From positions 32,001 through 96,000 of the forward strand of contig JBGPFC010000001.1 in assembly GCA_041483195.1 (NCBI GenBank): a DNA stretch of 64,000 nucleotides, in the 5' to 3' direction. The translations under genes were made by a program, and so were the position numbers. Source of the DNA: Candidatus Eiseniibacteriota bacterium. GTDB lineage: Bacteria > Eisenbacteria > RBG-16-71-46. The notes under the pieces are model-generated. The model did no database searches. It saw only the letters and a program-made list of their open reading frames with translations, and was not told where the DNA came from. This document shows positions 1 through 64,000 of this stretch, in pieces (the stretch's first letter is position 1; every line of letters begins with the position of its first letter).

Positions 1-309
1 CTGCGCTCGAACCTCGCGAATCAGGTGGATCAGGTCCGCCAGGGCGTGGCGCGCTACTTCCCAGCGGGAACCCGGGTCAGTCGCCCGGCGGGCGGATACA
101 TGCTCTGGGTCGAGCTGCCGAAGCGCACCGACGCGATCCAGCTCCATCACGCGGCGCTCTCCCGCCGGATCAGCGTGCTCCCGGGCCCGATGTGCACCAC
201 CACGCGGCGCTACCAGAATTTCATGCGACTCAGTTGCGGACACGTGTGGACCGAGGCGCACGAGCGGGCGCTCATCGCGCTCGGCCGTCTGTGCGAGCGA
301 ACCCGCTGA
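1..309 (+). CDS. PLP-dependent aminotransferase class I/II (MocR/GntR-type), C-terminal part, 5'-truncated by the window edge
   Basis: Motifs RPAGGYMLWVELP, ISVLPG and FMRLSCG are typical of the MocR/ARO8 C-terminus. Confidence 0.85.
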   Translation: MRSNLANQVDQVRQGVARYFPAGTRVSRPAGGYMLWVELPKRTDAIQLHHAALSRRISVLPGPMCTTTRRYQNFMRLSCGHVWTEAHERALIALGRLCERTR

Positions 310-316
310 GGTGCGG

Positions 317-2323
317 CTACTGCCTCACGCGTCGCGACGGAAGCGGAACGACTGTCACGTCGCTGAGCGTCTTGGTGTTCAGCAGCATGTCAGCGGCGGC
401 CGTGGCACGCTCATAGGATCGGTAGGCGCCGAGCACGATGCGGTACGTATTGCCCCCGTCATCGGCGGCGGTAACGACCCAGCCTTCGATCCCGGTCAGA
501 GTGTGCATCCGATCCCGCTGTTCGAGCGCGCTCTCGAGGTCGAGGTAACCGCCGACGTCCAGCGTGTAGGCCCGATTGGACCTCGTCGTCGAACCATCCA
601 AGGAGTTTTCGTCGACGCGTGCCAAGGGAGATGGCCCCGCGATACGAGAATCAGCCCGGGGAACACCGGACGATGACGCGTTGTCGGCGTCTGGTGGCGT
701 GGAGGAGAGCGCGTTGTCGGCGTTCGGTGGCGCCGTGGTTGGCGCCTTGTCGGCGACCTGTTGCGCGGTGGATGACGCCTTGTGCGCAACCTTCGGTGCG
801 GCGGCGGTCGTCATGACTCTGGCGACTCGCCCGGCGCGACCGCGCGCGAGGCCGCCCGCCCGCATCACCAGCACGACCGCGGTGACCACCACCATCGCCG
901 CGAGCAATGCGGTCGTCGCGAAGCGCAGGCCGCCGCGGCGTCTCGAGCGGGTTCGTGGCCGCGCGCGGTTCTGAGGGCGTCGGGGCGGTGGAGGCGTCTC
1001 CTCCGCGCCCTGCGTTCCCGCGTCGCTCGCATCGGACGGTTCCGCCGCCCAGGATGATTGAGCGAGCGCCTGCGATGAGAGTTGCAGCGGCCCCTTGTCT
1101 CCGACGAAGCGCGCCACCCATTCGCGCGCATCCTGTTTCGCCGGCGGCGTGAATGCCGGCGTGGCGTCTGCTTCGACGCGCGCCGCGCTCGCACTCTTGA
1201 CCGCAGGGCTGGTGCCGGCCGGTGTTGCCGAGGGCGCCGGCGCGCGAACGGCCGCCTCCGCTTTCGGCGAAGGCTGAGGCTTGGGGGCCGGGGCCGGCGC
1301 GACGGCCGGAGCGGAAGTCGGTCGCACGACCGCGACCGGAGCCGGCGCGACAACCGGCGCCGGAGTCGGTCGCGCGACAGCGGCCGGGGCCGGCGCGACA
1401 ACCGGAGCCGGTGTCGGCGCGACAACCGGCACCTTCGCCGGTGCGACAGCGCGCGGCGAAGTAATCGGCGCCGGTGAGTCCTCAGGGCCGGCATCGTCCG
1501 AGTCATCGAAGTTGCCCGTCGGAACGAGGAGCCCCAGCGCCGCCGCCGCGGTCTGCACGTGCTCCGCCCCCACCGTCTGGTCGCCCCACGCGCGCGCGAC
1601 GCGCAGCGCCTCGGCGGCGAGCGCGTTGATCTGGCGCGGCACGCCGCCGGTGCGCGCCGCGATGTCGCGGCAGGTCTTGCGCGAGAACAGGCCCGGCCCA
1701 TCGCCCGAGGCGGCGGTGACCCGATGATGGAGGTATCGCCGAGTCTCCGCGGCCGGCAGCGGCTCGAGCTTCGCGTGCACCGAGACGCGCTGGCGGAGTG
1801 CGACGAGCGCCGGCTCGTTGAGCTTCGCTTCGAGCGTCGGCAGGCCGATGAGCATGACCTCGAGCGGCCGGCGAACCTGCTGCGCGGCGTTGACCAAGAG
1901 GCGCAGCACCTCGAGCAGCTCCGGCGACAGGCCGTGCGCGTCGTCGACGATCAGCGTCGCGACCTGGCCGCGACTCGTGATCTCCCCGAGCGCCCGCTCG
2001 ACGCATGCGACGAGCTTCGACCGGCTGGCGCCGTCCGGAGGCTCGGCGCCGAAGCGCCGAATGATCTCTTCGAGGAACTCGGCGACCGTCAGCGCGGGGT
2101 ACGCGATGAATGCCGCCGTCACGCGCGAGCCCCAGCGCGCGACCGCCTCGTACGCGAGCGTGGTCTTGCCGGTCCCGGGACCGCCGGTGACGAGCAGGAA
2201 CGGTTCGCGCGCTCCGAGTCCATCGTCCAGCCGGCGCAGCGCTTCCCCACCGCCGGGGGTCTCGAGGAAAGATTCGCGCGAGTAGACCGGGGTGAATGGG
2301 TGATCGGGAGTCACGTCGGGCAC
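317..2323 (-). CDS. ExeA/GspA-like AAA ATPase with Pro/Ala-rich linker, TM helix and C-terminal SPOR domain
   Basis: Walker A GGPGTGKTT, Walker B LIVDDAH, TGGVPRQINAL, hydrophobic segment ALLAAMVVVTAVVLV, SPOR-like tail YRIVLGAYRSYERATAAA. Confidence 0.85.
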   Translation of the reverse strand: MPDVTPDHPFTPVYSRESFLETPGGGEALRRLDDGLGAREPFLLVTGGPGTGKTTLAYEAVARWGSRVTAAFIAYPALTVAEFLEEIIRRFGAEPPDGASRSKLVACVERALGEITSRGQVATLIVDDAHGLSPELLEVLRLLVNAAQQVRRPLEVMLIGLPTLEAKLNEPALVALRQRVSVHAKLEPLPAAETRRYLHHRVTAASGDGPGLFSRKTCRDIAARTGGVPRQINALAAEALRVARAWGDQTVGAEHVQTAAAALGLLVPTGNFDDSDDAGPEDSPAPITSPRAVAPAKVPVVAPTPAPVVAPAPAAVARPTPAPVVAPAPVAVVRPTSAPAVAPAPAPKPQPSPKAEAAVRAPAPSATPAGTSPAVKSASAARVEADATPAFTPPAKQDAREWVARFVGDKGPLQLSSQALAQSSWAAEPSDASDAGTQGAEETPPPPRRPQNRARPRTRSRRRGGLRFATTALLAAMVVVTAVVLVMRAGGLARGRAGRVARVMTTAAAPKVAHKASSTAQQVADKAPTTAPPNADNALSSTPPDADNASSSGVPRADSRIAGPSPLARVDENSLDGSTTRSNRAYTLDVGGYLDLESALEQRDRMHTLTGIEGWVVTAADDGGNTYRIVLGAYRSYERATAAADMLLNTKTLSDVTVVPLPSRRVRQ
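1286..1432 (-). repeat. Intragenic ~45-bp tandem repeat encoding PTPAPVVAPAPAAVAR-like units
   Basis: About three imperfect units visible in DNA (gccggcgcgacaaccgg recurs) and in the protein. Confidence 0.7.
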
Positions 2324-2431
2324 TCGAGGGTTCGTGGCCGGCCGGGATGGCGGGTCTCAGTAGTTTTCGGCGGGCGGGCCCGCCAACCTGAGGGCGTTGT
2401 CCGGGCCGCGGCCGGCGCCGGCCACGGGGGT

Positions 2432-2488
2432 TCAGCCCGCCGCCCTCCCCGCCACCGTCCCGCTGATCCCCGCCCATTGGAAATTGAA
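2432..2488 (-). repeat. Orphan copy of the 3' end of the HI0933-family gene (FNFQWAGISGTVAGRAAG*), att-like
   Basis: 42/54 nt identical to 18141-18194; frame and stop codon conserved; begins 5 nt after the CzcA stop. Confidence 0.9.
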
Positions 2489-2493
2489 CGCCA

Positions 2494-5400
2494 TCAATCC
2501 CTGGCTGGTTCGTGAGGCGTGGGAGTGACCTGCCGGCGTTTCCGATGTGTCAGCGCGTACAACGTCGGCAGCACCAGGAGCGTGAGCAGAGTCGAAGAGA
2601 TGATGCCGCCTATCACCACGGTCGCGAGCGGCCGCTGAACCTCTGCGCCGGTCCCGGTGGCGAGCGCCATGGGCACGAAGCCGAACGCGGCAACCAGGGC
2701 GGTCATGAGAATGGGCCTCAGCCGTCGCGTGCAGCCATCCAGGATCGCGAGATCGACGTCCAGACCGTCCATGACCCGCTGGCGGACGAAGGAGAGCAGC
2801 ACGAGACCATTGAGGACGGCAACGCCCGAGAGCGCGATGAAACCGATTCCCGCCGTGATCGAGAACGGCATGTGGCGCGTCGCGAGCGCGAGGACGCCTC
2901 CGGTCAGCGCCAGAGGCACGCCGCTGAAGACCACGAGCGCATCGCGTAATGAGCCGAAGGCGAGGACGAGGGAAACCAGCACCAGCACGAGCGCCATCGG
3001 CACGACGATCGCGAGCCGGTTGCGGGCCGTCACCAGATTCTCGAACTGCCCGCCCCATCCCAGCCAGTAGCCGGCCGGAATCGAAACTCTCTCGTCGACG
3101 CCCCGCCGAACGTCGGCCACGAATGAGGCGAGATCCCGACCCCGGACGTTCGCTTGCACCACGACGCGTCGCTTGCCGTTCTCGCGACTGACCTGATTCG
3201 GCCCTTCCTCGAGCCGGATGTGCGCCACGGTGCTCAAGGGCACGAACTCGATGCGCGATGCACCCGGCGCGGCTGAACCGTCATGGCCATGCCCCGCGAT
3301 TGGGATCGGCAGCAGTTCGAGCGCCGCCACATCACGCCTCGATGGCTCGGGCAGGCGGACCACGATGGGAAACCGCCGATCTCCCGCGAACAACTCCCCG
3401 GCCTGCGTGCCACCGAGTGCCGTCCTCACCACGTTCTGGACGTCGGCGAGGTCGAGCCCGAAGCGGGCCACCGCACGGCGGTCGATGTCGATCGCGAGTG
3501 AAGGCAGCCCCGTCACCTGCTCGACCTTGACGTCGGTGGCGCCCGGCACGGCTCGCACGATGCGCGCGATACGATTCGCGGTGGTGAGCATCGTGTCGAG
3601 ATCGTCCCCGAACACCTTGATCGCAAGATCGCTTCGCACCCCGGCGATGAGCTCGTTGAAGCGCATCTGGATGGGCTGGGTGAACTCGTATGCGTTTCCC
3701 GGGAGCACCGAAAGCCGCCGCTCCATCTCCTCCACCACTTCGGCCTTCGGCCGCCTGGGGTCCGGCCATTGCCGACGGGGCTTCATGATCACGTAAGTGT
3801 CGCCGGTGCTGATCGGCATCGGGTCGTTCGCGACTTCGGCGGTGCCCAGGCGCGCGAAGACTTCCCGCACCTCGGGCATGGTGGCGATCACCGCTTCGAC
3901 CCGGTGTTGCATGATCACGGCCTGATCGACGCTGATGCCGGGCATGCGCACCGGTTGAATCAGGATGTCCTGCTCATCGAGCGTCGGCACGAACTCGCCG
4001 CCGAGACGCGTCGCGAGCACCGTGCACGCCACCAGCAGCACGCCGGTGCCGGTCAGCACGACCGCTCGGTGCGCCAGCGACCACCGCAGCACCGGCACGT
4101 ACGCGTGGCGGACGCGGCGCACGACCGGGCTCTCCGTTTCGGCGAGGCGCCCGCGCAGCAGCAGCGCGGTCATGGCGGGCACGAACGTGAAGGCGAGCAG
4201 CAGCGCCCCGGTGAGCGCCAGGAGCACGACCTCGGCGAGCGGGCGGAACATCTTCCCCTCGATGCCGGCGAGCGTCAGGATCGGCAGATAGACGATCAGG
4301 ATGATCCCGGTCCCGAACAGCGTCGGGCGCGCGACTTCCCGCGCGCTGGAGTAGCTCAGGACGAGCCGCTCGGGGAGGGTGAGCACGCGCCCGACTTCCT
4401 GCTGGCGCTGGCTCAGCCGACGCAGGATGTTCTCGACCATCACCACCGCGCCATCGACGATGATGCCGAAATCGATCGCTCCGAGACTGAGCAGGTTGGC
4501 GCTGACGCGACCCTGCACCATTCCGGTCACCGCGAAGAGCATCGAGAGCGGAATGACCAACGCCACGATCAGGGCGCCGACCCAGTTCCCGAGCAGCGCG
4601 AACAGCACCGCGATCACGAGGATGGCGCCCTCGAGCAGATTCTTGCGCACCGTGTCGAGCGTGGCGTCGACGAGCCGCGTGCGATCGTAGACGGGCCTCG
4701 CCACGACCCCGGGCGGCAACGAGCGACCGACCTCCTTCAGGCGTTCTCCGACCCGCTTCGCGACCGCGCGGCTGTTCTCGCCGAACAGCATGATGGCCGT
4801 GCCGATGACCGTCTCCGCCCCGCGGCTGGTCGCCGCGCCGGTGCGCAGCTCCTGTCCAAGCCCGACCGTGGCGACATCACCGACATGGATCGGCACACCG
4901 CTGCGCGTGGCGACTACGATCCGCTCGATGTCGTCGGGAGACGACAATCGCCCGTCGGTATGGACGAGGTACTGCTCGCCCTTGTGCGGCAGGAAGCCTG
5001 CCCCGACCGCCTGGTTGTTGTGTTCCAGCGCGAGCAGCACGTCGTCCAGCGTGAGGCCGTACGCCCGCAGCTGAGCGGGATCGGGTTGCACGTCGTACTG
5101 CTTCCGGAACCCGCCGATGGTGTTGACCTCGGTCACGCCGGGAACGGTCCGGATCTGCGGCTTGATGATCCAGTCCTGGATCTCGCGAAGGTCGGTGGCG
5201 GTGTAAATCGTGCCGTCCGCCTTGCGCGCATCCGGCCGCGCTTCGACCTCCCAGTGGAAGATCTCGCCCAGCCCGGTCGCGATCGGGCCCATCATGGGTT
5301 CGGCGATGCCGCGCGGAAGGCTTTCCCGCGCCTCTTGCATGCGCTCGTTGACGAGTTGCCGGGCGAAGTAGATGTCGGTGCCGTCGCGAAACACCACCGT

Positions 5401-5715
5401 GACCTGCGAGAGTCCGTAGCGCGACAGCGATCGGGTCTCCGCCAGGCCGGGCAGGCCCGACATCGCGGTCTCGATCGGAAACGTGACCCGCCGCTCGATC
5501 TCCAGAGGCGGCAGGCCCTCGACGATCGTGTTGACCTGGACCTGCACGTTGGTGATGTCCGGCACGGCGTCGATGGGAAGACGGCGGAGATTGAAAATCC
5601 CAAGACCCGCAACAGCCGCGGTCACGGCCACCACCGCCCAGCGATGTGCGACCGAGAAGTGGAGTGTGCGTTCGAGCAGCGTGCGGGCCTCCGGCAGGTC
5701 CGAGTCAGTCTTCAT
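2494..5715 (-). CDS. czcA: CusA/CzcA-family heavy-metal RND efflux transporter
   Basis: 1073 aa; LPIDAVPDITNVQVQ, SLGAIDFGIIVDGAVVMVEN, RLRPILMTALVA, GAEVQRPLATVVIGG. Confidence 0.95.
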   Translation of the reverse strand: MKTDSDLPEARTLLERTLHFSVAHRWAVVAVTAAVAGLGIFNLRRLPIDAVPDITNVQVQVNTIVEGLPPLEIERRVTFPIETAMSGLPGLAETRSLSRYGLSQVTVVFRDGTDIYFARQLVNERMQEARESLPRGIAEPMMGPIATGLGEIFHWEVEARPDARKADGTIYTATDLREIQDWIIKPQIRTVPGVTEVNTIGGFRKQYDVQPDPAQLRAYGLTLDDVLLALEHNNQAVGAGFLPHKGEQYLVHTDGRLSSPDDIERIVVATRSGVPIHVGDVATVGLGQELRTGAATSRGAETVIGTAIMLFGENSRAVAKRVGERLKEVGRSLPPGVVARPVYDRTRLVDATLDTVRKNLLEGAILVIAVLFALLGNWVGALIVALVIPLSMLFAVTGMVQGRVSANLLSLGAIDFGIIVDGAVVMVENILRRLSQRQQEVGRVLTLPERLVLSYSSAREVARPTLFGTGIILIVYLPILTLAGIEGKMFRPLAEVVLLALTGALLLAFTFVPAMTALLLRGRLAETESPVVRRVRHAYVPVLRWSLAHRAVVLTGTGVLLVACTVLATRLGGEFVPTLDEQDILIQPVRMPGISVDQAVIMQHRVEAVIATMPEVREVFARLGTAEVANDPMPISTGDTYVIMKPRRQWPDPRRPKAEVVEEMERRLSVLPGNAYEFTQPIQMRFNELIAGVRSDLAIKVFGDDLDTMLTTANRIARIVRAVPGATDVKVEQVTGLPSLAIDIDRRAVARFGLDLADVQNVVRTALGGTQAGELFAGDRRFPIVVRLPEPSRRDVAALELLPIPIAGHGHDGSAAPGASRIEFVPLSTVAHIRLEEGPNQVSRENGKRRVVVQANVRGRDLASFVADVRRGVDERVSIPAGYWLGWGGQFENLVTARNRLAIVVPMALVLVLVSLVLAFGSLRDALVVFSGVPLALTGGVLALATRHMPFSITAGIGFIALSGVAVLNGLVLLSFVRQRVMDGLDVDLAILDGCTRRLRPILMTALVAAFGFVPMALATGTGAEVQRPLATVVIGGIISSTLLTLLVLPTLYALTHRKRRQVTPTPHEPARD

Positions 5716-6661
5716 CGCCGCCCGCTTCCTTCTCGAGTTCCGCCTTCAGCCAGAACGCGTTCCGGGTGACGATGCGCGCGCCGCGTTCGAGTCCCGTGAC
5801 GATCTCGGTCATCGTTCCGTCGCTTCGGCCCAGCGTCACGGGTTGTACCTCGAACCCGGACGAGTCGGCGCGGAATACGGCGGCGCCCGTGCCCACGCGG
5901 ACGATCGCGTCCTCCGGCACCGCCACCGGCACCGTGACGCGCTCGAGCACCACGACCGCGGTCACGAGGCGTCCGGGCTGCCAGCGGCCATCGGGGTTCG
6001 GAAGCACGACGCGCGCGTAGGTGGTGCGCGTATCCACGTCGAGCACCGGCCCGACGTAGCTGATCGTGCCGGACGCCGAGGTCGCCGGCCCCCCCGCCGC
6101 CCGCACGTGGACGCGTTGCCCACTTCGAATCCTGCCGAGTTGCTCCACGTAGATCGGAACGTCGAGCCATACGCTGGACAGATCCGAGACCGTGTACAGG
6201 ACCGACCCCAGGTCCACCGCCGCTCCAGGGCTAGCCGGGCGAGCGACGATCGTCCCGCCCATCGGGGCGGACACGACGTAGCCGCTGAGGCTCTCATTGC
6301 TCAGGATCTCGGCCAACGGCTGCCCGCGGGAGACGCGGCTCCCCAGCTCCGCGAGCAACGTCGTCACGCGACCCGGGTAGGTCGGCCGCACATCGACGCT
6401 GCGCTCGGCGTTCAACTTGATCTCGCCCGGCAGCTCGAGGGTGACGTCGGTCGGCTGGGCCCCGGACCTGCCGACGGCGATCCCGGCGCCGCGGACCGCC
6501 TCGGGCGACAGAGTCACGAGGGCCCCGCCATGCGATCCGGTGCGCGGCGCTGCCTCGTGCTCGGCGACCTCGGGCGGCTGCTTCGCGCAGCCGGAAACGG
6601 CCATTGCGTGCGCCAGCAGGACGGCCGTCAGCAGAGTTGCTGTTCGCCATGGGCGGTTCAT
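5705..6661 (-). CDS. czcB: RND periplasmic adaptor (CzcB/CusB-like), probable lipoprotein
   Basis: Lipobox-like VSGC, biotinyl-like halves, DTRT motif; overlaps czcA start. Confidence 0.9.
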   Translation of the reverse strand: MNRPWRTATLLTAVLLAHAMAVSGCAKQPPEVAEHEAAPRTGSHGGALVTLSPEAVRGAGIAVGRSGAQPTDVTLELPGEIKLNAERSVDVRPTYPGRVTTLLAELGSRVSRGQPLAEILSNESLSGYVVSAPMGGTIVARPASPGAAVDLGSVLYTVSDLSSVWLDVPIYVEQLGRIRSGQRVHVRAAGGPATSASGTISYVGPVLDVDTRTTYARVVLPNPDGRWQPGRLVTAVVVLERVTVPVAVPEDAIVRVGTGAAVFRADSSGFEVQPVTLGRSDGTMTEIVTGLERGARIVTRNAFWLKAELEKEAGGDED

Positions 6662-7947
6662 CGCGCCTCCTTCGGGGTGAGAAGCCCGGTGCCCGCCAGG
6701 AACTCGAGCCGCAAGTGCGCGCGCCAGAGCTCGGCCTGTGCGTCGATGAGCGCGAGCTCGGTGTCGAGCAGGTTGGATTGCTCGGCAACGAGATCGAGGT
6801 AGCTCGACCGACCCATTCGATAGCCGCGGAGCAACTCGTCGACGATCTGCTCACGGGCCGGACGCACGCGAAGACGGAGGGTGTCGTAGACGGCAGCGGC
6901 GGCCTTGATACGCTCCGCGGCGACCACGAACGAAATCTGAAGTCGCTGCTCCGTCGCTCGTCGTTCGGTTGTGGCCGCCTCGAGCTCGCGATGCGCCGCG
7001 GTGACGCCGCCACCCCCTCGGTTCCAAAGGGGCAGCGGCACTTCAGCCCCGACCAGGAATCCGCTGCCCTGCACTTCTTCGAGGCGTCTCACACCGCCAG
7101 ACAACGTGAGGTCTGGACTCCGGGCCGCGGCCGCCGCCTGCACGCGGGCGGAAGCGATGGCTTCGGTTGCCGCGGCGCGAGTCAGCTCGGGATGCGCCGA
7201 GAGCCGGGGCCACCATCCCGCGGTGTCGCTCGGCAGCACCTGCTCGGGGGCGACCAGGGAGTCGAACGTGGCCGTCACCGCGCCCCAGCTCAGGGCGAGC
7301 TCCCGGCGAGCAACAGTCAGATCCGACTCGGTGCGCTGACGCTCCACCGCTTGCGTCGTCGCCCGACTCTGCGCGCGCAGAATTTCCAGACGTGGTGACG
7401 CGCCGGCCTGAAATCGTTGCGTCGCCGCACGGATGGCTTGCTCGGTGAGCGCCTCGCCTTCCCGCAACCGTCCGAGTCGGGCCTGAAGCGACCACGCCGC
7501 AATGAATCGGTCCGCGGCCTGAGCCAGCGCGTCGCGACCGATCGTGCCCGCCTCGGCACTCGCGAGCCTGGACTCCGCCTCGGCAAGCCCCAGGCGCGCG
7601 CTTCGGTCGCCTCCGATCTCGAAGACCTGGCTGATGGCCATTGTGGCCTCTCGATGGCTCGCACCGAGTTGCCCGCCGAAGTTTTCCTCGGTCGCGTTCA
7701 GAGTCGGGTTCGGACGACGGCCGGCATCCCCGACCCGTGCGCGTGCGGCCTGAGCCCGCAGACCGGTCACCTGAAGCGTCGGTCCGTATCGGCTCGTGAG
7801 CGTGAGCGCACGTTCGAGGGTCAGGGGACCGGAAATGGCGGCGATGGTGTCCGGCGGCATGGGTGCCGCGATCGCCGTGGCCCGCGATGACACGAGAGCC
7901 ACGAGCATGATCGCGCAGCGGCAGCCGGCTCTCACGATTGAGAGCAC
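6658..7947 (-). CDS. czcC: TolC/CzcC-family outer-membrane efflux protein
   Basis: PNPTL, LPLWNRG and GRSSYLDL motifs; lies upstream of czcB/czcA; exact start uncertain. Confidence 0.9.
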   Translation of the reverse strand: MLSIVRAGCRCAIMLVALVSSRATAIAAPMPPDTIAAISGPLTLERALTLTSRYGPTLQVTGLRAQAARARVGDAGRRPNPTLNATEENFGGQLGASHREATMAISQVFEIGGDRSARLGLAEAESRLASAEAGTIGRDALAQAADRFIAAWSLQARLGRLREGEALTEQAIRAATQRFQAGASPRLEILRAQSRATTQAVERQRTESDLTVARRELALSWGAVTATFDSLVAPEQVLPSDTAGWWPRLSAHPELTRAAATEAIASARVQAAAAARSPDLTLSGGVRRLEEVQGSGFLVGAEVPLPLWNRGGGGVTAAHRELEAATTERRATEQRLQISFVVAAERIKAAAAVYDTLRLRVRPAREQIVDELLRGYRMGRSSYLDLVAEQSNLLDTELALIDAQAELWRAHLRLEFLAGTGLLTPKEAR

Positions 7948-8029
7948 GGAATGATCTCCTTCGAGCTAGAGGGTCCGACCGTGGGTGCACGAATTCGTGC
8001 GCCGTCTCAGATTCGGGCAGCTCGAGAGA

Positions 8030-8410
8030 TCAACAGCGGAGGATGGGAAAGTGCTTTCCGGGAGGTTCGCCGGCCCAGAAGCGACGGGCCCCGACAAGAG
8101 GCGCGGCGACGGCAGCTACATATGGTGTGACGAGCGGCAGAGCCGTCGTCAGCGCGCCGCGAGCCGCCGGCGCGATGCTCCTCAAGGCGGTGAACACCTC
8201 GTCCCGACACGGCCCACACTCCGCCGTTCCGGTCGCGCCGATCGTCGCCTCAGAATCACAGGTGGGCAACACCATGCATGCGCAGAATCCCGGCTCCAGC
8301 TTCTCGACCCCGTCTGCGGAGATGCAGACGGAACCGCTCGCCAGCGGAGGCATGACGATGAGCAGTTGGAGGAGCGCGAGCATTCGGGTGGGCCACTTCG
8401 GTGCGCGCAT
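8030..8410 (-). CDS. Small Cys-rich exported protein upstream of the RND operon
   Basis: Signal-like N-terminus; VCISADG, CAC and CGPCRD motifs; position typical of small accessory genes before czcCBA. Confidence 0.5.
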   Translation of the reverse strand: MRAPKWPTRMLALLQLLIVMPPLASGSVCISADGVEKLEPGFCACMVLPTCDSEATIGATGTAECGPCRDEVFTALRSIAPAARGALTTALPLVTPYVAAVAAPLVGARRFWAGEPPGKHFPILRC

Positions 8411-8486
8411 GGGTTCTCGACATTCGTGGAAATGCCGGCGCCGGTCAAGCTCGGGGCCGTCGCGGCAATCGTCGCTCGTGGGTCGA

Positions 8487-9047
8487 TCAGTCTCCCTCGA
8501 CGACAGGCAGCCCCTGGTCGATCCAGTCGTGCTGGAGGTTCTTGGCGATGTTGAGAACCCGGACGTCCGTGAATCCTATCTTGCGCGCGGCCCGAAACGC
8601 CGGGCGTACGTTGGGACAGTCGGCCCAGGGGCAGCAGCCGCAATACAACACCACCGCCTGCTCTCGCGGAATCTTCCGCAGTTCCTGCTGCAAGGCCGCC
8701 AATCCCTCCGGCTTCGAGGCGGGCCCAATGAACCGTGACCCCGGAATGTGTCCGGCTCGGAACAACACCTTGAACCCGACCTGCAGCACCACCGGTCGCT
8801 TTGCTGTCGTGTCGGCGAGGGCTCGCGCGAGGGCTTCGGGTTGGATCAGCTGCCCGGGCTGCGGCGGATCGGTGAGGCTCGACGCCAGGCGCAGCGAGTC
8901 CTCACCGCCCCGGGCTCGCGGGCCGGGTTCGCCGAAGACGGGGCGGTTGATCAGGGCGGGCAGGGCTATGGCGACAGCGGCCAGAGCCCCGAGCAAGACC
9001 GCGTGCAGGCGTGCGCGGAAGGATCGCGCGGACTCGAGGGCCGTCAC
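8487..9047 (-). CDS. Exported or membrane-anchored rhodanese-like domain protein
   Basis: GHIPGS and YCGCCPWADCPN motifs; GTG start overlaps the upstream stop (GTGA). Confidence 0.8.
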   Translation of the reverse strand: MTALESARSFRARLHAVLLGALAAVAIALPALINRPVFGEPGPRARGGEDSLRLASSLTDPPQPGQLIQPEALARALADTTAKRPVVLQVGFKVLFRAGHIPGSRFIGPASKPEGLAALQQELRKIPREQAVVLYCGCCPWADCPNVRPAFRAARKIGFTDVRVLNIAKNLQHDWIDQGLPVVEGD

Positions 9048-10201
9048 ATCCAGCCTCGGAGCCAGGATTGCTCCAGCAGCACCTTGCCGAGGTGCCATCG
9101 GCGGGATGGCTTGTCCAAGGACACGGCAGGCAACGGCTCGGCGTAGAAATTGCCCTTGCCGAAGCCGGCCTTGCCGTCTCCCGTTTCGACGAAACACTCG
9201 CCGAAGCCGGTGAAGCGAGCCTCTTCTCCTCGGCCGGTGATGGCTCGCGCGATGTTTTTCGCAACCACCTGGGCCGCGAAGTGAGCGAAGACACCCGCCT
9301 TGGGCAGTGGCTTGCCCAGCTTGAGCGGGACCGAGTTGACGTCCCCGATGGCGTAGACGTTCGGAACGCGCGTCACGAACGTGTTGCGATCCACCTCGAT
9401 CCAGCTCCCTTCCGCGCACAGTCCCGAGTCGCTCACCACGGAAGGCACGTGGTGCGGTGGAACGAATCCGAGCATGCCGTAGGACGCGGCCGCGCCGTTG
9501 GAGAAGTGGATGCTGCGCGCGGCCGGGTCGACACGAGTCACCTGATGCTCGGGTCGATAGTTGATTCCCTTGCCCTCGACCATCTGACGAACGGCCGCAG
9601 AGACGTGGGCCCCCGCCACGCCCATCGGGCCGGGCTCCGCGGTGAACATGTCGACCTGGACATGCTCGCGCACACGCCGCGCACGGCAGGCGGCCTCGAC
9701 CAGCATCGCGGCCTCATACGGCGCGGCCGGGCAGCGATAGGCCGGCGCCGCGGTGAGGATCACGACACGGCCACTGCGCAGCGAGGCAAGCTGGTCGCGG
9801 AAGGCACTCGCTCCTGCGAGGGAGTACAGATCGTGGCCGCCGTCGACCAGACCGGGGATCGCGCTCGCGGCCGTGGCGGCGCCAAGCGCGATCACGATGT
9901 GGTCGGCACTCGAGGTTCGGCCCGCCACCACGACCTCGCGTCGGGCGGCATCGATCCGTTCGATCTCGCCCGTCGTCACCGTCACGCCGCGGTGGACCAG
10001 CCGCCGCAGCGGCCGTGAGATCTGCTCCGGACGGCGCGCCCCGACCAACAGCCAGAGCAGCGACGGCGCGAAGAGGAACGTCTCCTCACGGTTGACGAGG
10101 ACAAGCTCGTGGGTCGCGGGGAGGCGCTTGCGAAGGTCGTTGGCGACCACGATCCCGCCGACTCCACCACCCAGCACGAGAACGCGCTGCGTTCCTCCCA
10201 C
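9044..10201 (-). CDS. Sulfide:quinone oxidoreductase / FCSD-like FAD-dependent oxidoreductase
   Basis: GGGVGG Rossmann motif, YRCPAAPYE, VYAIGD, LPKAGVFA, GECFVE; GGAGGAG RBS. Confidence 0.88.
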   Translation of the reverse strand: MGGTQRVLVLGGGVGGIVVANDLRKRLPATHELVLVNREETFLFAPSLLWLLVGARRPEQISRPLRRLVHRGVTVTTGEIERIDAARREVVVAGRTSSADHIVIALGAATAASAIPGLVDGGHDLYSLAGASAFRDQLASLRSGRVVILTAAPAYRCPAAPYEAAMLVEAACRARRVREHVQVDMFTAEPGPMGVAGAHVSAAVRQMVEGKGINYRPEHQVTRVDPAARSIHFSNGAAASYGMLGFVPPHHVPSVVSDSGLCAEGSWIEVDRNTFVTRVPNVYAIGDVNSVPLKLGKPLPKAGVFAHFAAQVVAKNIARAITGRGEEARFTGFGECFVETGDGKAGFGKGNFYAEPLPAVSLDKPSRRWHLGKVLLEQSWLRGWM

Positions 10202-10215
10202 GTCTCCTCCCTCGA

Positions 10216-10575
10216 TCAGAAAACGAGCACCTGTTCGCTCGTCGCCGTCCACTCGGTGAGCTCGTCCATCGAGCCTCGGTGCGCGCCCTCGACCAGTTCT
10301 TCCGTCGCGATCCCGCGCGCGTCCATGCAGCTGCCGCAGACCCCGACTGCACCGCCGCGCTTCGTCACGGCGGAGAGCATGTGCTGCACGTTGTAGTAGC
10401 CGGCCGGAACCCGCTGGTTGGCCTTCGCGGCGGAGGCGCCATCACCCAGCAGGAACACCTTGACGCTGACGTTGTCCCGGCGGGCGAGCGACCCGGCGAG
10501 CCGAAGCCCGTTGTACACCCGCTCGCTGCCATAGGGAGCGTCGTTGAGTACGATCAGAAAGCTCGATGCGCTCAT
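10216..10575 (-). CDS. DsrE/YchN-family sulfur relay protein
   Basis: APYGSER..NGLRLA, FLLGDG and CGSCMDARG motifs. Confidence 0.9.
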   Translation of the reverse strand: MSASSFLIVLNDAPYGSERVYNGLRLAGSLARRDNVSVKVFLLGDGASAAKANQRVPAGYYNVQHMLSAVTKRGGAVGVCGSCMDARGIATEELVEGAHRGSMDELTEWTATSEQVLVF

Positions 10576-11253
10576 TCATGCACCTCGTGAAGGGCCCGAC
10601 TCGGTCGGGAGTCCGGCCCCCCGCCATTCGGGAAAGCCCTCGGCCAGCCGCCGCGCGCGAAAGCCCCGCGCCCGCAGCAACTCCACCGCGTGCACCGACA
10701 GCACACAATAGGGACCGCGGCAATACGCCACGATCTCCTTCCGCCTGGGCAGCTTGGCCAGACGTCGCTTGAGGTCTTTGAGCGGGACCGACACGGCCCC
10801 GCGGATATGTCCCGCCGCGTACTCCTCCGGCGGTCGGACATCGAGGATGAGCACGCTCTCCTCGCGCACACGCTTGACCAACTCGCGGCGGGAGACCGGC
10901 TCCAACTGCTCGGGAGAGATGAAGAAGGTGTGGATCAGGTCGTCGACCTCGTCGATCCGTGCTTTCGCCACGCGCCTGAGGATGTGGAGGAGATCGACGA
11001 CCTCGGGCCCGGCAAGCCGGTAGAAGACCCGCGTCCCCTGCCTACGCACGTCGACGAGACGAGCGGCTCGAAGTGCCTGGAGGTGGTGCGAGGTGTTTGC
11101 CGTGGGCAGCCGGGCTTCCGCCGCGAGCACGTCGACGCTGCGCTCACCCTGGGCGAGCAGCTCGAGCAGCTGAATCCGCTGGGCGCTCGAGACCGCCTTC
11201 CCAATGTGAGCGAAGTGCTCGAAGAGCCGCTGGGTAGCTTCCGTTCGATCCAT
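10576..11253 (-). CDS. ArsR/SmtB HTH-rhodanese fusion transcriptional regulator
   Basis: N-terminal ArsR HTH (LLELLAQGERSV..NTSHHLQAL) plus rhodanese domain (DVRPPEEYAAGHIRGA, YCRGPYC). Confidence 0.92.
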   Translation of the reverse strand: MDRTEATQRLFEHFAHIGKAVSSAQRIQLLELLAQGERSVDVLAAEARLPTANTSHHLQALRAARLVDVRRQGTRVFYRLAGPEVVDLLHILRRVAKARIDEVDDLIHTFFISPEQLEPVSRRELVKRVREESVLILDVRPPEEYAAGHIRGAVSVPLKDLKRRLAKLPRRKEIVAYCRGPYCVLSVHAVELLRARGFRARRLAEGFPEWRGAGLPTESGPSRGA

Positions 11254-11257
11254 GGCT

Positions 11258-12043
11258 CTACTCCGGCTTGAGCGCGGTCATCATGACGGCCTTGACCCCA
11301 TACGCTTCAGCTGAGTTCTGCGTCGACTCCTTGCGGAACCGAAACCGCGGGACGACCGCGGATCGGACACGCGTGAAACCGGACTCCTCGAGCAGCCGGA
11401 ACAGCTCTCCCTCCGGGAGAGCGCCGCCGATTCAGCTGGCCCAGAGTTTGGGATCGTTGACGATCGATTGGGAAAGCTGCTTGGCGCTCACGATGTCGGT
11501 GATCGAAATGCGACCGCCCGGCCGGAGCACGCGAAAGATCTCCTCGACGACCCGGCGCTTACGGAACGAGAGGTTGATCACTCCATTGGAGATGACGACA
11601 TCCACCGAGGCCGCGGGCACCGGGATGTCCTCCATGCGCCCGACCTTGCATTCCATCCGGGTCCCGTTCTCTGCCGCGTGCGCCTGGACCTTGAGGCACA
11701 TCGCGGGGTTGAGATCGACACCGATGACCCTGCCGCTTGGGCCAACGCTCCAGGAGGCGATGATCGCGTCGAGGCCAGCCCCGCTCCCGAGATCGAGCAC
11801 CGTCTCTCCCGGCTGCAGGTTGCTTCGCTCGTGCGGATTGCCGACGCCGGCGAACGAGTCGACGGCGCTCGCGGGCGCGCGATCGAGCCACTCTGGCGAG
11901 TAGCCGAACAATTCCGCCGCCTCGCGGCCGTGGAAGAAGTGGAAGGTGCCCTTCGGGTTGTCGGCGACTTCCTGATACATGCGGACGATCTCGTCCTTGA
12001 GCACCGCCTCCAGAGAGGCCTGCGCGTCGACGGAATCAGTCAT
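11258..12043 (-). CDS. ArsM-like SAM-dependent methyltransferase, predicted selenoprotein (UGA=Sec at 11432-11434), 261 aa
   Basis: VLDLGSGAGLD and DVVISNGVINL; in-frame TGA in LWAS*IGGAL, the ArsM WxxCxxGA position; frame stays open 57 more codons to a TAG 4 nt before the next ATG; GGGGGGAG RBS. Confidence 0.88.
11400..11431 (-). promoter_or_regulatory. Bacterial SECIS-like hairpin
   Basis: Just 3' of the UGA: GCTCTCCC-GGA-GGGAGAGC, an 8-bp stem extendable by GU pairs; apical loop starts with G 18 nt after the UGA. Confidence 0.75.
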
Positions 12044-12138
12044 GTCGTGACTCCCCCCGTTCGTGTCCACGAGATCGGCGTGAGATTCGCGCCGCGGCAT
12101 GGCGATCGAGCCCAGGCCGTTCGATCCCTGCTCCTCAA

Positions 12139-12162
12139 GTATTCAAACGTGTACTTGAATAC
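12139..12162. promoter_or_regulatory. Candidate ArsR-family operator, perfect 8-8-8 inverted repeat GTATTCAA-N8-TTGAATAC
   Basis: AT-rich palindrome ~95 nt upstream of the methyltransferase/ArsR operon. Confidence 0.7.
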
Positions 12163-12194
12163 CATGCGGACGACGGGTGAGTCAAGCGAGCCGG

Positions 12195-13403
12195 CTAGAA
12201 CATCGGGGTCGGCACGCGCCCCCACCCGGTGCCCGGACCCAGAGGATGGATGTCCAGCAGCACGAGGTTGTGGATGTCCACGTCCGCGAAGAACTGCGGC
12301 TCGCGGGTCGTGTTGATGCCGAAGAGTTGCGCGGGGGTATCGGCCGGCCCGGCGGAATCGATGCGCAGGAAGATCAGCCGGCGGACGACGTCCCCCGGGG
12401 GAGCATTCGGGGCCGACATGCCCGCCATGTCGTGGTGCATCATCGTGTGGCCGCCCTGCAGGTGCCGGAACGGGTGAAAGATCCAATCGGAGATCATCGC
12501 CAGCGTCTGGTGGTGCTGGTAGAGCCGCCACTGCGGCCCGATGTCTGCGATCATCCCCTGCATCACGTACTGCGGGGGCATGAGGTAGACGAGGATGGGC
12601 CCGGTCGTTTGCGAGAGGCGCGACTTCACTTCCGGCAGCTCGAGAACGTCGGCCATCCGGTGCTCGAGCATCATCGCGTCGCCCGGCAGGATGGTCATGG
12701 CCGTGACCCTTCCCTCCGACCACAGTGGCAATCGCGCGATCGTGAATGCGCGCAGGGCGAACGCGCTCCCGACGGCGACCGCGATCAGCAGGATGAAGCC
12801 GACCAGGGGCCGCAGCGCCGGGAAACCCGGCAGCGGCACGCGATCCACGGCCTGCTCCAGCGCGCGCGGGCAGAACCGGCCCGTCCGCTCCATGTAGTCG
12901 CGATACTGGTCGCCGAACTGGTTCAGCATCCGCCGCTCCTCGTCCATCGCCAGCAGGTAGTAGAGCCCGACCATGACGGTCCAGAGGACGACGGTGAGAA
13001 ATCGCGGCCACAGGATGGCCAGCCCGATTCCGGTGAGCGCGAGCGCGACGTATTGCGGATGGCGAATCCAGCGGTAGAGGCCGCCCAGCGCGGGGCCGCG
13101 ACGCAGGAACTGGTGGAAGTAGACCTGCGCCGCGCACGCGAGGAACACGACCGTTCCGCCCACGAAGAGCACCGAGCCCGCGACCCGGACGGCCTTGAGC
13201 ACGATCCCCGGGGGAAGCACCATGTGCGGCATGAAGAACGACGCGAGCCAGCGCGTTGCCGGCGAGTGGGCGAGGAAGAGCAGGAACGGGTTGAAGGCCG
13301 CGTAGAAGAACGCAGCGAACGGGCTGATCATGATCAGCACCTCGAGCGCGATGATGAAGTACAGGACGATGACGCCGCCGAACAGCGGGCGCGACTTGTT
13401 CAA
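12195..13403 (-). CDS. Isoprenylcysteine carboxylmethyltransferase/PEMT-like membrane protein with C-terminal soluble domain
   Basis: GLYRWIRHPQY and DEERRM..FGDQYRDY motifs, several TM helices, His/Met patch; TTG start after AAGGAGGAG. Confidence 0.75.
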   Translation of the reverse strand: MNKSRPLFGGVIVLYFIIALEVLIMISPFAAFFYAAFNPFLLFLAHSPATRWLASFFMPHMVLPPGIVLKAVRVAGSVLFVGGTVVFLACAAQVYFHQFLRRGPALGGLYRWIRHPQYVALALTGIGLAILWPRFLTVVLWTVMVGLYYLLAMDEERRMLNQFGDQYRDYMERTGRFCPRALEQAVDRVPLPGFPALRPLVGFILLIAVAVGSAFALRAFTIARLPLWSEGRVTAMTILPGDAMMLEHRMADVLELPEVKSRLSQTTGPILVYLMPPQYVMQGMIADIGPQWRLYQHHQTLAMISDWIFHPFRHLQGGHTMMHHDMAGMSAPNAPPGDVVRRLIFLRIDSAGPADTPAQLFGINTTREPQFFADVDIHNLVLLDIHPLGPGTGWGRVPTPMF

Positions 13404-13432
13404 GGATCTCCTCCTTCGGAACTGATCCGCTC

Positions 13433-13927
13433 CTACTTCGACTTTCTTCGCCGGCCGTTCTGGAGCCTCGCGAGCGCGTGCACGTGCCTGCGAATCGGGG
13501 CCTGCTGCCCCCAGCTTTCGAGCAACCGGGCAGGCCTGCCTCTCGGCGTGCGCGCGAGCCTCGCATCCCACTCCCCGAGCATCGTGCGCATCTGATCGCG
13601 CAGCAGCGCGAGGTCCCGGAGCTGGGCTTCGATGGATTCGAGCTTGGCGGCGGCCAGGGCTCGCACCTCGCGGCAGGGCGTTCCACCACGGTCCCTGATG
13701 CGCATGAGCCGCGCGAGCTCGTCGAGCGTGAATCCAACCGCGAGAGCGCGCTGTACGAGGTGGACGCGCCCGGGCGCCTGCGCGTCGTACTCGCGGTAGC
13801 CGTTCGGCGAGCGGCGCGACGCGAGCAGCCCCTTGCGCTCGTAGTGGCGCAGGGTGTCCTTGCTGAGCCCGGTCTTGCGGGCCAGCTCCCCCGCGCGCAA
13901 CGGACCGGGCGGTCCATCTTCGCTCAT
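13433..13927 (-). CDS. MerR-family transcriptional regulator
   Basis: LRAGELARKTG..DTLRHYERKGLL..NGYREY..GFTLDE..PCREV. Confidence 0.92.
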   Translation of the reverse strand: MSEDGPPGPLRAGELARKTGLSKDTLRHYERKGLLASRRSPNGYREYDAQAPGRVHLVQRALAVGFTLDELARLMRIRDRGGTPCREVRALAAAKLESIEAQLRDLALLRDQMRTMLGEWDARLARTPRGRPARLLESWGQQAPIRRHVHALARLQNGRRRKSK

Positions 13928-13934
13928 GGGCCGG

Positions 13935-13966
13935 ACTCTAGACCATGGAACTCATTCCATGGTCAA
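13935..13966 (-). promoter_or_regulatory. MerR-type promoter/operator: -35 TTGACC, 20-nt spacer, -10 TAGAGT, with perfect dyad GACCATGGAA-N4-TTCCATGGTC
   Basis: Long spacer with internal dyad is the MerR hallmark; ATG lies 7 nt after the -10. Confidence 0.85.
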
Positions 13967-13997
13967 GGGCTCAGATCCGCGCTGGCGCTGAGCTGAT

Positions 13998-15407
13998 CTA
14001 CCTGGCTACGACGAGCTTCTGTATCCGCGAGACGTCCCTTGCCTGCATCCGGACGAAGTACACGCCCGACTTCAGGGGGCGACCGTCCGAATCCCTGCCA
14101 TCCCACGCGAGCACATGCTCACCGGCTGACTCGGCCCGATCCTGCAGCCGGATCACTTCGCGCCCCGCGATGTCCACCACCGCCAATCGCGCACGGCCCG
14201 CGCCGGGCAGCGCGTAGCGCAACGTCGCGCCGGCGTACGTCGGATTGGGCTCGGGCGCGCGCAACTCGAAGCCGCGCGCCGGGGCGAGCGCCTGCTCCAC
14301 CGCGGTCACAGGCGCGGGCGTCAGCACCATGGCCCGAGTGAAGGTCGTACGGAGCGCATCGCCCACGATCTGGCCCGCGTCGTTGATCTCGTCGGCATAC
14401 GTGAGGACGTACCCGGTGCCCGGGGCGATCAGGGAGTTGAGATCCTGCGGCGGGCCGCTCGCCGAGAACAGCGTCGCGCGCGATGCGTCGCCGGGGAGCG
14501 TGGAGTACCCCACGATTTCACCCGACCCATTGATTCCGAGCGCCTAGCTGCTCAGTGCACCGTCGAGCATTCCCAGATCGGTTGCCGAAAGTCCCACCCA
14601 GAGAGTCGCCCGCGACTCGCTCCCCGACTTGGAATAGCCGACGACATCGCCCTGGTTGTCGACGCCGATCGCGTCGGATTCCGAGAATCCTGCCAGTGGT
14701 GGAAGCTCGTCGATACTCGTCCCATGCAGCCTGAACCCACGAATCTGCCCCAGCATGTTGGCTCCGTAGCCGCAAATCTCGGAGCCGTCGTTGGAGATTG
14801 CGCTGGCCACGCTGAAGTAGCCCCCCAGGTTGGGCAGGAACGCGCTCGACCCTTCGCTCCATTTCATGGCGTGCCCCGGGCTGCTGACACACTGGGGGTA
14901 GCCGCAACCGCTCGTGAGATTGGTCCAGCCCACGACCACTCCCGAGTCCGAGATGCTGTAACCGTACGAGTCGCCCGCACCGGCCGGCTTGGGAAGGTCG
15001 AGGAGAGCCCCGCCGGGCGCCTGATGGGCGGCCGTGGCGAATCCGTTGGACTGCGTCAGCCCGAAACCGCACAAGGCCCCGTCGCTGTTCACGTCGGTCG
15101 CGGCACTGAGGAGCGAAACCACGAGCGCGCCCTCGTCGGTCATGCCGCCGGAGCTGGTCCAGCGGAAGACATGGCCTGCCGAACCATCGGTGGCGGCCCA
15201 GCCGACCACCAATCCGGCATTGTTGATTCCGGTCGCTTCAGACGTGCCGGTCGTGTCGGTTCGTAGCGTGCCGAGAACAGTGAGGTCGTACGACGAGGCT
15301 TCTGCCCTCGCTGCCGACAAGGCAAGCAGGCATATCATCGGGCAAAGAACTCGGGTGGATTTGTTCGGAGCGGGCTGTGAACCCGGGCTCAAGCCTCGAG
15401 CGATCAT
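13998..15407 (-). pseudogene. Secreted HAF-repeat protein with FlgD-Ig/T9SS-like C-terminal domain, split by an in-frame TAG at 14544-14546
   Basis: Repeats SEATGINN, SAATDVNS, SVASAISN, S*ALGING; the two ORF halves share a frame; GAGGAGG RBS before 15407; tail WDGRD..GVYFVR..KLVVAR. Confidence 0.75.
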
Positions 15408-15583
15408 TGGGGGCGGCCTCCTCGTGGCGATGGCGCGAGTGACGCGGGTGACGATCATATCAGTGGTGCCCGCGGGCATTGATGAGAAAATGTCGGCGCC
15501 CTGGCCCAATCCGCTCGAGATCGAAGCGGAACACGTGCGGCGAAGGAGGAGCCAGGCGGCGCGCAAGTCGATGCGCTTGTGAA

Positions 15584-15643
15584 TCACTGCCCCGCGGCCC
15601 GCCCCGCCTGCGTCCCGCTCGACCACGCCCACTGGAAGTTGAA
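15584..15643 (-). repeat. Orphan copy of the 3' end of the HI0933-family gene (FNFQWAWSSGTQAGRAAGQ*), att-like
   Basis: 50/60 nt identical to 18135-18194; same start junction; stop conserved. Confidence 0.92.
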
Positions 15644-15902
15644 TGCTGGCCAAACTCCGAGACTACGTGTCGCAATCGGGCACAAGGTGCTGCTATCGGA
15701 GACCTTGACCGCAAGGGCGTGCGACCGATCGCGACCCACGATGGTCGTTGTTGCCCGATGGTTCTCGCACAATTCTGGCACAGCCCAAAGCTGCGTCCTC
15801 GGCCATCGGGGACTGCGCCCGGCTCGTCCTGCACCTAGAAGGATCTGCCCCGGCCGACCATGTGATGCAGAGTTCACGGTCGGTCCTGCGGCTCCTCCTC
15901 CC

Positions 15903-17999
15903 TCAGGGAGCTACCATGAGAACGTCTTGAATCTTGCGCACCCGGATACCAGAATCCGATCGCCTTCCTGTCCGGACATCGACAACGGCAAGCGCACCTT
16001 GTTCGAGGATCAGCACCCGATCGCGATCGAGCCAGCCGACGAACTCGGCATGCTCCGCGCGCCACAAGGTGGACGGGATCGGATCCAGGGCATCCACTTC
16101 CGCCACGGGAAGTTCGGCGAGACTCGCCTTGACCCGCCGCAGCTCGAGGCTATCCGGAGGCTCGTCGGCCGATGCATGCAGCGTTCCGTCACCACGGATC
16201 GTGAAACCGATCGCCCGCCGGTCGGGAGCGGGGGCGAGATTGTCGGTGAAGAAGCTCACGTCGCTGTGCTCGTTGTGATAGCGGGGCCACTCGTCGAAGA
16301 ACACGACTTGGACGCCTTGGCGGACGATCCACGACTGGTTGGAGTTCTCGTTCGACCACCCACAGCATGCGAAGTCTCCGATCGAACCGATCTGGGTCTC
16401 GCCTCGATCGAAGTAGAGCTGCGCTGAGCGCTCCCCTCTTGATCGCCAGCCCGCTTGAGTTCGGACGAACAGAGTGTTGGCGCCCTCGGCTTGCGCGACG
16501 GAGCCTTCGGATCGAGTCGCGCGTGGGACCATTCGATCAAGCACGAAGAAGCTGTCCACGACTCCGTTCGATGCCACGACCCCGGCCTCTTCGCACGGTT
16601 CGGTCAATGCGGCGACAGGGGACGGATTGTCCTCGCAGCGCTCGTAGGGCAGGTCGAAAATAGCGTGACGCGGCTTTAGGTCGAAGTCCGTCTCCTCGAA
16701 GCGTGCCGCGTTGTAGGCGCTGTCGACGTCCAGTGCGCCCTGCCAGGAGATCGTCGAGGTCTCCAGCAGGAACGCGCTGCTATCGGCGGCGCCCAGGTAC
16801 CACTTGCGATCGCATGAGCCGCGCAAGAGGTATGAAGCGTTGGGAGATCGTGTGCGCTGTCTCCAGCTCGCGCCGTCCCAGATCCACACGCTGTCCCGGG
16901 TGACGGGGATGAGCAGCTGTCCGCGCCGATTCACGAGAATTCGAGCCGGATCTACGAAGGCGAAGTCAGGTATTCCCACGCCGCCGAGGCGCTCGAGGGC
17001 GGCTGAGTACGCGACAAGGTGATTCGGCGCCTCCGCCACCCAGAGGCGAGCCTCGGTCGCTCGCGAGCCAACACCGACTTCATTGAACGAGTAGCCGACG
17101 CGCTGCAGAGTCGGCGGGGTCGCGTACCATTTGTGATTTCCGATCCGGACTCCGTACCGGAATAGGTGCGGCCTGAGGCCTCCGTCTGGTTCGGCTATGG
17201 CCTGACTAACAACGGAGACGATCACCACGCGCTTGTTCGGCCCGACACGGATGGTCGAGGGCTTGGTCGAAGCGGCCTTCGGGTAGAGCGCGAGCGGTTC
17301 CGGACCTGAGCGAGGTCGACCATCGCAAGCCTCAGGGCCGATCGCAGCGACCTCTCGCTCGATCAAGGCCCATTCGCGCACGCCCTGAGGAACTGCGGGT
17401 TCGAATTTGATCGCCCCGTTCCGGATACGTGGTTCCAGAGTCGCCGGGTACTCGATGCAGTCCACTCTCGAGGTCCCCTCGACGAATTGAGACTTCGAAG
17501 GATCCCAATCCAGAACCACCCAACCACTGCTGGCGATGGAATGCGGCGAAGCGAAATGGATGTACTGCCTTCTTTCGCAGGCGGCGGTTGACGCGCATGG
17601 CACCAGTTGTGCGGTCACGATCAGCATGAGACCGTCGCGCCATGGCGCGCTATCCACATGCAGGCGGGTGCATCGCAGGCCGAGGTTCGCGTCATACCAA
17701 GCGACTCCGCCCTGCGAGTTTGGAATCGAGATTCCCCGGTATTGACGGGGTTGCGCCTCGTCCTTCGCGCCTTCGCCACATGAGTCTCTGGTCCAAACGG
17801 CGCGAACGATCACCGAGTCCCCGCGGAACACGCCTCGCCAGATCGACCCGACCGCCTCTTCGGGCTCACCGGCCCAGCGCGTAGCGGAGGCAGGTGCGAT
17901 GAACGCCGACAGCGCAAGCAGACCGATCGCGACCCTCGTCCAGCGGACGAGTGGATCGAGAGAGGCGGATGAAGCGAATCGAAGTGGATCCACCCTCAC
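15903..17999 (-). CDS. Hypothetical exported protein (698 aa)
   Basis: Long ORF with signal-like N-terminus; less GC-biased codons than flanking core genes; no family recognised. Confidence 0.6.
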   Translation of the reverse strand: MRVDPLRFASSASLDPLVRWTRVAIGLLALSAFIAPASATRWAGEPEEAVGSIWRGVFRGDSVIVRAVWTRDSCGEGAKDEAQPRQYRGISIPNSQGGVAWYDANLGLRCTRLHVDSAPWRDGLMLIVTAQLVPCASTAACERRQYIHFASPHSIASSGWVVLDWDPSKSQFVEGTSRVDCIEYPATLEPRIRNGAIKFEPAVPQGVREWALIEREVAAIGPEACDGRPRSGPEPLALYPKAASTKPSTIRVGPNKRVVIVSVVSQAIAEPDGGLRPHLFRYGVRIGNHKWYATPPTLQRVGYSFNEVGVGSRATEARLWVAEAPNHLVAYSAALERLGGVGIPDFAFVDPARILVNRRGQLLIPVTRDSVWIWDGASWRQRTRSPNASYLLRGSCDRKWYLGAADSSAFLLETSTISWQGALDVDSAYNAARFEETDFDLKPRHAIFDLPYERCEDNPSPVAALTEPCEEAGVVASNGVVDSFFVLDRMVPRATRSEGSVAQAEGANTLFVRTQAGWRSRGERSAQLYFDRGETQIGSIGDFACCGWSNENSNQSWIVRQGVQVVFFDEWPRYHNEHSDVSFFTDNLAPAPDRRAIGFTIRGDGTLHASADEPPDSLELRRVKASLAELPVAEVDALDPIPSTLWRAEHAEFVGWLDRDRVLILEQGALAVVDVRTGRRSDSGIRVRKIQDVLMVAP

Positions 18000-18134
18000 A
18001 GTATCGTCCGCAGGCCCGCTCCAGCTGAGTGCGGTGCTCGGCCCGCTGGTCCCGCCCTCATTTGTGGCCGCACCTTCGCAGGCCGGCGGGAACAGGTTCT
18101 CGGACCCCGGTTCCCCATGGCTCGCGATCGCGCC

Positions 18135-19445
18135 TCACCGCCCCGCCGCCCTCCCCGCGACCGTTCCGCTCGACCAGCTCCACTGGAAGTTGAACCCCCC
18201 GAGCCGTCCCTCCACGTCGAGGATCTCCCCGCACAGGAACACGCCGCTCGCCTTGCGCGACTCGAGCGTGCTCGGATTCACTTCGTCCAGCGCGACGCCG
18301 CCCGCGGTCACCTCGGCCTTCTCGTAGCCGAGCGTTCCCGTCACCTGCATGGGACGCGCGATCACGAGCCGCAGCAGCGCCGCGCGCCGCGCGCGCTCCA
18401 CCTGCGCGAGCGCCGCGGCCGGGGTCACGCCGGCCTCCGAGCACAGCTCGCCCGCGAGCCGGTCGGGCAGCGCGCGTCCGAGGTAGCGCCGCACGCTCGC
18501 GCGCGGATCGCGCGAGGCCTCGAGCCACGATGCGAGCAGCGTCGCCTCGGTCTCATCCGGCAGGAAGCTCGTGCTCACGAGCCGCTCGCCCTCGCCCTCC
18601 GCGCGATGCCAGTGCCGCGACAGATCGAGCGCGGCGGGCCCGGAGTATCCGAAGTGGGTGAACAGGAACGAGCCGCGCGTCGCCGCGAGCTTGTGTCCCC
18701 CGGCACGCAGCGTGAGCGCGACCTCGAGCGTGACGCCCTGCAACTTCTCGCACAGCGGATCGCTCGAGGTGAGCGGCGTGAGCGCCGGCACCGGCGGCAC
18801 CAGCGTGTGGCCGAGCGACTCGGCGAGCGCGTAGCCGGTGCCGTCGCTCCCGGTGCGCGGAAACGAGAGCCCGCCGGTCGCGAGCACGATCGCGTCGGCC
18901 TCGATCCATTCGTCGGGCTCGATCGCGGGCAGCGGCCAGTGGGTCGCGCCCTGCGCCGCGACCGCCGCGCCGAACGCCGCGGCATCGCGCACGTTCTGGA
19001 TGCCGATCCGCCAGCGCGGCGGCACGATGCGCGGCGCCCGCTCGATCCGCACCGCGCGCGCGCCGCACCGGATCGTCACGCCCGCGCGCTCGCACGCCGC
19101 GAGCAACGCGTCGAGCACAGTGCGTGCTTCGTCGGTCTCTGGGAAGTACTTTCCGGTGGGCTCGAGCTTGAGCGCGACGCCCAGCGACTCGAGCCACGCG
19201 CGCGACGCCTCCGCGGGAAACGCCGCGAGGATGCGCCGCACCACCGCGCGCGAGCCGCCGTGGAAGTCGCGCTCGTCGACGCTCGCGTGCGTCACGTTGC
19301 AGCGGGTGCCGCCCGACATCAGGATCTTGAGCCCGGGCCTGGGGTGCGCGTTGAGCAGCGTGACGCGCGCGCCGGCCTCCGCCGCGCGCAAAGCTGCGGT
19401 GAATCCCGCGGCGCCCGCGCCCACCACGCATACCTCGCGGTTCAA
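18135..19445 (-). CDS. HI0933/BaiN/YhiN-family flavoprotein (aminoacetone oxidase family)
   Basis: GAGAAG, KILMSGGTRCNVT, LATGGLSFPRTGSDGTGY, FTHFGYSGPA, VTAGGV, GEILDVEGRLGGFNFQWSWSSG. Confidence 0.95.
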   Translation of the reverse strand: MNREVCVVGAGAAGFTAALRAAEAGARVTLLNAHPRPGLKILMSGGTRCNVTHASVDERDFHGGSRAVVRRILAAFPAEASRAWLESLGVALKLEPTGKYFPETDEARTVLDALLAACERAGVTIRCGARAVRIERAPRIVPPRWRIGIQNVRDAAAFGAAVAAQGATHWPLPAIEPDEWIEADAIVLATGGLSFPRTGSDGTGYALAESLGHTLVPPVPALTPLTSSDPLCEKLQGVTLEVALTLRAGGHKLAATRGSFLFTHFGYSGPAALDLSRHWHRAEGEGERLVSTSFLPDETEATLLASWLEASRDPRASVRRYLGRALPDRLAGELCSEAGVTPAAALAQVERARRAALLRLVIARPMQVTGTLGYEKAEVTAGGVALDEVNPSTLESRKASGVFLCGEILDVEGRLGGFNFQWSWSSGTVAGRAAGR

Positions 19446-19455
19446 TGCCGCGCCC

Positions 19456-20298
19456 TCATCCGAGCGAGATGCACACGATGCTCGCGGCCGCGAGCGCGAG
19501 CCCGGCCTGCTGCGGCCTGCTCCAGCGTTCGCCGAACACCGCGCGCGCGAGCAGCGTGGTGGTGGCGGGCGACAGCGAGATGATGGTGCCGATCAGCGCC
19601 AGCGATCCGCGGTGGACGGCGATGAAGTAGGCGACGTTCGCGAGCGAATCGAGCAGTCCCGACACCAGCGTGGATCGCCGCGCGCCGGGCGGCGGCCACC
19701 ACGCGCCACGCCGCGCCGCGATCAGCGCGGCGAACAGCGCGATGGTCGAGAGCCGCGCCACGACCAGCGGCGCGAACCCGGCTCCGGGCGCGATGCGCCT
19801 GACCATGACCAGAAACCCGCCCAGCAGCACGCCCGAGGCGAGCGACACGCCGAGCACGCTGCGCGAAGCGGGGCTCGCGCCGCGCTCCGCGGCGGCCCCC
19901 GTGATGAGCAGCAGCGCGGGCGCGGCGAGCGCGATGCCGAGCAGCGCGAGCGCGGAGGGCCGCTCGCCGAACGCGAGGCCGAACACCAGCGGCACGGCGA
20001 GCATGCTCACCGAGATCACCGGGGCCGCGACGCTCACCGGGCCGATCGCGAGCGCGCGGTAGAGCAGCGCGACGCCGGTGCCGCCCGACAGACCGGCGGC
20101 CGCGCCCCAGAGGAGATCGGTCCGGCTCGCGGTGCCGGGGATGAACGCGGTCGCGATCGCGAGCGTGACCAGCCCGGCCAGGGCCGACACCAGCGTCACC
20201 GTGAAGGCGGATGCCCGCCGCGCGGCGAGCCCACCGAGAAAATCCGCGCCGCCGAACGCGACCGATGTGAGCGCGGCGAGCGCGTAGACCGGGTTCAT
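19456..20298 (-). CDS. EamA/DMT-family transporter
   Basis: FGGADFLGG, YRALAIGPVSVAAP and FGERW motifs; about 10 TM segments; ATGA overlap with the upstream gene. Confidence 0.88.
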   Translation of the reverse strand: MNPVYALAALTSVAFGGADFLGGLAARRASAFTVTLVSALAGLVTLAIATAFIPGTASRTDLLWGAAAGLSGGTGVALLYRALAIGPVSVAAPVISVSMLAVPLVFGLAFGERPSALALLGIALAAPALLLITGAAAERGASPASRSVLGVSLASGVLLGGFLVMVRRIAPGAGFAPLVVARLSTIALFAALIAARRGAWWPPPGARRSTLVSGLLDSLANVAYFIAVHRGSLALIGTIISLSPATTTLLARAVFGERWSRPQQAGLALAAASIVCISLG

Positions 20299-21872
20299 GC
20301 GTTCGCGGGCCCGCCGCCGTGCGCCCCGCCACCGTGCGCCGCTCCCGTATCGCCATGCGCCGCGCGCCAGCCCCCGCCCTCGAGCGTGGCCTTCCCCTCG
20401 CGCTCGAGCTTCAGGAGATGCGCGAGCAGCGAGCGCTCGGCGTACGGCCACAGCTCGCGCGCCGTGTCGGCGTACGCGCGCTCGACCAGCGTCGCGATCT
20501 CCCGCGCCTCGGGCTCGAGCGCCGCGAGCACCTTCGCCTCGCGCTCGAGCCGATGGTGAATGAGCCAGCGGATGCGCCGCATCGCGCCGCCCTGCGGCGA
20601 GCCGTGGCCCGGGAACAGCGTCTCGACCGGCTCGGCGAGCAGGCGCTCGAGCGATGCGACGTAGTCGCGCATGTCGCCATCGGGCGGATCGATCATCACG
20701 GTGCCGCGCCCGCCGATGATGTGATCGCCGCTGAACAGCGAACGCGTGCGCGGATGAAGAAAGCAAAGTTGCCCGCGCGCGTGGCCGGGGGTGTGGAGCG
20801 CGCGCAGGCTCCAGTCGCCATCGCCCGGCGTGAGCGGAATCCAGTCGCCGTCGGCGAGCGTGAAGTCCAGCCTCAGGTGCTTCGCGGTCTCGGCGTGCGC
20901 CGCGACCTTCACGCGATAGCGCGCGCGCACGGCTTCGACCCCCGCGACGTGATCGGAGTGGTGATGCGTGAGCAGCACCAGCGCGAGCTTGCGGCGATCG
21001 CTCGCGAGCGAATCGATCAGGCCGAACAGCGCATCGAGCTCGGCGGGATCGTCGCTGCCGGGATCGATGAGCGCCATCTCCCGCTCGCCGACGAGATAGG
21101 CGTTGGTGTGGGTCGCGGGCGGCAGCGGCCGGGTGTGCATGGGGTGGAGCACGATCCCCCACTTCAGCTCGATGCGGCGCCCCGGGCCCGCCGCGTTCGC
21201 CGGCGCCGAGGCGAGGCACTCGCCGAGCGAGGCGAGCCCCGCGTCATCGAGCACGTGCGCCGCGCCCGCCGCGTGGGCGAGCGCGAGCAAGGTGTGCAGG
21301 ATCGGCGCGGCGAACGACGCCTCGCCCCGCTTCCAGCGCGCGATCGCCTCGCCGGGAGCGATCCACTCGCCGGAGGCGAGCTCGCCGGGGATGATCGATG
21401 GGCTCTGATCTCCGGGCACGCGCGCGAGGTAAAACGACGTGTCGAAGCGCTGGATCGCGAACGGCGGCGTCATCCAGCGCCCGGCGAACACCAGCCGGCG
21501 GGCGTCGAAGCGCCAGCCGTTCTCGCACGCGAGCGCATCGAACGTCGCCTCGCCCGCGAGCAGGCGATCGCGCGCCTCGGGCAGCGCGGCGAGCGATGCC
21601 GGCGCATCGAGCGCGAGCAGCACGCCGACCTCTTCGAACGCCTCGCGCACCGCGCACGCGCGCAGCAATCGTTCTTCTTCGGAGGCCGCGCCCCCGATCG
21701 CGAGCGCCCGATCCTCGGCGTTCACCTTGCCGCCCACGAACGCGTGGAAGCCCGGCATGTAGCCCACCGCGTCGCCGCGCTTGACCCAGAACGTCTCGAG
21801 GCCTAAGCCGGCGCCGCGAATCAGGACGATCGCGGCGGAGTCTTGAAAGCGGGGCTTGGTGTGCGGGGTCAT
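20295..21872 (-). CDS. NUDIX hydrolase + metallo-beta-lactamase (LACTB2-like) fusion
   Basis: NUDIX box AVREAFEEVG; MBL motifs THHHSDH, HTPGHA, GDH, PGHG. Confidence 0.9.
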   Translation of the reverse strand: MTPHTKPRFQDSAAIVLIRGAGLGLETFWVKRGDAVGYMPGFHAFVGGKVNAEDRALAIGGAASEEERLLRACAVREAFEEVGVLLALDAPASLAALPEARDRLLAGEATFDALACENGWRFDARRLVFAGRWMTPPFAIQRFDTSFYLARVPGDQSPSIIPGELASGEWIAPGEAIARWKRGEASFAAPILHTLLALAHAAGAAHVLDDAGLASLGECLASAPANAAGPGRRIELKWGIVLHPMHTRPLPPATHTNAYLVGEREMALIDPGSDDPAELDALFGLIDSLASDRRKLALVLLTHHHSDHVAGVEAVRARYRVKVAAHAETAKHLRLDFTLADGDWIPLTPGDGDWSLRALHTPGHARGQLCFLHPRTRSLFSGDHIIGGRGTVMIDPPDGDMRDYVASLERLLAEPVETLFPGHGSPQGGAMRRIRWLIHHRLEREAKVLAALEPEAREIATLVERAYADTARELWPYAERSLLAHLLKLEREGKATLEGGGWRAAHGDTGAAHGGGAHGGGPANA

Positions 21873-22036
21873 GAGAACGCGCAGCGTACCTTCTCACGGC
21901 GATCTGCGTGAAGGCGCCTTTCGAACCCCGTTCGAACGCGGGGGTGCGGCCGCATCCTCGCCGGGAGTAACATCAATGTGGCCCGGTGTCCTCCCCCGGT
22001 CGGTCCGGTGCCCCTGCCACCTCTCGGAGAGCCGCC

Positions 22037-24949
22037 ATGCCACGCCATCGCCCGCACCCGCATCCTCCGATCCTCGCCATCGCGTTGCTCGCGCTGATTC
22101 CGGCCATGGGGCGCTCCGCTTCCGCACCGGGCCCATCGACCGATCTGTCGCGCGCCGCCGCGCAGATCCCCGCGCCTCGCCCGCATTTCATTCCGGTCTC
22201 CGCCGCGGGGGCCGAGCTGATGCGTGCGGTTTGGGAAGCCGGCGGGCTGCGCGACAACCCGCATGCGCGCGCGGTGGTCGAGCGGATGCAGGCCGAGGAC
22301 AAGTCGGCGCTCTACCAGGAGGCGGCGGAGCCCGCGGCGATCGCGCCGCAGCCGATGCTGACCCCGTCGCTCGGGCCCGACGCGATCGCGAACAATCGCG
22401 CGCTCGCGATCTGCACGTGCTCCGGCCGGCCGATCAGCGAGGCCGAGCCGTCGATCGCGGCATGGGGGCCGTACGTGCTCGCGAGCTGGAACGACCGCCG
22501 CAGCGTCTGCTTCCCGCTCGGCACTCCGTCCCAGAGTCATGCCTACTCCCGCGACTATGGCGCGACCTTCCGCGAAGGCTCGCTGCTCTGGGGACCGGGA
22601 CCCACCGACGCGTTTCATGGCGATCCGACCGTGGCGGTCAACCGCAAGACCGGGGACTTCTACATCTCGGGCATCCTGCGCCGCGGCTCGACGTTCGTCG
22701 GCGTCACCGCGCTCCGCGGGCACTTCGGCCCGGACTCGTTCGTGATCGACACGCGCCGGGTGATCGCGATCGCCGCGGGCGGCGACTTTCTCGACAAGCC
22801 GTGGATGGCGGTGGATTCGCTCACCGGCCACGTGTACATCACGTGGACCAACTTCCCCGCCGACTTCACCACCCAGATCGAGCTGCAGCGCCTGGACGCG
22901 GATCTGAATCCGCTCGGGCCGCTCCAGGTGGTGCGCCACGAGCCGTATGGCTACTACGGCGTCCAGGGGAGCAACCCGACCGTGGGCCCCGACGGCATCC
23001 TGTACGTTCCGTACTCGGTGCTCTACGCCGACACGCTGGCGGCGGTGTGGAACGCCCCGAGCCACTTCGAGGTGGTGCGGTCCGACGATGGGGGCGCGAC
23101 CTTCGGTCCGCCCCACGTCATCGCGAACGCCTTCTACCATCCGGTCACCATCCCGCCCGGCTCGCAACGTGGATTCTGGGCGCAGCTGCTCGCGGTGGAC
23201 GTGGATCGCACCAACGGGGCGCACCGCGGGCGGATGTATGCGGTCTGGAGCGAGAGCCGCCCGCTCGGCGGCATGGTGGTCGGCCCCACGTCGGTGGTCG
23301 AGAAGGAGAACAACGGCTTCTTCGCATCCGCAACGCCCTTCACGCCGGGCCAGATGCTCCGCGGCACCATCAACAACGTGGAGAAGGACTTCTACAAGTT
23401 CACCGGAGTGCGCGGCCAGATCTTCTGGTGCTCGAGCGACTCGATCCAGCTGCTCTCGCTCCGCGTCCGCCTGATCTGCTCGGCCGACACCTCGACGCTC
23501 GCGAACTGGCACCTGCTGTACACGCGCGCGCCCAACGCGGGCGGCGGCGCCGTTTTCGCGTGCGGGCTGCCCTACAATGGCACCTACTACCTGCTGATCG
23601 AATCGCCGTTCGCGAACACCGGAGGCTATCGCTTCGGGACCGCCCTGGTGCCGGCCTCGCTCGGCGATCGCGCGCGCGGCATCAAGGACGAGTTCGTCTG
23701 CTACTCGGACGACGGCACGACGTGGAGCACGCCCGCGCGCCTCAACGACAACGACGGGTATTCCGACGGCTCGGAGCCGCAGGTGGTCGTGGACGGCCGC
23801 GGCCGCGTGCACACCTGCTGGCTCGACTGGCGCGACGATACGCAATGCGGCACCAGCTCCGGCGACTACGGGGCATCTTCCGGAGACGGCGGCGTCACGT
23901 GGGGCGCGAACCGGCGGCTGAGCGACGCCCCTTCGTTCTGGGGCGCGCTCGCGTCGTGCTCGGACAACGACCAGGGCGACTTCATGCAGATGGCCGCCTC
24001 GGGCGATCACGTGTACTCGGCGTTTCCCGACAGCCGGCTCGGCGATCCCGACGTGTTCGTCGATGCATCGACCTACGCGTCGACCGGCGCCTGCCCGGCG
24101 AACCAGCTGCTGGTCTCCGGCGACGACACCGTGCTCCAGTTCTCGCTATCGAACGGCGGCAACTTCGCGACGCCGCTCGCGTGGACGCTGAGCGACGACC
24201 GCGGCTGGCTCACCGGCGCCTCTCCAGCGACCTCGGGCTCTGCCGCGCTCGCGGCGAACGGCGGCACGATCATCATCTCGGCCACGTTCCATCCGCCCGG
24301 CGGGTGCAGCGGCGATTCGAGCGTCGTGCGATTCGTGACGAGCGATCCCTACATCCCGGGCCACGAGGAAGAGTGCAGCACGGTGCTGCGCTGCGGCACC
24401 ATCGTGCCGGCGCTGCTCGCGCTGGTCAGCCAGAAGGTCGCGGGCGATCGCGTCTCGCTGCTCTGGCACTCCGCGGACGGCGCGGGTACGCGCGCCACGA
24501 TCGAGCGCCGGGGCGCGAGCGAGGACTGGCTGGCGCGCGGGACCATCGCGGCCGATGCCGGCGGCAATTTCAGTTTCGAGGAAAGCGGCGTGCCGCCCGG
24601 CCGATATACCTATCGGATCCGGCCCGATGGCGCGGCGCTCGGCTCGTCGCCGAGCGAGGTGTGGGTCGAGGTGCCGGCGCTGGCGCTCGCGCTGCGCGGC
24701 ACGCGGCCCAATCCCGCGGGCGGGGGGCCGTTCATCGTCTCGTTCACGCTGCCCAGCGACGCGCCGGCGGTGCTCGACGTGCTGGATCTGGCGGGACGAA
24801 GGCTCGCCTCGCGCGCGGTCGGCGTGCTGGGCCCCGGCCCGCACGAGCTGCGCCTCTCGGAAGCCGAAACGCTCCCGGGCGGCGTTTACGTCATGCGGCT
24901 GCGGCAGAGCGCGATAGAAGTCGTGAGCAAGGCGGTAGTGGTGCGATAA
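22037..24949 (+). CDS. Secreted BNR/Asp-box (sialidase-like) beta-propeller protein with C-terminal T9SS-like domain
   Basis: Asp boxes SRDYGATF, SDDGGATF, SDDGTTW, SGDGGVTW; DKPW; signal peptide; tail PNP..GVYVMRL..KAVVVR. Confidence 0.8.
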   Translation: MPRHRPHPHPPILAIALLALIPAMGRSASAPGPSTDLSRAAAQIPAPRPHFIPVSAAGAELMRAVWEAGGLRDNPHARAVVERMQAEDKSALYQEAAEPAAIAPQPMLTPSLGPDAIANNRALAICTCSGRPISEAEPSIAAWGPYVLASWNDRRSVCFPLGTPSQSHAYSRDYGATFREGSLLWGPGPTDAFHGDPTVAVNRKTGDFYISGILRRGSTFVGVTALRGHFGPDSFVIDTRRVIAIAAGGDFLDKPWMAVDSLTGHVYITWTNFPADFTTQIELQRLDADLNPLGPLQVVRHEPYGYYGVQGSNPTVGPDGILYVPYSVLYADTLAAVWNAPSHFEVVRSDDGGATFGPPHVIANAFYHPVTIPPGSQRGFWAQLLAVDVDRTNGAHRGRMYAVWSESRPLGGMVVGPTSVVEKENNGFFASATPFTPGQMLRGTINNVEKDFYKFTGVRGQIFWCSSDSIQLLSLRVRLICSADTSTLANWHLLYTRAPNAGGGAVFACGLPYNGTYYLLIESPFANTGGYRFGTALVPASLGDRARGIKDEFVCYSDDGTTWSTPARLNDNDGYSDGSEPQVVVDGRGRVHTCWLDWRDDTQCGTSSGDYGASSGDGGVTWGANRRLSDAPSFWGALASCSDNDQGDFMQMAASGDHVYSAFPDSRLGDPDVFVDASTYASTGACPANQLLVSGDDTVLQFSLSNGGNFATPLAWTLSDDRGWLTGASPATSGSAALAANGGTIIISATFHPPGGCSGDSSVVRFVTSDPYIPGHEEECSTVLRCGTIVPALLALVSQKVAGDRVSLLWHSADGAGTRATIERRGASEDWLARGTIAADAGGNFSFEESGVPPGRYTYRIRPDGAALGSSPSEVWVEVPALALALRGTRPNPAGGGPFIVSFTLPSDAPAVLDVLDLAGRRLASRAVGVLGPGPHELRLSEAETLPGGVYVMRLRQSAIEVVSKAVVVR

Positions 24950-25032
24950 TCGATTTATCTTCGCCGAAGATCCCGCGCGTGGCTCGCACGAGCGACACGC
25001 GGGACCCGGTCGCCCTTCCCTCGGAGGTATCC

Positions 25033-28000
25033 GTGCTCTCGCCTCACGGCTTGACCCGACCGGCTCTCGCGGTCGCACTCAACGCACTGCTGGTCGCAGC
25101 GGTCTGCGCGATCGGTCCCACCGATTCGCTGGCCGCGCCGAAGTCCGCCGCGGCCGTTCGCTCGTCCGTGCCCGCGGGCACGGTGCTGATCGGAACCCCG
25201 CTCGCCCCGACCACGACGGCGGTGGTGAACTTCGCAGAGCTGGCGCGCCGGGAGGCGCTCGGCGTGAAGCCGATAGTCCCGGAACGGGTTCTCATCCGGG
25301 ATGAAGACGAAAACGAGATGGATCGGGAACCGGGCGCGGACGTGGTCGGCCAGATCCCGCCCCAGGGTTTCCTCAGGTCGCAACCGTTCGCTCCGTTCGT
25401 GGCGTCCCCGTCCCCCACCACGAACTTCATGGGACTGGACGACGTCCCGATGGTGGATTCGAGCTACATCGTCATTCCCCCCGACGTGGGCGGCGCGGTC
25501 GGTCTCACCAAGATCCTGACCGGGCTCAACAACAACTACCGCATCCTCGACAAGGCGACGGGCGCGGTGCTCAGCACCGTGGGCACCGCGACCTTCTGGG
25601 CGGCCGCGACCGGCGGCGCTCATCTCAACGAGCTGACCGATCCACGCACCCTCTACGACCCGTACAACAATCGCTGGATCGTGGAGATGCAGACCGTGAC
25701 GACCGGAGCCGGCCTGCTCCTGGTCGGGGTCTCGCAGACCAGCGATCCGAGCGGAACCTGGTTCCTCTACTCGTTCGCCACCGGCGCGACGCTCGACTTC
25801 CCGGTCGTAGGCTTCAACAAGAACTGGATCTCGGTCTCGATCAATCGGTACAGCAACACCGGCACGTTCCAGCGCGGGATCAACCTGATCGTCAACTACC
25901 CGCTCGCTCGAACCGGCGCCGGGAGCGCGACGCTCGTCACGCTTCCGGCCGGCGGCAATTTCTGCAGCGCGCCATGCGCCACCTATTCCTCGACATCGGA
26001 TACCCTCTACGTGGTCACGCATCTGGGCAGCGCCGCCGCGACGTATGTGATCGAGACCATCACCGGCACGTCTGCCGCGCCGGTCTACACCACCGGCCCC
26101 GCCCTCACCCGGCCGGGCGGAGGCTGGGTGCAGCCGAGCGGCCAGATCCTCCCGCAATCGGCGCCCATCTCCGGGGCGAGCGCCTGCGCCGGGACGCCGT
26201 GCCCGGTCGAATCGCAGGACGCGCAAATCCGATCGGCGCCGGTCTACCGTAAGGGCTCGATCTTCTACACGCAGACGGTGGGCCTTCCCTCGGGCGGCCT
26301 CACCCACACCGGCGTCCAGTGGACCAGGATCGTCGCGCCGGGCGGCGCGTTCGTGGACGGCGGCCGCATCGAGGACCCGACCGCGACCGCGACCAACGGC
26401 GGAAAGTGGTACGCGTATCCGCACATCGGCGTGAACGCGCTCGGTGACTTCATGGTGGGCTACAGCCAGTTCTCGTCGGCCCAGCACCCGTCGGCGGGAT
26501 ACTCCGTGCACCTCGCGGGCGACGCGGCGGCCTCGATTCGCGACCCGGTGATCTACCACGCGGGCGCGGACTACTATCACAAGACCTTCACGACCGCGAC
26601 CGGCCGCAATCGCTGGGGCGACTTCAGCCAGGCCCAGGTGGATCCCAGCGACGACCAGACCCTGTGGGTGGTCCAGGAGTACGCGAAGGTGCGCGCGACC
26701 ACCGACGACGGGAACACGGGTTCCAACGCGAGCAAGTGGAGCACCTGGTGGGCGGGCCTCGCGCCGCCGTCGGTCACGATCGACGCCGGGCCCAGCCAGA
26801 GCGAGGGCAACAGCGGAACCACCGCCTTCAACTTCACCGCGCGACTCTCCTATGCCTATGGGCTCCCGGTCACGGTGAACTACCAGACGTCGGACGGCAC
26901 CGCGACCGTTGCCGACAACGACTACCAGGCCGCGACCTCGTCCGTCGTCATCGCGGCCGGCAGCACCACCACTCCCCTCACGGTGAACGTGGTGGGCGAC
27001 GCCAAGTGCGAGGCCAACGAGACGTTCGGCGTCACGCTCACCTCCACGGTGACCGGCGGCGTCACCAACGCCATCCCGCTCGGGGCCCAGAACGCATCGA
27101 CCGGCACGATCCAGAACGACGAGACCAACAAGACCATCACCGCGACCGCGGGGGCGGGAGGCACGATCGCCCCGAGCGGGCCCGTGAGCGTCGCGTGCTT
27201 CGGCAGCCAGGCGTTCCACATCGAGCCCTCCGACAAGTGCCACGTGATCCTCGACGTCAAGGTGGATGGAATTTCGGTCGGGGCACTCAGCGACACCACG
27301 CTCAGCAACGTGATCCTCGACCACACGATCGCGGCAACGTTCGCAGCGCTCGGGGCCGACAGCATCACCGCCAGCGCAGGGCCGGGCGGCACCATCACGC
27401 CGAACGGTCTGACGTTGGTGGCATGCGGCGGCAGCCAGTCGTACACGATCGCGCCGTCCGACAGCTGCCACGTGATCCTGGACGTCAAGCTGGACGGCGT
27501 CTCGGCGGGGGCGATCGCGTCCCACACGTTCAACGATGTGCAGGCCAACCACACCATCGCGGCGACCTTCAACGCCATCGTCCTGGTGCTGAGCGAGACC
27601 CACGTCAACGCGAGCTGCTCCGACAGCGCGAACGGCTCGATCGATCTATCGGTGGCGGGCGGCGACTCGCCATACACCTACGCGTGGAGCACCGGGCCCA
27701 CCACCCAGGACATCTCGGGGCTCGCGCCCGGCGCGTACTCGGTGACGGTCACCGGCGCTTCGGGCTGCACAGCATTCCTCGGCGTCGTGATCGGAGCGCC
27801 TCAGTACAACATCGTCTCCAGCGCGGGAGCGAACGGCTCGATCGCGCCGCTGGGCACCGTGGTGGTGGATTGCGGAGACGACACGATGTTCGTCATCAGC
27901 CCGGATACCGGGTTCACGTTCGACCAGCTGCTCGTCGACAGCGCGCCGGCGACGCCCGCGGCCAGCTTCCCCTTCACGCACGTGACCGGGAGCCACACGA

Positions 28001-28326
28001 TCCACGCGACGTTCAAGGCCGAGGTGACAGCGGTCGAGGAGGCGATCCCGACGGACTTCGGCCTGGGCCGCGTCTCGCCGAACCCCGCCACCGGAACCAT
28101 GTGGCTGAAGTTCGCGGTCCCGCGCGAGAGCGCGGTGCGGGTGAGCGTCGTCGATCTGCAGGGACGCGAGGTGGCGATGCTGGCCTCGGGCAGTTACCCC
28201 GCGGGCTGGCACGAGCTGCTGTGGAATGGCAGGACGGGACGCGGCCCCGCCCCCACCGGGATGTACATCGTGCGGTTCCAGGCGGCGGGGAGGAATCTCC
28301 TCCGCCGGTTCGTGCTGACGAGGTAG
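25033..28326 (+). CDS. Large secreted protein with Calx-beta, InlB-B-like and SprB-like repeats and FlgD-Ig/T9SS-like C-terminal domain
   Basis: GTG after GGAGG; Calx-beta SEGNSGTT..DGTATVADNDY; three TITATAGxGGTIxPxG-like units; GSIDLSVAGGDSPYTYAWS; tail WNGRT..GMYIVR..RFVLTR. Confidence 0.82.
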   Translation: MLSPHGLTRPALAVALNALLVAAVCAIGPTDSLAAPKSAAAVRSSVPAGTVLIGTPLAPTTTAVVNFAELARREALGVKPIVPERVLIRDEDENEMDREPGADVVGQIPPQGFLRSQPFAPFVASPSPTTNFMGLDDVPMVDSSYIVIPPDVGGAVGLTKILTGLNNNYRILDKATGAVLSTVGTATFWAAATGGAHLNELTDPRTLYDPYNNRWIVEMQTVTTGAGLLLVGVSQTSDPSGTWFLYSFATGATLDFPVVGFNKNWISVSINRYSNTGTFQRGINLIVNYPLARTGAGSATLVTLPAGGNFCSAPCATYSSTSDTLYVVTHLGSAAATYVIETITGTSAAPVYTTGPALTRPGGGWVQPSGQILPQSAPISGASACAGTPCPVESQDAQIRSAPVYRKGSIFYTQTVGLPSGGLTHTGVQWTRIVAPGGAFVDGGRIEDPTATATNGGKWYAYPHIGVNALGDFMVGYSQFSSAQHPSAGYSVHLAGDAAASIRDPVIYHAGADYYHKTFTTATGRNRWGDFSQAQVDPSDDQTLWVVQEYAKVRATTDDGNTGSNASKWSTWWAGLAPPSVTIDAGPSQSEGNSGTTAFNFTARLSYAYGLPVTVNYQTSDGTATVADNDYQAATSSVVIAAGSTTTPLTVNVVGDAKCEANETFGVTLTSTVTGGVTNAIPLGAQNASTGTIQNDETNKTITATAGAGGTIAPSGPVSVACFGSQAFHIEPSDKCHVILDVKVDGISVGALSDTTLSNVILDHTIAATFAALGADSITASAGPGGTITPNGLTLVACGGSQSYTIAPSDSCHVILDVKLDGVSAGAIASHTFNDVQANHTIAATFNAIVLVLSETHVNASCSDSANGSIDLSVAGGDSPYTYAWSTGPTTQDISGLAPGAYSVTVTGASGCTAFLGVVIGAPQYNIVSSAGANGSIAPLGTVVVDCGDDTMFVISPDTGFTFDQLLVDSAPATPAASFPFTHVTGSHTIHATFKAEVTAVEEAIPTDFGLGRVSPNPATGTMWLKFAVPRESAVRVSVVDLQGREVAMLASGSYPAGWHELLWNGRTGRGPAPTGMYIVRFQAAGRNLLRRFVLTR

Positions 28327-28333
28327 CGACAAC

Positions 28334-28385
28334 CGGGGGCGGCGGCCTCCCGGGCGAACGCGCCCGATCCGAGGCGCCGCCCCCG
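28334..28385 (+). terminator. Long GC-rich hairpin after the secreted-protein gene (possible terminator, no U-tract)
   Basis: CGGGGGCGGC..GCCTC..CGGGCG-AACG-CGCCCG..GAGGC-GCCGCCCCCG. Confidence 0.45.
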
Positions 28386-28423
28386 AGCCCCGATAAATCC
28401 ACGTTGCCCTGCCGCGGCCCGTG

Positions 28424-28460
28424 GTGCTAGTGTATCAGCACAGTGCTGATGCATCAGCAT
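28424..28460. promoter_or_regulatory. Tandem palindromic operator, probable BlaI/MecI/CopY binding sites
   Basis: TGCTAGTGTATCAGCA and perfect palindrome TGCTGATGCATCAGCA, 19-bp period, directly upstream of the repressor RBS. Confidence 0.7.
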
Positions 28461-28484
28461 CACGACCCCGGCAAAGGAGCGACG

Positions 28485-28877
28485 ATGGCAAGTCTCTACG
28501 CGGAACTCGGCCGGCGTGAGCGGCAGATCATGGACGTGCTCTTCCGCCACGGCCGCGCGTCGGCGTCCGAAGTCCTGAAGGAGTTGCCCGACCCCCCCAG
28601 CTACTCATCCGTGCGCAGCATGCTTCGGCTGCTCGAGTCGAAGGGGCACGCCCGGCACGAGTGGGACGGGCCGCGGCACGTGTACCTGCCCACCGGACGG
28701 CGCGAGAACGTCCAGCGGTCGGCGGCGCGGCACGTCCTGCGCACGTTCTTCAACAACTCGATGGAGACCGCGGTCGCCGCCATGCTCGGCGCCTCGGAGA
28801 AGCCGATCTCCTCAGACGAGTTCAAGCGCCTCGCGCGTCTGGTGGAGCGCGCGCGCCGCAGCGGAGGTCGGTCATGA
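28485..28877 (+). CDS. BlaI/MecI/CopY-family repressor
   Basis: LGRRERQIMDVL, PSYSSVRSMLRLLESKG, TFFNNS; AAGGAG RBS. Confidence 0.92.
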   Translation: MASLYAELGRRERQIMDVLFRHGRASASEVLKELPDPPSYSSVRSMLRLLESKGHARHEWDGPRHVYLPTGRRENVQRSAARHVLRTFFNNSMETAVAAMLGASEKPISSDEFKRLARLVERARRSGGRS

Positions 28878-31143
28878 GCGGATCGTTCGCCTCACTCTTC
28901 GCGGCGCCCGCCCTGCTCTGGGGGCTCGGCCTCGTCCTCAAGGTGACGGTGATCCTCGCCGCCGGTGCGATCGTCGCCGGCCTCCTGCGCGGCGCGTCAG
29001 CTGCGGTGCGGCACTTCGTGTGGTTGCTCACGCTCGGCGGCGCTCTGGCGCTGGTCGTCGCGTCGCCGCTCGTGCCCGCGGTCGCGATCCCGGTGGGGAT
29101 GCTGCCCGCGATCGCATCGCCGGAGCGTCTCCCCGCGCGCGCGGCCGCGCCGGTCGGCGCCGTCGCCGCGAGCCCCGATCTCGCGGGCCCAACCGCGGGC
29201 TCGGATCGCATCGTGCGCGCCGCGCGCGCGGCCACTCTTTCGTTCGCGTCCGCCGCGTGGCGTCGCGCCGGCGATTGGCTCATCGGATCGTGGCTGCTCG
29301 GCGCGCTCGCGGTGGCGGCGTGGTGCGCGCTCGGCCATGCGGGCCTGGCGCGCCTCGCACGCCGCGCAACGCCGCTCGATGGCGTTGAGTGGCGGTCGCT
29401 CCTCGAGAGCGTCGCCGCGCGCAGCGGCGTGTCCGCGCCCGTGCGCCTCCTGCGCGCCAGGGCCGCGCGATCTCCGCTGACGTGGGGCGCTCGCCGGCCG
29501 ATCGTGCTGCTTCCGGATGACGCGGACACGTGGCCCACCGAGCGGCGCCGGGTCGTGCTCGCGCACGAGCTGGCGCACGCGGCGCGTGGCGATTACCTGG
29601 TGCAGCTCGTCGCCTGCGCGGCCTGCGCGCTCTACTGGTTTCACCCGCTGGTCTGGATCGCCGCCCGCCGGCTTCACCTCGAGAGCGAGCGCGCCTGCGA
29701 CGATCACGTCCTGGTTCGCGGCGCGTCGGGGCCTGAATACGCCACCCACCTGCTCGACGTCGCGCGCCGATACCGGGCGCTCGGGGCGGGCGGAATGCTC
29801 GCGATCGGGATGGCGCAGTCGTCGCAGCTCGAAGGGCGGTTGCTCGCGGTGCTCGACGAGTCGCGTTCGCGCGAGGTGCCGAGGCGCCGCGCGTTCGGGT
29901 GGGTAGCGCTCGGGCTCATCGTGCTGCCGCTCGCCACACTCCGATTCTCCGCGCGCCCCGCGGCCGCCGCGCCGCGGCCGGAACATTACGCGACGGACGC
30001 GAGATCGGGCAGCGCCAACCTGGAGAGCGCGGTCGGTGCCTCGCCCGGTGAACGACTGGTGATCGATCTGGAGACCGGCGGGTACGTGGATGTTCACGGC
30101 TGGGATCAGCCGATGGTGCGGGTTCGCTCTCAGCTGAGGGGGCGGGATTGGCGTTCCAGCCGCGTGTCGCTCGAGCGCACCGATCGCGGCGCACGGTTAC
30201 ACGCGTGGCAGGCGGACGACCTCCACTCCTCCTCCACCTCGCACCATTTCGAAATCCTGGTGCCGAAACGCTTCGATGTCCGGATCAGCTCCGCCGGGGG
30301 AACCCTGCTGCTGACCGATCTCGATGGAGAGTTCACGGGCAACACCGGCGGTGGCGGGTTCGTGATCAACCACGTGCGCGGAAAGGCGTCGCTCAGCACC
30401 GGCGGCGGAGACATCGACGTGGACGACGTCGATCTGAGCGGCTCCCTCGACACCGGGGGCGGACACGTCAGGCTGTCGAGGACGCGCGGCGATTTGAAGA
30501 GCTGGTCGGGGAGCGGGCCCACCATCGAGGAGGACCGGGGCGAGAAAGAGTCCGGGGATCTGCGTCACGTCACGATCGACGACGCGGGCATCCACGTCGG
30601 GAAGGGCGCCGATGGCTCGGACGCCCGGGGCAAGCTCCACATCAACCAGGGGGGCGGCGACGTCGTACTCGACCGCGCCCCCGACGGAGCCCAGATCCTG
30701 ACCGGCGGCGGGACGATCCGCGTCGGCGAGGCCGGGAACGACGTGAGCGCGACCACCGGCGGTGGTGACATCGAGATCGGACCGGTCTCGGGCTCGGTGC
30801 GCGCGAGCACCGGAGCGGGCGACGTCACCGTGACGATCGTCGGCGCGGATGGGGTCGAGCGCTCCGTCGACATCGGCTCGGGAACGGGATCCGTGGTGCT
30901 CGAGCTGCCCCCGGTCTGTCGGCGCGCTTCGATCTCGAAACGGCCTACACGAACAACTTCGAGCGTCGCACGCGGATCACGAGCGACTGGAATCTGGAAC
31001 AATCCGAGACCCGGCAGTGGGACGGCTCCCACGGCACGCCGCGCAAGTACGTGCGCGCGCGCGGATCGGTCGGCGGGGGCGGCGGGTACATCCGCGTGCG
31101 GATCGTGAACGGCGATATCACGGTGAGGCGCGGACGGACCTGA
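28874..31143 (+). CDS. BlaR1/M56 peptidase membrane sensor with C-terminal DUF4097-like beta-repeat domain; single-base frameshift at ~30908-30912
   Basis: HELAH, YWFHPLVW, ERACDD; TGGGDI repeats; natural C-terminus (GLSARFDLETAYT..NGDITVRRGRT*) continues in a shifted frame. Confidence 0.82.
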
Positions 31144-31177
31144 GCGGACCGGGGCATTCGCCGAGTCGCGCGCTCCC

Positions 31178-32536
31178 CTACGCCGTCTTCGCGCTCGCCC
31201 GCTCCACCGCGCGCTTCAGGATGTCGAGCGCCTCGTCCAGCTCGGCGGTCGTCACGTCGAGCGGCGGGCGGAAGCGCAGGCTGCGCGTGCCGCACCCGAG
31301 AATGATCATGCCCAGCTCGTAGGCGCGCTCGGCGGCCGCGTCGCGCACCGCACCGTCGGGTAGATCGATCGCGCACATCAGGCCGCGGCCGCGCGCGTTG
31401 CTCAGGATTTCGGGGCGCTCGGCCGCGAGTGCCTCGAGCCCGCGCTTCAAGTGCGCGCCGGTGGACTGCGCGCGCTCGATCAGCCGCTCGGATTCCATGA
31501 TCTCGAGGTAGCGCTGGCAGCGCACCATGTCCACCAGGTTGCCGCCCCATGTGGAGTTGATGCGGCTCGACACGCGGAACACGTTGTCGGGCTCGACGTC
31601 GAGCATCGGGCCGCCGAGCATGCCGCACACCTGCGTCTTCTTGCCGAACGCGAGCAGGTCGGGGCGGACGTCGTCGTGCTGGTGGTTCCACATGCGGCCG
31701 GTCAGGCCCATGCCGGTCTGCACCTCGTCGAACACCAGCAGCGCGTGGTTCTCGTGCGCGACGTCGCGCAGCGCGCGCAGGAACTCGGGGCGGAAGTGGC
31801 GATCGCCACCCTCGGCCTGGATCGGCTCGATCAGGATGCAGGCGATGTCGTCCTTGCGCTGCGCGAACGCGTTCTTGATGGCGGCGAGCGATTCGTTCTC
31901 GGCGCGCCGCACGCGCTCGATCTCGGCGGCATCGAGCGGGAAGCGCAGATGCGGCGCATCGACCCGCGGCCAGTCGAAGCGCGGGTAGTACTGGTACTTC
32001 TTCGGATCGGCGGTGTTGGTGAGCGACAGGGTGTAGCCGGAGCGCCCATGGAACGCGCCCCGGAAGTGCAGCACCTGTTGGCCCTTCTCCTCGCGATAGC
32101 CCTTGCGGAAGTTCTGGCGCACCTTCCAGTCGAACGCCGCCTTGAGCGCGTTCTCCACCCCGAGCGTTCCGCCCGCGACGAAGAACGCGTGCGGCAGGTA
32201 GTCGGGCATCGCGAGCCGGCCGAAGGTGGCGACGAACTCGCCCATCTCGACGGTGTAGATGTCGGAGTTGGTCGGGTTCGAGACCGCGGCGCGCGTGAGG
32301 CGCGCGAGGAATGCCGGCTCCTTCATCATCGGGTGGTTCATCCCGACCGGCGCGGTCGCGAAGAACGAGAACATGTCGAGGTAGAAGCGCTCGCCGCGCG
32401 CGTCGTAGAGCCGCCGCCCCTGCGACTTCTCGAGGTCGAGCACGATGTCGTAGCCGTCGGCCAGCATGTGGCGCGCGAGCGCGCCGTGCACCTCGGCGGG
32501 CGCGAGCGCCTTCCCGGTCTGCGTGGTGGTCTTCAT
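31178..32536 (-). CDS. lat: L-lysine 6-transaminase
   Basis: HMLADGYDIVLDL, VENALKAAFDWK, FHGRSGYTLSLTNT, EPIQAEGGD, DEVQTG, FGKKTQVCG. Confidence 0.93.
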   Translation of the reverse strand: MKTTTQTGKALAPAEVHGALARHMLADGYDIVLDLEKSQGRRLYDARGERFYLDMFSFFATAPVGMNHPMMKEPAFLARLTRAAVSNPTNSDIYTVEMGEFVATFGRLAMPDYLPHAFFVAGGTLGVENALKAAFDWKVRQNFRKGYREEKGQQVLHFRGAFHGRSGYTLSLTNTADPKKYQYYPRFDWPRVDAPHLRFPLDAAEIERVRRAENESLAAIKNAFAQRKDDIACILIEPIQAEGGDRHFRPEFLRALRDVAHENHALLVFDEVQTGMGLTGRMWNHQHDDVRPDLLAFGKKTQVCGMLGGPMLDVEPDNVFRVSSRINSTWGGNLVDMVRCQRYLEIMESERLIERAQSTGAHLKRGLEALAAERPEILSNARGRGLMCAIDLPDGAVRDAAAERAYELGMIILGCGTRSLRFRPPLDVTTAELDEALDILKRAVERASAKTA

Positions 32537-33030
32537 GGGGTGTCCCCTTTCGCGTTCGCCGTGACGAAGCTCTCTTCCTTCACGGTCGAGAGCACGATCA
32601 CGGTGCGGGTCTGGCGCACGCCCTCGTGGGCGTTGAGCTTGTGGATCAGCAGATTTTGCAGTGCTTCCATATCGGCCACGCGCACCTTCAGCATCAGCGA
32701 GAATTCCCCGGTGATGTGATGGCACTCCTGCACCTCGTCCATCTTCAGCACCTTCTCGATGAACGCCGGCTCGCTGCGCGGGTGCTCGATGAACACTTCC
32801 ACGAACGCCGCGATCGCCGCGCCCACCGCGCGCGGGTCCACGATCGCCGCGTAGTGACGGATCGCCCCCGAGGCCTCGAGCTTGCGTAGCCGCTCGTTGA
32901 CCGCTGCGGCCGAGAGCCCGACCCGCTTCGCGACCTCGGCCTGCGGCAGCTTGGCGTCGCGCTGCACCAGCTCCAAGATGCGGCGGTCCTTCTCGTCGAG
33001 AGACTGGGATATGTTCAGCTTCTTGCGCAT
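32533..33030 (-). CDS. Lrp/AsnC-family regulator, translationally coupled to lat
   Basis: LDEKDRRILELVQRDA HTH and ECHHITGE RAM domain. Confidence 0.93.
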   Translation of the reverse strand: MRKKLNISQSLDEKDRRILELVQRDAKLPQAEVAKRVGLSAAAVNERLRKLEASGAIRHYAAIVDPRAVGAAIAAFVEVFIEHPRSEPAFIEKVLKMDEVQECHHITGEFSLMLKVRVADMEALQNLLIHKLNAHEGVRQTRTVIVLSTVKEESFVTANAKGDTP

Positions 33031-33149
33031 GGGACGAGTATATATTCGGCAGGATCGACTTTCAATCGTAGATAATTCGGAAGTAGCCAGTTAGCGCACG
33101 AATCTCATTTGGCAGAGGCACAGACCATGCCCTTCATGGTGACGCTGAC

Positions 33150-33320
33150 CTAACCCTTGGGCCGCTTCGGCTTGCGGCGTTTCTTCGCGTACTTGCGCTT
33201 CGGACGATCCGGCCAGCCTCCGGCGGGTTTCTTCTTCGCCATGGCCTTCGCTGCAGCGGACTCCCAATCGCCTTCGACCTGAAGCGTCGAAGATTGTCTA
33301 GGCTCTTTTCGCGCGCTCAA
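33150..33320 (-). CDS. Small basic hypothetical protein
   Basis: TTG after GGAGG; EGDWESAAAKAMAKKKPAGGWP, Lys/Arg-rich tail. Confidence 0.5.
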   Translation of the reverse strand: MSARKEPRQSSTLQVEGDWESAAAKAMAKKKPAGGWPDRPKRKYAKKRRKPKRPKG

Positions 33321-33472
33321 TCGGCCTCCGAATCGCTGCACATTCACGAATGCCGCGTGAAAGGATGACCAAATGCCCCTTGACAGACGACAGGCCGTTG
33401 ACCTTCAACGCGATCCATTGACGGATGCAGGCCATCCGTGCGATAGTGCGCTCCGTCGGCGTCTAGCCCATC

Positions 33473-33901
33473 ATGGAGGGGGAAGTGAAACCCGATATCA
33501 AAGACTTTGACTCGCTGCGTCGGAAACTTCTCGTCGAACAGATCAACGCGTACAAGGGCCAGATCCAGAGGCTCCAGCGCCGCGTTGATGAACTTGAATC
33601 GTTCCGCGGCTGGCTCGACTCGACCGCGAAAGCGATCGCTGAAGGTGCTTCCACTCCGCCCTCCAAGAACGGCGGCAAGACGCTTGCGGGATACATCGCA
33701 CAGGTCCTCACGGCGGCGATCCCCAAGGCTCTTGCGGCGCCCGAAATCGGAAAGCGGGTCGAGAGTCTCGGCTACTCGACGAGCGCGAAGACCGCCCTTC
33801 CGCAGAAGATCCGCGCCGAGCTGCTGAGGCAGATCAAGAAGGGCGGGCTTGGAATCGTTCGGACCGGCCGCGGCAAGTACACGATCCGGGACAGGCACTG
33901 A
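33473..33901 (+). CDS. Coiled-coil + winged-helix (HARE-HTH-like) DNA-binding protein
   Basis: N-terminal heptads; C-terminal TLAGYIAQVL..EIGKRVESLGY..IVRTGRGKYTI. Confidence 0.55.
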   Translation: MEGEVKPDIKDFDSLRRKLLVEQINAYKGQIQRLQRRVDELESFRGWLDSTAKAIAEGASTPPSKNGGKTLAGYIAQVLTAAIPKALAAPEIGKRVESLGYSTSAKTALPQKIRAELLRQIKKGGLGIVRTGRGKYTIRDRH

Positions 33902-33931
33902 CGGTGCCATGTCGCTGACAGGGAGGTGAGC

Positions 33932-33967
33932 ATGCAAACGAGAGAGGCCGACTGGGCGGCCGAGTAA
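33932..33967 (+). other. 11-codon micro-ORF MQTREADWAAE* with strong RBS (possible leader peptide)
   Basis: GGAGGTG immediately upstream; its 3' end is complementary to the loop of the next hairpin. Confidence 0.3.
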
Positions 33968-34044
33968 ACGAGAAGGGGAGCGGCGGCTCTTGCTTGGTCG
34001 GCCGAGCGCCACTCCCCACCCAGGCAGTTCTTCTGGTCCGGATT

Positions 34045-34118
34045 CCCCGGCTAGCCCAACAGGAAGAGGCGCACGCTTTGGAAGCGTGGCAGTAGGGGTC
34101 CGAATCCCCTGCCGGGGA
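34045..34118 (+). tRNA. Atypical tRNA-Pro(UGG) or tRNA-like element
   Basis: Acceptor CCCCGGC/GCCGGGG (7/7) with A73; T8A9; D arm GCC..GG..GGC; anticodon stem CACGC/GCGTG, loop TTTGGAA; T stem AGGGG/CCCCT, loop TCCGAAT (C at 55); no adjacent CCA. Confidence 0.65.
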
Positions 34119-34141
34119 TTTCCATGACGCTGACATGGAGC

Positions 34142-34161
34142 GGGGCTTGCTGTCAAGCCCC
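34142..34161. other. Perfect 8-bp hairpin GGGGCTTG-CTGT-CAAGCCCC between the tRNA-like element and the nuclease gene
   Basis: Read directly from the sequence. Confidence 0.5.
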
Positions 34162-34182
34162 CCAATTTCGCAAGGAGTTACC

Positions 34183-34470
34183 ATGCCGTTTCCTGAGCAG
34201 AAAGCGAGGCCGTTCACGAAGGATGCGAGCTTCGCGCTCAACCCGAACCAGCTTGGATGCTACGGACTGTTTGTGGCTAACGGTCCGTGGGTCTATGTCG
34301 GCAAGGGCGACATTCGCCAGAGATTGCTCGATCACTTCAACGGCGACAACGGCTGCATCACCGGGCAGCACCCGACTCACTGGAAAGATGTCGTGACGGC
34401 TGATGCGGACGCCGTCGAGAAGCAACTGATCGTGGAACTCAAGCCGCATTGCAACCTCAGGGTGGGCTAG
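34183..34470 (+). CDS. Minimal stand-alone GIY-YIG-superfamily nuclease (95 aa)
   Basis: GCYGL..VYVGKG..IRQRL..H..E..L.P.CN pattern; AAGGAG RBS. Confidence 0.7.
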   Translation: MPFPEQKARPFTKDASFALNPNQLGCYGLFVANGPWVYVGKGDIRQRLLDHFNGDNGCITGQHPTHWKDVVTADADAVEKQLIVELKPHCNLRVG

Positions 34471-34706
34471 GAACATCCTGAGCCGGTTCCATCGAACCGT
34501 CCAGATAAGCGGTGAAAGAAGAAGTCGCGCCCGTTCACGGTGACGATAGTGAACAATGCCGTGGACTTCACGCTGATCGAGTGCCCGGAAGTCTCGTCTT
34601 GGATCTCAACGTCCTTGATGAAGCCGGGCGCTCGCAGCTTGCGAAGCATGGTGCCCACGATCTGCGTGCCGCGGATCGTAATCCGGTCCCATGCGCTGCC
34701 GCTCAT
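34467..34706 (-). CDS. Small hypothetical protein convergent with the nuclease gene
   Basis: 79-aa ORF with plausible composition (VTVNGRDFFFHRLSGRFDGTG); stop codons overlap. Confidence 0.5.
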   Translation of the reverse strand: MSGSAWDRITIRGTQIVGTMLRKLRAPGFIKDVEIQDETSGHSISVKSTALFTIVTVNGRDFFFHRLSGRFDGTGSGCS

Positions 34707-34725
34707 TTGCTAGACTCGGCGCTTC

Positions 34726-35346
34726 ATGATCTTCGCGATCGACCTCGAGGGCGTGCTCGCCCCGGAAATCTGGCCCATCCTCGGGGCCGAGTTCGAGTTG
34801 CCCGATCTGCAGCTCACGACCCGCGACATGGCGGACTTCTCGGAGCTGATGCACCGCCGGGTCGCGGCCACGCGCTCGCGCGGGCTCAAGCTCACCGACC
34901 TCCAGCGCGTGGCGCACGCGCTCGAGCCCTACCTCGGCGCTCGCGAGTTCCTCGCGCGGCTGCGCTCGCTCGGGCAGGTGATCGTGATCTCCGACACCTT
35001 CCACGAGTTCTCGGACCCGCTGGTGCAGAAGCTCGGCGGGCACAACCTGTTCGCGAACCGCTTCGTGCTCGACGCGGAGGGCATGCTGCAGGGCTTCGAG
35101 CTGCGGATCCGCGGGCAGAAGGAGCGCATCGTGTCGGGCTTCCACGCGGCGGGCTTTCGGGTCGCGGCGGTGGGCGACAGCCTGAACGACCTCTCGATCC
35201 TCAAGACCTGCGACTTCCCGGTGCTCTATCGTCCGGTCGATGCGCTGCGCCGCGAGTTCCCGAACGCCGCCACCGTGCAGAACCTCGACGACGCGCTGGC
35301 CGCGCTCGAGCGCGCGGCGCGCGAGCTGGAGAACGGCGGGGCGTAG
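34726..35346 (+). CDS. thrH: Phosphoserine phosphatase / homoserine phosphotransferase (HAD)
   Basis: DLEGVLAPEIW, TTRD, ISDTF, GDSLND. Confidence 0.88.
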   Translation: MIFAIDLEGVLAPEIWPILGAEFELPDLQLTTRDMADFSELMHRRVAATRSRGLKLTDLQRVAHALEPYLGAREFLARLRSLGQVIVISDTFHEFSDPLVQKLGGHNLFANRFVLDAEGMLQGFELRIRGQKERIVSGFHAAGFRVAAVGDSLNDLSILKTCDFPVLYRPVDALRREFPNAATVQNLDDALAALERAARELENGGA

Positions 35347-35375
35347 CGGGCGTGCGGGCGGCGGCGGCGCGCGCT

Positions 35376-36077
35376 TCACTCCCCCGCCGAGATCCCCCTC
35401 GCCCACGCGACGATCGCCTCCGGATCGGTGAGATCGTCGAGCGCGAGGTCCGGCGCGTGCGCCGCGAGCGCATCGCGCGACTGCCCGCCGGTCGCGACCG
35501 CGATCACGCGCGCACCGGCGGCTCGCGCGCACGCCACGTCGTGCTCGGTGTCGCCCACCACCACGCAACGCGCGGGCGGGATGCCCCAGCGCCCGGCGAC
35601 GCGCGCCACCGCGACCCGCGCGAGCGCGTCGCGATCGGCGGCCTCCTCACCGAACGCTCCGAACGCGAAACGCGGCTGAAGGCCGAAGCGATCGAGCTTG
35701 ATGCGCGCCATCTCGGTCATGTTGCCGGTGAGCAGTCCCATCACCCAGCCGCGCTCGCGCTCGATCCGGTCGAGCAGCGCGGGCACGCCCGGCATCAGGC
35801 GGCCGCGCGGCGGAACCAGCGCGGCGCGCATCGCGTCGAACACCGCGTGCCAGAAGCGCGCCTCGTCGCCGTCTGTGAAGCGGCGGGCGTGCTTGGCGAG
35901 GATGTCGCGCAGGATCAGCGGTTCGGTCCGGCCGGCGAACGCGATGTCGGCGAGATCGTCGCTCACGCCCAGCCGCTCGCGCACCGCTTGCGCGAAGGCC
36001 TGCCGTGCGGCGCCCTCGGTGGTGAGCAGCGTGCCGTCGACGTCGAACAGCCAGGCGAGCGTGGGCGGAGGGTTCAT
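35376..36077 (-). CDS. HAD-family hydrolase (phosphoglycolate phosphatase-like)
   Basis: FDVDGTL, LLTGN, VGDTEHD; start may instead be 36089. Confidence 0.9.
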   Translation of the reverse strand: MNPPPTLAWLFDVDGTLLTTEGAARQAFAQAVRERLGVSDDLADIAFAGRTEPLILRDILAKHARRFTDGDEARFWHAVFDAMRAALVPPRGRLMPGVPALLDRIERERGWVMGLLTGNMTEMARIKLDRFGLQPRFAFGAFGEEAADRDALARVAVARVAGRWGIPPARCVVVGDTEHDVACARAAGARVIAVATGGQSRDALAAHAPDLALDDLTDPEAIVAWARGISAGE

Positions 36078-36156
36078 GGGGACGGGCATTCGAAGCGCCC
36101 GGCATGCTAGCATAGTCACGCTCGAACGCCTTCCGCTCCCCGCTCCGGAGACCCCC

Positions 36157-37341
36157 GTGACCCGCCAATCGCTTCGCCGCAACGCGCGATCCGCCGCGGC
36201 GCTCGCTGTCATCTTCGCGTGCGCCACCGCGCCGATCGTGGCCGCCGCCGCCGACTCGCCCGCGCCACGACTCGTCGCCGCGCCGCAGGTCGACGCCTCC
36301 GTCGAGCTGACCTGGGACGTGGTGTTCACGATTTTCAATCCGCTCGGGGTGGGGATCTATCCCGATAGCCTGACTTTGGTAGTCGAGGACCTCGACCCGG
36401 GCGAGACCCGCGCGCCACGCACGTCCTCACTCGATCTCGCGCCGCTGCTCCGGGCGGTGGAATCGGTGGGCGCTGGCGACAGCGCCACGTTCCAATCCAG
36501 CGTGCCCGCGACCGCCGAGCACGCGCGGCTCACGTTCAAGCTCGGCGTCCGTCAGGGCGACCGCGTCACCTACGCCTCGACCGCCACGGTCGAGGCGATG
36601 CCCGGCCCCTTCTCGCTCGAACATCCGTCGCAGTTCCTGGAGGTCGGCGGCAAGAAGGTCGAGTACGTGCTGGTCCCCGCCGCGCGCGACAGCGGCCTCG
36701 CCCCCGGGCTGATGATGATTCACGGCCACGCCAATCACGCGCGCAAGATGCTGCGCTCGGCGCGCATGTACTCGGCGCGCGGCTACACCGTGTTGCTCGC
36801 GAGCATGCCGGGCTACGGACAGTCGGATGGCCCGCCCGATTTCATGGGGCCCGCCACGGTGAAGGCGATGGCTGCGGCGTTCGACCGTCTGAAGGCGGCG
36901 CCCGGAGTCGACCCGAAGCGGCTCGGGCTGTGGGGCGTCTCGCGCGGCGCCACGGTGGTGACGCTGCTCGCCCAGCAGCGCAACGACGTGGCGTGCGTGA
37001 TCTCCCAGTCCGGCATCTACGACATGTGGGCCGGGTATCGCGGCACCGGGATCCCTGGCATTCGCGAGAACATGGTGAACGAGATGGGACGCGACAGCAG
37101 CGCGTGGCGCGCGCGCTCCCCGGCGCTCGCCACCGGCAAGCCGGGCGCTGCGTTCCTGATCCTGCACGGCGAGAACGACGCGAACGTGCCGTTCGCGCAG
37201 GCGCGCGGCTTCGCGCAGGCGCTCGCGGCGCGCGGGGTGACGGTCGAGACCCGCTTCTTCCCAGACGCCGAGCACATGCTGCCGCGCGGCGAGGTACAGC
37301 GCACGGCGGTCGAATTCCTCAAGCGCCAGCTCGCCCCTTGA
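36157..37341 (+). CDS. Secreted alpha/beta hydrolase (S9 peptidase-like)
   Basis: Signal peptide; GVSRG nucleophile elbow, HGENDANV, AEH; GTG after GGAG. Confidence 0.82.
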   Translation: MTRQSLRRNARSAAALAVIFACATAPIVAAAADSPAPRLVAAPQVDASVELTWDVVFTIFNPLGVGIYPDSLTLVVEDLDPGETRAPRTSSLDLAPLLRAVESVGAGDSATFQSSVPATAEHARLTFKLGVRQGDRVTYASTATVEAMPGPFSLEHPSQFLEVGGKKVEYVLVPAARDSGLAPGLMMIHGHANHARKMLRSARMYSARGYTVLLASMPGYGQSDGPPDFMGPATVKAMAAAFDRLKAAPGVDPKRLGLWGVSRGATVVTLLAQQRNDVACVISQSGIYDMWAGYRGTGIPGIRENMVNEMGRDSSAWRARSPALATGKPGAAFLILHGENDANVPFAQARGFAQALAARGVTVETRFFPDAEHMLPRGEVQRTAVEFLKRQLAP

Positions 37342-39866
37342 ACCGGCTCGCGCGCCTCGCACTGCTCACGCTGGTGCTCGCCGCGGCCGCGCCCGCGCAC
37401 GCCGCGCCCGCGGCGCCGAGCCCCACGCCGGAGCCGCGGCTGGTGCGCGTGGCGATCGGGCCATCGCTCCCGCTGAGCGCGCTGCTCGAGGCCGGGCTCG
37501 ACGTGATCGCGGCGCACGGCGAGCGCGACGCGATGGTGTTCGAATGGCCCGGCGACGAGCGCACGCTCGCCGCGCTGGGCGCCTCGCCCGAGCTGGTGGA
37601 CGCGACGCCCGGCCGCACCGCCGCGCGCCGCGCGCTCGAGGAGCTGGCCTCGCACGCCGCGCCCCCCGCGCGCCGCGTGCGCAGCGCGACCGGCCGCGAT
37701 GGCGTCTATCGCGCGCAATCGCTGCCCCCATTCGGCTCGGGAAGCATGGGCGGGTACTGGACGCTCGACGAGGTGAAGATGAAGCTCGACGACCTGGTCG
37801 CGAGCGACGCGGGGAGCCTGGTCGCCGACAAGATCGACACGCTCGGTTACTCGGTGCTGGGGCGCCCGATCTGGGGACTGCGCATCGCGCATGAGATCAG
37901 CGGTCCCGACGGGCGCCCGGTCACGTTCTACAACTCGCTCACCCACGCGCGCGAGCCGGGCGGCATGCAGTCGCTGTTCTACTTCGTGGACGACCTGCTG
38001 GCGGGCTACGGCGGCGATCCGTGGAAGACCTCGCTGCTCGATCACCGCGCGATCTACATCGTGCCGGTGGTGAACCCCGACGGCTACCAGATCAACGTGG
38101 ACGTCTGGAACGCGAGCGGGCATACCGGCTTCGGAAACTGGCGGAAGAACGCGCGCGACAACGACGGCAACGGCTCGCACAACACGGGAAACGACGGCGT
38201 CGATCTCAACCGCAACTTCGGCTACAAGTGGAACTTCAACAACGTGGGCTCGAACGGCGCGATCTCGGCGGAGACCTATCGCGGCCCCTCGGCGTTCTCC
38301 GAGGTCGAGACCCAGGCCCAGCGCGACCTGGTGATCGCGCTCCAGCCGAAGACCGCGCTCTCGTTCCACACCTACGGCGATTACTTCCTCCATCCCTGGG
38401 GCTGGACCACGACCGCGCCCGACGACTCGATGATGTTCTACGAGTGGAACGACGAGTGCACGATCGGCAACGGCTACCATTCCGGCGAGGCGCCTCGCGT
38501 GCTCTACGAGGTGAACGGGGAGTTCAACGACTGGTGCTACGGCGAGACCGTGCTCAAGCCCCGGCTCTACTCGTGGACGCCGGAGGCCGGCAACGACAAC
38601 GATGGTTTCTGGCCGCCGCAATCGCGGATCGTCGGGATCGCCGCCGAGAATCTCCGCAAGTGCTACACGGTGGCGGCGATCGCGGGGCCCTACGTGCGCC
38701 TCCAGAGCTCGAGCCTCTCCGAGGGCTATCTCGCGGCCGGCAACCTCGCCCACCTCGGGGTGCGCGCGCGCAACATCGGGCGCGACGCGACCGGGGCGGG
38801 GCTGGTCGCGCGCCTGGTCTCGCTCGATCCCGGCGCGGTGGTGCTGGCGCCCGGGCCGATCGCGTTCCCGCCACTCGGCCCGTTTCAGAGCGGCGACCCG
38901 GCCGGCGGCGCGAGCTTCATGGTCTTTGCGCGCGATTCGGTCACGCCCGGGCGCATCGTGCGCTTCCGCGTCGAGTTCACGACCGCCGCCGGCGAATACT
39001 CGCGCGACACGGTCGAGGTCGCGGTGGGCGTGCCCACGGTGCTCGCGAGCGAGGACGCCTCGGGCGGCGCCGGGGCCTGGTCGGTGGCCGGCAGCTGGGG
39101 GATCGTGATCGACGACCCGCGCCATCCGAGCCGCTACTTCGCCGACAGCCCGGGCGGACTCTACGCCGCGAACACGAACGCCGCGCTCACGCTGCGCTCG
39201 CGGCTCGATCTGTCTGGCGCGCTCCACGCCTACGCGATCTTCGACACGCGCTGGGACTTCGAGACCGACTACGACTGCGAGATGATCGAGGCCAGCCTCG
39301 ACAGCGTGCTGTGGAAGCAGCTCCCGGGGCGAGCGCCCGTGCCCGGCCTGTTCTCGCCCCAGCCCGCCGGCCAGCCGGTGTACGAGGGCGCGCGCTGGCT
39401 GTGGAAGGAGGAGCGCGTCGATCTCTCGGGCTTCGCCGGGCCCACCGCGAGCGCGGTGCGCTTCCGCTTCCGCTCGCGCGCCGATGGCCTCGCGCAATAC
39501 GACGGCTTCAACTTCGACTCGCTGCGCATCGTGCTCTACTCCACCACCTCGCAGCCCGCGCCGGTCGCGGTGGAGACGGCACCCGCCCCCGCGCTCGAGT
39601 TCGCGCCGCTCGCGCCCAATCCGGTGCGCGGCGAGGCGCGCTTCGCGTTCGCGCTCCCCGCGACCGGCCCGGTGCGCCTCGAGGTGTTCGATCTCGCCGG
39701 CCGCAGCGTGCGGGTGCTGCTCGATGGAACGATTCAGGCGCAGCGCTACCACTTCGGCTGGGACGTGCGCGATGGGAACGGGCGAGTGGTGCCGCCCGGG
39801 ATCTACCTCGCGCGCCTCGGCAGCGCGGCCGGCAGCATCACGCGCCGGTTCGCCGTCCTGCGGTGA
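37338..39866 (+). CDS. Secreted M14 zinc carboxypeptidase (carboxypeptidase T-like) with FlgD-Ig/T9SS-like C-terminal domain
   Basis: HAREP, VNPDG, WRKN, GVDLNRNF, SFHTY; tail WDVRDGNG..PGIYLAR..RFAVLR. Confidence 0.92.
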   Translation: MNRLARLALLTLVLAAAAPAHAAPAAPSPTPEPRLVRVAIGPSLPLSALLEAGLDVIAAHGERDAMVFEWPGDERTLAALGASPELVDATPGRTAARRALEELASHAAPPARRVRSATGRDGVYRAQSLPPFGSGSMGGYWTLDEVKMKLDDLVASDAGSLVADKIDTLGYSVLGRPIWGLRIAHEISGPDGRPVTFYNSLTHAREPGGMQSLFYFVDDLLAGYGGDPWKTSLLDHRAIYIVPVVNPDGYQINVDVWNASGHTGFGNWRKNARDNDGNGSHNTGNDGVDLNRNFGYKWNFNNVGSNGAISAETYRGPSAFSEVETQAQRDLVIALQPKTALSFHTYGDYFLHPWGWTTTAPDDSMMFYEWNDECTIGNGYHSGEAPRVLYEVNGEFNDWCYGETVLKPRLYSWTPEAGNDNDGFWPPQSRIVGIAAENLRKCYTVAAIAGPYVRLQSSSLSEGYLAAGNLAHLGVRARNIGRDATGAGLVARLVSLDPGAVVLAPGPIAFPPLGPFQSGDPAGGASFMVFARDSVTPGRIVRFRVEFTTAAGEYSRDTVEVAVGVPTVLASEDASGGAGAWSVAGSWGIVIDDPRHPSRYFADSPGGLYAANTNAALTLRSRLDLSGALHAYAIFDTRWDFETDYDCEMIEASLDSVLWKQLPGRAPVPGLFSPQPAGQPVYEGARWLWKEERVDLSGFAGPTASAVRFRFRSRADGLAQYDGFNFDSLRIVLYSTTSQPAPVAVETAPAPALEFAPLAPNPVRGEARFAFALPATGPVRLEVFDLAGRSVRVLLDGTIQAQRYHFGWDVRDGNGRVVPPGIYLARLGSAAGSITRRFAVLR

Positions 39867-41038
39867 GCCCCCCGCCCGACGGCCCGACCCCGCGCCCGAC
39901 CTCGTTGCCGCCTTCCGCCACACGCCGCCCGCGATTGCTGATGGTGGGCCCGCTGCCGCCGCCGATCGGCGGCGTCGAGACCTTCATGCAGGCGCTGCTC
40001 GAATCGTTCGCGTTCGATGGGTTCGAGGTCGAGCACTGCGACACCACCAAGGGCCGCCCCAAGGACACGCAGGGCAAGTTCGATCGCGGCAACTTCGTGT
40101 GGGCCGCCCGCCACCTCGCGCGCATGGCGCGCGCGGTGGCGAGCTTCAAGCCCGAGCTGATCTATCTGCCGGTGGCCGGCACCTGGTCGGGCTTCCTGCG
40201 CGACATGGCGCTCGCGTGGGTCGCGCGCCGCGGGCGCGCGCGGCTGGTCGGCCACGTGCACGGCAGCGATTTTCACTTCGTGCTCGATCGCGGCGGCCTC
40301 GATGCGCGCCTCACCCGCGCGGGCCTCGCGCAGTTCGACCGCATGCTGGTGCTGGGCGAGCGATCGAAGCAGCTGCTCGAGCGTTTCGGCATCGCCTGCC
40401 CGGTCGAGGTCGTGCCCTCCACGTTTCGCAGGGAGGTGTTCGAGCGCGGCAGCGGCGCGCGCCCCGCGCCCTCCGCCGACGGCGTGTGCCGCGGCCTGTT
40501 CGTCGGACAGGTCGGGCGGCGCAAGGGCGTCTTCGACCTGCTGCGCGCGGTCGCGCGCGTGCGCGCGGCGGGCGTCGCGTTTCACCTCACGCTGGTGGGG
40601 CCCGCCGAGCTCGAGGGCGAATGGGACGCGCTGCTCGCGCTGCGCAGCGAGCTGGGGCTCGAAGCCGCGACCGAGTTCACGGGCGCGCTCCAGGGCGAGG
40701 CGCTCTACGCGCGCTTCGCGGCCGCCGACTGCTTCGTGATGCCGAGCTACACCGAGGGCCTGCCGGTGGTGCTGTTCGAGTCCGGCGCGTTCGCGGTGCC
40801 GGTGATCACGACCCCGGTGGGCGCGATCCCCGAGCTGGTGCGCGACGGCGAGAACGGGTTGCTGGTCGAGCCCGGCGACGTGGAGGCGATCGCCGATGCG
40901 ATCGCGCGCATGGCGCGCGATGGCGCGGCGCGCGAGCGCATGGGCGCGAGGCTGCGCGAGGACATCCTGGAGTTCCACCCCGATCGTGTTTGCGAGCGCG
41001 TGGCGCGCGCCCTGCAGGCCACGCTGGAGGCGAGTTGA
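39863..41038 (+). CDS. GT4-family glycosyltransferase
   Basis: GPLPPPIGG, RRKG, PSYTEGLPVVLFE, GAIPELV..GENGLLV. Confidence 0.92.
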   Translation: MSPPPDGPTPRPTSLPPSATRRPRLLMVGPLPPPIGGVETFMQALLESFAFDGFEVEHCDTTKGRPKDTQGKFDRGNFVWAARHLARMARAVASFKPELIYLPVAGTWSGFLRDMALAWVARRGRARLVGHVHGSDFHFVLDRGGLDARLTRAGLAQFDRMLVLGERSKQLLERFGIACPVEVVPSTFRREVFERGSGARPAPSADGVCRGLFVGQVGRRKGVFDLLRAVARVRAAGVAFHLTLVGPAELEGEWDALLALRSELGLEAATEFTGALQGEALYARFAAADCFVMPSYTEGLPVVLFESGAFAVPVITTPVGAIPELVRDGENGLLVEPGDVEAIADAIARMARDGAARERMGARLREDILEFHPDRVCERVARALQATLEAS

Positions 41039-42903
41039 GCGGCGCGGGCTGGAGGTTCGCGCGGCTCGCCGCGATGTCGCCAGGCGAGATCGCCCATCGC
41101 GCGCGCGTCGCGCTGCGCGATCGCCTCTTCCCCCCCGCCTACGCGCGTTGGACGCCCGGGGAGGCGGGCGCGCGGCTGTTCACGGGCGGCGCCGAGGCCG
41201 CGTGGCGCGCGAGCCGGCTCCCGCGGTGGGCGCCCGCGCTGGGGCCGCCGGGCGCGCTCCACGCAGCTTTCGACTCAACGCTCGCCGCGGGCCGCGAGTT
41301 CGATGCCGGACGCGGGACGCTGTTCGGTCACACGATCACGCTCGACGATCCCCCGCGCTGGAACCGCAACTACGTCTCGGGCGCCGAGTGGCCCGATCTC
41401 CCGAGCGCCGCGATCGACTACCGGCGCGCCGACATCGCGGGCGGCGCGAAGGCCACGTGGGAGCTGGGGCGATTGACCTCGCTCCCGACGCTCGCGCTCG
41501 ACGCGCGCATCGAGGGCGATCGCGCGTCCGTCGCGCGCGCGATCCGCTGGCTCGACGACTTCACGGCGCGCAATCCGCTCGGGCACGGCATCCACCACAC
41601 CAGCGGGATCGAGATGGCGCTGCGCGTGATGACCGTGAGCTGGACGCTGGCGCTGCTCGGCGACGAAGCGGCATCCGCGCGGCTTGCGCCCGATCTCGGA
41701 CTGCTCGCGCAGCAGGCGCTCCACTGCCGCGATCACCTGAGCCTGGGATCGAGCGCCAACAATCACCTGATCGCCGAGCACGCCGCGATCGTGACGCTCG
41801 CCGCCGCATTCCCGTTGCTGCGCGATGCGGAAGGCTTGCTCTCGCGCTCGCTCGCGGCGCTCGAGCGCGAGACGCTGCGTCAGATCCATGCGGACGGCGT
41901 GCCCGCCGAGCAGGCGTTCGGCTACCTCCCGTTCGTGTGGGAGCTGTTGCTGGTGCCGTTCGTCGCGGCCCATCACGCGGGCCGTGAGGTCTCACCGGCC
42001 GTGAAGGACCGGCTGCGCGCCTCGCTCGAGTTCGCGCGAACCATCCGCCTGCCCGGCGGGCGCTGGCCCCAGATCGGCGACGAGGACGACGGTCGCGTGC
42101 TGCTCGCGGAGGAGGGCCATAGCCGCCTCGACCGGGTTGGCAACGCGCTCGCGGCGTGGCTCGACGCCGACGCGCTCAGCGACACCGATCCCGCGCTCGC
42201 GCTGCTGCTCGCGGGCCGCGCCCCGCGCCCCGCGCGCGCCGCGGCGGACGGGCGCCGCGAGCTCGAAGCGGGCGGCTACACCGTGTGGCGCGAACGCGGG
42301 CTGCTCGTGACGTTCGACCATGGCCCGCTCGGGCTCGGCAGCATCGCGGCCCACGGCCACGCCGACGCGCTCTCGGTCACCGTGTTCCGCGGCTTCGATC
42401 CGCTCGTGATCGATCCGGGCACGCTCGCCTACCACGAAGATACCGCGGCGCGCGATCGTTGCCGCGGGACCCCGGCGCACAGCACGGTGAATTTCGCGGG
42501 CCGCAGCCAGAGCGTGATGCGCGGTCCGTTCCTGTGGGGACCGCGCGCGAAGGTGCGACCCGCGGAGGATGGATTCGAATGCGCGTGGGCCACCGGGGAA
42601 GTGCACTGGCGCCGGGTCGAGGTCGACGGCGATCGCATCACGCTTCACGACCGCGCGAGCGGACGAGATCCCGAGATCGTGTTCGCGCTCGCTCCGGGCG
42701 CCGAGGCCGAGCTGTCGAGCGCCGGCGCCACGGTGCGCATTGGACCATCGCACGCGACGTTCGAGGCCGAGGGGCTCGAGCCGTGGCGCAGCGAGCCGGC
42801 CGAGGCCGCGCCGCGCTTCGGTTCGCGCGCGGCGAGCGAGCGGCTCTGCGCGAAGATTCGCGGCGCGAGCTGCCGCACGACGATTACTGTCGCCGCGCGC
42901 TGA
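41035..42903 (+). CDS. Heparinase II/III-family protein
   Basis: KATWELGR, SANNHLIAE, GDEDDG, HGHADALS, DPGT, AHSTV. Confidence 0.88.
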   Translation: MSGAGWRFARLAAMSPGEIAHRARVALRDRLFPPAYARWTPGEAGARLFTGGAEAAWRASRLPRWAPALGPPGALHAAFDSTLAAGREFDAGRGTLFGHTITLDDPPRWNRNYVSGAEWPDLPSAAIDYRRADIAGGAKATWELGRLTSLPTLALDARIEGDRASVARAIRWLDDFTARNPLGHGIHHTSGIEMALRVMTVSWTLALLGDEAASARLAPDLGLLAQQALHCRDHLSLGSSANNHLIAEHAAIVTLAAAFPLLRDAEGLLSRSLAALERETLRQIHADGVPAEQAFGYLPFVWELLLVPFVAAHHAGREVSPAVKDRLRASLEFARTIRLPGGRWPQIGDEDDGRVLLAEEGHSRLDRVGNALAAWLDADALSDTDPALALLLAGRAPRPARAAADGRRELEAGGYTVWRERGLLVTFDHGPLGLGSIAAHGHADALSVTVFRGFDPLVIDPGTLAYHEDTAARDRCRGTPAHSTVNFAGRSQSVMRGPFLWGPRAKVRPAEDGFECAWATGEVHWRRVEVDGDRITLHDRASGRDPEIVFALAPGAEAELSSAGATVRIGPSHATFEAEGLEPWRSEPAEAAPRFGSRAASERLCAKIRGASCRTTITVAAR

Positions 42904-42933
42904 CGCGCGGCGCCCGCACGCCGCGCACCGCCC

Positions 42934-43830
42934 TTACGTTCCGTACCTGACGCGTTTCTCGAGCCGCGTCCAGCGCTCGTCGGTCTCGTCCTGGATGTGC
43001 GCGACCTGCGCATCGGTCAGGTGCTTGAACCGGCCCTGGCGCCGCACGTACTCGATCACCGGATCGCCCGGGTGGTCCATCGTGAACCGCCATTCGCGCC
43101 CGTGCTCGACCTCCATCAGCGGGAAGATGCGGTTGAGGACCGCCATGCGCGCGAGCGCGATCGTCTCCTCGTCGGAGGTCTTCCAGCCCGGAGGACATGG
43201 CGCGAGGATGTGGATGAAGCGCGTGCCGCGGATGCCCCTCGCCTTCTCCACCTTGGCGATCAGGTCGGCGGGGTAGGCGACCGAGGCGGTCGCCGCGTAG
43301 GGAATGCCGTGGGCCGCGAGGATCGCGAGCATGTCCTTCTTCGGGTGCGATTTCGGCGTGCCCGCCGGGGTGGTCGTGGTCCACGCGCCCCAGGGCGTGG
43401 ACGATGAGCGCTGGATGCCGGTGTTCATGTACGCCTCGTTGTCGTAGCAGACGTACAGGATGTCCTCGTTGCGCTCGGCGGCGCCCGAGAGCGCCTGGAG
43501 TCCGATGTCGAACGTGCCGCCATCGCCCGCCCACGCCACCACCGTCGTGTCGCGATCGCCCATCACGTCCAGCGCCGCGCGGATGCCGGAAGCGGTGGAC
43601 GCCGCGGTCTCGAACGCGGTGTGGAGGAGCGGGACGCGCAGCGAGGACTGGGGGAACGGCCCGGCCACGATCGTCCAGCAGCACGCCGGCAGCGCGACCA
43701 TGGTCTTGGGCCCGAGCGCCTTGAGCACGAGGCGCATCGCGATGCTGCCGCCGCAGCCGGGGCACGCGAGGTGCCCGGACGCCATCAGCTCCTCGGAGGG
43801 AACCAATTCCTTCAGCGGGATCTGGCTCAT
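42934..43830 (-). CDS. porB: 2-oxoacid:ferredoxin oxidoreductase beta subunit (TPP-binding)
   Basis: ACPGCG, GDGGTFDIG, YDNEAYMNTGIQRS, APCPPGW. Confidence 0.92.
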   Translation of the reverse strand: MSQIPLKELVPSEELMASGHLACPGCGGSIAMRLVLKALGPKTMVALPACCWTIVAGPFPQSSLRVPLLHTAFETAASTASGIRAALDVMGDRDTTVVAWAGDGGTFDIGLQALSGAAERNEDILYVCYDNEAYMNTGIQRSSSTPWGAWTTTTPAGTPKSHPKKDMLAILAAHGIPYAATASVAYPADLIAKVEKARGIRGTRFIHILAPCPPGWKTSDEETIALARMAVLNRIFPLMEVEHGREWRFTMDHPGDPVIEYVRRQGRFKHLTDAQVAHIQDETDERWTRLEKRVRYGT

Positions 43831-44999
43831 GGCTTCACCCCCACCCACAGGTCCTCGCGCTCCGCGGCCCGGTCCTTCCCGGCCGCCGTCCGCGCGCGCT
43901 CGATGCAGTCGAGAATGGTCGCCGGCGTCACGTCGCGGCCTCCGAGGCCCACGATGAACCCGTGAATCGCCGGCCGCTGCTTCTCCGGCGCGTCGTAGAG
44001 CGCGGCCCGGATCTCCTCGGCGAAGATGCCGCCGTGGCCCGGCGAGATGTTGCGATCCAGCACCGCGACCCGCGGGATACCGGCGAGCGCGCGGCGCAGC
44101 GCCTCGGTCGGGAACGGCCGGAACATCTTGACCTTGATCAGCCCGACCTTCTCGCCCCGCTCGCGCAGCTGGTTCACGACGTGGCGGGCGGTCGACGTGA
44201 TGGTGCCCGACGTGACCAGCACCAGCTCGGCGCCCTCCGTGCGGTAGCACTCGATCGCCCCGTAGCGGCGGCCGAAGCGGCGGCCCCAGTCTTCGTCGAT
44301 TTGGCCGAACGACTCGCGCGCCTGATCCATCGCCTCCTGCTGCCGCAGGCGGATCTCCATGTACACGCCGGGCGTTGTGAGCGCGCCGTAGGCGTGAGGA
44401 TCGGCGGTGTCGAGCTTGTGCCGGGCCTTGCGCGGCGGCAGGAACGCGTCGACGTCCGCCGGATCGGGAATGTCCACCGGCTCCGAGGTGTGCGAGAGGA
44501 AGAACGCGTCGAGCACGATCATGACCGGCAGGTCCACGGACTCCGCGAGCTTGAACGCCTGGATCGTGCTGTCGAGCACTTCCTGGTTGGTCTCGCAGTA
44601 GAGCTGGATCCAGCCGGTGTCGCGCTGCGAGAGGCTGTCGTTCTGGTCGGTCCACACCGTCCAGCCCGGCGCCATCGCGCGGTTCACGTCCGCCATCACG
44701 ATCGGGAGCCGCGCGCCGCCGGCCCAGTGCAACAGCTCGTGCATGAGCGCGAGACCCTGCGACGACGTGGCCGTGAACGCGCGCGCGCCGGTCGCGGCCG
44801 CGCCGATGCAGGCGGCCATCGCAGAGTGCTCGGACTCCACCTTGATGAAGCGCGCGTTCAGCTCGCCCCGCGCGCACACCTCGGACAGCTCCTCGACGAT
44901 CTGGGTCTGGGGCGTGATCGGGTACGCCGCGATCACCTGCGCGCGCGCGAGCCTCACGCCCCACGACACCGCATGGTTGCCGACGATGACCTTCCTCAC
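43827..44999 (-). CDS. porA: 2-oxoacid:ferredoxin oxidoreductase alpha subunit
   Basis: YPITPQT, VESEHSAM, TATSSQGL, GLGGRD. Confidence 0.92.
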   Translation of the reverse strand: MRKVIVGNHAVSWGVRLARAQVIAAYPITPQTQIVEELSEVCARGELNARFIKVESEHSAMAACIGAAATGARAFTATSSQGLALMHELLHWAGGARLPIVMADVNRAMAPGWTVWTDQNDSLSQRDTGWIQLYCETNQEVLDSTIQAFKLAESVDLPVMIVLDAFFLSHTSEPVDIPDPADVDAFLPPRKARHKLDTADPHAYGALTTPGVYMEIRLRQQEAMDQARESFGQIDEDWGRRFGRRYGAIECYRTEGAELVLVTSGTITSTARHVVNQLRERGEKVGLIKVKMFRPFPTEALRRALAGIPRVAVLDRNISPGHGGIFAEEIRAALYDAPEKQRPAIHGFIVGLGGRDVTPATILDCIERARTAAGKDRAAEREDLWVGVKP

Positions 45000-46831
45000 A
45001 GGCCCTCCCTCGTCATGGTCATGGCGCCGCGCGGGCATTCCTCGACGCACAGGCCACAGCCCTTGCAGTACTTGTAGGACAGCGAGAAGCCGTGCCCGCT
45101 CTCGTGGGGCTTGATCGCCACGTCCGGGCACAGGATCGCGCACACCTCGCAGTTGTTGCAGACCCCGCAATTGAAGCAGCGCTCCGCCTCGGCCACGGCC
45201 TCCGATGGCGCGAGCCCGAGGTTGGCTTCTTCGAACCCCGGCGCACCCTGCGCCGCCTCGCGAATCCGGTCGGGGCGGCTCGGCTCGTGGGTGAAGTACG
45301 CCATGTTGAGCATGGAGAACGGCACGACCTCGTTCAGCTCGTTGGTGCGCTGCACCGGATCGTCGCCACGCCAGCGCGTGATGCTCACGTTTCCGGTCGC
45401 CCCGTAGCGGAGCGAGGCGCCGTCGAGATCGGGCAGCGCCTCGCCGGCGCGCCGCCGCAGGTAGTGGTCGATGCCGATCGCGACGCGCTTGCCGGAGCCG
45501 AGCGAGTGCGCCACCGTGCGCGGCTGATCCGTGACGTCGCCGCCCGCGAAGATGGCTTCGCGACTGGTGCGGCCGAACGCGTCGGCCTTGATCACGTACC
45601 CGCGCCGATGGAGATCCTGCGGCAGGAAGTCGACGTCGGGTTCCGCGCCGAGCGCGGTGAGCAGCGTGTCGGCCGGGATCACGAACGAGCTGTTGGGCAC
45701 CGAGACCGCGCGCCGCGCGCCGCCCGCGCCCGGCTCGAGCGGCTGCATGCGGACGCACGCGATGCCGACCAGACACGGCGCGGCCTCCTCACCCGCCGCA
45801 TCGAACATCCCTTCCATGGCATCGAGCGGCCGCTCCTCGTCCGGGTGCGTGGCCACCTGAAGTCCCACCGGACGCACCGAGAACTCGAAGCGCACGCCCT
45901 CGCGGATCGCGTTCTCGATCGCCTGAGGATCGGCCGCCATGTCCTCACGCGCGCCGCGGAACACGACGACCGGCTCGCGGCCCATGCGCCGCGCGGTGCG
46001 CGCGCAGTCCACCGCGAGGTCGGTGCCGCCCACGATCACGACCCGGCGGCCCGGCGGCTCGCCGTTGCCATCGCTGACCTCGCGCAGGAAGTCGAACCCG
46101 GAGCGGACCGCCGGCAGGTCGGCGTGCTCCCACGCGTGGCCCTCGTTCTCGCGCGCGCCGATCGCGAGGAAGATCGCGTCGTAGCGCTCGAGCTCGCGCC
46201 ACGCCACCTCGCGGCCCACGCGCCGCCCGCACTCGATCGCCACGCCCGCTGCGCGGATGCGATCGATCTCGCGCGCGAGCACCGCGCGCGGCAGCTTGTA
46301 CTCGGGCACGCCGTGGCGCAGCCAGCCGCCCGGCTCCGCGTCGGCTTCGATGATGGTGACGGCGTAGCCCAGCCGCGCGAGGTGGTATGCGCACGCGAGG
46401 CCCGCCGGCCCGGAGCCCACCACGACCACCTTCTCCTTGCGCGCGGGGACCGTGCTCGCGGCGCGCGTGACCTGCTTGTAGTCGCCCAGCATGCGCTCGA
46501 CGGCGTGGATGTTCACCGCCTCGTCGAACTGCCCCCGGCTGCACGCGCCCTGACACGGATGCTCGCACACCCGCCCGGTGGTCGCGGGCATCGGGTTCTC
46601 GCGCAGCAACAGATCGCGCGCCTCCGCGACCTTGCCCTCGCCCAGGAGGTTCATGGTGCCTTCGATGTCGATGCCGACCGGGCACCCCGCATTGCACGGC
46701 GCGATGCGGTCCTGGTAGATGGGCTGGATGTATTTCCACGACCCGGTGCGGTTCGAGAGGGTGGACGCCGAGCTCACGGCGATCGTCGGCACCCCGTGCG
46801 CGATGTCGGGCTCGACCCGGTCATCCGGCAT
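44996..46831 (-). CDS. GltD/SudA-like FAD/Fe-S oxidoreductase fused to a PorD-like 2x[4Fe-4S] domain
   Basis: PorD-like N-terminus NRTGSW, PCNAGCP, GRVCEHPC, GSGPAG; C-terminal CFNCGVCNNCEVC..CP and CKGCGLCVEECP. Confidence 0.88.
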   Translation of the reverse strand: MPDDRVEPDIAHGVPTIAVSSASTLSNRTGSWKYIQPIYQDRIAPCNAGCPVGIDIEGTMNLLGEGKVAEARDLLLRENPMPATTGRVCEHPCQGACSRGQFDEAVNIHAVERMLGDYKQVTRAASTVPARKEKVVVVGSGPAGLACAYHLARLGYAVTIIEADAEPGGWLRHGVPEYKLPRAVLAREIDRIRAAGVAIECGRRVGREVAWRELERYDAIFLAIGARENEGHAWEHADLPAVRSGFDFLREVSDGNGEPPGRRVVIVGGTDLAVDCARTARRMGREPVVVFRGAREDMAADPQAIENAIREGVRFEFSVRPVGLQVATHPDEERPLDAMEGMFDAAGEEAAPCLVGIACVRMQPLEPGAGGARRAVSVPNSSFVIPADTLLTALGAEPDVDFLPQDLHRRGYVIKADAFGRTSREAIFAGGDVTDQPRTVAHSLGSGKRVAIGIDHYLRRRAGEALPDLDGASLRYGATGNVSITRWRGDDPVQRTNELNEVVPFSMLNMAYFTHEPSRPDRIREAAQGAPGFEEANLGLAPSEAVAEAERCFNCGVCNNCEVCAILCPDVAIKPHESGHGFSLSYKYCKGCGLCVEECPRGAMTMTREGL

Positions 46832-47447
46832 GTTGCACCTCCGAGTGGCTGATCCGAACCACGGCGGCGGCCGCCTCGCGCGCCGCCTCGATGTTCCGCT
46901 CCGCGTGGGCCGCCATCGTCTCCGCGATCGCGGAGCAGATGGCCTCGAGTCCCACCACCCCCGAGTCCGCGGCGAACGCGCCGAGGATCGCGGTGTTCAC
47001 GACCGGCTGGGTCTTCGAGCCGAGGCCCCTCCGGCGCGCGATCCCGGAGGCGTCCACCAGCGAGACCCGGAAGCGCTTCGTCAGGTTCGCGTAGGTCTCG
47101 GGCGCCCGGTCGGAGTTGATGAGGATCGAGCCGCCGGCTTTCAGCCCCTGCGTCACGTCGATGGCCTTGATCAGCGTGGGGTCGAGGATGATCAGGTCGT
47201 CCGGCTCCTGGATCTCGCAGCGCAGCAGGATCTCGCCGCTCGAGTATCGAAGGAAGGCCGTGACCGGCGCGCCGCGGCGCTCGACGCCGAACGCGGGGAA
47301 CGCCTGGACCGAGCGCCCCTCGCTGAACAGGGCCGATGCCAGAACCTTGGAGGCCAGCACCGCACCCTGCCCGCCCCGGCCATGAATGCGAAGTTCGCGC
47401 AGATCGCTCCGGGTGCCGGACCCGGCGGTCGCGGGTGAATCACTCAT
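46821..47447 (-). CDS. porG: 2-oxoacid:ferredoxin oxidoreductase gamma subunit
   Basis: IHGRGGQGAV, FGVERRGAPV, NTAILGA. Confidence 0.92.
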   Translation of the reverse strand: MSDSPATAGSGTRSDLRELRIHGRGGQGAVLASKVLASALFSEGRSVQAFPAFGVERRGAPVTAFLRYSSGEILLRCEIQEPDDLIILDPTLIKAIDVTQGLKAGGSILINSDRAPETYANLTKRFRVSLVDASGIARRRGLGSKTQPVVNTAILGAFAADSGVVGLEAICSAIAETMAAHAERNIEAAREAAAAVVRISHSEVQHAG

Positions 47448-47543
47448 GGCTCGCCTCCAGGATGGACCTGGCCCTCGCGGCCGATTCCGCGGCAGCGGGA
47501 CGGCCGGTCGAGAGCGGCGCATGGAATGCCGGGGCGGGTAGGG

Positions 47544-47558
47544 GCACGTTCCGTGCCA
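47544..47558 (-). promoter_or_regulatory. Sigma54 (-24/-12) promoter TGGCAC-GGAAC-GTGC
   Basis: Correct GG-N10-GC spacing about 100 nt upstream of porG. Confidence 0.7.
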
Positions 47559-47759
47559 CCCAGGGGGGTGGGGAGCGCGGGCGTCGCGGGGCGGATGAAT
47601 CCCGCTGGTGCCACGGCATTGGCATCGTCGCGAGCCGCGGCGGAGAGGGCCGCGGTCGTGGCTCGCGCGGGCGCAGGCCGTCAACCTGTCAGTCGGCCTG
47701 CCGAATCCGGAGCCTCATCGCGCCTCGAGCTGAGGCGCCCGGGGAGTGTCGCACCGCGC

Positions 47760-49178
47760 TCAGCGCCCCCCGCGATAGAACCGGCCCGGCTTCCCCTCCG
47801 TCCACGGGTGGCATTCGAGCGCGAACCGCACGCGCTCGATGAGCGGCGGGTGGTCGTAGAGCATCGCCTTCACCAGCTCGCTCGGCTCGGGATCCGACTT
47901 GTTCTGAGCGCCGAATTTGATGAACACGCGCGCCGCGGCATCGTTGTCGTGCGTGATCTCGAGCGCGAACATGTCGGCCTCGTGCTCGACCGCCCGGGAG
48001 ACGCCGGCGACGAGCGGCTGCGTCACCAGCGACGCGATCCCGATGACGACCGCGAACAGCGGCAGCGAGGCGACGTCGTGCGGCTCTCGGAACCCCCAGC
48101 GCCCGCCGAAGCGCGCGACCGCGGCGCGCACGCTCAGGTAGATGAAGAACGACAGCGCGAATGCCAGCGCGGCCGAGAGCGCCATGCTCTTCCAGATGTG
48201 GTGGAGCACGTAGTGGCCCATCTCGTGGCCCATCACGACCAGGATCTCGTCCTCGCGCATCCCCTTCAGCGTCGTGTCCCAGAGGACGATCCGCTGCGAC
48301 GCCCCGAAGCCGTTCACGTATGCGTTGAACTTCTTCGTCTGCGCGCTCCTGTTCACCTCGTACACGTTGCGTCCCGGAATCCCCGCACGCTGGGCGAGTC
48401 TTACGATCTTCGCCCTGAGCTGCTGGTCGTGGAGCGGGGTGAACTTGTTGAAAGCCGGGTCGAACAGGATGGGTTGCAGCAGCGTGCCGATCACGATCAC
48501 CGGCACCGTGGCGGCCGCGAGCCACAGCCACCAGCGCCGCGGGCTCTTCGCGATCGCGGCGTAGCCCAGCGACAGGATCGGCAGCACGCCGACGAACGCG
48601 AGGTTCAGGGCCTGCGACTTGAGCTCATCTGTGAACCAGCCGCCCAAGCCCTCGTTCGACAGCCCGTACTGGTGCTCGAGCGCGAAGCCCCGGTACCACG
48701 AGAGCGGGAGCGTGAGCACGAACACCACCGCCATGTAGAGCGCGAGGTAGACGAGCACGCGAACGTAGCGCGTGGGGCCGAACGCATGCGCGATGTCGCG
48801 CATGCGCGCCGACAGCCCCGAGAACAGGAGCAGCACCCCCACCAACAACCCGAACAGCGGCTCGATGAAGTCCAGCGCGACATGGGTGGAGGCGTACTTG
48901 CGATTCTCGGGCGTGAAGTTGGAGCGCACCTCGGCGAGGTAGTCGGGAGGCACGGGGATGGCGGCAGCCGCCGAGGAGTCACGCGCCGCGGCGGCGGAGT
49001 CGGTGGCCGAGCTGTCGCGCGCGAGGCTCGCGCTGTCCGGGAGGGTCGGCCCCACGAGCGGCGCCTGCACGGGCAGCGGCCGCGCGGGTGGCGGCTGCTC
49101 GGCCGTCCGCTGCGCGAGCGCGGAGTCCACCATGCACGCCAGCAGGGACGCGATGGTCAGCGCCGCGATCCGCCTCAC
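47760..49178 (-). CDS. M48 (Ste24-like) membrane zinc protease
   Basis: NAYVNG, HEMGH, EHEAD, DHP. Confidence 0.92.
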   Translation of the reverse strand: MRRIAALTIASLLACMVDSALAQRTAEQPPPARPLPVQAPLVGPTLPDSASLARDSSATDSAAAARDSSAAAAIPVPPDYLAEVRSNFTPENRKYASTHVALDFIEPLFGLLVGVLLLFSGLSARMRDIAHAFGPTRYVRVLVYLALYMAVVFVLTLPLSWYRGFALEHQYGLSNEGLGGWFTDELKSQALNLAFVGVLPILSLGYAAIAKSPRRWWLWLAAATVPVIVIGTLLQPILFDPAFNKFTPLHDQQLRAKIVRLAQRAGIPGRNVYEVNRSAQTKKFNAYVNGFGASQRIVLWDTTLKGMREDEILVVMGHEMGHYVLHHIWKSMALSAALAFALSFFIYLSVRAAVARFGGRWGFREPHDVASLPLFAVVIGIASLVTQPLVAGVSRAVEHEADMFALEITHDNDAAARVFIKFGAQNKSDPEPSELVKAMLYDHPPLIERVRFALECHPWTEGKPGRFYRGGR

Positions 49179-49211
49179 CGCTGCCCGCCTTCCTCCGCGC
49201 GCCGTCGCGGA

Positions 49212-49892
49212 CTATCGCACCACCATGACCCGGCGCAGGAACGACGCTTCACCCAGTCGCGCGCTCACCAGGTAGAGACCGGCCTGCAGCGGCCGGCCCG
49301 CGTCGTCGGTGAGGTCCCAGACGATCGCGCCCGGCCCCGCGGGGCGCTCCTCGCTCGCCAGTGTGCGCACCTTGCGCCCGCCCACGTCAAACGCCTCGAC
49401 CGAGACCCTGCCCTGCGCCGGGAGCGCGTACGCGAAAGAGGCCGCGGCCCGCGCGGGATTGGGAAACGGCGAGGAGAACATGAGGCGCACATGGCCGTCG
49501 CCCGCGGCCAGCAGTTCGCCGGTGTGGACGGCGACGTTCGACATCCCGGACCAGTTGCCGGCCTCATCGGCGCTCTTCATCGCGAAGTAGTAGTCGGTGT
49601 TGGGCAGCAGGCCGCTGATGATGCAGAACTGCAGGCTCCCCGCCACTTGAGGCGTAGGCGCGCCGCGATACCGGTATGCGAGGTTGAAATTCTTATCGGT
49701 GATCGGATACCGGGAGTACCGAATGTCGTAGTCGGTGGCGCGGCCCTCGTCCCCGTCGTCGCCGGGGCTGGTCCAGAGGAGCGCGATGGGCACGCCCTGG
49801 GTGCTCGAGGTCGCGGCGAGGGCGACGCCGCTCGTGCCGAGTACGATCCCTGTGATGGCTGCCGCGACCAATCCTAGGCGGCGGGCGGACAT
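49212..49892 (-). CDS. Small secreted FN3-like protein with FlgD-Ig/T9SS-like C-terminal domain
   Basis: WTSPGDDG..YDIRYS..GLLPNTDYYFA..DEAGNWS..SN; tail WDLTD..GLYLVSAR..RVMVVR; GGAGG RBS. Confidence 0.8.
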   Translation of the reverse strand: MSARRLGLVAAAITGIVLGTSGVALAATSSTQGVPIALLWTSPGDDGDEGRATDYDIRYSRYPITDKNFNLAYRYRGAPTPQVAGSLQFCIISGLLPNTDYYFAMKSADEAGNWSGMSNVAVHTGELLAAGDGHVRLMFSSPFPNPARAAASFAYALPAQGRVSVEAFDVGGRKVRTLASEERPAGPGAIVWDLTDDAGRPLQAGLYLVSARLGEASFLRRVMVVR

Positions 49893-50193
49893 GTAGCCTC
49901 CGATGTCGTGCTGCACGGCGGCCCGCCGGAACGTGCGGCGTGCCGTCGAGATGTCGTCGCTGGGAGAGCGTTTGGTTGCCGGGATCAAGGGAGAGCGGCG
50001 AGCCCGCGAGCGATCTCGTAAGAGGAGCGCTCCCGGACCATCCGAGTTGCCCTTGCACACCGGCGGCTCGCGACGTGGGGTTCGCGCAGCCCGGGCAACG
50101 TGACGGCAACCTAGCAGCCGACGTGCGGCGCGGCAAGAAATTTCTTCACGGGCGCGCGGGATCGACGCGACGCCGGCGCGGTCGCGCGGAGAG

Positions 50194-51603
50194 CTACCTC
50201 ATGACCACGACGCGCCGAACGAACGCGGCATCGCCCACGCGCGCCCGCACCAGATAGACGCCGGCCGGCGCCGCGCGCCCCGCATCGTCACGCAGGTCCC
50301 ACGTGAGCAGCGCGTGCCCCGCCGCGAAATCGCGCGCCGCGATCGCGCGCACGCGCCGGCCGCCGAGATCGAACGCCTCCACCTCGATCCGCGCCGCGCG
50401 CGGCAGGTCGAGCGCGAGCGCGGTCGCGACCCGCGCGGGATTGGGCCATGGCGCTGAGAACGCGAACGCCCGCTCCCCCGCCTCCACGCCCAGCACCTGT
50501 TCGCTCGCGGCGTCGAAGGTGATCTGGTAGGGCGGCAGGCCGGTATCGAGCGGGCCCGCCAGCGCGGCGTCGGTTCCGGCGCGGAACACGTAGAGGCCGG
50601 GCGCGAAGAGATCGCTGTCGCACACCCACAGCTCGGCGCGATCGTTCAGCGCGCAGTCGCTGAGGCTGAAGCCACCGGGCGCGAACACGGTACCGAGCTT
50701 GAGGCCGGTCACGGCGCTCCACGAGACGAGCAGCGTGTTGAACGAGGCGTCGCTCACGATCGCGTACGAATGCGCCGGGCCGTTCCAGGCGAGGTTGCCG
50801 ATGTCGCCGCCCAGCGCGGACTCGGTGATCGCGACGCCGCCGCTCCTGAGCAGCACCGGGTCCACGTACTCGACGCCGCCGTCGAGCACCCCGAAGTGGC
50901 CGGCGCAGCCGATCAGCAGCCGGCTGGTCGGCGCGTCGAACGCGAACGTGGTGACTGGATCCTTGAGTGCGAGCGTGATCGCCTGCTTGCCGGGCGTGAG
51001 CGGATCGGCGTCGAGCACGGTGTCGGCGCCCGCGTCGATCACGGCGACGAGGCTCTTTTCGGTGGGCACGTAGCCCGCGTTGCGGTCGAGGCGCTGCACC
51101 GAGACGAACACGCGGTTCGCGACTCGCACCATGCGATGCATCTCGGGAATGCCGTCGGCGTCCGCGAACGCCGCGAGCGAGATGGTTCCGAGCGATGCGC
51201 CGCTCGAGGGGTTCACGATCAGGAGATCGCCCAGCTCGTAGCGCGTGACGTAGGCCTTGGTGGCCGAGACGAAGCAGATGTCCTGCGGGTTGGAGCCGTT
51301 CCCGGTCGAGAACTGCCGCACGGTCGTGTAGTTCTGCGCGGGATCGATCACCTGGATGTTGTCCTGCCCGAAACGGTTGACCACGTAGAGCAGCCCGCCG
51401 TACCAGCGGAGGACCGCGTCCGAATAGACGCTCGCCACGTCGGTCGACACCGCGCGCGTGTCGAGGCTGACCGCGCTCAGCGAGCCCGTGCTGAAGTCGG
51501 TGGTGAATACGAACGCCTCGCCCTGCGCGGCGGCGGCGGGGCGGGCCGCCGCGAGTACGATGAGCGAGACGACGATCGCGAGTCGGGCGCGGAGCATGGT
51601 CAT
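50194..51603 (-). CDS. BtuG/YncE-like beta-propeller protein (probable cobalamin-binding) with FlgD-Ig/T9SS-like C-terminal domain
   Basis: ATGA overlap with the TonB receptor stop; LYVVNR, SNPQDI..KAYVTRY; signal peptide without lipobox. Confidence 0.7.
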   Translation of the reverse strand: MTMLRARLAIVVSLIVLAAARPAAAAQGEAFVFTTDFSTGSLSAVSLDTRAVSTDVASVYSDAVLRWYGGLLYVVNRFGQDNIQVIDPAQNYTTVRQFSTGNGSNPQDICFVSATKAYVTRYELGDLLIVNPSSGASLGTISLAAFADADGIPEMHRMVRVANRVFVSVQRLDRNAGYVPTEKSLVAVIDAGADTVLDADPLTPGKQAITLALKDPVTTFAFDAPTSRLLIGCAGHFGVLDGGVEYVDPVLLRSGGVAITESALGGDIGNLAWNGPAHSYAIVSDASFNTLLVSWSAVTGLKLGTVFAPGGFSLSDCALNDRAELWVCDSDLFAPGLYVFRAGTDAALAGPLDTGLPPYQITFDAASEQVLGVEAGERAFAFSAPWPNPARVATALALDLPRAARIEVEAFDLGGRRVRAIAARDFAAGHALLTWDLRDDAGRAAPAGVYLVRARVGDAAFVRRVVVMR

Positions 51604-53666
51604 TCTCCCTGGGTACGTGCGTGATCCGCCGGGCCGAGACGCGCTTCGCACGAGACGAACACGCTGCGGCCCGGAAGCGGGAAGCCGGCGACGTCGGTCG
51701 CGCGGCGGTTGCCGAGATTCTTGCTTTCGAGGGTGAGGCGCGGGCCGAACGCCCACGGCACGGCCGAGAGCGATGCGCCGATCAGCGTGCGGCTCGTCAC
51801 GCGCTGGCGGTTGTATGCGTCGAGGAAGTTGTCGCCGATGTACTGCACGTTGGTGGCCGCGCCGAATCGCGCACGCCGCCACTGGAGCTGCGCGCCCGCC
51901 ACGCGCTCCGGGCGCTGCGGCAGGCGCTTGCCGTACCACGCCGGCACGATGCCGCGATCGCGCGCGCGCTGAAGCGTGAGCGCCCCGCCCGCCGTGAGCC
52001 CGCCGGGCGAGCGCAGCTCGAGCGAGAACTCCTCGCCGCGGATGTCGGCGCGCGAGACGTTCTGCGCGCGCACGCTGCTCTGCGAGTTGCGAACGAACAG
52101 GATCAGGTCCTCGGGGCGCGACTGGAAGTGCGCCCACTCGATCGCGCCCGAGAACGCGCCGCGCGCGCGGCTCCAGCGCGCGCCGGCGTCCCAGTTCTCG
52201 CCGTGCTCGGGTTTGAGCGCCGCGTTGCCGAGCACGCTGCCCTCGTTGCCGAACAGCTCGAGAAAATCCGGCGCCCGCTGCGCGCGCGCCCAGTTCGCCT
52301 TGAGCTCGAGCCCGATCGGACCTGAGAGCCACGCGCCGAGCTGCGGCGCGTTGAGCGTGCGCGTCGCGTCCGAGCGCTTGACGATTCCCGCGACTCCGAC
52401 GGTGCGCAGCCGGTCCGCGAGATGGTCCCAGCGGCGCGCGGCGTGCATCACCAGCCGGTCGCCGAAGGGTCGCGCGCGCAGCGCCACCATCGCGCCGCGC
52501 GTCGAGCGCACGCTCTGCGGCGGATCCGGGTAGCCATCGAGCGCGTCGTGGAGCGTCGCGCGCTCCTCGCGCAGCGCGCCCGAGGATTCGAGCGAGAACA
52601 CGCGCAGCAGGCGCGGCCATCCGAGACCGAGCGTCAGCGCCTCCCCGGCGAAGCCGTCGTCGGTGTCGTGGCGTCCGAGGCCCAGCTCGCCGGTGCGATC
52701 GAGCGCGCGCGATCTCACGCGCGAGAGCGCGCCCGTGAGCCGCGCGAAGGGCAGCGCGCGCCGCGCCTCGCTCGCCGCCTCGATCTCGCTGATCGAGCGC
52801 AGGAATCGCCACTGCGCGTGGCGCGCGGGCGTAGCGCCGAGCCCCGGCACGCCGTGCGCCTCGCGGAACACGTTCTCGCGCGCGGTGAGCTTCACGCCCC
52901 GCGCCGGCTCAGCACTCAGCGTGGCGAGCCCGGTCAGCGCGTCGAAGCGATTGTTGACGCGCAGGCTGGTGCTGTCGTCGGCGAGGTTGAAGGGCGTGCC
53001 GTTGTCGTCGTGAAACGAGTAGTTCCCCGCGGAGCCCTGGTAGCTCGCGTGCAGCAGCCCCGCCACGCGGCCGCGTCGCGCGCCGGCGGTCGCGCGTCCC
53101 TCCCAAGTGTCGAACGAGCCGCGCGTGACGCGCGCGTCGAGCCGCTCCGGCGATGCGAGCGTGACCAGGTTGATCGCGCCACCCGGCGCGCCGGCTCCGA
53201 AGCCGAGCGGGCTCGATCCGCGATACACCTCGATGCGTTCGACCGCGGTCGATGGCAGGTCGGAGAGATTAACGACGCTGCCCGCCGCAGAATTGACGGG
53301 CGAGCCGTCGAGGTAGACCGCCACCTCGCCCGATGGCGCGCCGCGCAGCGAGACGGTGCTGAACGCGCCGAGACCACCGTATTGAACGACGCGCGCGCTC
53401 GCGGCCTGGCTCAGCACGTCGGAAAGCGTCTCGAGCGCGCGGCCGCTCGCGCCGGTCGCGAGATCGGAGACGAAGGCGGTCGGCATGCGCCGCCGCGCGT
53501 CCATGCGCGGGCGTTCGCGATCCACGCGGATCTCGGGCAGGCGCAGGATGGTGTCGCGAGCGCCGGCGTTACCCGCGGCGTGGCGCGCGGCGTCGCTCGC
53601 GCGGCCGGCGGAATCAGCCGGCGCCGAGGCCACCACGAATGCGGAGAACAGTGCGAGTACGATCAC
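51600..53666 (-). CDS. btuB: TonB-dependent receptor, BtuB-like
   Basis: Plug motifs VSLRG, VERIEVYRG, GGAINLVT; LKPEHG; PLPGRS; directly under a B12 riboswitch. Confidence 0.85.
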   Translation of the reverse strand: MIVLALFSAFVVASAPADSAGRASDAARHAAGNAGARDTILRLPEIRVDRERPRMDARRRMPTAFVSDLATGASGRALETLSDVLSQAASARVVQYGGLGAFSTVSLRGAPSGEVAVYLDGSPVNSAAGSVVNLSDLPSTAVERIEVYRGSSPLGFGAGAPGGAINLVTLASPERLDARVTRGSFDTWEGRATAGARRGRVAGLLHASYQGSAGNYSFHDDNGTPFNLADDSTSLRVNNRFDALTGLATLSAEPARGVKLTARENVFREAHGVPGLGATPARHAQWRFLRSISEIEAASEARRALPFARLTGALSRVRSRALDRTGELGLGRHDTDDGFAGEALTLGLGWPRLLRVFSLESSGALREERATLHDALDGYPDPPQSVRSTRGAMVALRARPFGDRLVMHAARRWDHLADRLRTVGVAGIVKRSDATRTLNAPQLGAWLSGPIGLELKANWARAQRAPDFLELFGNEGSVLGNAALKPEHGENWDAGARWSRARGAFSGAIEWAHFQSRPEDLILFVRNSQSSVRAQNVSRADIRGEEFSLELRSPGGLTAGGALTLQRARDRGIVPAWYGKRLPQRPERVAGAQLQWRRARFGAATNVQYIGDNFLDAYNRQRVTSRTLIGASLSAVPWAFGPRLTLESKNLGNRRATDVAGFPLPGRSVFVSCEARLGPADHARTQGE

Positions 53667-53783
53667 GGCGTCGCGCGCGCCTCAATCGAAAGGCCCTGCC
53701 CCGGAGAGTGAGTCTCGGAGGAAGGGCCACAAAGCGACGCCGTCCACCTTCGACGCTCTCTCGCGAAGCGTCACGGGCTCATC

Positions 53784-53946
53784 GCTTCCGGGCAGGTTTC
53801 CTGACTCAGGGCCGCTTCGGGTCTCGCCTTCCCGATCGTGAGATCAGTGGCGTGTGAGACCCGGGGAGCCCATTACAGTGGCGGGACCGTGGGGGAATTT
53901 CACCCCTCTTCCCTATTAACCCACCTCGTGTGGGCACCCGGAAGAT
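53784..53946 (-). ncRNA. Cobalamin (AdoCbl) riboswitch
   Basis: Minus strand: AATAGGGAA, GGTGAAATTCC, CCCGCCACTGTAA, GCCACTG..GGGAAGGC, AGTCAGGAAACCTGCC. Confidence 0.95.
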
Positions 53947-53955
53947 GTCGATAGC

Positions 53956-53984
53956 AATATGGGTGGGGCGGCGCGCGGCGTCAA
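53956..53984 (-). promoter_or_regulatory. Sigma70-type promoter for the B12 operon: TTGACG-17-CATATT
   Basis: Canonical spacing immediately upstream of the riboswitch. Confidence 0.65.
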
Positions 53985-54048
53985 GGGGCGATCTTCGCGC
54001 GGCGAGTGTTAGCATGCGGCGGCTCGCACGAACAACCGGGGACAGAGC

Positions 54049-54516
54049 ATGCACGAAGTCACGCTCCAGATCATCGCCACGGTGAAGAACGGCCGCACCT
54101 CGGCCGCCGACGCCGACTGGGGCGCGGTGGAGTCGGCGATCGAAATGAAGCCCGAGTTCGCGGCGGGGCTCGAGGGGCTCGACGGCTTCTCGCACGCGCT
54201 CATCCTCTTCTACATGCACCTCGATCCCGATCGCGAGCCGCCCGCGCTGGTGCGCCGGCCGCGCGGGCGCGCCGACATGCCGCTGCTCGGCGTGTTCGCG
54301 CAGCGCGGGCGCATGCGGCCCAATCCGGTCGGGATCACAGCGGTCGAGATCGTGCGAGTCGAACCCGGCCGCCTCATCGTGCGCGGCCTCGACGCGGTGG
54401 ACGGCACGCCCGTGCTCGACCTCAAGCCCTACGCGCCGCCGTTCGATTGCATCGAGCACGCGAGCGTGCCCGAGTGGTTCACGCGGCTCATGCGGGGCTA
54501 CTTCGGCCCGGAGTGA
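54049..54516 (+). CDS. trmO: TrmO/TsaA-family SAM-binding protein
   Basis: GLDGFSH, GVFAQR..RPNPVG, GLDAVDGTPVLDLKPY. Confidence 0.85.
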   Translation: MHEVTLQIIATVKNGRTSAADADWGAVESAIEMKPEFAAGLEGLDGFSHALILFYMHLDPDREPPALVRRPRGRADMPLLGVFAQRGRMRPNPVGITAVEIVRVEPGRLIVRGLDAVDGTPVLDLKPYAPPFDCIEHASVPEWFTRLMRGYFGPE

Positions 54517-55289
54517 TCGGCGCGCGGCCTCCAGTTGAACGCCTGCGCGGTGGTGAGCAGCTCGAACCCGCGCCGCTCGAGGATCGGCCGGCTCATCGCG
54601 CCAGCGTCCACCTGCACGTAGCGATAGCCGCGGGCGCGCGCCTCCGCGACCCGCGCCGCGAGCAGCGCGGTGTAGGCGCCGCGCCCGCGATGGGCGGGCA
54701 GCGTCGTGCCGCCCCAGATGCTGGCGAACGCGCTGCCAGGCGGCATGCGCAGCCACGCGGCGGCAACCATTGCGCCGTCCGCGTACGCGGCGAAGATGCG
54801 AAGCGTCTCGGGGGCCGCGCGCATCTCCTCGGCGAACTTGAGCGCGAGCCAGCCGAAGTCCTTCCCCCACACCTCCTGCTTGAGCGCGACGATCTCGTCG
54901 ATCTGCTTCGGGCTCATGATGCGCCGCACCTCGAGCGCGCACGGGCGCGGCAGCGGCGCCGCGCGCTCCAGGTCGAGCACCATCACCGCCTCCGGCTCCT
55001 CGGCCACGAACCCGCGCGCCACCAGCCGCGCGGCGAGATCGGGCGGCGTGTCGTATCCGTAGAGCTTCCACTCGAAGCGCAGGTTCAGCGACGAGAAGCG
55101 CGCGACCTCGCCCTCGATCGCGCGGTCGGCGTTCGAGTCGTCGAGCCGCGAATGGATTACGAGGCCGCCGCCGCCGATGGTGCTGACGTGGCGCACCGTC
55201 TCGGGCGTGGCCTCGCGCCGCGTCCCCACGGTCTCGGCCTCGAGGCGCTCCTCGCGATCGAAGCGCGCGAGCGTTTCGTCGCGATTCAA
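54498..55289 (-). CDS. GNAT-family acetyltransferase
   Basis: EWKLYGYD, WGGTTLPAHRGRGAY, SRPILERRGF; TTG overlaps the udg stop. Confidence 0.85.
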   Translation of the reverse strand: MNRDETLARFDREERLEAETVGTRREATPETVRHVSTIGGGGLVIHSRLDDSNADRAIEGEVARFSSLNLRFEWKLYGYDTPPDLAARLVARGFVAEEPEAVMVLDLERAAPLPRPCALEVRRIMSPKQIDEIVALKQEVWGKDFGWLALKFAEEMRAAPETLRIFAAYADGAMVAAAWLRMPPGSAFASIWGGTTLPAHRGRGAYTALLAARVAEARARGYRYVQVDAGAMSRPILERRGFELLTTAQAFNWRPRADHSGPK

Positions 55290-56002
55290 CGCGCGGCGTC
55301 CACGATCGCGCGCGCGCGGCGGAAGACGGCGTGCCACATCGGGCGCGTGAGCCGGCCGGTGTTGGTGTTCTGGCGGCTCGGATGGTACGCGCTCATCAGG
55401 ATCGTGCCGTCTTCGAGCGGCGTCTCGGCGCCATGCGCGAAGCGTGGCCGCGTGCCGGGCGCGAGACGATCCCACCAGCCCGATGCGCGCAGGTATGCGG
55501 CATGCGCGACGTGCCCGAGCGTGAGCACCACGCGCACATGCGTGAGCAGCCGCAGCTCGGCCTCGAGGTGTGGGCGGCAGTTCTCGATCTCGCGAGGCAA
55601 GGGCTTGTTCTGCGGCGGCGCGCAGCGCGCGGAGGCGGTGACGTAGGCGCCGGTGAGCGCCTGTCCGTCGTCGCGGCCGGTCGAGTCGGGCAGGCTCGCG
55701 AAGCCCTCGCGATGGAGCGCCGCGTAGAGCCAGCTCCCGCTCGAATCGCCTGTGAACACGCGGCCGGTGCGATTGCCGCCGTGCGCGGCGGGCGCGAGGC
55801 CGATGATCAGCAGCCGCGCGTTCGCGTCGCCGAAGCCCGGCACCGGCTTGCCCCAGTAGCGTTGATCCGCGAACGCACGCTTCTTCTCGCGCGCCACGCG
55901 CTCGCACCACGTGCGCAGCCGCGGGCAGAGATCGCACGCGACGATCGTGCGCTCGAGCGCGGCGAGCGTGCGCGGGGGCGAGCTGCGGATCGTGCGCGGC
56001 AC
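55286..56002 (-). CDS. udgB: Uracil-DNA glycosylase family 5 (UdgB)
   Basis: CDLCPRL, GLAPAAHGGNRTGRVFTGD, HPSRQNT. Confidence 0.92.
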   Translation of the reverse strand: MPRTIRSSPPRTLAALERTIVACDLCPRLRTWCERVAREKKRAFADQRYWGKPVPGFGDANARLLIIGLAPAAHGGNRTGRVFTGDSSGSWLYAALHREGFASLPDSTGRDDGQALTGAYVTASARCAPPQNKPLPREIENCRPHLEAELRLLTHVRVVLTLGHVAHAAYLRASGWWDRLAPGTRPRFAHGAETPLEDGTILMSAYHPSRQNTNTGRLTRPMWHAVFRRARAIVDAAR

Positions 56003-56007
56003 GCGGC

Positions 56008-57594
56008 CTATCGCCCCACCCACGACACACGCGCGCTCGCCTGACCGAGCGAATCGCGGACGCGCACGTGATAGATCCCGGGCCGCACCGTGCCACCGCC
56101 GTCACGCTCGCCACGCCACACCAGGACCGTGTCGTCCTGCTCGAGGTCACGTGCCCACACGCGACGCCCGGCCGAGTCGAGGATCTCGAGATGCGCGCGC
56201 GAGCCGAGCCGAGTGACCGCGAGCCGCACCGCGCAGCACGCGGGATTGGGGCCCACGGTGAGCCTTGGCCCCACGGGCGGCGCGTCGAGATTGCTGTCGA
56301 GCCGCAGCAGCGCGAAGTCTCCCGATGACAGGAACAGGCTCACGCGTCCGTTCGCGCCGTCGGGCTCGGTCGGCAGCGGGCTCCATATATCGGCCGCATC
56401 GCCCAGTCGCGATACGCGCACCGGCTGCGCGAAGGAGAGCGCGATGGTCTGTGCGCCCGATGAGTCCGCGTTCACGACCAGCACGAAGCGCGAGGTTGGA
56501 TCGCCCTTGAAGCGCCCGATCGCGGCGCGGCCCGCGACCGACGCGATCCACCCATCGCGCGCGAACGCCGCGCCGCCCACCGGCTGCGAACCGGCGTGCT
56601 GCGTCGAGATCCATGCGAGCGAGGCCAGCGTCTCGCCCGCCGCGCGCACCGAGGGGTTGAATCCCTGGAGCACGGTGTACCAGCGCGAGCGCACGCCGTC
56701 GTAGCCGATCACCGCCGGCTGCCAGTTCCAGACCGGATCGGGCGCCGGAGTCCAGTAGGTGAAGTAACCCACGCCGCGCGCGCCGTAGGCGAGCAGCATC
56801 GAGACCTGCCAGCGCAGCTCGCCCGGCGTGAGGTCGCGATAGCTCCCATGCTGCACCAGCAGCACGATCCCCCAGAACGGAATGCCGTACTCGTCAGCGA
56901 GCGCGCGCAGGCCCGCGGCGTTCTCGACGAACAGCCCGCGGTCGCTGCCCACCAGAAAATCGTAGAGCGCGTCGCACAGCACCGTGGGGTGCACGGTGTC
57001 GGCGAACTGTCGCACGTAACTTTCCCACTCGGCGCGGGTCGAGAAGCCGCCGCGGCCGATGAGATTGTCGAACGAGGGATGCGCGGGATCGCGCGACGCC
57101 AGCTCCGCGTAGTAGCGCGCGAGCCTCGGGGACTCCGCAGGCTGCGGCTCGTCGGTGAAGTAGTAGCCGAAGAAGCCGGGATCGGAGCGGTAATCGGCGA
57201 CCACCGAATCGAGAATCGCGGGCGAGCCGGGATCGTTGAAGTCGAGCCCCTCGAGACGATTGTCCCACGCGAGGCAGCGCACCCCGCGCGGCGCGGCGAG
57301 GCCCATGCGCTGCTGGTTCGCGACCAGACGGCCCGAGTCGAGCCACGCTGGCAATGCCACGTTGAGCGCGAGCTGCGAAAGCTCGTCGAAGCGCGCCGCG
57401 TTGGTGGACTCGACCGGCGGGCTCACCCAGCCGAAGAGCGCGAAATGTCGGAGCGGGTCGGGGATGGCGGTCGCGCGTGCGGCGCGCGGAGCGGACGCCG
57501 AGGCGATGCGGTCGTCCGCGGACAGCCGATCGCCGCTCACGCCGGCGAGGATCAACGCCAGCGTGCAGGCGCTCCACACGCGGAGCGCGCTCAT
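56008..57594 (-). CDS. Secreted glycoside-hydrolase-like TIM-barrel protein with FlgD-Ig/T9SS-like C-terminal domain
   Basis: GYYFTDEP, LAYGARGVGYFTYWTP; tail WRGERD..PGIYHVR. Confidence 0.7.
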   Translation of the reverse strand: MSALRVWSACTLALILAGVSGDRLSADDRIASASAPRAARATAIPDPLRHFALFGWVSPPVESTNAARFDELSQLALNVALPAWLDSGRLVANQQRMGLAAPRGVRCLAWDNRLEGLDFNDPGSPAILDSVVADYRSDPGFFGYYFTDEPQPAESPRLARYYAELASRDPAHPSFDNLIGRGGFSTRAEWESYVRQFADTVHPTVLCDALYDFLVGSDRGLFVENAAGLRALADEYGIPFWGIVLLVQHGSYRDLTPGELRWQVSMLLAYGARGVGYFTYWTPAPDPVWNWQPAVIGYDGVRSRWYTVLQGFNPSVRAAGETLASLAWISTQHAGSQPVGGAAFARDGWIASVAGRAAIGRFKGDPTSRFVLVVNADSSGAQTIALSFAQPVRVSRLGDAADIWSPLPTEPDGANGRVSLFLSSGDFALLRLDSNLDAPPVGPRLTVGPNPACCAVRLAVTRLGSRAHLEILDSAGRRVWARDLEQDDTVLVWRGERDGGGTVRPGIYHVRVRDSLGQASARVSWVGR

Positions 57595-57611
57595 TGGGAG
57601 TTCCGTGCGGC

Positions 57612-57684
57612 TTGATTCACCGGGTGCTTGCCCCTGGATTCTCCCCCGGTGCTCGAACGATTGCGCGGAGCGCTCCACGGGGTC
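57612..57684 (+). repeat. Displaced copy of the promoter and first ~10 codons of the APC permease gene (left island boundary)
   Basis: 57642-57659 is identical (18 nt) to 61287-61304, extending to 32/35; TTGATT-17-TGGATT vs TTGCTT-17-TAGATT; VLERLRGAL vs VLERLRGVL. Confidence 0.85.
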
Positions 57685-58125
57685 GGAAGACTTTACTGGA
57701 ATGAGTGGGGCAAGCGTAGCCGGGGCGGGAAGGCATGAGGCTCAGAGGTTGCGGACTCTTGGGACTCTTCGTCTGGGACGGCCCGCGATCGTCGTAGACC
57801 GACGACTGTTGCAGCGGCTGTTGCAGTTCACGCACGGAAAGCGGCCGTTGCCCGCTGGTCGCGTCTCGTTGGGTATTCTGCTTGGATGAGTGTGCCATTC
57901 CGAGGCCCGCGCGGAACGCGACATGGAATTCAGTGAAGGCGTTCTATCGCGAGGCTACATCGATAACGAGAGAGGTTGCGCGACTGCTCGCAAAGGGCGA
58001 CGGCTCGCGTGATCAAACACGGGCTCGCACATGAAGCAGGACAGCCTCACCCAGATCGGAGGGCATGTAGGTTGCAGAAGTCAACTCGTCGTTGCCTCTT
58101 CCTCAAGTAGGCGGAAGGACAATTT

Positions 58126-59454
58126 GAGCCTGTCCTGAATTCTGTGTAAGCCCCTCCCCGGTCACGCGGGCAGTCGTCCTTCGAACATGATCGAGAACTG
58201 ATTCAGGGCGAGATTCCAGCACTTCGGTTGCCGTGTCCACTTCTTCTCCATGTTGCGGATCCCGAGGTAGACCAGCTTGAGCGCGGCCTCGTCGCTGGGA
58301 AAGTGGCCGCGGGCCTTCGTCACCTTGCGTAGCGTGAAGTTCAGCGACTCGATGGCGTTGGTCGTGTAGATGATGCGGCGCACCTCGCGGCCGAACGCGA
58401 AAAACGGCCGCACGCGCTCCCAGTTCGAGCGCCACGCCTGCGCCACCATCGGGTAGCGCTCCAGCCACCGCCGCTCGAACTCGGCGAGTGCCACGAGCGC
58501 CGCTTCCTCGGTGTCGGCCGCGTACACCAGGCGCAGGTCGCCGATCAGGGCCTTGCGATTGACCCACGCCACGAAGCGCGTCGAGCTGCGGATCAGGTGG
58601 ACGATGCAGGTCTGCACCACGGTCCGCGGGAACACCGCCTCGATCGCGTCGGGGAAACCCTTGAGTCCGTCGCAGCAGATCACGAACACGTCGGCGAGGC
58701 CGCGGTTCTTGAGCTCGGTGATCACCTTGAGCCAGAACTTCGCGCCCTCGTTCGGCTCGATCCACAGTCCCAGCACTTCCTTCTTGCCCTCGAGGTTGAT
58801 CCCGAGCGCCATGTAGACGTGCTTGTTCTGCACCACACCCTGGTCGCGCACCTTCATCACCAGCGCGTCCAGGTAGATGATCGGCCACACGGCGTCGAGA
58901 GGACGTGCCTGCCACTTCGCCACCTCGTCGACCACGGCGTCCGTCACCGTCGAGATCAGGCTCGGCGAGATGTCCGTGCCGTAGATCTCCGACAGATGGG
59001 CCTGGATGTCGCGCACGCTCATGCCGCGGGCGTACATCGACAGGATCTTGTCGTCGAAGCCGGTGAAGCGCCGCTGATGCTTCTTCACCAGCTGGGGCTC
59101 GAACGAGCCGTTGCGATCGCGGGGCGTCTCGATCGCGACGTCGCCCTGATCCGTCGTGAGCGTCTTCGGCGTCGTCCCGTTGCGGGAGTTGCCGGCGGCG
59201 ACACTCCCGGGCGCCCCGGGATCGTAGCCCAGGTGCTCGGTCAACTCCGCGCCCAGCGCGCGTTCGACCAGCGCGCCCGTGAGCTGCTTCAGCAGACCCT
59301 CGGGGCCGGTGAGATCCTCGGGGCCCTGGTAGTCGGCCAGCAGCTCGTCGAGAATCTCTTTGCGAATCCTTCGCTTCATGGTGTCCCTTCCTTTCAGGGA
59401 AGAGACTACCTGCATCACGCGGTCAGGCGCTTACACAAAATCGGGTACAGGCTC
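58126..59454 (-). mobile_element. IS256-family insertion sequence (1329 bp)
   Basis: Terminal IRs GAGCCTGTCCTGAATTCTGTGTAAG and GAGCCTGTACCCGATTTTGTGTAAG (20/25); no flanking target duplication seen. Confidence 0.93.
58162..59379 (-). CDS. IS256 (mutator-type) transposase
   Basis: [40 protein letters not shown]. Confidence 0.96.
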
Positions 59455-59527
59455 ACCGCGGGACGTGAAAGGACACCGAAACCGCAGCCGACCGTAGCCA
59501 TCCATTGTCATGGCGGGCATCAATTCG

Positions 59528-60232
59528 CTATGAGAGCTTCGGCATTTGCTCGACCGCTGCTAGAAGGCGCTCCTGGAACCACCTCAAGAGGCTACGCGCT
59601 TGCTCGCGCAGCGCTGGCCATCGGAGCACCAGTCGCAGAAACACGCCATGGGCCGTGTTGTACCAGTCGCGTGGTGTCTGCACGGATAGATTGTTGCTCA
59701 AGTAATCCAGTTCGTCCCTGACCACGCGCGTGCCCGGGCCGGAAGGATCTAGATACTTGAGAATCTCGTTCTCAAATTCCGAAAGAACAACTCGGAGGGC
59801 GCTCGTCTGGTTGACCGTAAATGGGGCCGATCACGTTGAATCCCCATCTCCAGTGGATGGTAGCGTTGGTGAAGTTTCGAAGGACTGCCATGGATCCACA
59901 GCGTTTGATTCTCGCCGGACATACCCGAGCCACTGCTGGAGACACTGGAACTGGAGTTCCCATGACCCGGGATAGTCACCGCCCTGACTCGAAAACTCAC
60001 CCGGCGTGAACAGGGCATACTCAACTCCATTCTTGTAGTCGAATAAGAAGAGAGAGTTCGTCGGCCGGTGGCACAATTGAGAGACCGTAAGAGCTTCCTC
60101 GAAAGTACTGGGCGCAAGTCTCCATTCGAAGTCCTTGGGTTCTAGACCAATCGCCTCTATGGTTCGAGCGATTGCGCTCTTCAGACTTGGCAGGATGGTC
60201 CGCGTGTTCACTGTCACTCCTTCGGATTCCAA
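59528..60232 (-). pseudogene. Hypothetical protein split by an in-frame TGA at 59831-59833
   Basis: Reading through the stop gives SAPFTVNQTSALRVVLSEFENEILKYL.., in frame with ORF 59528..59725. Confidence 0.6.
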
Positions 60233-60338
60233 GAGGCAATGGCAAGCTATTGCTCATGGACACACAGGTCAATGCCGGCCTGAGGGATTCCAACTTCCAT
60301 CTCCAAGCGCCGCCTTTGTGTGGTGAGGGAGGAAACAG

Positions 60339-61034
60339 ATGAGCGACGCGCTGAAGGTCTTGGTGCCCCTGTCCGTCGGAAGGGATAGCATGCTCGGTGT
60401 CTGGCACGTTGTCCAAGACACGCTTACGCTTGTCCGCGAGCCCGCGTCGAAGCTGGACTCGCCGCTGCTGCAGACGCTGCTCGGCGGTGCGCTGGCGATC
60501 GCGGGTGGGTTTTTTGGGAAACTCTTTGATCAGGGGCTTCAGCGTCGATCGCGTCGCAATGAACTGATTGCGATGGCGATTTTGGACTTGAGTGAGGCCG
60601 CGGTAGTCGCGCGTCGTATGGCCAATTCCCTGAGTTTGACTGGGGAATTGGCTGACGCGGCGCTGGATCACCTTACTTTTGCATCGGCTGCCATAGAGGC
60701 GCGACGATCGGACTCGGCTCTTCTACCCGACGAGGGCCTGCGTCGTGACTTAGTTGAATGGATTGGATACCTCCACGTCATTCGGACGGGAGTCGCCGAT
60801 TTCAAAGAGAGGGTGCGAGAGCTAGGCGAAGCAGTAGCTTCCGACCCTGCCTACCAGCCAGTGCGGGCGCAGCTTGCGTCCAGTTTCAATTTCATTGCGC
60901 GAGAGGGTGCGTTCCTCGTTGAGCAACTGGGAGGGGCGGTCGTGCTCCCCGCTGAGCCGAAGGAACTGCCCGCAAGTGTGGACCCGCGCGCGGAGAAGAA
61001 GATTGCATGGCGCGCGCGGCAGAAGAGGAAGTGA
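60339..61034 (+). CDS. Hypothetical protein with N-terminal TM helix
   Basis: GGAGG RBS; LLGGALAIAGGFFG followed by a helical domain; less GC-biased codons. Confidence 0.6.
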   Translation: MSDALKVLVPLSVGRDSMLGVWHVVQDTLTLVREPASKLDSPLLQTLLGGALAIAGGFFGKLFDQGLQRRSRRNELIAMAILDLSEAAVVARRMANSLSLTGELADAALDHLTFASAAIEARRSDSALLPDEGLRRDLVEWIGYLHVIRTGVADFKERVRELGEAVASDPAYQPVRAQLASSFNFIAREGAFLVEQLGGAVVLPAEPKELPASVDPRAEKKIAWRARQKRK

Positions 61035-61112
61035 GTTCGCGCCCTTGGCTCAAGACTGGGCTTCAGGATGCACAGCTCGTGTCCGCCAGTCACGCGAGTC
61101 GGCGTACCGCCT

Positions 61113-61201
61113 TCTCGCCCTGAATCAGTTCGCCATCATGAGCGACGGACGACCGCCGGTGCGACGGGACAGGGGGCTTCCACAGAAATCAGGACAGGCT
61201 C
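61113..61201 (+). mobile_element. IS256 3'-end remnant with terminal IR, inverted relative to the intact copy
   Basis: Encodes LALNQFAIMSDGR (cf. [13 protein letters not shown]); IR matches the 58126 end at 23/25. Confidence 0.88.
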
Positions 61202-61293
61202 CTGACTTACCACCCCCACCGCGAGCCCGCCCAACGCCTTATCCCCCGCTCGCCAACCTTGCTTCACCGCGGGGAACCCCCTAGATTCCCCCG

Positions 61294-63273
61294 GTGCTCG
61301 AACGCCTGCGCGGAGTGCTCCTCGGGGGTCCCAAGAATCTTCTCGATCCGCGCATCCACCACACACTCGCGCTGATCGCCTTCTTCGCGTGGGTGGGGCT
61401 CGGCTCGGACGGGCTCTCGTCGTCCAGCTACGGTCCGCAGGAGGCGTTCCTCGAGCTGGGTGGGCACCGCCACCTGGCGCTCTACCTCACGGTGGCGACG
61501 GTGCTCACCGTGTTCCTCATCTCGGCGTCCTACAGCCAGATCATCGAGCTGTTCCCGAGCGGCGGCGGCGGTTATCTGGTCGCCACCAAGCTGCTCGGCC
61601 CCACCCCCGGCATCCTCTCGGGCTGCGCGCTGGTGGTGGACTACGTGCTCACCATCGCGATCTCGGTCGCGACCGGGTGCGATGCGATCTTCTCGTTCCT
61701 CCCGCCCGAGCTGCGAGTATTGAAGCTGCCGGCCGAATTCCTGATGGTCGGCGTGCTCACCGGGCTCAACCTGCGCGGGGTCAAGGAATCGGTGCTGGTG
61801 CTCACCCCGATCTTCCTCGCCTTCATGCTGAGCCACATCTCACTGATCGCCTTCGGGCTCCTCCATCACGCCTCGGCGATCCCGCACCTGATGGGCGACA
61901 CCATCCAGGACACGCAGCTCGCGGTCCGAGACCTCGGGTTGCTGGGCGTGGTTGCGATCTTCCTCAAGGCGTTCTCGCTGGGCGGCGGCACCTTCACCGG
62001 GATCGAGGCGGTGAGCAACAGCACCGACATCCTGCGCGAGCCGCGCGCGGCGACCGGCAAGCGCACCATGCTCTACATGGCGATCTCGCTCGCGTTCACG
62101 GCCGGCGGCATCCTGCTCTGCTACCTGCTGAACGACGTGCAGTTCGAGCCGGGCAAGACGCTCAACGCCTCGCTGTGGGAGCTGCTCACGCGCGGCTGGC
62201 ATGTCGGCGGCTTCGAGGTCGGCGGGGCGGTCGTGGTCATCACGCTGCTCTCGGAGGGCGCGCTGCTGTTCGTCGCGGCGCAGACCGGATTCCTCGCGGG
62301 CCCGCGCACGCTGGCCGCCATGGGCGTCGACCAGTGGGTGCCCAAGCGGTTCGCGCATCTCTCGGAGCGGCTGGTCACGCAGAACGGCGTCATCACGATG
62401 GGCCTCGCCGCGGCGCTGGTGCTGCTCTACACGCGCGGCGCGCTCGCGATCCTGATCGTCATGTACTCGATCAACGTGTTCCTCACCTTCACGCTCACCC
62501 AGGCCGGCATGGTGCGCCACTGGTGGAACGAGCGCGCGAGCCTCGCCCACTGGCGGCGGCGGCTGATCGTGGCGGCGACCGGCACGCTGGTGACGGGCGG
62601 GATCCTGGTGGTGACCACGGCGATCAAGCTGCGCGAGGGCGGCTGGGTGACGCTGGTCGCGACCGGCGCGCTGGTGGGCTTCTGCTTCGTGGTGCGCTCG
62701 CACTACCGCCGCGTGCGCGGCATGCTCTCCTCGCTCGACGAGGTGCTCACCAACCTCCCGCTGCCGGAGCCCAAGACCATGCCCGAGCTTGCGGTGGATG
62801 GCCCCACCGCGATCGTGCTGGTGGAGTCGTACGCCGGGCTCGGAATCCACACGCTGCTCTCGATCCAGCGCATGTTCCCGCGCCACTTCAAGAACTTCGT
62901 GTTCTGCTCGGTGGGCCTGGTGGACTCCGGACAGTTCAAGGGCGTGCAGGACCTGCAGCATCTCGAGGCCAAGGTGCGCGCCGATCTCGAGAAGTACGTC
63001 CAGCTCGCGCAACGCATGGGGTTCTACGCCGAGTATCGCTACACGGTCGGCACCGATCTGATCGCCGAGCTGGAGGGCATCTGCCTCGACCTCATCAAGG
63101 AGTTCCGCCGCTCGGTGGTGTTCGCAGGGCAGCTCGTGTTCCAGCGCGAGAACCTCTTCACGCGCACGCTGCACCACGAGACCGCGTTCTCGATCCAGCG
63201 CCGGCTGCAGTTCGCGGGCGTGCAGGTCATCATCCTTCCGATCCGGGTGTGGGAGCGGCAGCGCGCGGCGTAG
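61294..63273 (+). CDS. APC-family permease, KimA/YdaO-like (possible K+ transporter)
   Basis: DGLSSSSYGP, YSQIIELFPSGGGGYLVA, TGIEAVSN, EGGW, cytoplasmic C-terminal domain. Confidence 0.88.
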   Translation: MLERLRGVLLGGPKNLLDPRIHHTLALIAFFAWVGLGSDGLSSSSYGPQEAFLELGGHRHLALYLTVATVLTVFLISASYSQIIELFPSGGGGYLVATKLLGPTPGILSGCALVVDYVLTIAISVATGCDAIFSFLPPELRVLKLPAEFLMVGVLTGLNLRGVKESVLVLTPIFLAFMLSHISLIAFGLLHHASAIPHLMGDTIQDTQLAVRDLGLLGVVAIFLKAFSLGGGTFTGIEAVSNSTDILREPRAATGKRTMLYMAISLAFTAGGILLCYLLNDVQFEPGKTLNASLWELLTRGWHVGGFEVGGAVVVITLLSEGALLFVAAQTGFLAGPRTLAAMGVDQWVPKRFAHLSERLVTQNGVITMGLAAALVLLYTRGALAILIVMYSINVFLTFTLTQAGMVRHWWNERASLAHWRRRLIVAATGTLVTGGILVVTTAIKLREGGWVTLVATGALVGFCFVVRSHYRRVRGMLSSLDEVLTNLPLPEPKTMPELAVDGPTAIVLVESYAGLGIHTLLSIQRMFPRHFKNFVFCSVGLVDSGQFKGVQDLQHLEAKVRADLEKYVQLAQRMGFYAEYRYTVGTDLIAELEGICLDLIKEFRRSVVFAGQLVFQRENLFTRTLHHETAFSIQRRLQFAGVQVIILPIRVWERQRAA

Positions 63274-63322
63274 TATGTTCGCGGCCGCCGCGCCCCGCGC
63301 GGCCTGACCGAGCGAGGATTCC

Positions 63323-64000
63323 ATGCTGACCATCGACCTCAGCGACCGCCACGCCCTGGTGATGGGCGTCGCCAACCACCGCAGCCTCTCGTGGGCGATC
63401 GCCCAGTCGCTGCATCAGGCCGGCGCAAAGCTGTGCCTCACCTACGCGGGCGAGCGGCTCCAGTCGTCGGTCGCGGAGCTGGCCGCGACGCTGCCTGGCA
63501 CGCTGGTGCTCGAGTGCGACGTGACGCGCGATGCGAGCATCGACGCGGTCGCGGCGCGGCTCGCGAGCCAGTGGGGCTCGATCGAGATGCTGGTGCACGG
63601 CATCGCCTTCGCGCGCAAGGAGGACCTCGAGGGCACGTTCGTCTCGACCCCGCGCGGGGGATTCCAGCTCGCGCTCGAGGTGAGCGCCTACTCGCTGCTC
63701 AACGTGACGAACCGCGTGCTGCCGCTGCTCGAGAAGCGGGGCGGCGCGATCGTGACGCTCACCTACCTCGCCGCCGAGCGCGCGGTGCCTTCGTACAACG
63801 TGATGGGCAGCGCCAAGGCGGTGCTCGAGCAGAGCGTGCGCCAGCTCGCGTACGAGCTGGGGCCGAAGAACATCCGCGTCAACGCGATCTCGGCGGGGCC
63901 GGTGAGCACGCTTGCCGCGCGCGGCATCCACGGCTTCACCGACATGCTGAAGAAGCACGCCGACCGCGCCGCGTTGAAGCGCAACGTGACGAAGGAGGAG
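63323..64000 (+). CDS. fabI: Enoyl-ACP reductase, 3'-truncated by the window edge
   Basis: MGVANHRSLSWAIA, YNVMGSAKAVLE, RVNAISAGPVSTLAA; missing from the ORF track because no stop lies in the window. Confidence 0.93.
   Translation, partial: MLTIDLSDRHALVMGVANHRSLSWAIAQSLHQAGAKLCLTYAGERLQSSVAELAATLPGTLVLECDVTRDASIDAVAARLASQWGSIEMLVHGIAFARKEDLEGTFVSTPRGGFQLALEVSAYSLLNVTNRVLPLLEKRGGAIVTLTYLAAERAVPSYNVMGSAKAVLEQSVRQLAYELGPKNIRVNAISAGPVSTLAARGIHGFTDMLKKHADRAALKRNVTKEE

Follow-up and report, generated by a model that had tools for sequence, protein, structure and literature searches.

Three copies of the 3′ end of a flavoprotein gene

The window analyzed here, a 64,000-nt stretch of contig C1 of a Candidatus Eisenbacteria genome (G000), contains a 436-aa HI0933-like, aminoacetone-oxidase-family FAD flavoprotein gene at 18135..19445 on the minus strand, the putative integration target described below. 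Residues 4-432 of the protein are covered by PF03486 (Pfam, E 2.1e-69), and TIGR00275 matches it with a score of 373.6 bits against a cut-off of 183.8 (NCBIfam). Genes for an EamA transporter and an MBL-fold protein lie upstream (Pfam), and orthologues of the flavoprotein gene are present in 31 of 41 relatives. The present last 19 codons and stop codon of the gene, designated tail 1 (18135..18194, minus strand), recur twice in the downstream DNA on the same strand. Tail 2 (15584..15643, minus strand) reads FNFQWAWSSGTQAGRAAGQ followed by a stop, and tail 3 (2432..2488, minus strand), which is in part decayed, reads FNFQWAGISGTVAGRAAG followed by a stop.

This recurrence had been noticed in a first-pass annotation of the sequence, and a recount of the ungapped identities to tail 1 gave the same values, with 50/60 nt for tail 2 and 42/54 nt for tail 3. 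Similarity sets in at one base in all three tails, at TTCAAC or TTCAAT, as the annotation had also described, and the 60-nt flanks on either side of the tails show only background identity (12-21/60). Among orphan tails read across the family, 23 of 27 begin at this base and the other four are mutated at the spot. The description of many of the differences as synonymous was generous: six codons are changed between tails 1 and 2, of which three are synonymous and three are not. A search of the whole genome (4,169,095 bases) with the 60-nt tail found these three copies and none elsewhere (self E 3.9e-25, tail 2 E 1.0e-11, tail 3 E 2.2e-7), with the next-best match at E 0.03, and a tail HMM (nhmmer) recovered just the same three. 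Contigs from other sediment metagenomes span all three tails with 0 differences (X3 over 1500-2679 and over 14435-15680, X5 over 16836-18860). Therefore, the tail copies are not the product of mis-assembly.

The downstream modules and the outer end of the array

The tails delimit two modules, each bounded by a tail on both sides, such that direct repeats of the target 3′ end flank the inserts and the intact gene stands at one side. A GC3 criterion called 12 genes between the tails. Each of them is co-oriented with the flavoprotein gene, in agreement with the first-pass annotation, and none has a recombinase or transfer domain in Pfam or NCBIfam. Module 1, of 2.5 kb, carries a sole gene, a 698-aa ORF with a hydrophobic N-terminus (15903..17999, minus strand) that has no match in Pfam or NCBIfam and a GC3 of 0.72, compared with 0.93 for the host gene. 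Module 2, of 13.1 kb (2489..15583, minus strand), consists of cargo only, with sulfide, metalloid, and metal-efflux genes assigned by Pfam and NCBIfam. All on the minus strand, these genes encode a HAF-repeat protein (within 14544-15653), a T9SS-sorted protein (13998-14513), an isoprenylcysteine-type methyltransferase (12195-13571), an ArsM-like methyltransferase (11432-12100), an ArsR-rhodanese regulator (10576-11253), a DsrE-like protein (10216-10575), an SQR-like flavoprotein (9044-10252), a metal RND efflux outer membrane protein (6658-7947), an efflux adaptor (5705-6661), and a CusA/CzcA pump (2494-5715), the stop codon of which (2494-2496) is 5 nt from the junction. A 625-aa ORF at 12040-13917 on the minus strand was rejected as an Arg/Pro/Ala-rich wrong-frame artefact, the true gene there being the methyltransferase gene at 12195-13571.

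Beyond tail 3, the end of the hotspot is marked by a backbone gene for an AAA_22 ATPase with a SPOR domain (317..2323, minus strand; Pfam). A 79% identical orthologue is found in G013, likewise directly behind an orphan tail. From 33 nt into tail 3 onward, 1074 nt of DNA match contig C99 of G013 at 83.5% identity; on that contig, a decayed tail with an arm stands before the same backbone gene. Because that gene is still joined to the tail in another genus, tail 3 is, judging from the sequence, the ancestral, displaced native gene end. Orthologues of the backbone gene closer than 50% were found only in G013 and G007, on other contigs, and an empty site, with the flavoprotein gene followed directly by the AAA_22/SPOR gene, was not found in any genome. 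The most decayed tails are the outermost ones in G000, G003, G004, G008, and G074.

A conserved arm precedes the displaced tail

Adjoining tail 2, at the distal end of module 1, is a P-arm-like element arm of ~140 nt (15644..15785, minus strand; arm HMM E 3.5e-31) that ends ...GCCAGCA at the junction and bears the repeat TGTGCCAG-N4-TGTGCGAG. It aligns with 12 arms from nine other genomes, including those of integrase-bearing islands, which suggests that module 1 derives from integrase-bearing elements of the same site. Arms of this 140-nt type precede the orphan tails of integrase-bearing islands (G017, G022, G046, and G004-35076) and of integrase-less modules (three in G008 and others in G000, G004, G055, G059, and G074). 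Small-cassette arms group separately from the arms of integrase-bearing islands, and the exact cassette-type arm was not seen on any integrase-bearing element. At the right end of module 2, arm alignment and the arm HMM detected no arm; for this module it is the tails that point to a similar derivation.

The repeat, in the form TGTG..-N3-4-TGTG.., is also present in the integrase-proximal arm of G017 and G022. No TGTG repeat occurs within the 135 nt behind tail 1, so module 1 is without an integrase-proximal arm, and behind the small-module tails a BLAST search with word size 7 found no integrase-proximal arm in common with G017 or G022. The 140-nt arm presumably binds the integrase. The same type of arm is found at a tRNA-Leu(CAA) gene on contig C5 of the genome under study, together with a displaced tRNA 3′ end and an integrase fragment behind it. 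Therefore, the arm is a property of the element family and not of the target.

The flavoprotein gene end is a hotspot with an associated tyrosine integrase

The locus was compared with 41 relatives and with a wider set of 89 family genomes from Candidatus Eisenbacteria. Two to five co-oriented tails stand on one contig behind the flavoprotein gene in at least 14 of the 89 genomes (G000, G001, G003, G004, G008, G011, G022, G041, G051, G055, G059, G063, G074, and G083). The pattern TTYAAYTTYCARTGG occurs in 21/41 relatives, compared with 0/41 for a reversed control, and further co-oriented copies follow the gene in G001, G004, G008, and G022. Of the 89 family genomes, 59 are matched by an arm-plus-tail query. 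The element-specific ...GCA precedes 20/27 orphan tails, and orphan tails mostly retain their frame and stop codon. Synteny is kept upstream of the flavoprotein gene and downstream content is different in every genome compared, with cassettes that are not consistently co-oriented. In G059, a duplicate of 672 nt from the 3′ half of the gene is 96.7% identical to it. The proposal that the 3′ end of this gene is a repeatedly used attB-like site, at which each insertion brings a new tail and displaces the old one, thus held up across relatives: variable modules follow the same gene, gene order is not fixed, the tails start at a non-random position, and the assembly is not chimeric.

Defence systems and toxin-antitoxin pairs are among the cargo at the site, as are metal, metalloid, and sulfide genes, and some of the cargo is shared between genomes. 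A DUF418 cassette is present in three genomes from two genera at 91-98% nucleotide identity. The copy in G055 is 97.7% identical to that in G008 over 1931 nt and 90.9% identical to that in G004 over 2453 nt, from junction to junction, with adjacent host genes just 68-77% identical and the cassette at array positions 1, 1, and 2. The right tail moves with the cassette, and the left tail of G008 is unlike those of G004 and G055. Similarly, a HigB/HigA cassette is common to G008 (position 3) and to G011 and G001 (position 1), with homology beginning 1 nt before TTCAAC. Tail 1 itself and an orphan tail of G008 share 90% identity over their 60 nt, compared with only ~72% for the gene bodies, and tail 1 is probably a replacement 3′ end brought by module 1.

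The first-pass annotation had reported no integrase in either module, and Pfam, NCBIfam, a tblastn search with the clade integrase described below, and a PF00589 search of the whole genome all gave no match on contig C1, which holds both modules. Elsewhere in this 96.8% complete genome, tblastn detected no intact integrase of the clade and only fragments, on contigs C5, C20, and C77. In G017, a tyrosine integrase of 353 aa (PF00589, E 1.5e-18) lies behind the gene tail in convergent orientation. Its homologues of at least 70% identity, which form one clade, occur in nine family genomes, and in 7/7 genomes with readable context (G017, G022, G044, G046, G054, G075, and G087) the clade integrase is found 110-175 nt behind the HI0933 tail, on islands that span about 19 to 91 kb. 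More distant integrases (≤56% identical) in G001, G008, G011, G055, and G061 are on other contigs. The clade integrase of G054 is frameshifted, which indicates that decay to an integrase-less state is under way. Among the mechanisms first put forward for the modules, only a recombinase acting from elsewhere is retained. Relatives bear an island-borne tyrosine integrase at the gene tail; integron-like capture failed its tests and homology-driven capture is unneeded.

Models for the origin of the array

We consider it very probable that integrative elements, and derivatives of them that lack an integrase and resemble cis-mobilizable elements (CIMEs), accreted in tandem behind the flavoprotein gene to form the array. 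In this process, the 3′ end of the gene would serve as the chromosomal attB for a family of elements that depend on a tyrosine integrase to move. On the element, the attachment site would comprise the core TTCAACTTCCAGTGG and, after it, the element's form of the final codons with a stop. Integration would rebuild the gene with the element's tail and leave the old tail at the opposite end of the insert, with tail 1 as the attL core and tail 2 as the attR core of module 1; we infer the exact crossover point. Newcomers would insert at the rebuilt gene end, producing a stack with the youngest member adjoining the gene. The stack in the window would then consist of module 1, with its arm kept, module 2, with its arm lost, both lacking an integrase, and the original gene end. 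Both modules would be integrase-less derivatives in the CIME sense, immobile alone, and could be remobilized only if an integrase-bearing relative were to land alongside and recombine the gene-side site with one among the distal arm-plus-core sites. Modules 1 and 2 may still be mobilizable in this way. Among the joints listed (15 of 78), with sides of 20-27 nt, none connects att to att as an empty site or a circular form would; rare forms are lost from contigs.

The small modules could form a working pool of cassettes, each retaining an arm-plus-core site under selection and a spare gene end that still functions, a possibility that we hold to be doubtful. If it were true, visiting island-borne integrases would shuffle, capture, and export modules singly, and the gene end would be an integron-like capture platform of lambda-type double-stranded sites that operates across genera. 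Less probable again is a true cassette system, integron-like in function with double-stranded lambda-type sites, in which modules are inserted and excised singly by an integrase supplied in trans. Many genomes have small modules of one or two genes, with arms that are well conserved, on contigs that bear no integrase, and these modules fit such a system, as do the frame and stop codon mostly kept in orphan tails. The occurrence of one cassette at differing array positions beside differing neighbours fits it too, but is explained equally if the cassette was transferred along with an integrase-bearing element that later excised on its own. Further, the small modules lack the integrase-proximal arm repeats, cassette orientation is inconsistent in relatives, no IntI-like gene adjoins the site in any examined genome, and no excision product is seen among the 15 of 78 joints listed.

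An integron was considered as a separate candidate and rejected. The junction ATTCAAC happens to fit RYYYAAC, the inverse core of integrons. There is no IntI by the site, no PF00589 match on the contig, and no fixed orientation in relatives, and no foldable attC was found, with RNAalifold predicting 0 pairs and 0 kcal/mol for 13 arms plus core.

It is highly improbable that no site-specific recombinase was involved and that the tails were left behind when diverged gene-end alleles, acquired with foreign DNA, recombined by homology or were duplicated. The shared segment of 45-60 nt could seed some homologous exchange, and the duplicate in G059 shows that larger homology-based events happen at the locus. 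However, homology scars would not account for the single start base and the element-specific ...GCA seen in most orphan tails, for the specific integrase clade that adjoins the site in every readable case, or for the use of a tRNA-Leu site by the same element family. We give almost no weight to a Tn7-like or other transposon homing to the gene end, as at yhiN of E. coli, which we take to be a member of the HI0933 flavoprotein family. Although Tn6230 is reported to target an att site at yhiN (PMC10121019, PMC11406308, PMC8417528), no TnsA/B/C or TniQ domain was found among 142 module ORFs scanned, the repeats are diverged gene ends of 45-60 nt and not short target duplications, and the gene that accompanies the site is a tyrosine integrase. 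Finally, chance similarity or an assembly artefact, which might be suspected in a metagenome-assembled genome of high G+C content, is already refuted by the genome-wide E values of 1e-11 and 2e-7 with no further copies, the empty reversed-pattern control, and the independent metagenome contigs that cross all three junctions.

Comparison with known systems

Our search of the literature, which covered sources other than subscription journals, did not find an HI0933-family gene reported as an integrase integration site or any integrase work on Eisenbacteria, and for yhiN as the site of an integrase island it returned Tn7-like cases only. The last 19 codons of an aminoacetone-oxidase/HI0933-family flavoprotein gene are thus an integrase target that we did not find reported before, for which an integrase clade and the anatomy of the attachment site are now identified in a phylum known from metagenomes alone. 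The core TTCAACTTCCAGTGG together with the arm provides a simple marker for islands of accessory genes in Eisenbacteria genomes. The locus also offers successive natural stages, namely a full island, a frameshifted integrase, an arm-only cassette, and a bare scar, that illustrate the origin of integrase-less cassettes.

As described in a review that cites Pavlovic 2004 and Bellanger 2011, ICESt1/ICESt3-type elements at the fda 3′ end of Streptococcus thermophilus give rise to CIMEs and undergo tandem accretion, and conjugative transfer of CIME-ICE tandems is reported (PMC5704250). As in that system, a protein-coding 3′ end here would act as attB and be restored by the element, arrays are in tandem, and decay of integration genes would leave att-flanked modules next to which neighbours integrate and which could be mobilized in cis (PMC5704250). 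In contrast, the target gene, phylum, and integrase clade are different here, arrays grow to four or five members, no genes for conjugation were recognised, and cis-mobilization is proposed by inference only.

A study of Dehalococcoides describes tandem islands behind the single-copy ssrA gene that are likewise bounded by direct repeats of a 3′ end, with an integration module that adjoins attL and 15 islands that lack the module and are proposed to be cis-mobilizable (PMC3146451). Those islands rely on the serine recombinase DsiB and target an RNA gene with a repeat of 20 bp (PMC3146451), whereas the elements here have a tyrosine integrase, a coding tail of 45-60 nt that must keep the protein functional, and a conserved arm of 140 nt. 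The tycheposons of Prochlorococcus also resemble this array in their repeated tyrosine-recombinase insertion at one site, with older elements pushed inward and with fragmented integrases and partial target copies that represent older events (bioRxiv 10.1101/2020.12.28.424599). Their targets, according to the same source, are tRNA genes; here it is mainly a protein-coding gene that is targeted, and a sister lineage in this genome uses tRNA-Leu.

Tn6230 is similar in being a mobile element that homes to the downstream end of yhiN, but it relies on a transposase and a target selector instead of a tyrosine integrase, and it is not reported to replace the gene end (PMC10121019, PMC11406308, PMC8417528). 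Its choice of site suggests that the flavoprotein gene end is a convergent safe harbour. Like this locus, integrons gather small cassettes that lack an integrase, often with one gene each, into an array at a single site, but the arms here bear direct repeats and there is neither an IntI nor a foldable attC. Tandem accretion with integrase-less members is already described in earlier work (PMC5704250, PMC3146451); what is new here is the target gene and the phylum for a known kind of hotspot.

Copies of a flavoprotein gene end divide the array into modules

The gene at the head of the array encodes a full-length HI0933-like flavoprotein of the aminoacetone-oxidase family on the minus strand (window 18135..19445). 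PF03486 matches residues 4-432 of 436 (E 2.1e-69), TIGR00275 scores 373.6 bits against a cut-off of 183.8, and the last 19 codons fall within the Rossmann domain. Counting the gene's own end as tail 1, copies of this end stand in the same orientation as the gene at 15584-15643 (tail 2; 50/60 nt identical to the gene's last 60 nt) and at 2432-2488 (tail 3; 42/54 nt). As the first-pass annotation had reported, similarity in all three begins at a common base (TTCAAC/TTCAAT) and every copy retains a stop codon; the 60-nt flanks on either side are just 12-21/60 identical. In the whole 4.17-Mb assembly of the source genome (G000), a sequence search detected the two copies outside the gene at E 1.0e-11 and 2.2e-7 and its next match at E 0.03, and a tail profile returned the same three tails, with no further copy. 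Contigs from other sediment metagenomes (X3 and X5) bridge each tail with 0 differences (X3 1500-2679, X3 14435-15680 and X5 16836-18860). Therefore, given these bridging contigs, the uniqueness of the copies and their common start, the tail structure is real and does not reflect the chimeric mis-assembly that had been considered.

All 12 genes between the tails lie on the strand of the host gene. Module 1 (2.5 kb, between tails 1 and 2) carries a 698-aa ORF without a family match (window 15903-17999, minus strand), which begins 135 nt past tail 1 and has a GC3 of 0.72 versus 0.93 in the host gene. The module ends directly before tail 2 in a conserved 140-nt stretch (15644-15785, minus strand), referred to here as the arm. 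Module 2, the 13.1-kb block between tails 2 and 3 (minus strand), encodes by family matches a HAF-repeat protein, a T9SS-sorted protein, two methyltransferases (one ArsM-like), and an ArsR-rhodanese regulator, and then a DsrE-like protein, an SQR-like flavoprotein, and a CusA/CzcA-type RND efflux operon. The stop codon of the CusA/CzcA pump (2494-2496) lies 5 nt from the tail-3 junction (2488) with no arm left. At this right end, module 2 has either been rebuilt or cut back precisely to the core, the start of the tail. An AAA_22/SPOR gene (317-2323, minus strand) comes last in order, past tail 3.

The gene end is an integration hotspot with an adjoining integrase in relatives

The same site is occupied across the family, where every genome compared is a metagenome bin and family-wide counts are lower bounds. 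One unpublished genome, G026, is counted only in tallies of relatives (orthologue, pattern, and backbone-gene counts) and supports no claim. The 15-nt pattern TTYAAYTTYCARTGG is present in 21 of 41 relatives, and its reversed control in 0 of 41. In G001, G004, G008, and G022, the orthologue is followed by additional tail copies in the same orientation. With 9 candidates scored per genome, an arm-plus-tail query matches at least 59 of 89 family genomes, and at least 14 hold two to five tails on one contig (G000, G001, G003, G004, G008, G011, G022, G041, G051, G055, G059, G063, G074, and G083); in G013, G017, and G075 the array spans a contig break. The smallest module at this site measures 1.4 kb and the largest about 40 kb; the distance in G046 between the gene tail and the farthest orphan tail (a tail away from the gene body) that was found is about 91 kb. 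TTCAAY marks the junction in 23 of the 27 orphan tails read, the remaining 4 being mutated at that spot. In 20 of the 27, the tail comes directly after the arm's ...GCA; at this position the gene has ...GG(G/A). A larger rearrangement is seen in G059: 10.5 kb behind the intact flavoprotein gene stands a second copy of its 3' half, complete with a tail (L053, G059:C12, 13935-14606 duplicating 2725-3396; 672 nt, 96.7% identical). After the duplicate come a 1.3-kb module with an arm and then a tail that shares 96% identity with the one now on the gene. The arrangement looks like the outcome of a larger duplication by homology at this site.

The gene tail of G017 is followed, at a distance of about 140 nt, by a PF00589 tyrosine integrase of 353 aa (E 1.5e-18) that is encoded convergently to the gene. 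An integrase 71% identical to it occupies the same place in G022, heading a 40-kb island (L041-L043, G022:C1:1558621-1598956) with defence-type cargo: a primase-polymerase/AAA_25 gene, an HTH_17 protein, an SNF2 helicase, RmuC, a 1729-aa Eco57I-type methylase, a 1829-aa DEAD/MZB helicase, a HerA-like DUF87 protein, and an IS DDE transposase. Nine family genomes encode an integrase sharing 70% identity or more with the G017 enzyme (the clade integrase). It stands 110-175 nt behind an HI0933 tail in 7/7 readable cases (G017, G022, G044, G046, G054, G075, and G087), the surroundings in the other two genomes being cut by contig ends; integrases that are at most 56% identical (G001, G008, G011, G055, and G061) are located on other contigs. 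The G054 copy is frameshifted, with residues 1-75 and 76-347 in two frames (L064, G054:C4, 997-2036), and this island is caught in the course of losing its integrase. A PF00589 profile search matched no tyrosine recombinase anywhere on the G000 array contig, in agreement with the annotation's reading of both modules, nor on the array contigs of G001, G004, G008, G041, and G063; elsewhere in G000, the clade integrase survives as fragments only. The variable modules, stacked tails, and adjoining integrase in relatives support the proposal that the gene 3' end is a repeatedly used attB. Homology-driven capture, offered in the same annotation for modules lacking an integrase, is not supported, since the junction start is fixed in most orphan tails and the clade integrase adjoins the site wherever it can be read.

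A shared arm links integrase-bearing islands and integrase-less modules

The arm, about 140 nt before orphan tails, follows the pattern CTGTGTCAGAAYTGTGCGAGAACCATCGG ... GTCGCGATCGG ... GTGCCCGATCGCGAC ... GCCAGCA, then TTCAAC. It is found in integrase-bearing islands (G017, G022, G046, and G004 at 35076) and in integrase-less modules (G000 module 1, three in G008, and others in G004, G055, G059, and G074). In G017 and G022, its double TGTG motif is repeated in the stretch that separates the tail from the integrase; a search behind tail 1 of G000 did not find it. Arm-type binding sites of lambda-type integrases recur likewise, and the arm would be bound by the integrase. The arm profile also gives a weak match to its reverse complement (E 0.0027 to 0.0001) at window 15647-15739 (+) and in the arms of G008 and G059, because of an inverted GTCGCRATCGG / CCGATYGCGAC pair about 45 nt apart, which may be a binding site for a dimeric accessory protein. 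Integron-like capture, the other suggested route, is not supported by the 13 aligned arms, which have no common fold (0 predicted pairs).

In G011, an arm with the first 15 nt of the core (TTCAACTTCCAGTGG) is inverted 1.3 kb behind the gene (L046, G011:C25, about 1609-1746), with similarity stopping immediately past CCAGTGG. This piece may be the scar of a recombinase-made inversion, and hints at a crossover within those 15 nt.

Outside the window, G000 has another array of this element family, smaller than the first, behind tRNA-Leu(CAA) (C5:149317-151931). The intact tRNA gene is followed by a 2.1-kb module, an arm (151390-151517; E 8e-14 in the arm profile search), a duplicated tRNA 3' end (from about 151545), and a C-terminal integrase fragment (151728-151931, reverse). 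Because this arm precedes the duplicated tRNA end, the arm belongs to an element family that also uses the tRNA site.

Modules probably accumulate at the gene-proximal end and move between genera

Starting 33 nt into tail 3, 1074 nt of G000 align with contig C99 of G013 at 83.5% identity; that contig has a decayed tail with an arm in front and then an AAA_22/SPOR orthologue (79% identical). Tail 3 and the AAA_22/SPOR gene are therefore part of the old backbone of the chromosome, with tail 3 as the native end that was displaced; its W-to-G and S-to-I changes would probably cost the enzyme its function. Within the arrays of G000, G003, G004, G008, and G074, damage (substitutions, a frameshift or an in-frame stop) is heaviest in the outermost tail, the one most distant from the gene. 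An orphan tail of G008 matches tail 1 at 90% identity, compared with about 72% between the gene bodies, which fits tail 1 having come in with module 1. Together, the backbone tail, the decay of outer tails, and the identity of tail 1 support insertion at the gene-proximal site, with the youngest module first.

Cassettes have also passed between genera. G055 and G008, members of different genera, share a TetR-like/DUF418 module with 97.7% identity over 1931 nt. Compared between G055 and G004, this module shows 90.9% identity along 2453 nt, from one junction to the other. In the host gene next to it, identity is just 68-77%. The module comes first in the arrays of G008 and G055 and second in G004, and its neighbours differ in each of the three. 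A HigB/HigA module lies directly behind the gene in G011 and G001 and third in G008, and the homology between G008 and G011 (85% over 691 nt) begins one base before TTCAAC. In G004, a 155-nt piece (L039, G004:C4, 6550-6705) separates the DUF418 cassette from a complete orphan tail. It consists of about 95 nt and, after these, what remains of the distal end of a second tail, and is possibly a module that has been almost fully deleted; G055 has the same piece and G008 does not.

Proposed mechanism and relation to known systems

We propose that an integrase-bearing element would recombine its own site (arm, core, spare tail, and the int-proximal arm between gene tail and integrase) with the gene end, the crossover presumably falling inside TTCAACTTCCAGTGG. 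Repeated integration would stack elements, and loss of the integrase side would leave modules that keep arm, core, and tail. An incoming element could excise alone, leaving the modules behind, or together with them through a distal arm-plus-core site, to reach a new host. This scheme would account for integrase-less arrays, conserved arms, cassettes common to different positions, and the decay gradient. Such elements would still be mobile today; without the arrival of another element, the G000 array is probably inert.

We found no literature linking HI0933 or Eisenbacteria to an integrase site. The yhiN gene of E. coli is one that we take to belong to the HI0933 flavoprotein family. An att site of the Tn7-like Tn6230 is reported at yhiN (PMC10121019, PMC11406308, PMC8417528). 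The array follows the accretion/CIME scheme of streptococcal ICEs at gene 3' ends (PMC5704250), and matches the Dehalococcoides ssrA islands, 15 of which are without an integration module (PMC3146451), and tycheposon islands (bioRxiv 10.1101/2020.12.28.424599). Compared with these systems, the target (a flavoprotein gene end), phylum, and integrase clade differ, as does the well-kept 140-nt arm on tiny cassettes. Accretion of integrative elements at a gene end is a known kind of system, here with a new target gene and phylum; beyond the routine, the cross-genus cassette traffic and clean decay series at the HI0933 gene end are noteworthy.

Follow-up and report, generated by a model that had tools for sequence, protein, structure and literature searches.

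A small gene for a GIY-YIG nuclease-like protein in Candidatus Eiseniibacteriota bacterium is preceded by a tRNA gene with a proline anticodon and unusual loops. The first-pass annotation regarded the two as a candidate RNA-plus-nuclease defense or addiction module. The questions raised by this locus are what kind of tRNA this is, how it came to lie between the genes lrp and thrH, and whether it belongs to the nuclease. We analyzed the locus in its window, the whole stretch of 64,000 nucleotides taken from contig JBGPFC010000001.1, and all coordinates given below without a locus name are positions of this window.

An additional tRNA gene in an island between lrp and thrH

The tRNA gene is located at positions 34045-34118 of the plus strand. 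As described in the first-pass annotation, its stems are perfect (7/7 pairs in the acceptor stem, 5/5 in the anticodon stem and 5/5 in the T stem) and it carries C1:G72, A73 and the anticodon UGG. The anticodon loop is UUUGGAA (A37) and the T loop UCCGAAU (C55), the D arm and core are of the tRNA-Leu type, the variable loop has 5 nt, and CCA is not encoded. ARAGORN calls the gene tRNA-Pro(UGG), and its Rfam RF00005 score of 46.9 bits (E 2e-8) is well above the gathering score of 29, so both programs accept it as a tRNA; it has the lowest score of the 20 RF00005 matches compared, the other 19 being host tRNAs with 54-73 bits. The features first singled out as deviant (C55, A37, no CCA) are all present but carry little weight: the canonical host tRNA-Pro(UGG), which is encoded on contig C53, likewise has no encoded CCA, and A37 together with C55 is found in tRNA-Pro(UGG) of several tRNA clusters (L034, L065/L066/L090, L067 and L097), so that none of these features is remarkable in itself. 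What is truly anomalous is that a short-armed tRNA carries a D arm of the tRNA-Leu type. The window cloverleaf is a real tRNA gene, additional to the host's own tRNA-Pro(UGG).

Pattern and blastn searches of viral contigs, phages, plasmids and metagenomes revealed no short-armed twin of this tRNA, and no close homologues of the tRNA or its leader were detected by exact patterns in viral contigs or by blastn in phages and plasmids. The metagenome pattern search returned 63 stretches, mostly chance matches, and the Pro cloverleaves among them were cluster tRNAs; a pattern search of 205 other genomes of the phylum was negative. Identity with an int-alpA/C4-type RNA was rejected (19.8 bits, gathering score 35.8). 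Elsewhere in the window, an ARAGORN call for tRNA-Thr at 29039-29132 lies inside a protein-coding gene, has no Rfam match and looks like a GC-rich artefact, and a cobalamin riboswitch is present at 53774-53956 on the minus strand (112 bits).

The tRNA gene is part of an insertion. In 19 relative loci examined, both lrp and thrH could be placed in 17, and in all 17 the spacer between them measures 103-249 nt, compared to 1695 nt here. Similarity to the relatives ends at 33079 (left junction 33079/33080) and returns at 34708. The GC content of the 1.6-kb island is 0.57-0.63 versus about 0.70 in the flanks, which bears out the lower GC noticed earlier between lrp and thrH. Contigs from four DNA runs included one in which 33080 and 34708 are joined with 38 other letters between them; it probably stems from another strain or species. 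In another genus, the same spacer is interrupted by an insertion that differs from this one, is about 3.2 kb in size and contains a long ORF resembling a secreted protein (L032, G010:C22:3300-8000).

From left to right, the island contains a small basic ORF on the minus strand, a gene for a coiled-coil winged-helix (wHTH) protein, a leader, the tRNA, the GIY-YIG gene and a clipped convergent ORF. The small basic ORF (33150-33320, 56 aa, likely TTG start) has no Pfam family match and is of a type that ends just inside IS1595 element ends; it could be aligned with ORFs of the related loci L141, L180, L184 and L185, with 59% identity over 27 aa to that of L141 (E 1e-6, pairwise). At 33078-33101 (plus strand) lies what is likely the left end of an IS1595-family element, a terminal inverted repeat with 17/21 positions identical to the left end of element L179. 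On a matrix derived from the ends of 10 elements, 33078 is the top of 127,952 window positions with 14.5 bits but only 10th genome-wide; left-out true ends score 12-34, except the mis-registered L208. This left end coincides with the junction found independently with the relatives, whose native spacers share ATTCGG at the 33078 end, so that the candidate end overlaps native sequence. No right inverted repeat was found at the island, and the 8 bp AGATAATT before the left end have no copy at the right junction. The repeat CTCATTTG (33104 and 34702) was rejected as a target duplication, since it lies inside the left end and is without convincing inverted repeats. A DDE_Tnp_IS1595 transposase was detected neither in the island nor, by tblastn, in the assembly, which is 96.8% complete.

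IS1595-family elements with passenger genes are represented by ISNwi and ISNha5. Compared to the related loci, which show the family features described in the accessible part of PMC8101967, the island keeps a matching end and the passenger types, but it differs from an intact element by the missing transposase, right end and duplication. Since these three are absent, we infer the IS1595 origin from one end and the gene content; the island is likely a transposase-less left-end remnant of an IS1595-family element that has lost its right end.

The wHTH gene (33473-33901, plus strand) encodes a candidate regulator of 142 aa with a HARE-HTH-like winged helix. A predicted sigma-70-like promoter lies upstream (33418-33447, plus strand; 9/12 consensus matches, extended TG). 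The protein has 27 matches among cluster representatives; two of its relatives match HARE-HTH weakly, below the cut-off, and the Atlas places HARE-HTH on 13% of one cluster. The family profile also matches an ORF just upstream of the tRNA in the IS1595 locus L185 (E 1e-5), where the order is that of the window: a wHTH gene of the same family, followed by a tRNA with C55 and C1:G72. Downstream of the wHTH gene, the leader (33918-34044, plus strand) contains a strong RBS, an 11-codon ORF (33932-33967) and a long hairpin (33975-34017). An imperfect palindrome is present in two copies, CCATGWCGCTGACAKGG at 33907-33924 (repeat D1/I11) and a second at 34122-34138 that can pair with the first in RNA; the motif TGWCGCTGACA occurs twice genome-wide, both times in this island. 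The twin palindromes bracket the leader and the tRNA and may be an operator or the closing helix of an RNA. The 8-bp hairpin reported earlier behind the tRNA is confirmed at 34142-34161 (plus strand) and has no U tail, and no U-tailed terminator was found after the tRNA. Together with the promoter-like site before the wHTH gene, this suggests a single transcript running through the nuclease gene.

A leucine core combined with a proline anticodon

The D arm of the window tRNA, GCCC-AACAGGAAGA-GGC, matches that of host tRNA-Leu, GCGG-AACTGGCAGA-CGC, with the 12:23 pair compensated, and its core (A15:U48, A20a, G21, A22) is of the tRNA-Leu type. Among 30 short-armed matches in the genome, the window copy is the only one with a Leu-type D arm. 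The tRNA was further scored with R1, a family model of transposon-borne tRNAs that was trained without the window tRNA. It reaches 54.5 bits on R1 versus 46.9 on Rfam, while the host tRNA-Pro(UGG) behaves the other way around (34.0 versus 65.5) and two host tRNA-Leu score 73.6 and 76.7 on R1 versus 58.7 and 54.2. All short-armed host and cluster tRNAs tested stayed below the window copy (best 48.8), which aligns to R1 with a clean gap at the variable arm. Judged by scores and alignment, the window tRNA belongs to the family of transposon-borne Leu-type tRNAs.

Its identity elements are mixed. The canonical bacterial tRNA-Pro determinants G72, A73, G35 and G36 are present; the Levitt pair G15:C48 is replaced by A15:U48 and G37 by A37. 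These determinants are taken from the part of PMC9976931 available to us, the text of which gives A37 and G37 in different sentences. The same part of that source lists A73, A15-U48, G18G19 and A20a as Leu identity in E. coli, with anticodon and variable arm not needed. All of these are found in the window tRNA, which lacks the G18:U55 contact (it has C55) and the long class II variable arm (it has a 5-nt loop); in the portions of the literature consulted, leucine identity depends on G18:U55 in both E. coli and Aquifex, and in Aquifex also on how the variable arm is oriented. The window copy is likely ambiguous, since the core Leu set is complete except for U55 and the terminal Pro set except for G15:C48 and G37. 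It is likely an attenuated, dual-identity member of the family that would be weakly charged by LeuRS and/or ProRS.

The gene might also be an ordinary cognate tRNA-Pro of the phage type, which supplements or replaces the host tRNA-Pro(UGG), for instance once an anticodon nuclease has cleaved the latter or if m1G37 is in short supply. C1:G72, A73, G35, G36 and the short arm are all Pro-like, and tRNA-Pro(UGG) genes of phages and tRNA arrays share A37, C55 and the lack of CCA with the window tRNA. However, these genes have ordinary D arms, are clustered with many cognate tRNAs and score only 27.8-46.7 on R1; moreover, the Levitt pair of the window tRNA is that of leucine and the codon CCA is absent from the four island genes. 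We consider a cognate tRNA-Pro unlikely.

Mismatched tRNAs in IS1595-family transposons

Viral contigs were scanned for the D arm of L099, a related locus on a phage contig, combined with UGG and A37. The scan returned 50 stretches, nine of them full cloverleaves (eight distinct). Of the eight, three have an IS1595 transposase no more than 1.2 kb away, a fourth neighbors a homologue of the small ORF, a fifth neighbors a coiled-coil wHTH-like gene and a sixth is the L099 tRNA; the remaining two have no neighbors of these kinds. The reverse scan covered the best 80 of 456 IS1595 transposase matches; among these 80 loci, 13 contain non-cognate long-armed tRNAs (11/73 clusters when the two query-source loci are removed), with the anticodons UGG (seven loci), AGG, UGC (two), CGC, UAU and UUA. 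The R1 model adds a UGG gene in L181, giving UGG in eight IS loci of this set, the transposases of which are about 40-57% identical to the query. In the control, phage-methylase loci, R1, the scanner and credible ARAGORN calls found none (0/79 loci, 0/67 clusters with the query's own removed). A non-cognate anticodon occurs in 0/10 long-armed host tRNAs, and five shuffles gave no match. Fisher's test of IS1595 versus control loci yields p 7e-4, which overstates the significance, since related loci are not independent.

The related loci encode Zn-ribbon and DDE_Tnp_IS1595 transposases and have terminal inverted repeats and 8-bp duplications. Terminal inverted repeats enclose the tRNA of L179, L180, L184, L196 and L225, and each of these elements is bordered by a perfect 8-bp duplication. 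Five more elements have inverted repeats around the tRNA but lack a matching duplication; the tRNA of L209 lies outside the ends of its element. In an alignment of 16 members, 97% of 320 stem cells pair and 18/20 pairs change on both sides; as the members were chosen for their cloverleaves, this covariation speaks for intactness and not for discovery. Thus, IS1595-family transposons repeatedly carry tRNAs with Leu/Ser bodies and non-cognate anticodons, mostly UGG. Part of the UGG bias may be due to shared descent, since UGG is one base away from the Leu anticodon UAG. Leu-body UGG tRNAs without IS genes nearby were found in L154/L157, L158 and L175. In 401 genomes of the phylum of G206, the D-arm/anticodon pattern gave 12 matches, which is the control level, and one true cloverleaf, that of L175.

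The tRNA does not seem to recode the transposase of its own element: in 83 transposases, no Pro codon occurs in the 15 columns with at least 50% Leu, and there are no internal stops, so that we rejected this idea. Several members of the IS1595 loci are irregular. Genes for tRNA-like RNAs of 67-69 nt with a reduced D arm are located directly behind wHTH or small-ORF genes (L238:3874-3940, plus strand; L252:3939-4006, minus strand; L253:2514-2582, plus strand). Leu-type tRNA ends surround an extra insert of about 100 nt in L233:5149-5331 (plus strand) and a long branched arm in L181:4003-4117 (minus strand). Inside the IS1595 element of L229, a Leu-body tRNA with the ochre-reading anticodon UUA (L229:4570-4653, minus strand) and a short-armed ACU tRNA flank a wHTH gene.

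Two known groups of tRNAs can be compared with this family. The allo-tRNAs, as far as the accessible text of PMC5389517 and PMC7609411 describes them, are likewise extra, long-armed tRNAs with identity elements that do not match the anticodon; they originate from soil and sediment and lie near transposon-related and toxin-antitoxin genes. Their acceptor branches are 8/4 or 9/3 and their identity is mostly Ser/Ala (PMC5389517), whereas the window tRNA and its family have a 7/5 branch and a Leu core. The words 'UGG' and 'proline' are absent from the main text of PMC5389517, the supplements of which could list such tRNAs. The second group is tRNAProX of Streptomyces and Kitasatospora (PMC10404621, PMC11415595, in the parts available), which is likewise a natural bacterial mismatch of body and anticodon, and which mistranslates and is toxic in E. 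coli (PMC10404621). Its polarity is reversed, with a Pro body, a non-Pro anticodon and a dedicated ProRSx beside it, whereas the island combines a Pro anticodon with a Leu core and has no synthetase gene, so that it does not belong to this type; the main text of PMC10404621 contains none of the strings 'transpos', 'phage' and 'mobile'. In open-access literature, at the level of listings and abstracts, we came across neither IS1595-borne mismatched tRNAs nor cassettes that combine a tRNA with a GIY-YIG gene. The closest relatives in this literature are the allo-tRNAs with their 8/4 or 9/3 geometry.

The GIY-YIG nuclease and a possible role for the tRNA

The 95-aa ORF at 34183-34470 (plus strand) encodes a minimal GIY-YIG nuclease-like protein with 176 homologues. 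The earlier assignment to GIY-YIG holds: the Pfam match is below the cut-off (E 0.0043, score 17.7 versus 22.6), the family profile matches UvrC N-terminal GIY-YIG structures (E 0.004-0.04), and the protein has the superfamily motif GxY-(10-11)-YxG with conserved Arg, His/Tyr, Glu and Asn. Y27, Y38, R47, H51, E79 and N91 are invariant in 108 aligned sequences, and the roles of the catalytic residues are those in UvrC and I-TevI. The protein has an intact catalytic set and is a predicted nuclease. Motif and catalytic residues are common to stand-alone GIY-YIG nucleases and the UvrC N-terminal domain, but the window family is distinct in its length of 94-95 aa, its score below the Pfam cut-off and a conserved convergent partner gene. 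This partner (34467-34706, minus strand; 137 homologues) has lost its 5' end at the right junction: 81/83 homologues extend at least 8 residues further (median 18). The stop codons of the two genes overlap (CTAG, 34467-34470).

Is the tRNA part of a dedicated defense or addiction module in which a tRNA-like RNA serves the nuclease as decoy, antitoxin or processing signal? Besides the invariant catalytic residues, two homologue loci favor this. The GIY-YIG protein of L099 is 67% identical to that of the window, and a UGG tRNA lies 120 nt upstream; leader, tRNA, hairpin, GIY-YIG gene and convergent partner follow in the same order as in the window, and no transposase was found in the 2.5 kb flanks. 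Positions 33918-33959 of the leader (42 nt) align to the L099 leader with a score of 43, which none of 2000 shuffles reached (maximum 28), and the predicted leader folds are similar; a GCTTG..TCAAGC hairpin is also present 3' of the L099 tRNA, with a similarity that is not significant (343/2000 shuffles as high). In L005, an allo-like UAG cloverleaf with the 8+3-bp fold of allo-tRNAs lies about 370 nt upstream of the GIY-YIG gene, behind a coiled-coil wHTH-like gene.

The wider set of homologues argues against such a module. We compared 16 independent loci (L001-L010, L099-L102, L111 and L112), leaving out a false match (L011), a duplicate (L113) and fragments (L114 and L104). Only L099 and L005 have an odd cloverleaf in the 700 nt before the GIY-YIG gene; the other 14 do not. 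A UGG tRNA directly upstream, with the shared leader, is found in L099 alone; the tRNA upstream in L001 is an ordinary tRNA-Ala. The L099 tRNA itself is long-armed with a tRNA-Leu body and differs from the window tRNA in acceptor stem and variable arm. The steadier neighbor of the nuclease is the convergent protein and not the RNA: the two genes are convergent in ten loci (L001-L006, L099, L101, L102 and L112), and the partner also occurs alone. Furthermore, the nuclease profile finds nothing in any of the 80 IS1595 loci, not even in the 13 that carry a mismatched tRNA. Members of the tRNA family mostly occur without GIY-YIG; their neighbors are IS1595 transposases, the small basic ORF and the wHTH gene. 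In type III toxin-antitoxin systems, the RNA regularly precedes the toxin gene and consists of tandem repeats, whereas here a tandem array is absent and an odd cloverleaf precedes the gene in 2/16 loci, which does not fit this type. The expected upstream cloverleaf was thus recovered in L099 with a significantly similar leader but is no general property of the nuclease homologues, and we now assign the dedicated module proposed in the first-pass annotation a low probability.

IS1595- or IS1-family transposases are present in 4/16 of the nuclease loci. The protein has homologues in 3/401 genomes of the phylum of G206 and in none of 205 other genomes of the host's own phylum, and tblastn against phages and plasmids gave no match. 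The GIY-YIG gene is likely a mobile, swappable fellow passenger, linked with the tRNA in just one sub-lineage. Other RNAs were observed near the homologues. In L006, an odd short-armed tRNA (L006:1799-1872, plus strand; ACA anticodon, C55, short D arm) lies upstream of an IS1-family transposase, which is followed by GIY-YIG and partner; L002:2835-3000 and L004:2838-3000 share a hairpin-rich spacer of about 165 nt between a small ORF and GIY-YIG that matches no Rfam family; and a DUF3800-VIII RNA is found at L102:2783-2847 (minus strand).

Starting from the observed anatomy and insertion of the island, the tRNA family and its place inside intact elements, we favor, with moderate confidence, the following explanation: the window holds an extra tRNA with a Leu core and a UGG anticodon in a likely remnant of an IS1595-family element, the mismatched tRNAs of its relatives would mistranslate, and the GIY-YIG gene would be a swappable passenger. 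In the mechanism that we propose, the window tRNA would be co-transcribed with the wHTH gene and the nuclease gene, released by RNase P and 3' trimming, and provided with CCA by the host. Typical family members with a long arm and UGG (G1:C72, U55) would receive leucine from LeuRS, an enzyme that ignores the anticodon, and would insert it at the Pro codons CCA and CCG. The wHTH protein might hold down the tRNA and turn it into a conditional mistranslation effector, acting in stress, addiction or abortive anti-phage responses to the benefit of the element. Since tRNAs with the opposite mismatch are toxic in E. coli (PMC10404621, accessible part), a regulated conditional effector would be the likeliest benefit. 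With C1:G72 and a 5-nt variable loop, the window copy would have moved closer to Pro identity, and it no longer has U55. A stronger version, in which the Leu-core/Pro-anticodon RNA is an RNA-only toxin spread by IS1595 elements and controlled by the wHTH protein, which would disturb translation when induced and serve addiction or abortive defense against phages, with the window copy reverting to proline (in acceptor and arm already, in the core not) and one sub-lineage forming a two-effector system with GIY-YIG, is offered only tentatively.

Instead of being translated with, the RNA could be structural: an RNase P/3'-trimming signal that splits the wHTH-nuclease transcript, a decoy for a synthetase or toxin, or an integrase landing pad. 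Many members are intercistronic or directly precede the transposase gene, some have very long arms or reduced D arms (L181, L233, L238, L252 and L253), and most tested allo-tRNA(UAU) near transposons or toxin-antitoxin genes were inactive in translation, according to the accessible text of PMC5389517. Yet the 7-nt anticodon loop with pyrimidines at 32-33 and a purine at 37, and the recurrence of UGG in eight IS loci with such divergent transposases, suggest that the anticodon is read, which makes a purely structural RNA very unlikely in our view. A functionless pseudogene decaying in a dead element, for which the truncation of the element, the lowest Rfam score and the absence from 205 other genomes of the phylum could be cited, is highly improbable, since none of the 17 pairs in the acceptor, anticodon and T stems is broken and, where the copy departs from the family, the change is compensated or is a clean arm loss. 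Intact stems, a host copy elsewhere and a family residing in IS1595 elements agree with the initial view of a selected RNA, a tRNA borne by a mobile element and not a decayed host tRNA-Pro.

The favored explanation, a mismatched tRNA carried by IS1595-family elements, has consequences beyond this locus. If such tRNAs are charged according to their body and not their anticodon, ordinary insertion sequences would move code-altering tRNAs among soil and sediment bacteria. The class would be hidden in databases, since annotation tools name such genes by their anticodon (here tRNA-Pro). The short-armed window copy offers a natural test of the identity rules of LeuRS versus ProRS. If the explanation is true, the link of allo-tRNAs to transposons and toxin-antitoxin genes would gain a defined, small and clonable unit, and mistranslation as a selected, mobile trait would become directly testable.
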